This document shows, in pieces, positions 1 through 64,000 of a stretch of DNA of 64,000 nucleotides. The position numbers were made by a program, and so were the translations under genes. Below the pieces are notes generated by a model that did no database searches, was not told where the DNA came from, and worked only from the letters and a program-made list of their open reading frames with translations. The stretch comes from Bugula neritina (lineage: Eukaryota; Animalia; Bryozoa). The stretch is from the NCBI GenBank assembly GCA_964035545.1, contig OZ037769.1, forward strand, positions 4,135,929 to 4,199,928, in the 5' to 3' direction. Position 1 is the stretch's first letter. Every line of letters begins with the position of its first letter.

Positions 1-2160
1 AAAATTATTTTCACTTTTCTTTGACAGCTGATAAGGAAGTGCATACGTAGCATTGTTTGACTTTGATATATGATGCCACACAAATCTAATGCATAAGGCT
101 TGACTAAATCAAAATATGTAAAACTATGCGACTAATGCCAATGTTTGTTTTGTGCTAAAAACCGATTAATTTAAAGCATTTGTTGGCAATATAGCTGCTA
201 AGCTGCAAAAATTAGTAGTAGAAAAAGCTATGCTGTTAAAATAAAAGCTGTTTCCATTAATAATTAGTAAATATGTAGAATGCCTATTATAGATTTAAAG
301 GACTTACATAAATAACAGCTATACATGTGTATTAGATTATGTATGACACATGTTCTAAATAACAATATGTATTTAGCTTACATTTGGTGCACTTTGGAAG
401 TGTGACTACTAAAAACAACATTAGGATTTATAGATTTGTATGAATAAAGCATGGGGCAAGGATATTGAGTTGTAGCATATAGACTTAGAGTTTTAACTAT
501 GACAATAAATTAATTTATAATATAACTGAAAAGTTGAAATTTTCATCTGCAGTTATACTGATGTACTTAAATTTCAAAACTTATTTTCTCTCTAAGTGAT
601 TATTTACACTGCATGAAAGTGGTATTTAACGATTGCTATAACCTAGATATACAAAAAAATTAGTGGTATTTCTAAATAGATGGTGTACCGTAGGTTCAAA
701 TTTTACGTCTTGTTGAAGTTCTTTCTTAGAAAGTTATAAAATTGACCTGTGCTTGCCTTTAATAAAAACTGTTGATTGCTATCTTTGAAAGAAAAAAAAA
801 TGCAAAAGACAGTTTATGAAATAAGTTGAATATTAGTATAGTTTAGTGAAATATTGTCTGTTTGAGCTTCAAATCAAAGAGTGATAATATTAGAGCAAGA
901 GAAAAACCTACTTAAAAAGATCACAGTTTTGCCTTTTATCATAGAGCTTAAATAAGTTTGAAATTTGAATTAACACTTGAAATTCAACCAGTTTTATTTG
1001 GCACAAAATTACGTTATGCCATAAATATAGTTCCCATTTCTCAAAAATATTACTATCATAAATCACTTCACACCATAAAGGTTTTTGCTATCAAAGCCAT
1101 GTCTAGCTAATGTATATATAATGGCTAAAAATAGTTTATCTTTATTTGATAGAAATGGAAGTCTAGTGCTTTCAAATGTCTGGTTAGGGTAATAAAGACC
1201 TTGAAGCTTAAACAGGAAGCAGAAATATCTATTTATAGCCTATTTAATTTTTAGGTTGCTTTATACATTTATTACGTACATAAATATAAAATATTATAAC
1301 TTCTGTTTATTCACCCTTTAATCAACCTAGAAAATTGGTAATAAAAATGCTGCAAAAAATTAGTCATTTAATAAAATTCCTTATACTATACTCAAAAAAA
1401 CTTATATTATATATATAGAAGCATTCAAGTGTTAAGAAAGTTATTGTAAATAATAATATTAGTATTGCCTTTAATAAGCTACATTAATGCTACATTAACA
1501 AATAAATGCAGTTTTAAGTATTCATATCAATCTATTTGTTCATGTGCCTCAGGAATGTTCCCTCAACTATACTAATTTGATTTGTGGGATATTCGTGCAT
1601 ACCATACGGCTAATGAGTCAGCAGAAACTTTGCTGTTGAATTAATATGCACCACGTTTGATACATCAAATAGAAATGTGGAAGGCTATTAATCACGATGG
1701 AAGCATAACCTCAGCTATTTATAAATTTTTTATTATAGCAATGCCACCTAAGAATATATCTAGTAATGCTATTGGCTAATACACTTTACTAGATATTAAA
1801 TATAAGCACTGTAGCTTCGACCTCGCTACCATTTTAAGTATAGAAGTGTTAAATATAGCTCAATAAAACCATAGTCTACTTGAAAATGTGTAAGTTATTA
1901 TTTTAATTTATGAAAAGCATCTTCTGACTTTTGACCAGCATTCAGTAAAATATATGATCTCTGAAAGGTCAATAATTGAACTATATAGCTACAATATTTA
2001 TTCTCAAGTATATATGAATACTTTGGTCTTTAATTTAACTATAATAATAGGTTTTACTGAGTCAAGTTTAGCTTATTTTGAAAACTATTTTAAGATAAGA
2101 ATAATATATACAATTGACTTTTTAATGTTTGGTATCTATAATTATAGCCAATATATAACC
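1..2160. repeat. Inverted segmental duplication, partner about 16850-19200
   Basis: For example, 1741-1920 is a near-identical reverse complement of 17093-17275. Confidence 0.9.
1771..1808 (+). promoter_or_regulatory. Core promoter of paralog 1 (inverted CCAAT + TATA-like)
   Basis: ATTGGCTAATAC at 1771 and AATATAAG about 29 bp downstream; same arrangement upstream of all paralogs. Confidence 0.55.
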
Positions 2161-4815
2161 GCCCATTAGCATATTTCTTTTGTGTGAACACATGCAGAAA
2201 GCAACAACTATGCTATAGTAGCACTGTCGGTTAAAACATTTGTTGATAATAAGCTTTTCATATAGTTTTTTGACTATCAACTATTATAGATGTATATAGT
2301 GACATGAATATATTTTAAATTTCTTATCACTTCTAACCACAATTCCTTTAATCATCTTTGCTCTACTTCACACAAGACTTCAGATATTAATTTCTTTCCC
2401 TTTATTTCTAGTGTCCGAGAAAAGCATCATATGTATATGGGTGCTGGCTACTACACTATTAATTGGTAAGTTTGTAAATAGTGACTTCAAAATAATATGC
2501 ATGATAAATATTATAATGCTTTACCTCCCAACCATCAACTGTCCTAACACCATACCATCTATAGCAATTGTGAAATAAGTAAAGATCAAAGTATGAAATA
2601 CAAGCATGCACTCATCTTCAATAAAGGGGCAATTGATAGTTGAAATGGCTTCTGATCTTATTTTATTTTTAGAAATTTTGGTAAAACTCTTTGAAAGTAA
2701 TAACATGTTGATGTGTTTTAGCATCATTATATTAAATTGACTTAATAAAATAAATTTTTAGTCACGGTTTAAGAGGTCATTATACGAATAGTCTTACAAG
2801 AAGAATATATTAACGCATTTACTGATTATTCTATACATCAGATAGGATGACGGATATACACTGGAATTCATCATTGTATTTTAGGGGCTCACTGTACTCT
2901 CCAGTACAACAGTCATAGCTACAACCCACGATCATACGTACACCAGCCAGGTAAACTCTGCAAAATTACTTCGAAAATAAAACAGAAATGTTAATTTTTT
3001 AAGTTACTATTTTGGTTATGTCAAGTAAAATTTTATCAAAACTTTTTTTTATTGCAAAAAAATCTGAATTTATAAAATTTTAACATTTTGAAAATAAAAG
3101 AATAAACACATTTATGATTTACATGTATATATTGAACCAGATCAACATTAAATATGAATAAAGGTTTTTTTGAAAAATAAACAAGAAAAGTAAAACTTTA
3201 TTATTCAAGTTTTTATTTTTATAGTTACATTAATATTTTAGTTTGCGAAGAAGAGTTTACCAAAGTTTTCTGCAGGTATAAGCAGCTGGTTAATCAGAGG
3301 ACACATGCTAGCTGCTTGAGGTGAGTGAAATCATCTCTGTTATTGTATTCTAAAAGGTTCATTAATAAATCTTCTTCATTCTTAAATAATAAAGTGAAAT
3401 AAATAATTAAATTCAACAAATTTTGTTAACAGCTAGTCAGAATAACTAATCTAAAGTGTTCTAGTGTGGTTAATATATGCTAAGATTCTTGCAAGAAATA
3501 GAACTTAAAAGCTTTTAATTTTTAGTTATTTATGCTAAAGCAAATGAAGTATGTTAAATTAATAAAGTATTTAGCATGTAACATTGCAAATATAATAATA
3601 ATATAATAGGAAAAATTTCTATTGACGTTGTAGTGCTAGAGACTTAGTAGCTGATACAGTAGCCAACTGTGTAGTGAAAGACCCTGTCAAGAGAGTGTCT
3701 CAAGGAATTCAAGTTGTTTCACTGTTTAAAAGAAACTGCGAAAGATTCTACATTGACTTTCCAGCAGAAGGTATGATTATCTATATATTATAGTATCTAT
3801 ATTAAAATATTTATATAAAGAGTTTCATCAATTGCCTTTGCTATGTGCACACACACACACACACACGCACGCACACAAACGCACACAAACGCACACAAAC
3901 GCACACAAACGCGCACAAACGCGCACACACATACCCTTATTTGCAATAAGTCAGCTGAATGTTACAAAAATGAAACATTTAAGCAAATTTATTAAAGCAA
4001 GATGTTTATAATTATTTAAAATTACAACTGACATTATGTTACGTAATCTTTTACAAAGACTGCATTGCTCAAAAGAATCCCACACTATATCTATATGTAA
4101 AAAAAGCTTGGTGATTTTCATTAAATAATTCAACTATACATAGAGTATATAGTTTGGAACTTTTTTTAATCCTTCCATGGTGTATCAAATCTTTATTATA
4201 TAAGCTTATTCCTGACTTTCAGGTTGCGGAAGAATGCTACCATGCTTACAAACTCTATTTGAGAGTGACGGTAAAACTGTCAACTGGTAAGTTATCACAA
4301 CTCCTAATCACACTAGCTCTCACTAAAGTTGTCAATCTGCCAACTTTTTGCTTTCTAAGTCCTTAGAGCACGATGCAAAAGAAAACTGATAAGAAAATTA
4401 ACAGTAAACAAATTTAGATTAACTAACTCTAATTGAATTGATTTTATAGTTCACTCATAACTTGTATCAACTAAAGCTTTGTATGATCAAATTAATGTAG
4501 TTTCTAAAATGTTATAGAGCTAGAGGTTATTACGATTGCAATCATGAGTAAATAATTTATTATAACAAATGCTGTTATATGTCATAATATGTATATTAAT
4601 ATATTTTGTCGTAAAGATAATATCGATAAGTTAGAAACAGTTCATGCGTGTGATATATTGTGTTTAACAGCAGTAAGAGAGATGAAGTCAACAGGTGTTA
4701 TGAAAATGGAAAGAGATGCAACGTAATCAGCAAGATACAGGATTTAGTTATCAATAGATTTGTACCCCAGATTTGCCCAACTGTAAGACCAGCTTTACCT
4801 ACCAACTGCTACTAA
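1886..4815 (+). CDS. Secreted 12-Cys protein, paralog 1 (182 aa, 7 coding exons)
   Basis: Exons 1886-1889, 2412-2465, 2885-2950, 3242-3320, 3634-3770, 4223-4286, 4671-4815, all GT-AG, 549 nt. Spliced: [182 protein letters not shown]. Exon phases and core exon sizes are conserved in six other copies. AATAAA at 5126. Confidence 0.9.
3847..3932. repeat. (CA)n / (GCACACAAAC)n microsatellite
   Basis: Direct reading; intron 5 of paralog 1. Confidence 0.95.
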
Positions 4816-6469
4816 AGTGCTGACTTTCAGAGCATTGATTTTGAAAACAACATACGTTAATTTGATAAGCCAAAATATACTGAAGCATATCCGATATTCC
4901 AAAGCATCGAATAGCATCCGTGATTACATATTTAGAATGTATTTTTTCTATATTTGCTTTTTATGCTTTGCTAATCATACAAACATACAAACTCATAGAT
5001 CATATTGTTTTAACACAGTATTGAACAGTTATCACATTTATATGGCTATGTTGTGCTATGATGAGCTGCTAGAGCTCAGTGTAAAAAGTAAGTAGTAAAG
5101 TTATATAACAATGAATGTAGTTGAAAATAAAGCATTGCAATGTCTAGAATCTGCTCTCTAAAGTAGTTTGCACTCCATTTATTAGAAAAACTTTGATTAT
5201 AATTAGATGCAAATCAAAAATTAGAAAGGATGCTTTAAATTAATTATGATTTGCTTTAGGAATTTAAATGTTATTCTTGTAATAATTTGGAAAAATATGG
5301 TTAAAATTGTGCATTGAAATAACTCGCATAGTCAAGGCTATAGTAAAACACAGAGTGAGCTATATAAAATATATATTACCTAAGTGTGAAAGGTATGACC
5401 TATAAATACCATTGATTTTTGGGCAAAGAGCTTTGAAAATAAAGCTAAAACTCTGCAATTGTAGGTTTTATGTTATTATGGTAGGTATATAATCACCAAT
5501 GTTTTCTATTTACAACGCTGCTTATGGTATTATATTGGAGACAGAGTTGAAATGAAAGCTAGCTCTACTCTTGATAGTGTGACAATAAACTTTGACATGC
5601 AATAAACTTTTGCGCATACGCTATCTTATGCTCATGATTGATTTAGCAGTTAAAGAAATGGCAAACAGAAAGATCTTGATTTTATTTTAGCATGTAAGGT
5701 ATAAAATTATTCACCTGATTTAGACTGCAATTGGAAGGTTTTAGTTTATAACTTATACTTCTAGAAAATTTTGGAGAAAATGAGTGACAAATATCTATTG
5801 CGCCCGGTAGACCTCACTGCAATAAGGTTTTAGGAAAATTTATGTTAAATAATTAAATATTGGCTTTAAGAGTTTCTTGCAATCTGCATGATTTCATGAT
5901 CTTCTTACCTCTGAGAATATAAAAGAATAAAAACACTAGATAATAATATCTCGTTATATTTGCAACAGTTCTTAACTCATTCAGCTTTTGCTTCTTATTG
6001 CAGTAAGAATTCAACTATGTGATATTGTTCCATAAATATAAACCCAGTACTATATATGCTTCATTGTACTGCTCATAATCACATACAGTATAATTCAAGT
6101 AGTAGACTAATTGACAGTTTGAGAATGAATGCACAAAAAGTGGCCAACTTTACATACTATAAGATTAAATATTGGAGGCGGCAAAACTTGACATGTGTCA
6201 TTCTAAGCAGTTTAATTAAATTTGCAACTTATTATTATAATCAAATGAGGAGAAGAAAATATGCGGTGCGGTACTTTAATTGACAGCAGACAAAGAAGTA
6301 AATTGGCTGTTACTTCTCTCTAATTTATGATATGAAATGCCTATTAATTATTATGATACACAATTTAGTGTGAGTATGAAAGGGTAAAAAGCAAATTCAG
6401 TACAGCTAAAAGATATCAGCAGCTATAAAAAATTATGCATATAAATATGCATATATACAAATAAAAAAG

Positions 6470-6682
<213 letters not shown>

Positions 6683-6684
6683 AA

Positions 6685-6731
6685 TCTGTGGACAGCAGCT
6701 GTTTCGGGATTTGTCCCCTGATCAGCACAGA
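6685..6731 (-). ncRNA. Type I hammerhead ribozyme, copy 1 (core variant CUGAUCA)
   Basis: Minus strand: UCUGUG CUGAUCA GGGG-ACAAA-UCCC GAAA CAG-CUG-CUG UC^ CACAGA. Stems I, II, III pair and the GUC cleavage triplet is present; G8>C substitution in the core. Confidence 0.8.
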
Positions 6732-6955
6732 ACAGAGTAGCATGGCCCACACCTTCGCAATAGTGGAAACTTATAGTTTTACTAAAGCATATTTAAAAGT
6801 GTGTAAACCCAAGCCAGAGTGCTCAAGTGACTCTAGGGGTCACCTAGGAGTCACGAGCATTGCTAAATGCTAGCAGCTTGAGTTTGTTACCATGGTGAGA
6901 GTGCTCAATCATTTAATGTCATTGCTAAACATTAAATGAGAGCGTAATATCTCAA

Positions 6956-7002
6956 TCTGTGGACAGCAGCTGTGTCGGAATTTGTCCCCTCATCACCACA
7001 GA
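6956..7002 (-). ncRNA. Type I hammerhead ribozyme, copy 2 (degenerate core)
   Basis: Minus strand: UCUGUG GUGAUGA GGGG-ACAAA-UUCC GACA CAGCUGCUG UC^ CACAGA; C3>G and GAAA>GACA. Confidence 0.7.
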
Positions 7003-7216
7003 ACAGAGTACCCTGGCCCACACCTTCGCAATAGTAGAAACTTATAGTTTTACAAAAACATATTTAAAAGGTCTGTAAACCCAAGCCAGAGTGCTCAGGT
7101 GACTCTAGGGGTCACCTAGGAGTCACAAGCATTGCTAAATGCTAGCAGCTTGAGTTTGTGACCATGGTGAGAGTGCTCAATCATTTATTGTCATTGCTGA
7201 GCATTAAATGAGAGCG

Positions 7217-7306
<90 letters not shown>

Positions 7307-8073
7307 GTATGATAAAATTTATTTATTTATATATCTTTTTGAAAAGTTTGAGTTTATAATTAACATGGGATTATTTTGTATAAGCACTGGGTGGGCAGAC
7401 AACTCAAATAAAAGCTCCGACAAAGCATATATTATTGTGTAAACTGTCAAGTAAAGCATCATTACTGTACAATAGGGGTTATCTTCCCTGAAGCTACAAT
7501 TTAAATATATTTTGCCTAACTTATTTTAAGTTCTGAAGAGATGCATATTACTTCATTACTTGCACAAAGCTATTGCTGTAAGCTGCTGCCAACAGCAATA
7601 GCAAAAGCTACAAAATGATATAAAACAGGGTGGCTGTTCCTAAAACACACTCTGGTAAATTCTTAAGTAACAAAAAAACATAGTTTTTTTATACCGTGCT
7701 GTGAATCATAAATTTTTAACTTCTCCTACGAGACAATTGACATTTTAAAAAACTGAAGAAAATTATATGCTCATCCAAGTCAACATGCATTAAAGTAAAT
7801 ATATAAATATGACCATATTTTTTGTAAATATTGGCATCTATTATTCAACACACACACACACTCACTGAGTTTTGCACAATGGGCTGAATTTTAAATATTT
7901 GCTCTCATTCCTCTGTTTTTCAAGTTACTAGATTGATAAGATCTATAGTCTAAAGGCTATACCAGTTGTCTATTATAATTATGTAGGTATCAGTTTGTTG
8001 TTTCTATCTCTTTCACAACCTTCGGAATAACGAAACTTTCATGACGAAAAAACTGACCCATCATGCCCAAGTA

Positions 8074-9176
8074 GCGGGTTACAATGGGCCACTGCATGAG
8101 TGAGACACAACAAATATACTGAAACTTTGCTGATTTGGTTGCATCTGATCTCTATTTACCTAATATGTGCAAGCAAATACAAATATTCTTTCAGATCTAC
8201 AGAAAAAGTCATGTTTTAGCTGGACAGTTTGTGCCACCACAGATAGCAGGGGGAGGCAAAATCAAACGCACATCACCCATTTCCACGGTGCCATTATCAT
8301 TACTGTTTAAAACTAAATTTTTTTTTCTATTCCAACTCTACAGGAACTTTCATCAGAGAAAACTTTAGTAACATGTGCTGAAAAATTCTGGGTGGACTTT
8401 TTTCTGTGAACTGTAGCTAAGGTGGCTGAGGTTTGTGGCTGGCGTGCGGAAAGGGGGGAAGGAACATCAGCAAATCACAATTTATATAAGTGAAATACAT
8501 GTATATTTTCTCAATAATATAATATATAATGAATATCATGACTATCTATTAGTAGAAACAGCAGAGTGTTTTGTATGATGTATAAAATGACAAAGCTATA
8601 ACCTCACCAAACGTATATACAAGTCTATTAGGAGAGCTTCAACTTGTAGTTTGGTAGTCTTACCATGATGTCTTTGAATTTTAGGCAAGAAGGTAAGAAA
8701 TGGCTATATCTATAGATTTTTGTAACATTTCAACTAATTTTTTTTGGCAAACAAATAACAACAGTGATCAAGGTGTAATGATCAGGTGGCCCATTGTGCC
8801 TCTTGTGACCAAGTTCGAAATAAATGTGGTTCAAGGAAAATTTATTTTAGATTTTGCTATTATACTAGTTAAGCAATGTATAGACAAGCAATGGCAACAA
8901 TATCAGTAAAATCTAGGCTTGTTACCTTTTAGTGTAAAAAGTTGTAAAGCTTTAATGACATCTTAAAAAATTTACAAAAGATAGATAAAAACAATTTTTG
9001 ACTAGCCTTTTCATCATGTATGCTTCGCAAGTGTTCAAACTACAATGGCTGAATAATTATGTCACATATAGTTTTTTATTAAAAAAAATCACAACTTTAG
9101 GTCAATAAGTTCTCTCACAATTTGACCGACTTTTTGTCCCCTAATAACCGTTGTGCCCCCCCCCCCTTGTTACCCC
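8074..9176. mobile_element. Probable non-autonomous DNA transposon (TA TSD)
   Basis: About 1.1 kb absent from the paralogous segment near 21970; ends TA|gcgggttacaatggg ... cccttgttacccc|TA; internal inverted copy ggtggcccattgtgcc near 8785. Confidence 0.45.
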
Positions 9177-10285
9177 TACAGCCCATGCCTTAAATAAAAT
9201 GAAAAGATATGCCTCTGGGTGAAGGGTGAAGAGGTGATATTAATCCCACATCCCCCATGGCAGTAAGAATTTCTGCCGCAGATGTATAAAAGAATTCTGT
9301 TTTGCCGTTAAAATATTTTTCCTTGGCCTTAGTTGAAACATCTTGTTTTGAACCTATAGCTAAAATATCTGTCCTTGGGCTGAACTGTAAAAGATTGGTT
9401 CTTGGAGCTCAATTAATATCTTTACACAAAAGCACTAAGTTGATTCAATAAATGAAGCATGTTCTCTGAGACCAAACAAAAAGACTATCCTGGTAAATGC
9501 TGGAGTTAGAACAATTAAGACATTAGTAATTATTGATTTCTAAATAGCATTATATAGAAGTACCTACTTATTCAAGGGTTTTTATTGTTTTTAAGTTAAG
9601 AAATAAAAGTTTCTTCAACATCAGCAGACATTTTAAAACCAGAGTTGACAGATTGGAATAACTGATTCGGAATAAAAAAGACTTTACATCATGCAGTGGC
9701 TGGTATTGGTTCAAAAATAAGGAACCGTTGATGAGTGTTTTTTGCTAAGCATTTTATGAAGCTTATAGTACCAGTTGGTGAATTTGGTAAACAATTAATT
9801 ATGCCACATTTCTGCATAACTAAATTATGATGTACCCGCATGCTTCCAGTTGAATATATAAATGCAATCACTGGCTTCAAAAAGTATAAGCTAGTGAATG
9901 ATTTCTATTTGTAGTTTTCAATTTGCTATGTCATTCTAGTAAAATATGCTTTTGTATACTGAACCAATACACACTTGCTTATTAAAAGATGGTTATAGAT
10001 TCACAGCATACACTATAAAATTTGTAATTTATTATAGTTTGAATATTTAAATAATTCAGCACAACATTTATTGACATGTTTTACAATATTTATAGAAAAG
10101 GAGAGAGAACGTAAGAGAGCAAGATGAGCCTGGATATGTCGCTGTTGCACGTTAAAATCTCAATATGTTTCATTCAACATTCATAGCAAATTGATCTCTT
10201 TTAATAACATGGTCCTTATACTATGAATTAAAACCAGTTGAATTGAATTTACTAAAAAAGCATAATATGCTCTATTGTTTGATAG
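9177..10285. repeat. Inverted segmental duplication, partner about 20830-21970
   Basis: Long near-identical reverse-complement match; gives rise to twin spurious ORFs 9689..9880 and 21171..21365. Confidence 0.9.
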
Positions 10286-13200
10286 ACTTGCCGGCTATGT
10301 ATATTCCACAATTTAAAGTAAGATTCTGCTATGAGTTATGTGTTTTTCTCATGTCATACCATATAAGCTATTTGATTTTAAACCAAAATAATTATTAGCT
10401 TTTAGAAAAGATACTTCAAGTATTCCTACTGTATTCAGAAAAATATCATATTGGTTAATTTGGTTAAATAGTATTATTGAGCAAGTTTGGTTCTATTTTG
10501 TGTTAAAATTCTAATGGAGAAAATGCTGACCAGCATTCTTTTTAGTTAGGAACACGGTGTAAGATTATGGGCCTGCTGTAATTGGAGTTCTAGCTGACAT
10601 TATGGCAATTGCGCAGATGAACAGCTTTGTGAAAGCTGTAAACTAAATGCACATGTGTGTGTGAACACTCAGGACATCTGATTTTAGTGTTATAAATCTG
10701 GGGAATTGAGTTGATGTAAAAATTCCCCCTGCTGCTGGGTAGTAGTGCAGTGTGAGCAATGGAAAGGAGGAGTTAACAAGATATAATTTATCTATGGCAC
10801 TACTGTGCATGAATGCTCTTTAGGCATGGATTTAAACGGTACATTATTCATGCAGTTTTTCCTAATTTTTTATTTGAATTTAAAATATTTAAAAAAATTG
10901 TGATCACTTTTAAAGCTATGAAAGAAAACTCATATTTAAAGCTGAAAACTAAAAACTTGCAAATACACACTTATTGCTATACCCCTCCATGCATTTATAC
11001 TTAAACCCCTTTATCTAAATTTGCTAAAAGCAATTGCAAATTAGGTTTCATTATGAACAAGGTATTTTTTAGTTGCACTCATGCATTTGCTCTTGCTATG
11101 GAAATAAAAAAAACTATATTAATTGATAGATAAATACATACATAAAATATGTTATTAATTTGTTACAGAATTATTATTTGGTGAATCATATGATTGCCTA
11201 GTGCATACAGTCAATAAGCTGTTAGTATAATATTCTGCCATTATTATATACTATCATGATTATACTTTTACCTACGTGTATTGAAAATTGTATGTTAAAA
11301 AAATTGCTGTAAATGCAATGTGCTTTTTTATATTTACTTTGCTTATTCACGCCTTTAATTTATTGAATCGTCAAAAAGTTAGTATCTCAAAGTTATCAAA
11401 TTATATAATAATGAGTCAAATTATTGATGAATTATCAATAGATATTAATTTTGCTTCATACATTCGTTTTTTTTAAAATGATACCAAAAATGCATACGAT
11501 ATAAGGGTGTAATGGTATAATCTATAGCCTACAGCTATATAGACTATAATACAACAAAAGTGTAGATTATCAAACATTTAGCTAAGCATTTTATCTATTT
11601 ATGACTCCAGGTATGCAAAAAATGCTAGCAAACATATTTTGACCAACCATATTTTCAAATCTTTACAAAACAAATAATGTTTTTATTTATTCATCAAATT
11701 ACAATATCACCATAATTGTGAACCTTCTTGTTTTTGTGAGGTTTAAATCCGTGCTTTCTTAGCAAATTATTGTAAACTAAACTATAATATCCACCACATT
11801 ATATATCTAAAACTATCATATAAATATACAACTAAAATAATGTCACTACTATATATCTTAAAACAGTGCATTTATAAGCAGATTTTTCACATGACAATAT
11901 GTCTTTATTTCTATTATACAAGCATAATATTATTTTGATGACTGCAATTTCTTTTGAATCTGTTGCATAATCAACTATTTTAACCATTATTTGTGCATTA
12001 TATAACAACAACTACGCATGCTAATGTGCTGAATGGTAAAAATGAAGTTGTCTCTATTAGGTTTGATAATTGATTATGACTGAATGATAAAATGTTGAAA
12101 GATAACAACATGACAACCAGCAACTATACTTTGACGAGTGGTTAGATGATTTTGCAAAAAATTATATAGCATGCTACTTAAAATGGCGCTGGGCATAGCC
12201 GTGAATGGTATTGGAGCCAAATTCAGGAAGCACTGATTTTCAGCTACTTAAATATAGCTCTTTAATCTAATTGTCATATGTCTGCTTATAACTTCCCTAA
12301 TTCTAATTTATTACCATTTCTCTTCCTGAAATTGCTGGCAGAATTACAATAGGTTCTTCTCGTATAGAGTTTCCTTTTATGCATATGTTACAGTAATCTA
12401 GTATTAAAATAACATAATAAAAAAAGTGATTGATGATTTATTGAATTTGATAACAAAATTAGATTATTATATGTATGGATTTCATTTAAATGCATACAAG
12501 ATGTAAGTCTATAATTTTGTTTGAGAGCTGTTGTAATCTGACATAACATACTAGTTACATAATTTTTGTATACAAAACTGTATAAGGTTAATCAATTCAC
12601 TTATTAACTTGCACATGGCATAAATTTTGCTTCCAAGTATGACTGAAATAAAGCTTTTGTAATAAATAAATTGCTGAGAAAGTAAATTATTTAGAAAATG
12701 CTCTGCTTATGTTTTTTCTTCATAACCTTCAAAATTTTAAAAAAAACGCCCATCACACAAATACTAGACTCCTGAGTTAATTTTAAAAAAAATCATACTT
12801 TTGTTAATTATTTTCAAATAATCCTCTAAGCCATAATCTAAAAGTGAGTCAGTTGTATTTTGCACAATAATTGTTTCATCAATTCTTTTGTTCATGAAAC
12901 CACATTTATATAATACACTATCACAGTTATAAAGAAGCTTATGGGTTAATGCTGCAAAAAATGCTGAACTTTTCCTTATAACCTGTTATAAATGTTAATC
13001 CCATGTCAAAATAGTAAACCTTAATCTCAATAATTTAAGTTGAATAAAAGATATTATATTTATAATCTAAAAATATTGTTAAATAAGTCTGCCTATCTGG
13101 TAATCAAATGTCACTTTCAGACTCTTACAATGCAACCGGCACATTAATTCTTCTGTGACTTTGGGGACTATAAGAGATGTTTCCGTGCAGATTTTACTAT

Positions 13201-13732
13201 TACACTTGCAAATACCTATATAACTATATACTCCTTTATATCTTGAAGTTTTATTTTCTTTTATTTTAATATAATTTCAAATTACTATACATGTCAAGTC
13301 TGTTAGATATTTCCATGTCTGTATTTAGTTTGCATACTTTTAGAAAATGAAGTGAGAGAAAGTAAAGCTAGGTTTGGTTGCAATGTTTTATTTTGAACTA
13401 CATTTATTGTTACATAACTTGACTACTTGCTTTAACTCTGAATTATAGCAGCTGAACTTAGCACAACATAAACGTGATGCTCGTTTTAATGTTGAATTGA
13501 AACATAATACAATGCATGTATTTGCAATAAATGTCATTGGGTATAAAACAAGAATGCAGTTTATAGACAGCAAATAAATCATATAGCATCAACATATATT
13601 TAGGTAATTATGTTACTTCAAATTTTAAAAATATAATGTGCTGCTTAATATTCATCAGTTTATTAAGTTAAAACAGAATATAATTTGTCAGAAACATAGT
13701 AAAATTGAAACGGAATATCAAAAGTTGGCACT

Positions 13733-16700
13733 TTAGTAGCAGTTGGTTGGTAAAGACGGTCTCACAACTGGGCAAACCTGAGGTATAAATCTATTGATAA
13801 CTAAATTCTGTACATTGCTAGCTAAGCCACAGCCTTCTTTTTTTGCATCTTCATAACATTGGTTGACTTCATCTCTCTTACTACTGTTAAATACAATATA
13901 ATGCAAATGTAAACCATTTATAAATTACTGATGCTATCATAGTATCAAGTTACAATTATGATCCAACAGAATTTATTATAAATTTTTTTTGTAAATTGTA
14001 AACACAGTCAAATTTATAGAATTTTTAACAGAGTAGTTTCTATATCAATTATATACAAGTAATACCTAATTTATAAAATTTGTAATAAACTAGATGGTTA
14101 TTGCTTGTAGTTCTGTTACCCTATAAGCTAAAATGACTGAAGCAGACTATATAACTTACCAGTTGACAGTTTTACCATCACTTTCAAACAATGTTTGTAC
14201 ACATCTTGCAAGTCTTCCACAACCTGAATATAAAGAAATTCACAGTTATTTGACACATCTTGAAAAAAGTAAAGTACTTTCTGTTGAGAGAATTGAGAGA
14301 ATTCTTAGAGTTTTTTTAAATACCAAAACTATACTAGCATAAAAAAATTGATTAACTAAATGTAAAACAAAGCTGCTGGTTATAATAATATATAGAGAAA
14401 GCTGAATTATTATTTAAAATTAATGTTGGAAAGCCATTTTTCATTAGCTATGTCTATATACGATATTTTAATTTACTTGTTTACCAATCTATGTTTAATT
14501 TTTTTCTATTATTTTAGCTGTGATACGTAATAATAATGTGAAATAAAATGTTCATCTGATTTGAAAATGCAGTTAGGGGCTCAAAAAACTAAAAAAATAT
14601 ATATTTATTGACTATAATATTATAGTAATCAACACTTCGAAAATATTGCAATAAAATAAACATATTGCCTTTTTTGTGTATACCAAGAGATTATAGCATA
14701 TAAAATATTTATACCGTCTGCTGGAAAATCAATGTTAAAGTTTCCACAGTTTCTTTGAAATAACAAAACAACTTGAATTCCCTGAGACACTCTCTTGACA
14801 GGGTCTTTCACTACACAGTTGGTTATTGCATCAGCTACCAATGCTCGGGCACTGCAACATTAATAGAAATTGATATATAGTGATTGTCAAAAGCGTATTA
14901 TACATATTATACTGTCAACATAATGTAGAAATACTAATTTGCATATAAATATGTTTTAAAGTAAATGTTATCATTGTCCAAACATCAATTAAAATACTAA
15001 AATAATTTCAACAAGTTTTATCAGCTACAACATAAAACTTCAACTATACAGATATTATGTTTTTGTTCTGTTATGAAAGTGTATATATATATATTATGTA
15101 GAAAATTCAATATCTATGCTAACCAAATTAGCAATGCTGTGGTTATATAGTTACATCCAAGTTTAATAATAGTTGTCATATTAAATGCTTAGTTTCTAAT
15201 TTTAAATATTATTGCAATATATATATTCATGATAACTTTATAAAGTGATAGTGAGTTTTTGTTTTATCTGCTCTTATTTTCACTTGTAGAAAGATTTCAA
15301 CTTGCTAAAGATTATATATATTAACACATGACCTAACATCATTGGCATAGTTGCATTATATAATGGTTCAGACGAGTTCACCTCAAGCAGCTGAAGTTAT
15401 GCTGACCGTTAACGAAAAATGTTGAACTGAATTTTTAATTTTCTCTTTCTCTAAAATTTATTTAAAATGAAGTATATTTATGATAATACTTTCAAAATGA
15501 TAACAGAAACTATTTCACTCACCTCAAGCAGCTAGCACGCGTCTTTTGATTAACCAGCTGCTTATACTTGCAGAAAGTTCTTGCCAAATTATCTTCACAA
15601 ACTAAAGTATACATTAAATTTGGTTAATGATAAAATGAAATAAGAAAACTTCACTTGTTCAAAATTGTTACAAGAAAATGTTGAACAATTTAGTTTAAAC
15701 CCTAAATAAAAGCATATTAACACTCTTTCTCAACAACTAAAGCTAAGACATTTTACTTTTCCAACTAAATAATTATATTGTATTATTGTATCATTATAAT
15801 TATTTTTAATTATAATTATATTATATAAGATGAATATTTTATTTTACTCTTGATTAATTTGTTCTATTTTATCATATATGGCTAATATCTTGCAGAAGTT
15901 TATATTATACCTGGTGGTCCGTGATTGTAGTTATAATTATTCTGGTAACCACTGGAACAGTGAGCTCCTGAAGTAAAATACAAAGTTTTGATATAAGCTG
16001 TAACTATATTCTTTTTAAAAGTCAACTATGAAACAGGTTTTTAGTACAACAACATATACAATAGGCCTATTATTAAAATCCGGAATCAGCATAATCTAGT
16101 CAAAATCCAACAAAATAATGTATAAAAAGCTGTTGATTAAATTTTTGTGCATGAGATCTTGCAAAAACTATTCCAATTTCCACTTACATTAATTGATTTA
16201 TTATCACATTTTTTGTATTTCAACTGCTAAAACAGATGCAAGTTGTACTGCTGCTTTTAATGTAGATAACATGCAGCACTCTATATTATGAGTACATATT
16301 ATAGAAAGCTATAATGAAGTTTTTAACTTGAAGAACTCACCTATGAATAGTGCAGCAGCACACACCCAGATGGTTAATAAACTTTTTCCAGACACTAAAA
16401 ATAAAGAAATATTTATAATTTACATTTCCTTACATAAAACATATCAAAAATAGTTTTAAAATATAAATGCTAATATTATTGTATTGGATTGTGCAACCAG
16501 TTACATATATAGTCAAAATATGCACGCTTACAAAATTAAAAAAATTATAAAATCTTTCGTAATTCATTGTTATAGCTATTTTATGCTTTATACAAACTAT
16601 TAGAATAAAGGTATCTCTAAAACCACTTTATGTTATATGCAGCTATAGATGTTTATAATAATCATAAAGAAAGATTGTGCTTTTATTAAACATAGTTTTT

Positions 16701-17126
16701 GTCTCTTATTATATAAAACTAGCATTGCAGACTTATATATACAAAAGTTAGTTTAAAGAAATGATTTTTAAATGGATTAATTATATAGCAGTTAATTAAA
16801 ATACAAAATAAAGTTGGTTGCAGTAATTGCAGTTATATTTTGGCTATAATTATAGATACCAATTAAATAAAACCAGCAATTGGGTATTTTGATTTTAAAC
16901 CCTCGGTATATGCTATTATTTTATAAATTTAAAATATTTTTAAAATAAGCTAAACTTGACTCAGTAAAACCTATTAGGCCTATAGTTAAAATAAATTTAT
17001 ATACTTGAGAAAAAATGTTGTTATTATAACTAGTTCAATTTTTGACCTTTCAAAGATTGTATTTTACTAAATATTTGTCAAAAATCAGAAGATACTTTTC
17101 ATAAATTAAAATAATAACTTACACAT
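13733..17126 (-). CDS. Secreted 12-Cys protein, paralog 2 (181 aa)
   Basis: Exons (minus) 17126-17123, 16394-16341, 15967-15911, 15601-15523, 14851-14715, 14223-14160, 13883-13733. MLSGKSLLTIWVCAAALFIGAHCSSGYQNNYNYNHGPPVCEDNLARTFCKYKQLVNQKTRASCLSARALVADAITNCVVKDPVKRVSQGIQVVLLFQRNCGNFNIDFPADGCGRLARCVQTLFESDGKTVNCSKRDEVNQCYEDAKKEGCGLASNVQNLVINRFIPQVCPVVRPSLPTNCY*. ORF 14629..14841 contains most of exon 5. Confidence 0.9.
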
Positions 17127-17203
17127 TTTCAAGTAGACTATGTTTTTATTGTGCTATAGGTAACACTTGTATACTTAAAATGGTAATGGGATCAAAGCTA
17201 CAG

Positions 17204-17241
17204 TGCTTATATTTAATATCTAGTAAAGTGTATTAGCCAAT
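17204..17241 (-). promoter_or_regulatory. Core promoter of paralog 2
   Basis: Near-identical inverted copy of the paralog 1 promoter (CCAAT at 17237-17241). Confidence 0.55.
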
Positions 17242-19667
17242 AGCATTACTAGATATATTCTTAGGAGGCATTGCTCCAATAAACATTTATAAATAGCTGA
17301 GGTTGTGCTTCCATCGTGATTAATAGCTTTCCACATTTCTATTTGATGTGTAGAACGTGGCGCATATTCCACAGCAGTTTCTGCTGATTCACCAGTCGTA
17401 TCACGTACAGATATCTAGCAAATCAGATAATAAGTTGCTGAGGGAAAATTCTTGTGACACATATTGTGAACAATTAAATTGATTGATTGGTATGAATACT
17501 CAACACTGCATGTTTTACTTAACATAAACATTTGAGCTTAGAAGACAACACTTATATTATTATTTACAGTAGAATAATTTTCTTACTATAACTTGAATGC
17601 ATTTAGTTTTGTTTGTGTATAAGGAATATATATATATTATTAAATAATTTTGCCCGCGGCATTTTTATTAACAATTTTTTAGACTGATGAAAGAATAAAT
17701 AAATAAATATTACTAGATTTGATATCTGTAACATAATAAATATTATATAAGTATTAACTGACATAGAAATTGAATATAAATAAACTTTTTCACTTCCAAG
17801 ACAATTTTTTCAAATTCCCTACCCCTAATTAAGCCAATATGATACTTCTATTTCTACCAAATAAGGTTACATCACCCTCAGCCATATATATAGCTAACTT
17901 TGGCTTTGGTAGTAAAAGCCTTTATACTGTGATGTGATTTATAATAACAAGATTTTTGAGAAATCTTGGAAACTGTATTTATGACATAACGTAATTTTGT
18001 GTCAAAGAAAACTGGTTGAATCTCAAGTGTTGATTCAAATTTCAAACTTACTCAAGCCCCACAATGCAACTCAAAACTTGGTACATCACTTTCAACTTAC
18101 TTAAGAGAGTCAGAATTAGAGTCCCCTCATGCAGTCTTTACTTTTACCACTTCAATAGCGAATATCCAAGCCGTACAAGCTGGTAGGAAATCCGAATGCT
18201 TGCAGGGTAGTTTATAGCCAATCACCTCAGGTTAGCATGTAGATAACCTGATAAATACTATAAACCACATTATATATTTCAAAACTTTGATATGTTTTAG
18301 AGTATAGGCTTTTCTATTGCTCTAATATTATCAGTTTTATATTTAAAGCTCAAATATACAATATGCTACTATATAATCTATATTAAAATTCAACTATTTA
18401 TTTTATAAATTGTCTCAATTTCAAAGCTTTTTATTTGAAGATATGGCAGCTAATCAATTGCTTTGATTAAAGGCAAACAGGTCAATAACACAAAATAACT
18501 TATTTTCTAAAGAAAAATTTTAAAGGGATGATTGGAATTTGCTGTAAAGTAACAGCATGTCTTTTACTTGAAAATAATACTGATTTGTTTGTTATAGGTT
18601 ATAGCAAAAAACTTTGAAATTTCAAAATGCTGCAAGTTATAATTCCTAATGAAGCTTCCAACTTTTTAAATGAAATCAAAACTAATCTATTGTGATATTT
18701 TAAACTGTATATGTATGGCTACAATATTCAATATTATTTTCCCATTTGCACCCGTCACAATATGCTTTATTCTAACAGACGTATTATAGTATATAAATTG
18801 CAGCCACATTTCCACACTGCTCTTAATAATAAGTAAAATACACATTATTATATATAATAATATGTATCATATTTTAACATACATGTAGCTTTCTAGTGTA
18901 AAAGCCTTAAATATAATATTCTATAAATTTACTAGTTGTTATTGGAAACAAATTTTCTTTATGCAGCATAATCATTCTAATTTTTCACAATTAATTTTTG
19001 CGGCAGCAAATATTGCCTGCACTAAACTCTAAACAGTCAGTTTTAACATAAAATAAATCTTAGCATCATTGACATAGTTTTACATATCTTAGTTTTAAAC
19101 AAGTCTTTATACATTAGATTTGTGATGCATCATAATTAATCAAAACAAAACATTGGTACATGCACAAGTTTCCCTATCAACTGTCAAAGCAGAGTAGAAA
19201 CAATCTTTCGTGTTTTCCTTAGTTCTGAATATATTTAAAGTGAGTCATGATGCTTTGAATTATATTAAATTTCTTAAAATGCATGGAAGCTTTTCTGGCT
19301 CTATTTATATCTAATTAATATGCATGATTGGCTGTTTTCTTAAATGTAATCAATATGCCAGTTAGATAATTATTCTAGTTTCAACACCAAAAACCTGATA
19401 TCATGAATATAGCAATAAATATTATATATGAAAACAAAGTATTGCTTCCTTACCAAATTCATGGAATTTCATGAGGATATGGCACATATATATATTTTTA
19501 CAGAGAGCAACTGTTAGCTAAGCCTCTAAGCTGTTTGCCAATTGCATTACCTCATGCATTTTGTACCATGCAATGCTTTTAGTTCATGTTCTACAAAGTA
19601 GAATTTGACTTTATTTGTTGCAGCAGATATTGTTTATATATAATGCAAATTGAAGCATATGCATAAA

Positions 19668-20237
19668 GGGCAGCCGCAGGCCTAGGAATTAAAGCTATGG
19701 CTTAGTAAACAAAAAGTCATAAGTTCGAACTCCAGTAAAAGCCTAGCGAGACACTCGTGAGAATTACACGAAATAGTCTATTTTACACGAAAACACAAAC
19801 GTACGATCAAATTTGAAAAAATTCATACGAAGACGATGGACGAAAGAGCGAAATTGACGACAAGCACCACTTGGTCAATAGAATTTTAGCAACAGTGAGT
19901 ATTTCAGTTCTACCACGCTTCTGTGTCCGGTAATTTTATGCTGTTTGTATCTCGTGCAAGACTCATATACAGACTATTTATTATGTGTTTCGTCTGATAT
20001 GAACGTGACTGGTCATAACGAGAGGATAACTCACGACAATATTTACACAAATTTTGTGTGATTCTCATGAGTGTGTGGCCAGGCCTCAAAGGTAATTGGT
20101 GATGTTAGGAAGGGCATCTAGTCATAATTACTCCTTTGCCACATATGAATAGGTTCTTTGCCTGCTTCAAACAAATTCTTTTCATCAGGGATTCTCACAG
20201 GGATTATAGTGACTATCAACTTGTGGGAGTTTTATGG
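19668..20237 (+). mobile_element. tRNA-derived SINE interrupted by a MITE
   Basis: Head with B-box GTTCGAACTCC near 19723; body GGTGATGTTAGGAAGGGCATC...TCTCACAGGGAT shared with copies at 49831, 51571 and 63020. Confidence 0.75.
19739..20086. mobile_element. 348-bp MITE, PIF/Harbinger-like
   Basis: About 36-bp imperfect TIRs (aagcctagcgagacactcgtgagaattacacgaaat vs reverse complement aggcctggccacacactcatgagaatcacacaaaat); flanks TAA / CAA; removing it restores the SINE consensus. Confidence 0.75.
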
Positions 20238-23200
20238 ATTGAAGCATATACCTGTATACTAAAGCTCATATTAAACCTTTTTGATCAGCTTTTAAAATCA
20301 GGATATAATACATAGTTTCCAGGATTACATACTTCCATACTCTTCTGATTAATGATCTGTCACTAGCTGTAAATTAAGCAATGCACAAATTTCAACTCAA
20401 GTGCATTCCGTTTATCTAATTAGTAATTTCAAGCAAGAAAAACAACCCTTTAAATTTAAAATTAGTGAAATAGCCAATTTACATCATATATTACTTTTAA
20501 GTTTGTATAAATATGATATAGTATCTAACGACTGCAAAATATTATGCTAGCAGTTTATTGTTTGCATTAAGAAATAATATGAATCACCAAATTGTTATTA
20601 TGTAATAAATTAATGACGTATTTGTTTATGTATAAACATTCTTTGTACTTCTAGTTACTAGATGGTAACCACCGAGTACTGCTTGCGTAATGAAAAATGT
20701 TGCAAAACTTTATTCAAAATAAAATTTTGCAATTGCCTTTAGCAACCATAAACAGAGGGCTGTATCTTATAGCCGTAAGTGTATATTTACAGTTTCTTAA
20801 CCTTTAGCAAAATTATTTTACAAAGTTTACCAAGCAATAGAGCATAGTATGCTTTTTAGTAAATTCAATTCAACTAATTTTAATTCATAGTAAGGACCAT
20901 CTTTTTAAAATATATTAAGATTTTAACGTGCAACAGCAACATATCTAGGCTTATCTTGCTCTCTTACGTTCTCTCTCCTCTTCTACAAATATTGTGAAAC
21001 ATGTCAATAAATGTTGTGCTGAATTATTTAAACATTCAAACTACAATTGATTACAAGTTTTATAGTGTATGCTGTGAACCTATAAACATCATTTATTAAG
21101 CAAGTGTGTATTGGTCCAGTATACAAAAGCATATTTTGCTAGAATGACATAGCAAATTGAAAACTACAGAATGAAATCATACACTAGCTTGTACTTTTTG
21201 AAGCCAGTGATTGCATTTATATATTCAACTGGAAGCATGCGGGTACATCATAATTTAGTTATGCGGAAATGTGGTATAATTAATCTTTCACCAAATTCAC
21301 CAACTGGTAGTATAAGCTTCATAAAATGCTTAGCAAAAACTACTTGTCAATATTTGTTTCCTTGAACCAATACCAGCCACTGCATGATGTAAAGTCTTTT
21401 TTATCCTGAATCAGTTATTCTAATCTGTCAACTCTGGTTTTAAAATGTCTGCTGATGTTGAAGAAACTTTTATTTCTTAACTTAAAAACAATAAAAACCC
21501 TTGAATAAGTAGGTACTTCTATATATAATGCGATTCAGCCATCAATAATTAATAATGCCTTGTTTTAACTCCAGCAAATACCAGGATAAGCTGTTAGTAT
21601 TTTTGTTTGGTTTCAGAGAGCATGCTTAATTTACTCAATTAACTTAGTGCTTTTGTGTAAATATATTAATTGAGCTCCAAGAACAAATCTTTTACAGTTG
21701 AGCCTGCATGCAAGGACAGATATTTTAGCTATTATAGGTTAAAAACAAGATATTTCAACTAAGGCTAAAAAAATATTTTAGTGACAGAACAAAACTTTTT
21801 GATACAGGTGAGTATGAGTTGTCTTAAGATAGTCTCCCACTGACCTCCGCCGGGAATTCTGTCTGCAACCGAGTATATGGGAATAATATCATCCTTCCAC
21901 CCTTATTTTCAAAGAGATATCTCTTTGAACAGAGGTATATTTTTTCATTTTAATGAAGGCATGGGCTGTACTATAGACGCAACTGATAACAACAGCAACA
22001 ATAGACTTAGATCTACAATACTTAAACATGGTTACATCCTACTTGCTAGATGTTTCTTATATAATATACATTGTAAAATTAAATGGAGATCGTATATTTA
22101 TATATATTCAATTATTTGACTACTACATTACTTATGGAGCTCTGTTTTCACAACTCTCAAAGCACTGCAAAGACTTTGATAAATGACAACAGGTATATGT
22201 TGTCTTGCCGTGACCCGAATAAGTATTCTGTTTTTCGTCAATAACATAGCATTCTGTTACCAAAACTCAAGCTTTGCGTAATGTTGAAAAATAGATGCAA
22301 GTATTTACAAAAAATATGGTTGTATTTTTTTACTTACTTTAATGCATGTTGGCATAGAATAGAATGCATATCAGCATTTTTTATAGTTTTTTAAAAAATC
22401 TATTGTTTCACTAAGAAAATTGAAATTATCCTAGAGTTGCATCATTTACAGCACAGTATAAATAAATTGCGTTTTGTTGTTACTTAAGAATTTACTGCGG
22501 CTTGTAGGAGTTACCAACCCCTTAAATATTATTTAGTAGCTTTTGCTATTGCTGCAAAACCTAGAGCGAGCAATATCGTTTTGTGAAAGTATTAAAATAA
22601 TGATCATGAACTTAAAATATTGATGAAGTACTTGAATCGTGGCTCTATGGAAGACAACTCCCATTGTAAAGTAATTGTGTATTACTTGACAGTTTATACA
22701 ATGTGTTTTGCGGGACTTTTCATTTGAGTTGTCTGCCCACGCAGTGCTTGTCAATTTTCATACAAGATAATTTCATGTCAATCAAATTAAAATCTTTCAA
22801 GCAGTCTTGAATGAATGAACGATTTCATACCGTATACATGCTAAGATAATGCGGATTAAAGATTTTCTCGAATTATCAAAAACTGCCACTTTGCCGCTTT
22901 TCTGACTGCTGAAATAGCTTGTGAGAATGAAATACATATGTAGTGTATGCACAAAATTTCATGACATTTTTAAAATTGAACGTCACATTGTCATGGCTAA
23001 AGATCACATTTATTCCAACTCTGTCATCAACTCAATGCCATAATTAGTAAAGTTATAAATAGGACACTGAAGCGTATAATATTATAATAGGTATTTATAT
23101 AACTTATTAGCATAAAGCCTTATAGATGGAAGTCTACGCAAATTTCCAAAGTTTTGGCTTCATTTTCACAGCAATTTGCTCAAAAATCAAACGTTATAAT

Positions 23201-23779
23201 ACATGCATACTTTTAGGACGCAAATGATTATGATTGTTACCATTGCTCTATTTTTGTAGTTACTATGTTCTTGGCTACATGAGGTTTATTTCAATGCGTA
23301 CCATATAATCTACCCTTACAAATTATTACAAAACTAATATTCATGCAAATGCTTAGAGTGAATTATGTCCAAGATGTACAAAACATGTTTACTAATTTCT
23401 GATTTGTATTCAGTTTGTATGCTTTTATAGTAAACAAAGTAAAAAAACTTTTTGAAGCAAAATTTAGCTGTTGCATTAATTTATTTTCAAATGCATTTAC
23501 TGTTACATAACTTTACTACTTGCTTCAACACTGAATTTCAGCAGTTCAACTTTAACAAAACATAATAACATAAATGTGATAACATTTCAACACTGACCAA
23601 GTTATAACAATGCAATGTATGTGTTTAGATAAGTAGCAATATGAGTTGGTTTGTTGAGTAGCAAAGCATAAACAGCAAATTATTCAGAGAAAATGCTTTC
23701 TAAACATAATAATGAATATTAGTCAACGTTTTTGAAATATTATATGCTTCAGTATATTAATGCTCTGAAAGATAGCACT

Positions 23780-25410
23780 TTAGTAGCAGTTGGTAGGTAA
23801 AGCTGGTGTTACAGCTGGACAAATCTGAGATGCAAATCTCTGGGCAACTAAATTCTCTATATTACTGGTTAAACTACAGCCATCTTTCCTTGCATTTTCA
23901 TAGCACTGGTTGACTACATCTCTCTTGCTGCTGTTAAACACAATATCACACATATGAACTGTTCCTAACTTATTAATATGATCAATGACAAACATTGACA
24001 AATATTGTAACATTAAATTAATATAAACTAATTACTCATGATTGAAATGGTAGTAATTTCATGCTCGATCTATAGCATTTTATAGAATACAATTTGAGCA
24101 TACAAGGCTTTAGTTGATTCAAATAAACTATAATGAACTGATCAAATCAAGTAGAGTTAGTCATTAAAAGTTTGATTAAAATTATAATTTTCTTATATAA
24201 GTTTTATTTTGCCTCAGGCTCTAAAGACCTGGAAATAATAACCTTGGCAGAATGACAATTTTACTTTTGTGTGATTTATAGGACTTGTGATAACTTACCA
24301 GTTGACAGTTTTACCGTCACTCTCAAATAGAGTTGATACACATTGTGCCAGTCTTCCACAACCTGAAAATTAGAAAAAAGCTTGCAAATATTCCATGTAT
24401 CATGTATGGGGGGGGGGGGATTAGGGCAAATTCTTATAATTGAATTAATTACTGCAGATCACCAGGTTCTTCTACATATAATTACAGTTTTGGTAAACGA
24501 TTAAGTAACATGGTTTATTGGAAACTGTATTTCTTGATAAATTTTAAAAGATTCAATTACAAATATACGTTCACATTGTTTCAAAAAGTTTGCCTAAATA
24601 TTTTATTTCTTAATAATTCCTCTATGTATAGCAAAGAAATGCGCGGGTGCAGACGTGTATGTAAGTTTGTGTCTGTGTTTGTGTTTGTGCTTGTGCGTGT
24701 GTTTGCAGTATAAACTAGTTCACCAAGTTATACTGGCTTCACAAGTAGTAAAGGCCATTGGTGATATTATAAACTTATAATATAAATCATTTAATTGAGA
24801 TAGTTTACATATAGATGTTCATACCATCTGTAGGAAAGTCAATGTAAAGGTTTCCGCAGTTTCTTTGAAATAACAAAACAACTTGAATTCCCAGCGACAC
24901 TCTCTTGACAGGGTCTTTCACAACACAGTTGGTTATTGCATCAGCTACTATTGACCGAGCACTACAATATTAAAAAAAAATTTGTCAATTATATTATTGT
25001 TATATATACGCATTGACAATTTTGTATGCTAAATGCGTTAGTAATTTAACATACTTTGTCTGCTTTAGCATAAATAGCTAAAAATATGAAGCTTTTAACT
25101 AGTTTGTGGAAAACTCTTAGCATATCAACCACACTAAAAACTTTGTGATTTGGTATGCTGAGTGTTAACAAAAGTTGCTAGATTAAATTATTAATTTCTT
25201 TTATCTATAATATAAAAACAAAGTATATATATGTATATACATATGTATACTTTGTTTTTGATAAACCCATAAAATACTAACAGAGATTATTTCACATACC
25301 TCAAGCAGCTAGCACGTGTCCTCTGATTAACCAACTGCTTAAATCTGCAGAAACCTCTTGCCAAATCATCTTCACAGACTAAAATTAAAAAAATAAAGCT
25401 TTACTTTTCT

Positions 25411-25481
<71 letters not shown>

Positions 25482-26804
25482 ATTTTTTTAAATTTAACAC
25501 AATTATATTCCTTTTGATAAAAACAAAAAATTGTAAAAAAGTTTCTACTTACCATAATCATAACAATAACTTGAAAACACTAACGCCTTTGTTTGATTTT
25601 TACAGTCAAAATGCAGAACTTACCTGGCTGGTATGATCGTTGGTTGTAGCTATGACCGTTGCCATGGCCGGGCGTGCAGTGAGCCCCTACAATAAAATAG
25701 TGGATCTCAGTGTATCTGTCATTCTATCTAATGTATATAACATTTATTTAATGTATTTGTCTATTTTTCTTGTAACACTATTCATATAATGACTTCTAAA
25801 ACTATAATTGCCCAATTTTTTTTTCATTCATGTTATTATATTATACTAAAACACAAAACTCATTTTTAAACAAGGTTTTTAAGATGATTCAAGATTAATA
25901 ACTCCTTCAACTATCAGTTTCACTTTTGTCAATAATGAGTATGCTTGTATTTCATACTTTAATCTTTATTTAAGATAAGTTGGGTGGTTTTAGGACAGAG
26001 GTTGTGAGGCAAAGTACTATAATATTCCTCTGCATACTATTCCTTAAGCTGCTAATTTAGCAACTTACCAATGAATAGTGCAGTAGCCAGCACCCAGATG
26101 GATAGAATACTTTTTCCGGACACTGAAATAGACAAAAAGACGTTATTTTTAAACTGTTATATATAATAGTGCGAAAGAAACTGAGAGTATGTGGTTAGAA
26201 ATGACAAAAAAATATATATGTGTGTCACTACAATTATATAATAGTTATTAGCCATTAAAATTTCTAAAAAAAATATTATCGTTAAGTACCTTAACTAAAA
26301 ATGTGACTACAATAGTTGCTACTTTTTGTATTCACACAAAAGAATTCTAATCCTAAGCTTTTTTTTAAAACTAAGTTTGGTATTTTATTAAAATTATTAC
26401 AAAATTTATGGTATTTAACTTTACAATTATTATATAAATAGCAAGCCTCAAAAAAAATATTGTAAAATAAAAAATATTGTTATTCAATTTATGACTTAAT
26501 TTTAAAACCAAAATAATACCTTTTGAATTCAAGAATAAGATTATTACATCATGATTCTCTTTTTGCAATAAACTAATATAGTTTGACGTTAGAAGCAGTT
26601 AAACCAACTTCTATATTGATACAATTATTGCATTTATTGATGAGTTTGATCTCAAAGATTCAGTGAATAAGCTTCAGCAATAGATTGACAAAAAAAAATA
26701 TGATGACAAAAGAAAATGATGTATTTACTTTTCTTGAAAATTTATCAATTGGTTTTTAAAATACAATACTAAGAAAATCAACTGGCAGCTCTATATTTAC
26801 GCAT
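23780..26804 (-). CDS. Secreted 12-Cys protein, paralog 3 (183 aa)
   Basis: Exons (minus) 26804-26801, 26122-26069, 25686-25624, 25378-25300, 24961-24825, 24362-24299, 23930-23780. MLSGKSILSIWVLATALFIGAHCTPGHGNGHSYNQRSYQPVCEDDLARGFCRFKQLVNQRTRASCLSARSIVADAITNCVVKDPVKRVSLGIQVVLLFQRNCGNLYIDFPTDGCGRLAQCVSTLFESDGKTVNCSKRDVVNQCYENARKDGCSLTSNIENLVAQRFASQICPAVTPALPTNCY*. Confidence 0.9.
25214..25259. repeat. 46-bp near-perfect palindrome
   Basis: aaaaacaaagtatatatatgtat / atacatatgtatactttgttttt, one mismatch. Confidence 0.9.
25413..25482. repeat. (TA)n microsatellite
   Basis: Direct reading. Confidence 0.95.
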
Positions 26805-26883
26805 ATTGAGGAGTACAACGTTTTGGCACCAGGTATATATAGCCAATGTATGTTTAGTATGATAGTTGCTCAAAACTGTCAAG

Positions 26884-26919
26884 TTTATATACGAAATCGA
26901 CCAAAATTTGTTAACCAAT
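26884..26919 (-). promoter_or_regulatory. Core promoter of paralog 3 (ATTGG...TATATAAAC)
   Basis: CCAAT 26915-26919; TATATAAA on minus strand at 26884-26891. Confidence 0.6.
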
Positions 26920-28976
26920 AATAAATTTCTAAAAGTACACCTGATCTTTCATAAAATGCAAAACCTTTCAACTAACTGTAAAAAAATTAACTTTTGATCA
27001 ATTCTTAAGGCTGGAGTTCCTATAATTTAGCTATTAATTAAAAAATGACACTTTTAAATTTAAAACAAAATTTCTATAAAAATTAATGCGTTTTGAGTTA
27101 CATGGGTGTAAAAAGCTAATATATATTGACTATTTAATCTTCCTGATTACTTCAAGACTAAGATTAGTTCATTGGCTAATCATGATTAATTGACTGAATA
27201 AATATTTAAAAAAACGAGAAAATTAGTAAAAGTTCAACTTGGAAATAAGATAAAATGGTGTAGGTTTTCATATTATTATAGAGCGAATATAGACTATTTG
27301 TGAAGCTAAGGTTAAGGTCACATTATTTAATTGGAAAAAAAGCTTAATATGCTTGCCTGCCTAGATGATGATAAAAATCTAGACTTATAGCCACAAAAGC
27401 AATTAATTCATGTTTCTAAAAGTTTAAGTTGTGTATCATAATAATTAATAGACGTTTTATATTATAAATTAGAGAGAACTGATAGCGAACTCACTTCCTT
27501 ATCTTTTTGTCAATTAAAGTACCACACAGCACAATTTTTTCTCTTCATTTGATTATAATTATAATAAGTTGCAAAATTAATCAAACTGATTATAATGAAA
27601 CATGTCAAGTTTTTCCACCTCCACTATTCTATATTAGTATGTAAAATTAGTTACTTCCTTTTGTGCATTCATTCTCAGATTGTCAATTAGTCTTCTGCAC
27701 TTGAATTATTATGTATGTGGTTATGAACAGTAAAGTGAAGCATATAGTATACTGGGTTTATATTTACGGAACAATATCACAATGTTGAATGCTTACTGCC
27801 AATTGAGGCAAAAGCTAAATGAGTTAAGAACTGTTGCGAATATAACGAGAGACTAATATAGTGCTTTTATTCTTTTATATTCTCAGGGGTAAGAATATCA
27901 TAAAGTCATGTACCTTGCAAGAAATTCTTAAAGCGAATATTCAGTTATTTAACATAAAATCCCTAAAACTTTACTGCTGTTAGGTTTACTGGGCACAATA
28001 GATATTGCCTACTCATTTTCTCCAGAATTTTCCAGGATTATAAATTATAAACTAAAACTTTTCAATTGCAGTTTAAATCGGGTGAATAATGTTATACAAT
28101 ATACATGCTAAGATAATGCGGATGAAAGATTTTGTGAAAAATCAAGAACTTCTTATATTTGCCATTTCTTTGACTGCTAAATGACTCATGAGAATAAAAT
28201 ACCGCATGCACAAGATTTCATTGTATTTCGAAATTTAATGTCACATCATCAAGGGTATTATAACTATAAGCTTTCATTCCAACTCAGTCCCCAATATAAT
28301 ACCATAAGTAGTGTATAAATAGAAGACATTGGTGTATATTATATACCTACCATAACAACATAAAGCCTACAATTGTAGAGTTTTAGCTTTATTTTCAAAG
28401 CATTTGCCCAAAAATCAATGGTATTTACATCATGCTTTTGGCACTTAAGTTGTCTTTAGTTCACTGTATTTGTGTTTTACTATAGCCTTGACTACCCGAG
28501 TTATTTCAACAGACAGTTTTAATTATATATATTCTTACAAGTTATTACAAAAATAACACTTAAATACTTAAAGCAAATCATAATTAATTTAAAGTATCCT
28601 TTCTAATTTTGGATTTGCATATAATTTTAATCAATTTTTTTTTTAGCAAATAAAGTGCAAACAATTTTAGAGAGCGCATTTCATTTTTAGTTAACTTTAC
28701 TATAACTTACTTTTACACTGAGCTCTAGCAGCTCATCATAACACAACGTGGCAGCATAAATGTGATGATATAAGGCATGCATGTTCAATACTGTGTTAAA
28801 ACAATATGGTGCATAAAAAGCAAATACAGAGAAAATACCGAGAAAATACATTCTAAATATATAGTCATGAATGCCAATCAATGCTTTCGAATATTATATG
28901 GCTCAGTTTTTTTTGGCTTATCAAATTAATGCACATGTAGTTTTCAAAATCAATGTTCTGAAAGTTAGCACTTTAA

Positions 28977-29848
28977 TTAGTAGCAGGTGGTAGGTAAAGT
29001 TGGTCTTACAGCTGGGCAAACCAGAGGTACAAATCTATTGATAACTAAATTCTGTAAGTTGCTGATTAGGTTGCATCGGTATCTCTTTCCATCTTCAAAA
29101 CACCTGTTTACTTCATCTCTCTTACTGCTGTTAAACACAATATATCACATACTTGTAAACTGTTTCTAACTTATTAATATTATCCTTGCAGCAAATATTA
29201 ACAATTATTGTGACATATAACAGCATTTAACATAAATTAATTACTCATGATTGCAATAATAATCACTTCAAGCTCTATACAATTTTAGAAACTATATAGT
29301 TTGATCATATTACAAAGCTTTAGTTGATACAAGTTATAATGAGCAGAGTGTAAAATTACCTCAATTAAAGTTAGTTATTCTAAATTTGTTAACAGTTAAT
29401 TTTCTTATCAGTTTTATTTTGCATCAGGAAAAGTTGGCAGATTGACAGCCTTAGTGAGAGCTAGTGTGATTAGGAGTTGTAATAACTTACCAGTTGACAG
29501 TTTTACCGTCACTCTCAAATAGAGTTTGTACGCATGGTAGCATTCTCCCGCAACCTGAAAGTCAGTAATAAGCTTATATAACAAATATTTGATACACCAT
29601 GAAGGGATTAAAGAACGTTCCAGTATAATATAGTTGAACTATTTAATGAAAATCACCAAGCTTTGTTACATAGATAATATAACATATGATTCTTTTGAGA
29701 AATGTAGTTCTAATAAAAAATTATAGGTAACATACTGTCAGCTGTAATTTTAAATAAATTTGAACATTTTGTTTTAATAAATTTTAAAAAAAAATGTTTC
29801 ATTTTTGTAATATTTAGTTGACCTATTGCAAATAAGTGTGTGTGTGGT

Positions 29849-29880
<32 letters not shown>

Positions 29881-29937
29881 CTGTGTGTGTGGTGTGTCTG
29901 TGTGTGTGTGTGTGTGTGGTGTGTGTGTGTGCGTGTG

Positions 29938-29989
<52 letters not shown>

Positions 29990-30693
29990 TGTGTGTGTGT
30001 GCACATAGCAAAGGCAATTGATGAAAATCTTATATAAATTGTTTAATATATATACTATAATATATAGATAATCATACCTTCTGCTGGAAAGTCAATGTAG
30101 AATCTTTCACAGTTTCTTTCAAACAGTAAAACAATTTGAATTCCCTGAGACACTCTCTTGACAGGGTCTTTTACAATACAGTTGGTTACTGTATCAGCTA
30201 TTAAGTCTCTAGCACTACATCAATAAAAAAATTTCCGGTTATATTATTGTTATATCTTTGCAATATTATATGTTAAATACTTCAATAATTTATCATACTT
30301 CATTAGCATTAGCATAATCAACTAAAAGTATAAAGCTTTCAACTATTTATGCAAGAATCTTTTAGTTCATTAACCACACTAGAACACTTTAGATTAGGCA
30401 TGCTGAGTGTTAACAGAAGTTGCTGAATTAAATTATTTATTTCACTTTCTTATACAAAAACGAAGTATATTTATGATAAACCTTTTAGAATATGATAACA
30501 GAGATGATTTCACTCACCTCAAACAGCTAGCATATGTCCTCTGATTAACCAGCTGCTTATACCTGCAGAAAGTTTTTGCAAACTCCTCTTCGCAAACTAA
30601 AATATAAATAACACTCAAAAATTTGAATGACAAGCTAAACTTTTCGTGTTTATTTTTTGAAAACAATCTTATTCATCTTTAATGCTGATCTGG

Positions 30694-30768
<75 letters not shown>

Positions 30769-32191
30769 ACATCTTTTTTATTTAAAAAAACTATATATAT
30801 ATATATATATATATAGTTTTTTTAAATAAAAAAGATGTAACAAAATTTCCACTTGGCATAACCATAACAGTAACAATTTAAAGAACTGACATTTCTGTTT
30901 TATCTTTACAAGTAATTTGCAGAGCTTACCTGGCTGATGTGAGTATGGTTGTGGGTTGCTATGGCTTGGAGTACAGTGGACCCCTGAAATAAAATAGTAG
31001 AGCTCAGTTTATCAATCATTCAACTATATATCAGATGTATAGAATACTCATTCAATGCATTCTCCTATTCATATAATAATCTCTTAAACTGTGACTGACA
31101 AATTTATTCTGTTAAATCAATTTAATATAATTATATTAAAACAAATAAATACATTTTCTCAAGTTCAGGGATTGTGCCTGAAATAGTTAAAATGATTCAA
31201 AATAAAAAAGTCATTTCAACTATCAATTGCCCCTTTATTGAAAATGAGTGCTTGTATTTCATAGCGTAATCTTTATTTAACCTAAGCTGCATGGATGGTT
31301 CTAAAGCCGATATCGGTTGTGAAGCAATGTACTACAGTATATATAAATATTCATACCCGTATTATTATTGAAGTTACTATTTAAAGACTTACCAATAAAA
31401 AGTGCAGTAGCCAGCACACAGATAGACATAATGTTTTTTCTGGACACTAAAATAGACAGAAAATGAAATTTCAAACCTTTAGTAAAGTCGAGCAAAAAAA
31501 CTAAGAGATGTGCATTGTTTGATGTGATAAGGCATTTAAAATAAATGCTTTTCGATCACTACATCTATAAACAAAATCAATAAACTTTATAGAAAATTTA
31601 TTATTATAATAAGTACTTTAGCCAAAACTGTATATAACTGTATAAAACTCTATATAAGCTTTGCTGATTTTCTGTATTAGCGCATAAAAGAAATATATAT
31701 ACTAAATATAGACATGTTTTGTAAAAATAAATTTGGCACTTTATAAAATTATTACAAAGTAAAGCATAACTAATTTTATATTCATATAATGTACAATTAA
31801 ATCAGCTACATAATATTAAATTATCTATCAATAAGCCTCTAAAAATATTGTAAAATAACAAATATATTGTCATTCAAATTATGACTGAATATGTTGAAAG
31901 ATAGTTTTGAAACCTAAGTAATACCTTTTACACTCAAGTATAATATCATTATAACATCATAAATACCTTTCTAAAACAAACAAAATTTGACTGTGTACGC
32001 TAAAAATAGACAAGCCAACTCCTATATTTCAATTATAGCAATTTTTCACAAGTTTGATCTCAAAACTTTCATTAGCACTCACATTTATTTTTGTCAATTT
32101 ATTGTTGAGATACATCTATAGTAAATGAAATATCATAGTTCTTCTGAAATTGAATTCTGAAAATAACTAGTAATAGGATCTACTTACACAT
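28977..32191 (-). CDS. Secreted 12-Cys protein, paralog 4 (180 aa)
   Basis: Exons (minus) 32191-32188, 31446-31393, 30983-30930, 30596-30518, 30214-30078, 29554-29491, 29127-28977. [180 protein letters not shown]. Confidence 0.9.
29835..30001. repeat. (TG)n/(TGCG)n microsatellite
   Basis: Direct reading; intron 5 of paralog 4, homologous position to 3847-3932. Confidence 0.95.
30765..30842. repeat. Perfect 78-bp palindrome
   Basis: 27-bp arm tgttacatcttttttatttaaaaaaac + (TA)12 + exact reverse complement. Confidence 0.95.
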
Positions 32192-32268
32192 TTTGAAGAA
32201 TACAATGTTTTGGTACCAAGTATATAGCTAGTGTATAGTTAGTATAATAGTTGTTCAAAACTATCAAG

Positions 32269-32304
32269 TTTATATACAAAATCTACCAGCTTTTATTGAC
32301 CAAT
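32269..32304 (-). promoter_or_regulatory. Core promoter of paralog 4 (ATTGGTCAATA...TATATAAAC)
   Basis: CCAAT 32300-32304; TATA 32269-32276. Confidence 0.6.
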
Positions 32305-33298
32305 AATGAATTACTAAATATAATCAGATATCTCATAAGTAGCATATGCATTTGTAAGTATATGTGAAAGAAGTAACATGTTAATTGACTCTCAAAGCTG
32401 TAGTCTCTATTAAGTTTACTGGAAAAACGACACTTTTTAATGTAAAATAGACTTCCTAAAAAGTTAATGTATTTAGCTTTACGTGAGTGCAAAAGTTATT
32501 ATATTGATTGATTTATTTTAGAACAATTATTCTATAAACTGATCAATTGATTGATTAAAAGTTTGAGGATAAGAAAAACAACCTATACTTTTTATATAAT
32601 TGTTATATAGAATAGCATTAGTTAATTGCTTTTGTGACTGAATGTCTAAGTTGGTTTTGTTATCCAAGCCTCATTCTCAATTAGCTGAAGTGACCTTATT
32701 GCTGGCCACACAACCAATCTATCTTGACTGCAATAGTATGAAAATTTGCATCGCACTATACCAGCACCATTTTGTTCTTAGTATGAGCTTGAGGTTAACT
32801 AAAAAAACTTGTTAGAGAATGAAAAAGTCTATGCCAACACAACATCATGCTCAGGTTACCAAGTATATTAACTGTGCTGAGTATTTCTTCAAAGTTCAGA
32901 TTGGCACTAAAAGAAGAACAATGTAAAAAGATTCATCATTTTAATTTAAAAAGTGAGATTCCAGAAATTACTGTATTTATTTTTATTTGCATTTTGCTGT
33001 AATTAATAGCCATGGAGTTAAAACTTTAAAATGAAATATTATGCTCACAATTGACTATGATCTGTTTAGATTAGCATTTCAGGAAAGAATATTTCGAGTT
33101 CCAATTGAAGAAATTATTTTCTTTATTAAAGGTAAACACGCCAATTGAATCTATCAAATTAATTAAAAAGCAAAATGTAAGTGTTATGTTGTTGCTTCTA
33201 GTTATAAGCAGGGCTTGATTATCGATATCAATTCTGTATGCAAAAGTATTTCTGTTTCCTTTTTGGATTTGTATTGTGGTGCATTGAAATTCATTGCA

Positions 33299-33301
<3 letters not shown>

Positions 33302-33375
<74 letters not shown>
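33302..33375. repeat. (TA)n microsatellite
   Basis: Direct reading. Confidence 0.95.
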
Positions 33376-33380
<5 letters not shown>

Positions 33381-35059
33381 TACATGATAAAATGCGTTTA
33401 TTTATTTATATATCGTTGTATATTTGTATATAAGCATATTTATATTCATAACTTTTTATAGCTGCTGATCTCTTAGTTGTAGTAAAAGTGCTTTTTACCC
33501 TTTTCATACTTACAGTTTAAGTTGTGTATCATAATAATCAATGTGCATTTCAAATCACAAATTAGAAAGAAGTAATAGCGAATTCACTTCCTTGCCTCTT
33601 GTCAAAGTGCCACAGCACATTTTCTTCTTCTCCTTATTTGATTATAATAAAAAATATTAAGTTGCAAATTTAATCAAGCTGATTATAATGAAACATGTCA
33701 AGTTTTGCAACCTCCACTATTCTATATTAGTATGTAAAATTAGTTACTTCCTTTTGTGCATCTATTCTCAGATTGGCAATTAGTCTACCACTTGAATTAT
33801 AATGTATGTGGTTATGAACAGTAAAGTGAAGCATATAGTACTGAGTTTATATTTACGGAACAATATCACAATGTTGAATGCTTACTGCCAATTGAGACAA
33901 AAGCTGAATAAGTTAAGGACTGTTGCGAATATAATGAGAGAGTAACATAGTGCTTTTATTCTTTTATATTCTCAGGGGTAAAAATACCATGATGTCGTGT
34001 ACATTGCAAAAAGTTCTTAAAGCCGATATTTTATTATTTACCATAAAATTTCTAAAACTTTACTGCTGTGAGGTCTACTGGGCACAATAGATATTGCCGA
34101 CTCATTTTTTCTAGAATTTTCTAGAAGTATAAGTTATAAACTAAAACCTTCCAATTGCTGTATAAACCATGGTTTTATATGATACATGCTAAATTAAAAT
34201 CAATATCTTCCTATACTTGCCATTTTTCAGTTGCTATAGATGATTCATGAGAATTAGAATATGCACACGATTTCATTGCATTTCAAAATTTAATCTCACA
34301 TTATCAAGGGTATAGCTAGCTTCTATTCTAACTCTGTCCCCAATATGATACTATAAGTAGTATTATATAAATAGAAAACATTGGTGTATATTATATATAC
34401 CTATCATGATAAAATAAGGCCAAGAATTGCAGAGTTTAAGCTTTATTTTCAAAGCACTTCGCCCAAAAATCGAATGGTGTTTACATCATACTCTTAGCAC
34501 TTAAGTTATAGTAATATTATACAGCTCACTCTATTTGTTTTTAATTGTCGCCTTAAACATATGCGAGTTATTTTAATACACAATTTTAATTACACTCTTA
34601 CAAATTATTCCAAAAGTAATATTTAAATAATTAAAACGAATCATAATTAATTTAAATCATTCTTTCTAATTTTTGATTTGCTTCTAATTATAAGCAATTT
34701 TTTTTAGCAAATGAAGTGCAAACATGGATTTTAAACATTGCAGTGTTTTATTTTCATTTACATTCATTGTTACATAACTTTGCTATTCACTTTTACACTG
34801 AGGTCTAGCAGCTCATCTTAGCACAACATAGGAGCATAAATTCGATAGCTACTCAATACTGAGTTAAAACAATATAATGCATGTGTTTGTATGTTTGTAT
34901 GAGTAGCAAAGCATAAAAAACAAATATAGAGAAAATACATTCTAAATATAATCATGGATGCTAGTAAATGTTTTAGAACATTATATGCTCCAGTATATTT
35001 TGGCTTATTAAAATAAAGCATGAATTGTTTTCAAAATCAATGCTCTGAAAGTCAGCACT

Positions 35060-37996
<2,937 letters not shown>

Positions 37997-38072
37997 TTTG
38001 AAGAGCGCTATGTTTGGTACCAAATGTAGCTGATGTATTCTTAGTATATAATAGTTGCTCAAAACTATCAAG

Positions 38073-38111
38073 TTTATATACCAAATCTACGACTGTTATA
38101 TATTGACCAAT
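38073..38111 (-). promoter_or_regulatory. Core promoter of paralog 5 (ATTGGTCAATA...TATATAAAC)
   Basis: CCAAT 38107-38111; TATA 38073-38080. Confidence 0.6.
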
Positions 38112-38741
38112 AATAAATTGTCAAATCATCAATATCAATTATAAATTCGCATTCATTGCATTTAAATGTGAACAAAATTAACAAATTGGTTGACTCTCAA
38201 AGCTGTAGCCTCTATTAAGCTTATTAGAAAAAAAGGATATTTTTTAATTTAAAACATACTTCCTAAAAAGTTAATGTATTTAGCTCTACGTGAGTGCAAA
38301 AAGTATTATACTGACGAATTTCTTCCAGGACAATTATTCCATAAATTAATCAATTGATTGATTAAAAATTTGAGGATAAGAAAAACAAGCTATAGAATTT
38401 TTATATAATTGTAATATAGAATAGCATAAGTTAATTGCTTGTGTGGCTAAGTGCTTAGATTGTTATTATTATCCAGGTAGGTATAAATATTTTCCTCAAT
38501 TAGCTAAAGTGACCTTATTTTGGGTCCCACAGCCCTTCTACATAAACTATATGCAATAATATAAACATCTGCATCTCACTACCAGCACTAGTTTATTCTT
38601 AGTTTGAGCTGCAGTTTAAATGAAAAATCTTGCTAGAGAATGAAAAATCTACTAAGTATGTTAAATGTGCTGAGTATTTTTTTCGAATTTCGGATTGACA
38701 CAAAAGGGAGAGCAATAAATAAGGATTCATCTTTTAATTTG

Positions 38742-38743
<2 letters not shown>

Positions 38744-38831
<88 letters not shown>

Positions 38832-38920
38832 ATGTATATATAGATATGTATGTATATATATATGTATATATATATGTATATATGTATGTATATATGTATA
38901 TATATATGTATATATATATA
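38744..38920. repeat. (TA)n/(TATG) microsatellite
   Basis: Direct reading; abuts the LINE 5' end. Confidence 0.95.
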
Positions 38921-38921
38921 A

Positions 38922-40288
38922 TGCTCTCAATTGCTCTCAATTCCCGGTAAAGTTTTTGCCCGTGTCCTTCTAAATAGACTGACATCATATGCAGAAAACT
39001 TCCTACCCGAAACTCAGTGTGGATTCCGTAGTGGAAGAGGAACAGCAGACATGATATTTGCACTGAAGCAGATACAGGAAAAATGCATCGAGCAAAATAT
39101 GCCCCTGTACATGGTCTTCATTGACTTCACCAAAGCGTTCGATACTGTTGATTGGGCGACCCTGTGGAAGATCTTACAGAAACTCGGTTTTCCCAGTCAC
39201 TTCACCAATCTTATCAGCGCTCTCCATACTGGCATGAAGGCCTCAGTGAAGCTGAAGGAGGAGTTATCTGAGTCGTTCCAGGTCAACAATGGTGTGAAAC
39301 AAGGATGTGTGTTGGCTCCAACGCTATTCTCTATTTTCTTATCGGCTGTTCTACAGCACGCATTTGAAAACTGTGATAAAGGCGTCTGGATTCAAAGTAG
39401 ACCTGGAGCTGATCTGTTCAATGTGAACCAATACAAGTCAACAACAAGAACACAGAAAGTATTGGTTAGAGAACTCATGTTTGCTGACGACACTGCCTTC
39501 GTTGCACACAGCCATGGCGATGCACAGGAATTAGTCGACAGATTCGCCAGAGCTTCCAAAGCTTTTGGTCTGAAGATCAATATCAAGAAAACGGAAACGC
39601 TCTACCAACCGGCACCTGGAGCCCATGACAGTGGTGACAGTATTTGCATAGATAATGAAGACCTTGCCAACGTCAATAAGTTCAAATATCTTGGGTCTAC
39701 AGTGATGTGCAACAACAAGATGGATGAAGAGATTCATACAAGGATGTCCAATGCTTCAATCTCATTCGGCAGACTAAAGACCAAAGTGTGGTACAATAAG
39801 GATCTGTCATTCAAGACCAAGTGTACAGTGTACAGAGCCATTGTCCTGTCCTCTCTGCTCTATGGAGCGGAGGCCTGGCCTGTATACAGGATAGCCGCTC
39901 ACAAATTCAACACCTATATGATGAGACATCTACGCCAGATCTTGAACGTGAAGTGGTGGGATTTCATCTCGAATGAGGAGACTCTAGCACAGGCAAATCT
40001 ACCCAGCATGTATGAACTACTCATTCAAAAAAACCTGAAATGGGCTGGTCATGTGCATCGAATGGATAACTCTAGATTACCTAAACAAATTCTCTATTCA
40101 CAACTGAAAGAAGGCACCCGTGGTGTTGGCAGGCCGCGACTGAGATTCAAAGATACCGTTAAACGCAATCTAAAAGACATGAAGATCCCTATTGGTAGCT
40201 GGCAATCTCTCAGCAAAGACAGATGTAAATGGAGGACCATGATTCACCGGAAGTCATCTTCGGACACGAAGGACAGCTAATGATGATA
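38922..40288 (+). mobile_element. 5'-truncated RTE-clade non-LTR retrotransposon (LINE)
   Basis: Visibly GC-richer than flanks; RT ORF starts mid-domain; stop codon followed directly by a short TGATGAT tail; sits at the edge of a (TA)n tract; possible degenerate TSD TATATAA(AA)TGCT. Confidence 0.9.
38931..40280 (+). CDS. Reverse transcriptase + C-terminal domain of RTE LINE (N-terminally truncated, no endonuclease)
   Basis: Uninterrupted 449-aa ORF with motifs [59 protein letters not shown]. Confidence 0.92.
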
Positions 40289-40521
40289 TATAAAATGCTA
40301 ATTTCAAAACAAAATCACTCAACCGTACACACAACGACCTGATGATTGTAGCTTGCACTACGTGAAACAATATTGTAAAAATGAATATATAAGTTTATTT
40401 TATATCCAAAATTGTATCAGTACCAAATATAAATACTCTATTTTTTGAAATATTGAGTTCTTTTAATTCATTTTTTTAAATATAGAAACTATATATATGT
40501 ATATATATATGTATATATGTA

Positions 40522-40591
<70 letters not shown>

Positions 40592-40595
40592 CCAA

Positions 40596-40642
40596 TCTGT
40601 GGACAGCAGCTGTTTCAGGATTTGTCTCCTCATCAGCACAGA
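40596..40642 (-). ncRNA. Type I hammerhead ribozyme, solo copy with intact catalytic core
   Basis: Minus strand: UCUGUG CUGAUGA GGAGACAAAUCCU GAAA CAGCUGCUG UC^ CACAGA; adjacent to (TA)n 40491-40586; stem II weakened. Confidence 0.8.
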
Positions 40643-43137
40643 GTAGAGTATCCTCTAACTTGAGTTGTTCTTATCTCTGATAATTAGTACTGCAATTTTT
40701 TTATTCTTTCACATGTTTTAACTTAAAACATTGTTTCTCAAGTTAATTATATGCATTTCATTACATAAATTAGAGAGAAGTAATAGCCGATTTACTTCCT
40801 TACCTGTTGTCAAAGCACCGCACCACAATTTTCTCTGCATTATCTTTATTTGATTATAATATTAATAAGTTGCTAGTTTAATCAAACTGATTAAAATGAA
40901 ACTTGTCAAGTTTTTCCACCTCCACTATTTAATATTAGTATGCACAATTAGCTACTTCCTTTGAGCATTCATTTTCAGATTGTCACTTATTCTAGTAATT
41001 CTGCTTTTAAAATATAATCTATATTGCTATGAATGATATATTAAAGCACATTACTGACTCTTTAAATAATTCACAGAATAATATCACACTATTAGATGCT
41101 CACTGTTTAAGAAAGAAGCAAAGGCTGAAAGATCCAAGTTGTTGAACATAAACTTAGAAGTTAATATTGTGCTCAAAAATTTATTCATTTATATATTATC
41201 TGGAGTAAAAAGACTATTAAGTCATGCAGATCTGTCAAGAAGCTCTTAAAGCCAGTACCAATATTATAATTTTACATAAACTTCCTAAAACTTTACTGCA
41301 GTGAGATTTACTTGAGTACATGCACATGCAAATTACTTTAAAATCATTTTTTCAGGGTTTGCTAAAAGCAATGATTTTAGACTAATTAACACTTTAATAA
41401 CTGAGCAACTTAAATTACATATCTATGTTATACTATTATATATAATAGAAAAATATAATTGCTTCTGTTGTAACTTATGTCAACATTGTTATTAATAACT
41501 GCAGCCAGGCATAATTCTATTAATGAAGTGACCTAAATACATTAGTCAGGCAACTATATATACATTATAGCTTTTGTTTCAATAACACAATAATTTACAG
41601 CAATAAATAAGATAATAATTGCATATAATTAGCAATGACAGTTTTTTCACAGGCACACTACGCAGTTTTTATAAAGACAATTTAGGAATATAATTAACAG
41701 CTTCCCAAAAAATAGTATAGACTCCGCATATATTATATACATGTACATACATATACAGACTATTCTAATTAACTGTTAACTATTTCAATTACATTTATAA
41801 ATGCATAAAATGTAACCTAGAGGATTTTTCTTATTCTATAACTATTGCAAGCAATTAGACAATAAAAGTAACATATTTAATTTAGACTACTCAACTTATG
41901 TTATGTGGTGACAATATAATTCCAAATTTATTTGCTAAATTTTATACTTAAATTACTTGCATTGTTTGTAAAATATTGGGAAATCTGTTTCAAAATTAAC
42001 AAAAACAGTGCAGCTTTTTATACATTATATGTTAATTATATGCTAATTTTTCCAATGCTTTTATCTATTATAGCCATAAATTGTAAGCCAAGCAAGTTAT
42101 ATATATTTAATTTGATAGAAAAACTTGCATTAATGAGCAATTATAAAACTAAGTTTTAACTAAATATAAAAATTTCAAAGACAGATCAAAGAAGTTAAAT
42201 TGAATTGAAGTTAACTTTGTATTTATTTCTTGCAAAGCGTAATTTTGAAAAGCAAGACGTATTCTGAGATATTACAAAAGTTATCATGATTAGAATTTTA
42301 TTTTTAAAGTCTTTGCTTGCTTCAATGTTTTGCTATTACTGTGTATGCAATAAACTTGTTTTATTTATAGGCGCAACAGTAAAATAGGACACAATTTATT
42401 TTAGATGTATAAAACACCAGCATGAATGATATTATAATCTTGGATTGAGTTGTATATAATGAGATTCTTTGATGCCATTTTATCTTTCAGAAACTGCGTA
42501 AACCTTAGAAAATTAAAAGTATTTAATGTGTCAATTGATTTTTGAATTTTGAAGTTGGGCAAGTATATATTATTTGTTGTATTTATTGAAAACCAGGAGC
42601 ATAGTTGTTGCACATGCATTAATCTTTAATATAAAAAGATTTACCAAGCGCATGATTTTGGTTCATGCATGTGAGTTGGATCTTACCATTACAATTTGCT
42701 ATATATATTTCCATGCGTCTCATATAGTTTGAATTTATTATTAGTACTTTTTATATTTACATTTTTATTTTTTGAAACTGCTGGCAGTCAATTTTTTATT
42801 TTTATAGAATTTAAAGATAAATTCTATCTTACTGAACAAACATGGTGATTATTTTGTAGGATGCTTAAACTAGTGAAAACAGGCAATTTTGATTGATCTG
42901 ATAGAACTGTGTACTACAATTTTAAGCATATTATCTCAGCCTCATGTATTTTTCTCATCTTGATAAATTAATTTTATTTTTAAATAATAATTATATATCT
43001 TTTTAGAAAAAAACTGTTTGAAAATTATATATGCATTTGTTTTTAAGAGCAATAATTACTCATTCAAAATTGAAAAGAAATTTTTCATGCTTAAAAAAGC
43101 TGCACTATGATAATGGCGAGCAATTTATGTTGCAGGT

Positions 43138-45030
43138 ATGATGTGGGTGGCCATTATGGTAGTCTCATCAACAAAACTGAATGTTTTAGAAATCTCTTAC
43201 AAGCAAGTGAACTTTGAGGGAATTGACTTTGAGCTGATGTCTGGGCAGACAACTTCTGCTAAATACGAAGTTGGTTGTGCCATGAACTGTGTAAATTCGG
43301 ACTTTAAATGCCTCAGTTTCTGTTTGAGAAAAACAAAGAGAAATGTGTTGTGATGTTTTGCATTAACCTAGATCTTTCTTTGAATAATTCCGGAAGCTCC
43401 GAGGTGAGATTTTATGCTCAGGATAAACTGGACGCCAATCACTTGCTAGCTAGAGGCTACATCATTTTGAATTCCTTTTCAAATATTTAACTAGTTATAG
43501 AATTATAGGTATATTTCCTCTTTTGTATTTGCCTCATTAAGTTATTAGGCTTTCAATGCATTATGGCATGTAATTGATCAATCGAAATGTAGACTGTTTC
43601 AAACCAGCTGCAATTACATGTTTCTAGTTACACTACCTTTGACGATATGAAATGTCTCTAAAACCTTTTATATATTATGGCTTCTGTATATCTGTGTATT
43701 ATATAGCTGTAAAATTTTTCTAGCTATGCACACCTAAATATTTGTGAATATATGAAATACATGGTATATCAATCATTATTAACTAATTAATTTCTTTTTT
43801 TTTGTAGATAAGCCATACTCCATGTCATCAGTTCTTATTGATGATCATATTAGGTTTGGCACTAAAAATGCCAATGACGGTATTATCTGCCTACAAAACA
43901 AGACAGGACAAACAAGTTGATGATGGTAATAGATACCAGTGACTAGCCATGCTGGGAAGTGGACCTGCTTAATACACATTGTATTTGGACTGTAAGAATG
44001 CTCAACACTAAAGCTGACTTTTGTAAAAAGAGTATCATATCTAAAGTTACTTTAAATAATACATGTTGTTTGAAGAAATATTTTGCAACATGAAAAGTAT
44101 AAGGATGAAACTCAACTAAAAAGCAACATTTTTAGTTTTTAAAACATTTTATGATCACAACTTAACTCATTTTGCAGCATATTGCATAGCACTAATAAAT
44201 GAGGTATTTTGTATACAGACTTTTTAGTATATACATACTTGTATTAGTGTAAAACTTGGTTAAATTAGTATAATTCTGCTATAATATAACTATAGAGCAA
44301 AAGTTGGCTTTTAATAATTCAATAAGCCTCTCCCTCACCCCATCTCTTTCTCTATTTCTTCTGGATCTCTTTGTTTAAAAAAACTCATCACAAATGAATT
44401 ACTTCAACTGCAAATTTATACATTTGTTTTTTTATATTTTTTGTAGTCAGTGACTTTAAAACTAAGAGAATAAAGGTCACTGTGGCTGAGAATGAGGAAG
44501 ATCTAGAAAATCCCAAAAATCCTGAAAATGTAAGTCATTATTACACATTGTTAAGTTGTGAGACACCAATGATAGAAAAATACGTACATGAATCTGCAGA
44601 TTCAACAAATGATGAGTCAAGTTATTAGATTGTTCTTGAACTATGAGATTAAAGCTCATGGCTATATTAGTTATCCTGAAACTTAAATAAACCACTAGTT
44701 TGAAGAACTATTGGAAAATAATAATATTCTATAGTTCATAATACAAATTTTAGTAAAATGCACAATGTTCAAAAGAATGGTATAAATACAGTGTGAACAA
44801 ACTCAATTCGAATGTTATTACAAAGCACACGCAAAATAATTTTAATCCAACCTTAATAGTATTTCTTTTGCTTCAAAAATGGATAATAAATACAGACTTT
44901 ATTTTTTACCCTATAATTTTTGTTTAATGTTTTTATAAAGGTACTGCATATTGATTCTAGGTGTGCCAACCATACGAAGGCTGTTGCTATAATGCAAGAT
45001 GAAATTTTATGATTGCCGATTATTATATAT
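43138..45030 (+). pseudogene. Pseudogene: signal-like N-terminus + PAN/apple domain + F-type lectin (fucolectin, F5/8C-fold) domain
   Basis: Exon-like blocks 43138-43455 (GQTTSAKYEVGCAMNCVNSDFKCLSF / frameshift near 43320 / LFEKNKEKCVVMFC...HLLAR), 43808-44022 (DKPYSMSS...NANDG, stops and frameshift, PCWEVDLLNTHCIWTVRMLN), 44447-44529 (KRIKVTVAENEE), 44961-about 45030 (VCQPYEG..*). Motifs match the PAN C-x3-C...C-x-SF-x-F...C pattern and F-lectin KPxxxSS / DG / PWWxVDL motifs. Confidence 0.65.
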
Positions 45031-46473
45031 ATGACTTGAACTTGACTTCAACTGAACTTTAAAGCTATCTCCATGTTTTGTTGAATCAATAACAATAACA
45101 AGGCTGCTTCAAAGTAAGCATGCAGAGCTGGATTATTATGTATAACTACTAAATGCACCGCTGCTATATATTTAAATGTTGTTTAATTTATTGAAACTTG
45201 ATTTAATTTATTGTAATAAGCAGCATAATATATTATAGGAGGCTTCATTGTATGTGTCAATTTTATTATGTTTTTGTCAAATTATTCTCCAAAGTTTTTA
45301 TTATAGATTTAAATTTCCAAGAATTTCATAATTGTCAATTCCAGTTATGGTGCACTCTCCTGTTTGAAGCTTTCAGACTTTTTTGAGCAATTGTTTACTT
45401 GTTTACTACAGATACATATCGGTGTAGTTCTTGTGTTGAATTTATGTAATAAAAAGTTAAAATAAATGCGTAAAAATATGCTCTGCTTTTAGTTATTTAT
45501 GCTATGTGAGTAATTATACCTTTGATAACGCAAAACTAATCAAGGAAAATAAGATTAGGTACACCTCTAAAGTTTGGCAGACAAAGGGTGCTTATTGCTA
45601 TGGAAACTAAGAAACATTATTTCTTAAAAATTAAACTAAAGCACATAAACATAATTAAGCATATGCTAATATATTTGAAAATTCTTTATTTGCAAGATAT
45701 ATGTCTAATATTTGGAAAAATTTAATTTCTACAAATTTACATTACATTATATATAGTTTTCCCAGCAAAGCAATAATTGGTTTATAACAATCAAGTAAAG
45801 CCAAGTCTTCTATATATCATATTACAATAGTTTTCTAGCAGTTACGGGCTAAGGTAATATGCATAAAGAAGTATACGCTATAACCTTGAAAATCAATTTC
45901 ATCTTATAGCTCTATAGCCCGCTTACTATGTGTATGAAAACAAATTGATTGATATTATTGACCTAGCTGAAGAACTTTGACTAAAATTCAAAAACTCAGT
46001 TTTCCTTCCCGTGTTGATTTCGGATCATGTTCTAAATGTAATTAGTCTTAGATGTTATCAAGGATTTGAGGTCTTCCTGGAAAAAATTACAGTTTTTTGC
46101 ACTTGCATTTAAGTTTCAAGAAGGTTTTTTTCAGTGTGTGATGCTTTCCCAGCCTTAAGCTTGTATAAGCTCAAAGGAAATACTGATCTAGACATTTGCA
46201 TTATCTTAGTTTAAAAACTCGTTTATTAATTTTTTCATTTCCACCAAAATATTTTCACTGACACAGATATGAAATACTATTAGTAGGAAAAATTGATTTG
46301 TGAATTATAATTGGCAGAAGCTGTAACATTACGTATATTATTATGTCACATTTGATAAATTACCCATGCTAGCTGTGGGAAGCCAATCATCAAAAGATAG
46401 TTTTGAGCCCAGCTGAAATATTTACGGTAATTATTTCTGCTTATTAATTTCTAAAAATAGATCAACTATTATT

Positions 46474-46510
46474 ATTGGTCAATACACTATTGCTATTGAT
46501 TGTATATAAA
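46474..46510 (+). promoter_or_regulatory. Core promoter of paralog 6 (ATTGGTCAATAC...TATATAAAC)
   Basis: ATTGG 46474-46478; TATATAAA 46503-46510. Confidence 0.6.
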
Positions 46511-46564
46511 CTTTTTAGCTTTGCTCAGACTACTATTCCAAATACATACGAGTTACTCGGCACA

Positions 46565-49358
46565 ATGTGTAAGTACAGTTTGGTGATTGCATAGGTACTT
46601 TATCATATTAATTTCTTAACAATTTCACATTTTTATTTTTTTTATTAGTAAGACCTCTAGCATATATATTCATACATATATTTACTATAGACACAAAAGT
46701 AAACTTGCATGAATGCGCATTGCCACACACCTGCATACACTTTTGTAACACACGCACACACACACACACGCACGCACGCACTCACACACACACAAACTCA
46801 CATACTCACACTCACACACTCACACATAAACTCACACATAAACTCACACATAAACTCACACACAAATTGTCGCCAATTTTATTCAAGGATTGTGAAACAT
46901 AGAGTTCTTTTGTCTATTTTTAGTATCTGGTAAAATCTGGTTGTGCGTTGCCCTTCTATTCATAGGTAAGCAAAGATCGTTATCACGTTTATCAACATTA
47001 TGTAAACAGATGCATCCATGCATGCAACAGCATGTATCTGGTCAAATAATGTATTTCCACACGTAAATATGCATCTTATGATAATATGAAAATAAAATTG
47101 TATGGTATAAAACTTAATAATATATATGTATAATTCAATTTTATTCTATATTATACTGCTTGCATTATATCATGTACCTAAGGCTATCAGAGTTAGGTGG
47201 CATATGCTATATATATTTAGGTGCTGTTTGAGAGGCTGTATTGATTTAGGTAAACAACCAGTAGACATGTATCTGTATGTATAAATATCAATACTATATT
47301 TATATGCATAGTCAATTAAAAAGAATTGACATCCTGTATATATTTTTGTCAAAAAGTTATATATATATACACTGTTAATAATCCCTTTTGTAAATTTTAA
47401 ATAAAAGAAACATGTTATGTTGTTAGCCTGTATAAAATTAATTTATATCATTCTACTTTACTATACGCAGTTAAACTGTGTTCTATTATTTTGCTTTAGG
47501 AGCAAACTGTTCACGTGGATATCATCCTAGAAATAGACCATTCAACCGCCGACCACATACGTATTATAAGCCAGGTAATATATTATAACTTATATCAACT
47601 TTTGAAAAAGGAATAAATAACAATATGTTTTTAGTTATAAATTTCTGACAAAATATATTTACTTAGCCTTTCATGGGGTTTTTGTTTTATTAAAAATAAA
47701 TGTTTCAGCTTAAAAATACAAAACATAGCAACACAATTTTGTTTTGACTATAGTCATTGTTTTGTAAACCCAAATAAACTATATATCACATAATTAACAA
47801 TTGATTCTTTAATTTTGTTTAGAACTTAAAATATATAACTTTTTATTATTCTAACATATAATTTATTGAATTGTATTTTATATTATAGTATGTGAGGATA
47901 ATTTGGTAGATATTTTCTGCCAATACAAGCAACTGGTAAATTACAAAACATATGACAGCTGTTTAAGGTATGTTTGCATAAGTTCGAGGGTACGAATTGC
48001 ATAGTAGAAAAATTGCAAGTTATAATCAATAGTTAATTAAAGCAATAACTATTAGTTTACTATTGAGCAACGTATTTCATATATTTGTTATAAAAAACTA
48101 ATGTTCTTATAATGTGATAATTTCACATAACATTTTATTATTTTATTATATATGCAACAACCAAGAGATTTGAAGTTTGCTCTAAAATCTTTTTCAAAAT
48201 CGATTTTATCATTATATATTACCACAACTAGTGTGTGTGGGTCTCGTTTAACTACTTTTAACTAGAATGCTAACGCTTGTGGTTAAAACATTAAATTAAT
48301 TAAATTTATATACAAGTACAATTTTATTGGCTGTTAGGACTATACTAGCACTTACAATGTTTATTTTATTATCAACAGTTGCATTCGTTAGAGCATATTT
48401 TTCAGAGCTCGGGATTTGTTTGCTGAATCAACAACCAACTGCAAGATCAAGGACTCAGTTCAGAGGGTGATTCGGGGAGTTGACTTTGTGTTCCAATTTG
48501 CTCGGAATTGCGCCCGTTTTCAGATTGACTTTCCAGGAGATGGTAAAAAATTCTTAGATTGATCAGCAGTTATAAACCCTCAGTGTAATATAGTATAAAT
48601 TATTTGTCCTATAAAATCAGCCTAGTGTAAAAATAACTTAACTATATAGAGATAGTATGTTATTGCAAAAGGATAAAGATGTGTACTATTATAATTATCT
48701 CAATAGAAATTTTTGCTTTTTATAATCTACTAAATATTCTTATTTTCTAGGCTGTCCCACACTCTCAGATTGTGTTGCAATTCTAATTGAAAGTGACGGC
48801 ACAACAGTCAACTGGTAGGCTATTGTGCATTTTATTTCTAGCGAAATACAACTAAGAAAGATACTTGCTGCTATAAAATTCTTTTCATTAGTATTATTAC
48901 TACGCAAGGACCAAAAATGGACTTGGAAAAATTAATTTTGAAAAGAAGATGCGATTGCAAACTGTAAACACAAACACATTGATTGAAGGGTTAACATTTT
49001 TAATTCAAGCTTATAAAAATTATTTATTGATATAGCACAGCATCAACTTAATATGTATTAAGATAACATTACAAATTAAACAGAAGTTATTTTGAATACT
49101 ATTGCTATATTATGCGATATATATTGATTGTAATTTGTCATTGCATGATAATAATATTCAGTTAGAGACAATCTATATGTCTATGTATATATTGTATGTA
49201 ACAGTAGCAAGAAAGAAGCAGCCAATCAGTGCTACGAAGACATAAGGAAAACAGGTACATGTGATTTCCTTGGTCCAATACAGGACTTGATTATTGGACA
49301 GTTTCTACCTATGGTGTGTCCAGTTATACAACCAGAATTACCTGCTAGCTGCTACTAA
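46565..49358 (+). CDS. Secreted 12-Cys protein, paralog 6 (184 aa, divergent subfamily B)
   Basis: Exons 46565-46568, 46924-46965, 47500-47574, 47889-47967, 48406-48542, 48751-48814, 49205-49358. MLSGKIWLCVALLFIGANCSRGYHPRNRPFNRRPHTYYKPVCEDNLVDIFCQYKQLVNYKTYDSCLRARDLFAESTTNCKIKDSVQRVIRGVDFVFQFARNCARFQIDFPGDGCPTLSDCVAILIESDGTTVNCSKKEAANQCYEDIRKTGTCDFLGPIQDLIIGQFLPMVCPVIQPELPASCY*. Confidence 0.9.
46748..46865. repeat. (CA)n / (ACACATAAACTC)n repeat
   Basis: Direct reading; intron 1 of paralog 6. Confidence 0.9.
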
Positions 49359-49830
49359 AACGATTTTTTAAATCTTTGTATTAGTGTTTGATATTTGTTA
49401 CGTATTGCTGTTTATATAAATACATTATATACGGTTTTATATTATAATAACTTTGTGTTAAGTAGTTATATATCACTTTCACATTCATATTGAGCTGTAA
49501 AGTTGATGCACATGAGATATGTTGTAGAGCTTTTTCATCATAAAGCATTGTAGACTTATTAACTTGTTTACCAGCAAAATTGTAAAAAATATAATGTTAC
49601 AAAATTGGTAATTAATTTCGAGATTATTCACTTGTCGTCTACAAGGTGACAGTTGAACTCCAGGTCTCAGTGTTATAAATAGTTATAGTTTGGCAATTTT
49701 TCCCATTTCACCAGCAGACAAGTTATTGACTGAATTTATCAACCTTTAAAGGGAATATATAGCTGAACAGTCTGATAATATTGGTTATTATAAACACTCG
49801 TGAATATGCAGTGAGTTATATGTACAGTAA

Positions 49831-50058
49831 GGGAGCAGCTGTGGTCTAGGGGTTAGAGCATTTATCTATATAGTAAACACGGAGTCATTGGTTTGAGCCC
49901 AGACAAAGGCCAATGGTGATGTTAGGAAGAGCATCCAGTCATAATTGCTTCTGTGCTTCATCCTAATAAGTCCTTAGCCCACTTTACCAAAAACCCTTTC
50001 CACTAGGAGTCTCTCACAAGGATGCTGACTATATGATAAACTTGTTTGAGTTTATACA
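49831..50058 (+). mobile_element. tRNA-derived SINE
   Basis: A-box TGGTCTAGGGG, B-box-like GGTTTGAGCCC, shared body. Confidence 0.75.
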
Positions 50059-51570
50059 GTAAGAATTTGAATCAACATTTCCAAATATATACACTATAGC
50101 AAGTAGCTGTTAAAGTAAGCAATAACTTGGAATTCTAAGATTAAAGGTAATCAAAATTATAATTTGCACAGCCAAATATACATGAGCCTAACATAATGAA
50201 TTACCTGTTGTAACTGCAGTTCTACAAATATTAGAAAATATTAAAAAAACCAAAATGAACTAAAAAGGAAAAAGGAAATGATGCATAATGTAAACTATGT
50301 ATGCGGAATTTCAATTATATAATATTCCAAACAAACGACACATTATATATAGCATAGACAAACATTATGAGAGTTAAAACAACTTATATACTTGCGTCAA
50401 ATTACATGCATCAAGTATGTTTTTATAGAAGTATTTGCAAAGTGAGTGCACTCAAACCAGATATGATTAATACTTTCTGCCTATAATTAACTGCCAAATC
50501 ATGTGTTTAGCTATTAGCTCTAACTGTGATACTAAATCATGTTATTTGGTTCGAATACAAGCTTAATCTAACACTAATGACATGTTAAAATGTTCTTTAT
50601 ATATAAGCTAATATATTAGACTTTAGAGTATATTACATTGACAAACTACAGTCAATGTCTTTAAAATGAAGTGTTGGTCTCCTGCATGGCTTCATCTTGT
50701 AACAAATTCAAACAGCCAACTCGTTCTATAGACACATCTTTCTACAGACTCAGCCAGGACGTATAGGCTATAAGATATTTCTAATACTTACAATAATAAT
50801 TACTAATACTAGGCTTGCAGTACTATTAGAGTTATACTGTATATGATTTTGCAGAATATAACTTTTTTTTCAAAATTGGGAAGTTGGTATTGCCAAGCCC
50901 AGTTTTCAAAAACACAATCTGCTTGAGATTTATTTCCACATATCTTCCATGGCATGGCACATTCTTTACAGTTATGGAACAAGATTCCAAGTTTTGATAA
51001 ATTTGTTTGAAGCTCAACTGACAGATGAATTACTAAATATAGATTGATTTAGTGTCATAGCTTGCAATATGTCATGCCCAGGTAGTTGAAGTATATATCA
51101 TAGCGTACCAGAACTTGACTGTCTCAATACATTTTTTAATTTGTATTTTAATGGGCTTTTTTGCACATTAATCAACTTTAATTTAGAAGCCATAACACGT
51201 GGAAGTCGATTTAAAATTTCAATAGCTAAAGTTTTTAAAATTAAAATGGTTACAGTTATGCGAGGTTGCATACCCATGCCAACGATGTTAATATATGTAA
51301 ATATTTAAGACTATATTTTTTGACTTACACAACATATGGCCATCACCTAGCAGTAGACCAGTCATTCTTAGTGGTTCTTGCTGCACATCATGCTATATAG
51401 ATTAGCACAGAATCTATCCTAAAATTACAAAATTTTTACCATTAACATTTGGAATATAACTAAACATGTACCAAGATAATATAGTGCTATAATAAGCAAA
51501 CTCTACTACGTCTAAGGGAACTATAATGTGTTATTGTTACATATCAATCATAGTACAATGAAGCTTTATC

Positions 51571-51770
51571 AGAGTAGATGTGGTCTAGGGGTTAGAGCGT
51601 TTGCTTAGTAAACACTAGGTCATGGGTTAGACCCCTGGCAAAGGTGATGTTAGGAAGAGCATCCAGCCATCATTGCTCCTGTTCCCCACCTGAATAAGTC
51701 CTTGGCCCAATTTAACAAAAACCTTTCCAATCAGGGGTTTCTAAGATATGTAGCAACTATAAATTTGCGT
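51571..51770 (+). mobile_element. tRNA-derived SINE
   Basis: A-box TGGTCTAGGGG, B-box-like GGTTAGACCC, shared body. Confidence 0.75.
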
Positions 51771-53803
51771 TATTTTTTAGTCTACAACATTCTATTTGCA
51801 ATAATAGTTCAAGTGTTGAAATTTTTAAGCATAAATTGTTAAAGAGGTGCGTGTTTATTGTCTTGGGCATTTTCTTGCTTGCACGTGCTAACATCAAGGT
51901 TCTCATTTGGTGTCTTGAGAATATAGTAAGAAATATACTATTTTCACATAAATTCTATTAGCAAATCTAGTAAAAAACTAGGTTAATATAGTAAGTATAG
52001 TTAATATATAGATTAAGTTAGTAAATCTAGATATTAATTAAGTTAGTAGGCTAATTATGGCTATAATATAAATACAGTCAGTAAATCTGGCTATAAATTA
52101 GGCTGATCGCGTTACAGTAATAAATCTTGCAGAATTATCTCAATGGATTTGGTTTAAGCATGCATTAGTAAAGCTCCCTATTATTAATCTTAAGAAAGAT
52201 ATACAATAATAAACTGAATTCTTATAAGTTGAAAAAAGCATGGCGTGTAACTCCGCTACAATAGCTTTTAAAGCAGATTGTAAATTATCTTGTATAACCA
52301 AATGGTTATTCAGATGAAAACTCCAAAAAAGCAACAGTATTAACAATATTGCTGCCAGAACTTCGACTATAATATAGAATGCAGCCTATATTTGTAAGAC
52401 TGGGGACTAAACACTTTGAATATACACATATATAGCTATACATGCTCTCTACCAATGTTGGTTAAAAATCAATTGAAACTACTTGAATGAGATTTCACTA
52501 GCTTTGAAGTTGCATTCACTATATTATCTACTCACTGTTATGTTATTATGATTATAATTATAGGCGTATAACTGTTACACAAGATATAATAAAAAGATAA
52601 TTTATTAGGTTACTTATGCCTTTAAAAAAATATAAAAAGGCAAAAGCAAATAAACTACAAAATTTTATACTAAGCTAAAATTTTTGCTACTAAATGACAG
52701 CTAGTAGAGCAAGCTAAAAATCAAATCAATTACTTAATTACTTAGCACGGCTTAATGTTGCTTAATCTCTCTTGTATGTTTTATGATGAGCTGCATATTC
52801 AAACAAACGATGGGTGTGCAACGCCAACAAGCAGGATTATGCTAGCTGTAAAGCTAATATGCTCTGGAATTTTGCTTTAAGTATTTTGAGTACGCCTGAG
52901 AGATTTGCTAGAATTTTCAAAATATACCCGGGCGTGGTACTAGAGGTTACAGTGCTTTTAAGTAGAATTATATGTATCTATTGCATAATGCATAGATATC
53001 TTGTTCGTTATGGATCCAAATGTCTAGCATAGCATGCTTTATATATAAACTAGTATATTCAATATATTTACACGCTAACTGGATTAAGGATAACTGCCCT
53101 CTACATACATGTATTATTATGTATATAGTATCGATAAATAATTTTAGGAAATTTTGTTAATAATTAATACTCTACTATAAATATGCGATATATTTATATG
53201 AATATAATTTCCATTAACTTTTTGCGTGAAAACTGAGCAAATTAAACATGTGGTATGAAATGTATTGAAGAGCACAACCATGCAGCTTTATACGTTGTAG
53301 AAATTTTTGAGTCAAGCCAAAAAAGCTTCAATTTTTTATTCTAAGCAGTCAAAAAAATGTGCAGTTTTCTGACTTTAAGCTTAACCTTGAAGTCAAAGAT
53401 TAATACTACGATTGTGCTTTGAGCTATTTATTATATTATTATCATTATTATATTGCATATATGATACATTTATGTAAGTATTTTTATGTTTTAAAAAATC
53501 AGTTTTCTCTTAACTTTAAAACTTGTATAATTCAAAAGCATGGGTTTTAGCTTTTGCATTTTTAGTTTTAGGAATTTATGTATTTTTTACCTATAAGAAT
53601 ATGTCACCCAAGAACAGCAAAAAATGATCTGATTAGGGAGGAAAAAATCTCATGAACTATGCACCACATTTGATAAATTGCCAACATTAAAATAATCTTA
53701 GAAAGCTTATCATCAAAAGAGAGATTAACCCAAGTCTTTAAAATATTGGGAATATGAGATCAAATAAAAAATGTTCTTGAGCCGGTATGTAAAATAAGAC
53801 TTC

Positions 53804-53840
53804 ATTGGTCAATACAGAGTTTCGAATAATTTTATATAAA
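53804..53840 (+). promoter_or_regulatory. Core promoter of paralog 7 (ATTGGTCAATAC...TATATAAAC)
   Basis: ATTGG 53804-53808; TATATAAA 53833-53840. Confidence 0.6.
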
Positions 53841-53919
53841 CTGGAAAGTTTTGAACTGGGTGTCAGATTAAATATACAAGCACTACTTGGCACCATATCA
53901 TTATAATCTACACTTCAAT

Positions 53920-56900
53920 ATGTGTAAGTATATATATATAAATCTTTACTACGGGATGTTTTTCAATTCCTAGAAATTTGAAATCTATTTGATAAACTTT
54001 CAGCCAAATTTACTTTGAACATATATCTGTACCCACCTTTATTTAGTGATAACTTAATTATGAGAAGATACTTAAACTGAGTAAAATTGATTGTAAGTCA
54101 TTATATATAAATACTGATAGTCAATACAGTACTGACCTATTAATTTAGCTATAGAAATTAAAATATTATAGTAATTGCTCTGTAATTGTGCTTTAACACA
54201 ATTACTAACAAAGTTTTTTGCTTACAGAGACTATATATGTATAGTCTGTACCAAAACATATTTGGAAAATGTCAAGCAAGCTTTTGCTAATGCATAATAA
54301 AAAATGTAGTCGTCCACTACAAACAAAAAAATGTATATAATCTTTGTAATTTAGCTGAGCAAAAACTTTACTTGATGCGTTTCATAAATTTTGATTTCTT
54401 AGCTGTTTTAAGCACACAATGTATTTTCAGAATTAGATAGTAGTTATATGCGATTTTCTTTTTTCAGCTTTTGGAAAACTAACGAAGATTTTTCTGGTGT
54501 GCACTGCTTTGCTACTCGTAGGTACGTAGCGAAAAAGTTAGCTATCTAAAAATGTATAATGTGCCTTTGCCTACTTTAAGACAGTTGTACTGCCTGCCTG
54601 TATCTGTTTTACCAAAACTTTGAGATGACAATCAGTAGATAGAAACAGCAACTTTATACCCACGTAAATTTCAGCACAAAAAAAGTTATCAAATTTATTA
54701 TTCATGCATTCAGTTCAAGGGTGCAATTTTTGTGTACGGATGCTTCATTAAAACAATCATTAACTGTCAGTTACAACTATAGTGCATGCATATATATTAA
54801 TATAATGTGGATTTGGTTATAGTCTTTATAAAGTATTGATTTTGTTGTACTAAAACTGAGCACGTAAATTATCTAAACATTTTATAGATAAACAGTCTTT
54901 CAACTTTTACATTTTATTTTTATTTTAGAAGCACATGGTTTGCATTTCCTTGACAGGTATAACTACCATCACCCATATTATCGTGAGACAGGTAACGTAA
55001 GTTTAAAGTTCAAAAACAAAAATTAACATTTTTATATTATTGCTTCAACATAGTTGAATCAGGTCAATTGAAAATTTACCTTGATTTAGACTTAGCTCTA
55101 TATATAAAGATTATAAAAAGTGCTAGTAAGCTTGATCTATATTTTACAACATATTTTAAAAATTGGATCAACGAAAAAATCAAGAAATATAATTTTCATT
55201 AAAAATAAAGATAGAAATAAAGTTTAATTATCTATAATTTAGGGGTGGGTAACTGGAGGCCCCAGGGCTACCTGTGGTCCCTTGCCAATTTTTCAGTAAC
55301 TCCTAATAATGCTTAAAATAGGTAAATTATGTTGCATAAATTCTGATTATAGCACAGTATAGGCTTGGTAACAAATTACTTTATTATATAATGAAATGTA
55401 ATAATATGTGTTATATATACAATCATGTGGCCCTTTCTTTTGGCTGACTTTTGAACTTGGTCCTCATGCAAAACAATATAGCCAGTATTTTCTTTTAATT
55501 CAAATTTGTATTTTAGTTTGTGAAGACAACTTGATAGACATTTCCTGCAAGTTCACTTGGCTAGTAGAATACAGAACATATGGCAGTTGCTTGAAGTATG
55601 TTAGTTCAACCCTATAAATACAAGGAACATATTTTTATTATATAATCCTAAAGCTTAATGTCATTAGAATAACCACACGTAGACTTATTACTGTATTAAT
55701 GATTAGGATTACATCAAGATTATTATATACACATATTCACCAGAAGATTTTTCTATTATAGCAATTCTAATACCAAGCGATGGCCAGAACTTAAATCGAT
55801 GTTTCTATCACGTACATCAGGTTATTAACAATCACTGCATTTACTTAGGCAAAATTTATGGGGCCTAACACTCTTTGTGCATATGGCTAAGTCAAGTTGG
55901 CATCTACATAAAGATATGTAGTGCAATGTAAAAATCACATACGTGGCATCTCCCAATATGCACTTAGGGCTTTAAATTTTAAAAAAGTTCTTATATATAG
56001 CAACAACGGTATTATGTGTATAAATAATAAACCAAAACTATCGATATAATTGTTTATGTTAGCTTATTATTATTGTACTTAAATGCATTGGTTATAATGC
56101 ATTAGTAATGCATTTATCAACGTCATTATAAATAGATTTGTTAATTTGATTCTGCTGCTATAACTGACGTTATTGTAAAAAATGTGTCTGTATTTTAGAG
56201 CTCGAAAACTATTTGCTGCTGCTACAACCAACTGTAAGGTGAAGGACTCTATTCAGAGAGTTATTCGGGGAGTTGACTTTGTGTTTAAGTTTGCCACAAA
56301 CTGTGCCCGATTTAGGATTGACTTTCCTGCACCTGGTATAAATATTTTATGTCAATATCTAGAGATAAATTTACATGACATTGTAATGTAATGTCTTATA
56401 TTTTGAATAAACAAGCAATTAACTTTATTTATAATATAATTGATGAAATGATCTTGTGCTATTTTTAGATAATAATTATGTTAGGTACCCTTTCACAATT
56501 TGTTGTTTTAGGTTGTCCAAGTCTCTCGGATTGTGTAAAACTTTTAGTTGAGAGTGATGGAAAAACTGTTAATTGGTAAGTAAATTTTATGTTTTATTCA
56601 AGCATGTAAGATAATGGCAAAACTATGTAATATTTCTAAATGACAATTATTATATTGAGTGCAAAAATTCTAAATAAAAAGCATATTATAGTGAGGAAAT
56701 GCTGTTTCGGAAAAGGTAACTCATATAAATTATCAAAACTTCAATCGATTTTTAGTTTAACATGAGTTCAATTACCAGTCTATTAAAACTTTACTAGCTA
56801 GAAATATTGCATAATTATACACTATTGCCTTTTAACATATATTAAAATGAAATTGCTATATAAATGTGGTGTTTTCATTTAAGGATATCAAACTTTGGTA

Positions 56901-57162
56901 TTGCACTTCAATGTCATGTGATCATGCATTGTTGAAGATTGACTATGTTTGACATCAATAATTATAATAAACAATATACAATAATATTATGTAATATTTT
57001 ATTAACAGCAGCAAGAAAGATGCAGCCAATCAGTGCTATGAAGATATTTTGCAAAGAGAAAACTGTGATTTTACTGGTCCAATACAAGATTTGATTATTG
57101 GACAGTTTCTACCTATGGTGTGCCCAGTTATACAACCAGATTTGCCCAAGTGCTATAACTAA
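53920..57162 (+). CDS. Secreted 12-Cys protein, paralog 7 (184 aa, divergent subfamily B)
   Basis: Exons 53920-53923, 54468-54521, 54929-54991, 55517-55595, 56199-56335, 56512-56575, 57009-57162. MSFGKLTKIFLVCTALLLVEAHGLHFLDRYNYHHPYYRETVCEDNLIDISCKFTWLVEYRTYGSCLKARKLFAAATTNCKVKDSIQRVIRGVDFVFKFATNCARFRIDFPAPGCPSLSDCVKLLVESDGKTVNCSKKDAANQCYEDILQRENCDFTGPIQDLIIGQFLPMVCPVIQPDLPKCYN*. Confidence 0.9.
55240..55475. mobile_element. Possible degenerate hAT-like MITE remnant in intron 3 of paralog 7
   Basis: Begins taggggtgggtaactggaggccc, with repeated tgtgg(t/c)cc subterminal motifs typical of hAT non-autonomous elements; right TIR not seen. Confidence 0.35.
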
Positions 57163-59019
57163 AATGTCAACTTCTACCACTACTATATTACATCAAAGAT
57201 ATATTATTGGCATTAAAAATTTGTCTTTTAATAATATCTAATTGAGAGTATCAAATGCACACATGTTGCGTTCAAATCTCTGGGAACACTATTGTACTTG
57301 AATATTTTAAAAAGGTTTAGTTCTGGGCATTGATTGTTTACATAGTGTTTTCATTTTATACAGTTGAACAACAAGTAGTTCGAAATAAAATAGTATTGCA
57401 AAAGCTGTTATTAAGAATTTCACCATTATTTTCTGGAAGCTAATTGCATCACAATTATTTATTATTATAAAATCTGTTGCTGCTCTAAAAGCTTCTTTAT
57501 TTTGCATGTATCTTTTGGATATGACCGTACACTAAATTGATGCACAAATACACTTATAATAATTTTGAGCAATTTCTTCTAAACTTATCTGCATGCTAAT
57601 TCAGCTCAAGCTCTGAATGTATTATAAAAGTAAGTGATGAGTAAAAACCTTACTTTAGATTCGTAAGAAACACTTCAGCTAAAAAAGTTTTGAAATTTTA
57701 TTTGAGCTTTTAAAATTGAGATTCATAATTAAGGTGTGGTATCTAATGATCCAAGACAAAAAAAATACTACAGTGTAAAGGTAAAGACTCCAATTTACCT
57801 TTCTTTTAAGCAATAGTATTCTTGCATTTTTAAAGCTATGATTAGACAAGAAAATAAGTTTACAACAGATATATACGCTTAACTATATAAACATTCATAG
57901 ATTATATTATAAGCTGAACTATTTACAGATATTAGTTGCATATATAAAGATTGCGTAAAGTAATTTATTCTTCAACATAACTTGAAATTTTACCAGTGCA
58001 TCACACGGCTTTTACGACTGTCAGGGTCGATCCTCATTTTGCCATTTCGCGATATTAGCCGCAATAAACAATATATTTTCGTGCGATAACATCGACTGTC
58101 TAGGGCGCTACTGTTGACGAATCAGAACAAAGAGAGCACATGAGTGCTGTAAACATGTACGTGTTGTTATGGTTACTAATGATGATCTGCTACGTAATTT
58201 TTGTAGTAGACAACTCTCACAGAAATCATTAATTTGTCTTTTTATTATTTAGCTAACAACTTTTGCCTAGAAAAAAGCAAAGGTAAGGTGGCTCAAGCAA
58301 TCCTGTATTTTTTTAGAATGTTTTAGCTTAAATTCTGTTTGGTTTATCCTACTAGAATGTTACCTGCTGCAGCATCAACACTATCATTGCAAAACTATAT
58401 CTACTTATAACAAAATCTTGATGCACATAGCAAAATTATCTACTTTATTGTGGCGGATGTGCAAGAGTTTGGAGTCATCTCATCAATTACACATAGCAAC
58501 AGAAGAACACAATATAGAAATAACAGAAAGCCAAAGACAGTATACCTTTATTTTTAACCAAAAAAGAATTTTGTTAAACATTATATTGTTTAGTTCACCA
58601 TAAAAAAACTGATTTTACAAGTGGTTACATCTTTTCCGAAAATAAAAGTGCCATGAAGCAGCCGAAAATGAAGTCGTCCGCTCACCAGACACCTAAAAAA
58701 TAATTATGCAACATGATATTTTTAAAATTAAACACAGATATGCAAAAGTCATCACCTACATAATTTTTTATAAATTTAACAAGCTTGTTTAGTGAAAGTG
58801 TATAATACAAACACTAATGTTGATAGCGAAAATGCCATGTTCATGCAAGATAGTAAATCAATATAAATAAGGAGTCATATCATATCTATGTTATATATGT
58901 ATTCAATTCTGGTTTATGCTTTATGCCTTTAACTATGAGTGCACAACCACTAATCCTATTTCTACCAACACCATCTCTACCACTAACAGTACTAACGTCA
59001 GAATCAAAAGCAACTTCAC

Positions 59020-59082
59020 CACTACTACTAATAATGTTATTATTTTATTATTATTACTTCTACTACTATACTACTGCTACTA

Positions 59083-59125
<43 letters not shown>

Positions 59126-59650
59126 GCTACTGCTACTACTACTACTGCTACTACTACTACTACTACTACTGCTACTACTACTACTACTACTACTACTGCT
59201 GCTACTGCTGCTGCTACTACTTCTACTACTGCTACTACTACTGCTACTGCTGCTGCTACTACTTCTACTACTGCTACTACTACTGCTACTACTACTACTG
59301 CTACTACTACTTCTACTACTGCTACTACTACTACTACTGCTGCTACTACTGCTACTGCTGCTGCTGCTGCTGCTGCTACTACTTCTACTACTGCTACTAC
59401 TACTGCTACTGCTGCTGCTACTACTTCTACTACTGCTACTACTACTGCTACTACTACTACTGCTACTACTACTTCTACTACTGCTACTACTACTGCTGCT
59501 ACTACTGCTACTGCTGCTGCTGCTACTACTTCTACTACTACTACTACTACTACTAACTAGTACTACTACTGCTACTACTACCAGTACTGCTGCTACTACT
59601 ACTTTTACCACTACTGCCGCCACCACCACTACTAATATTGTTTCTACTAC
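59020..59650. repeat. Compound (CTA)n/(CTG)n trinucleotide repeat
   Basis: Direct reading; gives poly-T/A, poly-L and poly-S ORFs in three frames. Confidence 0.95.
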
Positions 59651-61469
59651 AAGTACTGTAAATCTTACCAGCAGCAAGTTATATTGGAAACTGTTTGCTC
59701 ATTTTATCATTGTATTAGTGCAATAACAAAATGTTTATATTTTAATATAGTCAAACCTTTTAAAAAACTAGGCTGCTACTTATGAACTAAGAAGTTGTGC
59801 TACCCACCTTGATATGCACTCAGCTCCAACACCAAGCAGGTGGTTATGATGCTTCTCCACAATGGCCAGGCCATCCAGCTGTCCGATTGTATGCATCTAC
59901 GTAAAAATTATTGGCATATGGTGCAAGAAATGATTAAAAACCAGATAGGTGTGCTAGAATTTATACAGCATAATATAGAGTAAGGTAAAAGAGAACAGAC
60001 CGTCAAGTGGTACAGCATAGAAACAATTACTAGCTATTATATGCTTTATAGAAGTTGGCAAATTGTAGCCCACTAGATATGAACTTTGGTTAGCATTTTA
60101 TTTTGGCTTTCAGCAACTGCTTTAATCAATAATCTTGGCAAAACCAATATGTTTACAAATTAACACCTCCACTAGATAGGTATACAGGTCAAAATATTCC
60201 AATTGGTGACATACTAAAAGAAAATGTATATTTATTCATCTTTGAAAGATTGCTAATAATTTATAAAACAGCGTCGAAATCACTAAAGTAACAGCGCAAA
60301 TAAGTTTATTAAACAGCATTATAGGATTGCCTATTACTAGTTTCATGATTTCTATTATTTTACTGGTTTTAAACATAATATAGGCTGAAAAAGCAATATT
60401 AGTTCTCTCACTTTTGCTAACTACATTGCTTGGAAGGCCATCATAATTAGATTAGATCAAACAAATGTGTTGACAGGTAGACTGGAACAGGCCTAAAATT
60501 TGCAAGGTATAATTTAAATTTATCTGGCCTGAAATTGCTGAAACTGACAATACAATAATATGAGAAACAAGCAGGGTTTTTTAATAAAGCTAGCAAAAAT
60601 AATTCCTCTACATATAATTAACATACAGTCCATACATATAATATATTACTATGTCCAGGCAGCAGTGCTTGTTCTAGCCAAAAGAAAACTGATTTAATGG
60701 CTGATTTTAATGGCCAACAAGAAATTTATGGCGCACAGTGGCATTGTCATATTTTTAATATTCAAAATTACAGTTCTAATCTATCAATCATTTTATCAAT
60801 ACTACTATACTATGATCTACTACTGCTGCTGGTTCTACCACTGCTACCATACTGCTGAGTAATGCAAGCTAAGTAATTTAAATTGCAATTAAAAAAATTA
60901 TCGGACTTTCTTTTCTATTACCTGTCCAGTTTAGCATTTCTTTCATCATAGCTTGCCATAGTAACTTGAAAATTCACAGGGTTTGAGTTAGACCTATGGA
61001 ATATACTTACAAGTAGAATGAACCCACAGTTCTGCAATATATCATAAAAACATTCAAAATAAAACTATAGGAAAACCAAGTAAATGCTTCTAAGTATTAG
61101 TGCAAGTAAAGATGCTATGCAATCTATCCAACAAGCAGCCAAATGTCTCAAAATAAGCTTCAGAGTTATAAATATAAAATGTTTCCAAATCAAGGCTAGC
61201 AACACTTCTGTTGTTGTGATAGCAAATTTTGCTTAATAAAGTAAGGAAACCAGCTTCCCTTGCATGACTCAATTTCTATTAAAGAAAAATTATACTCTCC
61301 TATAATCGCTGAAACACAGGCCTGTCACAAGTACATGAATGGTAAATCTAGATGTTTCCCTAAAACCATCATCAAAACAGTAAACACACTGCAAAATATT
61401 TATTTTTACTTTTTCTGCTCAAACATTTAAATGGGCTCTGCAGGATATGACAAATACCAAAATAATTCC

Positions 61470-61900
61470 GCTTTGTGAACTAGCAAATATGGACAAACAC
61501 CCTAATATTCACGCCAATAGAAAAGTCTACGCATTTTGTGTTCTCAGCATTCTTCCTTGTGGATGAAAAAAATGGGCAACATGTGGACTGCAAGAATCAA
61601 AGCTCAGCACTTTTCATACCTGGAGTTTAAAATGCATGTTGAGTAAAATCTGGGAAGATAAAATGGTAAATGAAGATGTATTTGAAATCACAGACCCGGA
61701 TTCTCCATCGTCAAAACTGAATTTCTTCTGTCTTCACTGGGCTGGTCAACATGCCAAAGTATCTCATCCACCGCACTCGATTGCATGCATTAATATCAAA
61801 AGGAACTCATCCAGCTAGAAGAACTTATATCTAAGGTTTGAGGATGTCCTGAAACAAGAGCTTAAGGAATTTTACATAAAATCCAATCAATTTACCACCT
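61470..61900 (+). mobile_element. Old degenerate RTE LINE 3' fragment
   Basis: Frameshifted translation KVYAFCVLSILPCG...KLSTFHTWSLKCMLSKIWEDKMVNEDV...LHWAGQH...LRFEDVLKQELK is collinear with the C-terminus of the 38931 ORF. Confidence 0.75.
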
Positions 61901-63019
61901 CCCAAATGAAGGCAAAGCATTCATGCAGGATGGGCATTCAACACTGAAAACAATATAAAGGGATCCATGGCTAGATGTTCAAGACATGAATGCTAAGGGT
62001 GTCATGCATATGATCACTGAGATATTTATGACAATCTCTCAATATACCTTAGCATATTAAATATGCTTGTAGTTATAGCTATTACTATAGTTGTTATATA
62101 TGCTACTAACTAACAAGCAATAACCGTATTACAAACATAGGTGAATGAGAAAAATAATTCAATAGTGGTGATATCAGTATGGGTATTATAATTTAGCAAT
62201 TGGCATAAAAATTAAAAATGATGAATGTAATGATGGTTAAAGTTATTAGATACCTAAACTTATACCTATATTAATTAAAACAGTGACTTGTTGAAATATA
62301 AATAAATTAATATTCATTAAAACTTCATTGAATTAAAAGATAATTTTGAAGCAAAATGAACAGTTAAAATAAATTTATTCACAATAATTTTAACCCTTTA
62401 TGATCAACCTTAAAATTAAAACTCAAGTATTTGTAGCAAAGTTTTGAATAAAGTTGGATTTTGCAACGGTTTGAGATACTTTCACTAGCACTATGTGCAT
62501 AACTGTATAAGTTTCATCATATTGATACAGTTACATACTCATACTCAAATATATAGTAACATTCTCAATAAATCAGGTATTAGTATTGAGATTGCGTTGG
62601 TCGAGATAACATCATGGTTACTCACTTATGGTTGTATACTTTAGCTTATACTTCTAGTTAAATGTACTACTGCCCTATTATTAAACTTAATCTTAGTCTG
62701 TCATCACTTAGAAAACATAGTTCAGTCTTGAGGCAAATCAGTTTGAGTGTCGTTAGTTTCATTACCAGTAGTCATTAGATTTAGTCAGTGCACTTGAAAT
62801 TTATTGATCAATATTACCATCAAATTTAAGTGACTATTATTATGAATACTATATCCATCAAATATCAAAAACTGCAAACTTAATAAGTATGATTAAGAAA
62901 ATCACAGCCAACATGGCGATGATTGAATTGTATGCTCGTGCTATTGAGATTCCTAACATAAAGGTTAACCTCACATAATGATTAGATAACAATCATATTC
63001 AATTTTTCATTACTGCCAT

Positions 63020-63155
63020 TTGTTAGGAAAAGCATCCAGTCATAATTGCTCCTATGCTCCAAATAAATAATTCCTTAGCCCCATTTAACAAAAAAACCTT
63101 TCCCATCAGGGGTTTCTCACAGGGATGCCAACTATAAACTTGCACAAGTTTTATT
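63020..63155 (+). mobile_element. 5'-truncated copy of the same SINE
   Basis: tgttaggaaaagcatccagtcataattgctcc...ggggtttctcacagggatgccaactataaacttg. Confidence 0.7.
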
Positions 63156-63229
63156 TAATAGTAAATTAATTTACTTATATAAAAATTATTACATTCACAG
63201 TGATACATTGATGGTCATAATATTTTATA

Positions 63230-64000
63230 TATCAATATCATCATTATGATACAATTATCACTATTACTATTAGTATTACTATATGATAACTTATCAATAA
63301 AACTTCATAAAGTTCATGAAAAACATTAAATATAACAATTTAATCAAAACTAAATCAATGCCAAAGGGCAAGGTAGAGTCAAAATTAAATAAGCTATAGG
63401 GCGTAGGCTATAAGTATAAGTATAATTATCACTATAAAACTAAGTGACTGATGAGTTGGTACTTGGTAGCATAAACATAAAATGAGCATAAACAAACATA
63501 AACTAAAACACCATTACATATATGATTTATGACCCTTAGGTTTCTACTTTTAATTTTAGCTTTACCTTGTCTTTTGGCATTGGTTATTGTATTAGTTTAG
63601 GTTACACCACTATCAATTACTATGACTATGAATATGAGTGAGTAGCCTTGCCCGTAGAACTAGGAGTAGGAGTAGATCACTAGTAGTAGAAGTATGGGTA
63701 TCGGGGTATGACTATAAGTATAACTCATAGTCACAGTATGAGTATCTTACTGAAAGTGATACTCATAAACCTAAAGTGATAATCATAATGATACTCAGCA
63801 TAACATGTAAGGTGTATGATACTCAGTCTCAGTTATACAGAGTAGAATATCAAACTTTAAGTTTAACTGCTACTTTAAAGTAGGACTTAGACATCACCAT
63901 TTATGGGTATGTCATACCGTCATAGACTATAGACATAGTATAAGGTTCTAATACTATAAGCATAACTATTACTATTAGTATTACTACTATAAGTATAAGT
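63230..64000. repeat. Degenerate hexamer-period low-complexity region (TATAGT/TATGAC/TATAAG-like)
   Basis: Recurrent 6-bp periodicity, e.g. actataagtataagt, tatgactatgaatatgag. Confidence 0.6.

Follow-up and report, generated by a model that had tools for sequence, protein, structure and literature searches.

Closest described secreted families

According to its Pfam description, the DUF19 domain (PF01579) contains 12 conserved Cys residues within ∼130 to 157 amino acids (aa). In C. elegans, 51 DUF19 genes are known, of which 42 encode a signal peptide and 14 are induced by infection, with products of 140 to 220 aa (PMC3534327); these genes are clustered and stress-induced, and no phenotype was observed upon RNAi knockdown (PMC8410859). 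A 19-kDa oyster protein has also been named DUF19 (PMC10058639).

Here, we analyzed a 64,000-nucleotide stretch (the window) of the genome of Bugula neritina (assembly tzBugNeri2.1), which carries seven predicted genes for a small Cys-rich protein family. Bryozoa are among the animal phyla least studied at the molecular level, and B. neritina is known for its bryostatin-producing symbiont. The family resembles DUF19 in combining a putative signal peptide with a single domain (178 to 184 aa in total, against 140 to 220 aa), in occurring as a large set in tandem clusters (here at least 19 genes within ∼250 kb), and, in terms of Cys number, in holding 12 Cys in one domain. In contrast, its host is a bryozoan, the PF01579 model does not match it, and the division into seven exons, the first exon of ATG plus one base, and a His/Tyr-rich linker are its own. 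The CPG4 (chondroitin proteoglycan 4; PF15481) and DUF1397 (PF07165) proteins are likewise secreted and extracellular, but they are generally longer and gave no hidden Markov model (HMM) match. By analogy, insect odorant-binding proteins are also small, secreted, six-helix, disulfide-stapled modules in expanded tandem families, although they contain 6 Cys rather than 12.

Gene structure and genomic context of the Bugula copies

Rebuilding the models from their coordinates yielded seven complete genes across positions 1886 to 57162 of the window, exactly reproducing the span, exon sizes, GT-AG introns, shared phases, and absence of stops given in the initial annotation. All introns of the seven copies were GT-AG with identical phases, and all seven frames were open, without stops or frame breaks. 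The coding exons measured 4, 54 (42 in copy 6), 54 to 75, 79, 137, 64, and 145 to 154 nt (stop codon included in the last), the first one consisting in each copy of just the ATG and one coding base.

Copy 1 (1886 to 4815, plus strand; 182 aa) comprised exons 1886-1889, 2412-2465, 2885-2950, 3242-3320, 3634-3770, 4223-4286, and 4671-4815 (4/54/66/79/137/64/145 nt). Four copies lay on the minus strand, with exons given here in gene direction. Copy 2 (13733 to 17126; 181 aa) had exons 17126-17123, 16394-16341, 15967-15911, 15601-15523, 14851-14715, 14223-14160, and 13883-13733 (4/54/57/79/137/64/151 nt), while copy 3 (23780 to 26804; 183 aa) had exons 26804-26801, 26122-26069, 25686-25624, 25378-25300, 24961-24825, 24362-24299, and 23930-23780 (4/54/63/79/137/64/151 nt) and started with ATGC instead of ATGT, still encoding M-L-S. 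Copy 4 (28977 to 32191; 180 aa) was assembled from exons 32191-32188, 31446-31393, 30983-30930, 30596-30518, 30214-30078, 29554-29491, and 29127-28977 (4/54/54/79/137/64/151 nt), and copy 5 (35060 to 37996; 178 aa) from exons 37996-37993, 37314-37261, 36870-36817, 36511-36433, 36119-35983, 35649-35586, and 35204-35060 (4/54/54/79/137/64/145 nt). On the plus strand, copy 6 (46565 to 49358; 184 aa) contained exons 46565-46568, 46924-46965, 47500-47574, 47889-47967, 48406-48542, 48751-48814, and 49205-49358 (4/42/75/79/137/64/154 nt), and copy 7 (53920 to 57162; 184 aa), whose product ends in C-Y-N, contained exons 53920-53923, 54468-54521, 54929-54991, 55517-55595, 56199-56335, 56512-56575, and 57009-57162 (4/54/63/79/137/64/154 nt).

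With copy 1 as the tblastn query, the other six copies were matched at E values down to 1e-27, with no further match in the window. Moreover, AUGUSTUS models made with transcriptome hints (from the transcriptomes of Wong et al.; PMC7576161) had the same exon joins, including the ATG-plus-one-base first exon. A literature search found no mention of these loci.

All seven copies were preceded by a promoter pair composed of ATTGG (an inverted CCAAT) and, 30 nt downstream, TATAAR. This pair occurred eight times in the window versus 1.2 times expected by chance, and seven of the eight occurrences accompanied the seven genes in the matching orientation: at 1771 to 1806 on the plus strand for copy 1 (TATA box 85 nt before the ATG); at 17206 to 17241, 26884 to 26919, 32269 to 32304, and 38073 to 38111 on the minus strand for copies 2 to 5, respectively, the last with a 33-nt spacing; and at 46474 to 46510 (TATA box 60 nt before the ATG) and 53804 to 53840 on the plus strand for copies 6 and 7.

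A genome search with an exon-5 profile matched 19 exons, all on scaffold C5 between 4.097 and 4.343 Mb, and the loci beyond the seven had the same layout of exons 4 to 7. In the phylogenetic tree, the seven copies and three GenBank orthologues (EB796_018472, EB796_018473, and EB796_018474; KAF6023217-9) formed one clade with a support of 99/98. The seven genes are therefore a single clade, well supported, within a tandem array that numbers at least 19 genes, rather than the self-contained seven-member family that had been proposed from the window. The orthologues, annotated as hypothetical proteins, originate from a different assembly and population and share the exon joins of the window copies; copy 1 was 87.5% identical to EB796_018474, copy 3 was 93.7% identical to EB796_018473, and copy 7 was 95.6% identical to EB796_018472. 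GenBank also holds ∼15 further EB796 models of family relatives.

The independent GenBank assembly contained at least six copies with exons 4 to 7 or 4 to 5 open, in an order differing from that of the window, and among the genes listed for the contig, a called gene was present at three (possibly four) of them. At least two copies beyond the three orthologues had no called gene among those listed, and none was listed for a copy identical to copy 6 in exons 5 to 7. In addition, the EB796_018473 model lacks the N-terminus and that of EB796_018472 is wrong. The gene models presented here correct an incomplete public annotation. The description of the cluster as hidden thus holds for at least two copies left uncalled among the genes listed, but not for the three orthologues that GenBank had already annotated.

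dN/dS ranged from 0.13 to 0.57 in all 21 copy pairs and stayed below 1 even where dS was saturated, which bears out the purifying selection suspected earlier. Likewise, the heavy intron divergence first reported was evident in the older pairs, with introns ∼47 to 60% identical versus 73 to 82% for exons. Judging from these sequence comparisons, the seven genes look like functional paralogues. The finding that the protein collections searched contained no transcript-derived family protein would fit unexpressed or decaying duplicates, or prediction artifacts; we regard such an explanation as highly improbable, considering that open frames, splice sites, phases, the 12 Cys, and the promoter pair are kept in all seven copies, that dN/dS is below 1 even at saturated dS, and that intact orthologues occur in a second assembly.

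Predicted fold and kinship

The proteins consist of a signal-peptide-like N-terminus, a variable linker of 16 to 20 aa, and a core of ∼140 aa, with mature products of ∼18 kDa and pI values of 7.6 to 8.9. In heuristic scoring, the N-termini displayed a hydrophobic h-region and a small-residue c-region, in keeping with the signal-like character noted before. The core Cys spacing was 8-13-13-22-11-5-13-8-(6/8/9)-18-(10/9) in seven of seven copies, just as the framework had been written, and the motifs called invariant (VCE, NC, RV..G, IDFP..GC, and E.DG.TVNCSK) were present in the rebuilt proteins. The 12 invariant Cys spanned 139 to 142 residues both in the seven copies and across subfamilies.

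AlphaFold2 models of two members sharing 42% identity displayed the same six-helix domain (pLDDT 89.2 and pTM 0.81; pLDDT 92.3 and pTM 0.85). The predicted core thus has six helices, which the 12 invariant Cys hold together through what are inferred to be six disulfides; the models are all-helical and make the helical six-disulfide core suggested at the outset plausible. Foldseek found no PDB neighbor at E ≤ 1e-3, all TM scores in the Atlas shape search were below 0.5, and a wide VIA fold search with both models reached a best Z of 6.0 for generic helical repeats, with no PDB neighbor. A PDB sequence-profile search returned only noise (transferrin, E = 0.2; phospholipase A2 [PLA2], E = 0.11).

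Saposin, PLA2, and odorant-binding readings were rejected because the family matched none of them: saposin gave no match of any kind; the sole match to secreted PLA2 was the bee enzyme, at E = 0.11 over 48 residues and with no Pfam match; and membership in the insect odorant-binding (PBP_GOBP) family was contradicted by the lack of a Pfam match, 12 instead of 6 Cys, and the lack of a fold match.

An hmmscan of 16 full or partial proteins plus exon peptides against Pfam, including PF01579, PF15481, and PF07165, found no family at E ≤ 10, and the PF01579 model (157 positions; cutoff, 23.2 bits) did not match the array when run against the whole genome. The sole match in that genome search was a repeated 1,062-aa open reading frame outside the array. 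Relatives were found in Bugula only, both by the exon-5 profile against 1.84 billion representatives and by word-indexed protein searches, in accordance with the lineage-specific distribution originally postulated; member P0005, as a lone homologue-search query, matched only itself. However, the nearest ESM-Atlas feature neighbor of P0005 was a nematode CPG4/DUF19 cluster (0.90; 195 of 256 features shared), those of member P0013 were nematode DUF19/CPG4 clusters (0.85; 171 of 256), in both cases a lead rather than an alignment, and DUF1397 was present among the neighbor clusters. Moreover, the orthologue P0013 bears the UniProt/UniRef name "DUF19 domain-containing protein." The family can accordingly be called unrecognized as far as Pfam matches are concerned, but less so in view of this label and of the nematode neighbors.

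Because Pfam, PF01579 included, yielded no match, the DUF19 link depends on similarity in a language model and on a label in a database, which may both be machine-learned and serve only as leads. Within these bounds, the family most likely belongs to the DUF19/T20D4.11-like (CPG4-related) kind of secreted 12-Cys domain as a strongly diverged lophotrochozoan branch, and we infer that its nearest recognizable kin are the uncharacterized nematode DUF19 proteins. It is possible, though we do not think it probable, that the family is instead a bryozoan-only fold without an evolutionary link to DUF19/CPG4, the similarity reflecting no more than features common to small helical proteins that are secreted and rich in Cys. 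The lack of HMM matches to any Pfam family, the restriction of relatives to Bugula, and the lack of structural neighbors would all agree with this, and in a minority of instances, Atlas feature scores of 0.85 to 0.90 also come about by chance. On the other hand, two members with only ∼44% identity both had DUF19/CPG4 clusters as top neighbors with 171 to 195 shared features, one member carries the DUF19 label, and the Cys number, domain length (157 HMM positions), size class, signal peptide, and tandem clustering are common to both families. A more specific proposal, which we consider rather doubtful, is that the family has a new fold of six helices and six disulfides, which occurs only in bryozoans, has neither a solved nor a cataloged relative, and shares no ancestry with DUF19, and that it has expanded to at least 19 fast-diversifying genes serving an extracellular function specific to bryozoans, for instance, surface defense, handling of the bryostatin-producing symbiont or its products, or settlement of larvae.

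Possible roles at the colony surface

Taking the DUF19-like affiliation as the preferred reading, we lean toward the view that the genes are functional paralogues whose secreted products, divergent members of a DUF19-like family, serve in defense or stress response at the surface of the colony. The signal peptide would direct the products into the endoplasmic reticulum, where oxidation would produce a rigid, protease-resistant helical module; after secretion by epithelial cells, this module may serve for binding outside the cell, where the colony meets its surroundings, with paralogue surfaces diversified by birth-and-death evolution. An effector, toxin, or pheromone function, as initially suggested, is speculative.

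In all copies, His, Tyr, Asn, and Pro are abundant in the linker that separates the signal peptide from the core, and a 13th Cys lies beside the predicted cleavage site in six of the seven copies, being missing in copy 7 and in other subfamilies. Both could provide cross-links in a structural matrix, be it the cuticle (ectocyst), a larval adhesive, or another extracellular matrix; CPG4 relatives are named for a proteoglycan core protein, and studies of the peritrophic-matrix proteome of insects and of centipede venoms mention DUF1397. Such a role nevertheless seems unlikely, since the proteins show neither the repeats nor the low-complexity bulk usually seen in structural proteins, the linker extends over just 16 to 20 aa, the 13th Cys may be lost when the signal peptide is cleaved off, and proteomic support was not found. 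Moreover, a compact secreted six-helix module of ∼16 kDa, as predicted here, with many diversified paralogues could by analogy with odorant-binding proteins carry small lipophilic molecules, for instance, symbiont bryostatins or settlement cues. Considering that neither sequence nor fold searches matched the proteins to the odorant-binding or any lipid-binding family, we deem this quite improbable.

Should the DUF19 link prove true, one of the largest uncharacterized families of secreted nematode proteins would extend to a bryozoan, and two confident structure models would become available for a fold without a PDB neighbor, offering a way into a domain from which RNAi screens have yielded no function. 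Otherwise, the helical, disulfide-rich fold of the family would be new. The array is among the larger lineage-specific secreted protein families of Bryozoa, and either way, its genes are candidates for surface defense, matrix, or symbiosis functions.

Gene models and evidence that the genes are real

Copy 1 was rebuilt from its coordinates as seven exons on the forward strand (1886-1889, 2412-2465, 2885-2950, 3242-3320, 3634-3770, 4223-4286, and 4671-4815) with an open frame of 182 aa, and a tblastn search of the window with its protein revealed six further complete copies, with no other noteworthy match. All introns of the seven copies were GT-AG when the exon borders were mapped, exon lengths were 4, 54 (42 in copy 6), 54-75, 79, 137, 64, and 145-154 nt, phases were the same throughout, and none of the rebuilt copies contained stops or frameshifts; copy 3 starts with ATGC, compared with ATGT elsewhere. 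Rebuilding all models showed the initial annotation to be accurate to the base for these features and for the cysteine framework (core spacing 8-13-13-22-11-5-13-8-[6/8/9]-18-[10/9] in 7/7 copies), and the motifs it quoted were invariant across the seven copies. Local scripts were used to translate and align the spliced sequences, to compare them with retrieved proteins by local BLAST, and to derive dN/dS and the tree; external searches were performed exon by exon, with full-length searches and folds on public orthologues (the B. neritina proteins P0013, P0001, P0005, and P0019 and others).

The purifying selection originally claimed agrees with dN/dS values of 0.13 to 0.57 in 21/21 copy pairs, pairs with saturated dS included. 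Coding identity exceeded intron identity throughout (73% versus 47-57% between copies 6 and 7; 82% versus 49-61% between copies 2 and 3), bearing out the proposed stronger divergence of introns. Upstream of every copy, ATTGG is followed 30-33 nt on by TATAAR, with the TATA box 60-85 nt upstream of the ATG. This pattern had eight matches in the window, versus 1.2 expected by chance, and seven of them lie exactly at the seven genes on the correct strand. The eighth (37180-37215, +), in a copy 5 intron on the opposite strand, is probably a chance match.

It is very unlikely that the seven gene models are not expressed. No transcript-derived protein of the 12-Cys family is on record in the protein collections searched; the AUGUSTUS models of the GenBank B. 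neritina assembly, which were built with transcriptome hints (PMC7576161), have the same exon joins as the window, including a first exon of ATG plus one coding base. On contig VXIV02002744.1 of that independent assembly, at least six copies were present with open exons.

Counterpart array and genome context

In the record of VXIV02002744.1 (1-52091), copy order and orientation were unlike those of the window. Among the genes listed, three copies coincided with called genes, and a fourth called gene may cover a partial copy where the examined stretch ends; no called gene was listed for at least two copies, the counterparts of copy 6 and a copy-5-like gene. The cluster had been described as hidden, which therefore applies to at least two copies in the GenBank annotation but not to the three with called genes. 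Across exons 4-7, the copy 6 and 7 counterparts were 96-100% identical to the window, and copy 1/4/5-like genes only about 87-92%; this pattern suggests that the youngest subgroup is polymorphic in copy number or structure, or has undergone gene conversion.

The assembly searched comprised 216,009,554 bases in 321 sequences, with the window at C5:4135929-4199928; the Darwin Tree of Life assembly tzBugNeri2.1 of Bugula neritina is reported as 216.00 Mb in 320 scaffolds plus the mitochondrion (PMC11480708). An exon-5 profile gave 19 exon matches genome-wide, every one of them within the 4.097-4.343 Mb interval of C5. The exon 4-7 layout was the same at 12 loci beyond the window copies; frames were open at 11 of these loci, and the twelfth, a 3-kb locus, was too short to tell. 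The "seven-member cluster" stands as seven complete copies that form one clade of the tree with three GenBank orthologues (99/98 support), apart from other subfamilies, but the genome holds 19 exon-5 matches. Database relatives were all B. neritina proteins. The representative library was searched with exon 5 only, and more distant relatives might come up with a profile of the full length.

Between copies 5 and 6, a 449-aa open reading frame (ORF) with a reverse-transcriptase domain (38931-40280, +; RVT_1, E 2.8e-32) is a retrotransposon fragment and accounts for the local GC rise. The stretch at 58000-62000 is GC richer (0.34-0.36) with strongly negative GC skew (-0.25), and at 58916-59726 both strands carry overlapping ORFs (203-267 aa) without a Pfam match. 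CA-rich microsatellites (CACACAAACG-type) occur in copy 1 intron 5 (3847-3925) and copy 6 intron 1 (46740-46880), and no RNA family was found anywhere in the window at Rfam gathering thresholds.

Predicted proteins and the DUF19 question

Each product consists of a signal-peptide-like N-terminus, a variable linker, and a core. The N-terminus is signal-like, as first described, with Lys at position 5 and an 11-residue hydrophobic stretch (mean Kyte-Doolittle 2.35-3.14), followed by I-G-A/V-H. The linker (16-20 aa) is rich in His, Tyr, Asn, Pro, and Arg, the core (~140 aa) has 12 invariant cysteines, and the mature protein (~18 kDa, pI 7.6-8.9) carries one conserved N-C-S sequon. A 13th cysteine adjoins the likely cleavage site in 6/7 copies and is absent from copy 7 and other subfamilies. 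From the even and invariant cysteine count we infer six disulfides; a cross-linked matrix or adhesive component is a rival candidate role. AlphaFold2 models of P0013:40-184, the copy 1 orthologue (pLDDT 89.2, pTM 0.81), and P0019:28-185, 42% identical to it (pLDDT 92.3, pTM 0.85), share six helices, consistent with the helical fold originally proposed; carriage of a lipophilic ligand is another candidate function.

Pfam gave no match at E <= 10 for exon peptides and 16 family proteins, and PDB sequence profiles gave noise only. No structural neighbour of the predicted models was recovered by Foldseek against PDB, the Atlas shape search, or the wide VIA search (best Z 6.0 for both models, low even for helical proteins), and an orphan fold is the rival reading here. 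The only pointers to relatives were the UniRef name of P0013, "DUF19 domain-containing protein," and the ESM-Atlas feature search, in which nematode CPG4/DUF19 clusters ranked first for two members ~44% identical, with scores of 0.90 (195 shared features) and 0.85 (171). The family had been called unrecognised, which holds for Pfam and fold comparisons but not for these two sources. The PF01579 (DUF19) model matched neither the family proteins nor the array in the genome, and the family is therefore not filed as a DUF19 member; we lean slightly toward true homology. Sub-threshold PF01579 matches elsewhere in the genome (C8:2387126, C3:26198634, C8:3425084, C8:11774087, C5:13307445, and others) fell in a repeated ORF (1062 aa in 6/7 matches; 19.7 bits, model positions 121-156), probably a mobile element, which is unrelated to the array.

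The outline of nematode DUF19 biology fits the 12-Cys family. Caenorhabditis elegans has at least 51 DUF19 genes encoding 140-220 aa; signal peptides are present in 42, and infection induces 14 (PMC3534327). The genes occur in tandem clusters and are stress-induced, with no RNAi knockdown phenotype observed (PMC8410859). In oyster, a 19-kDa protein has been named DUF19 (PMC10058639). Most likely, the Bugula products would be secreted as six-helix modules locked by disulfides and would act extracellularly at the colony surface, with paralogues that would diversify via birth-and-death evolution and a putative role resembling that of the infection- and stress-responsive nematode genes.
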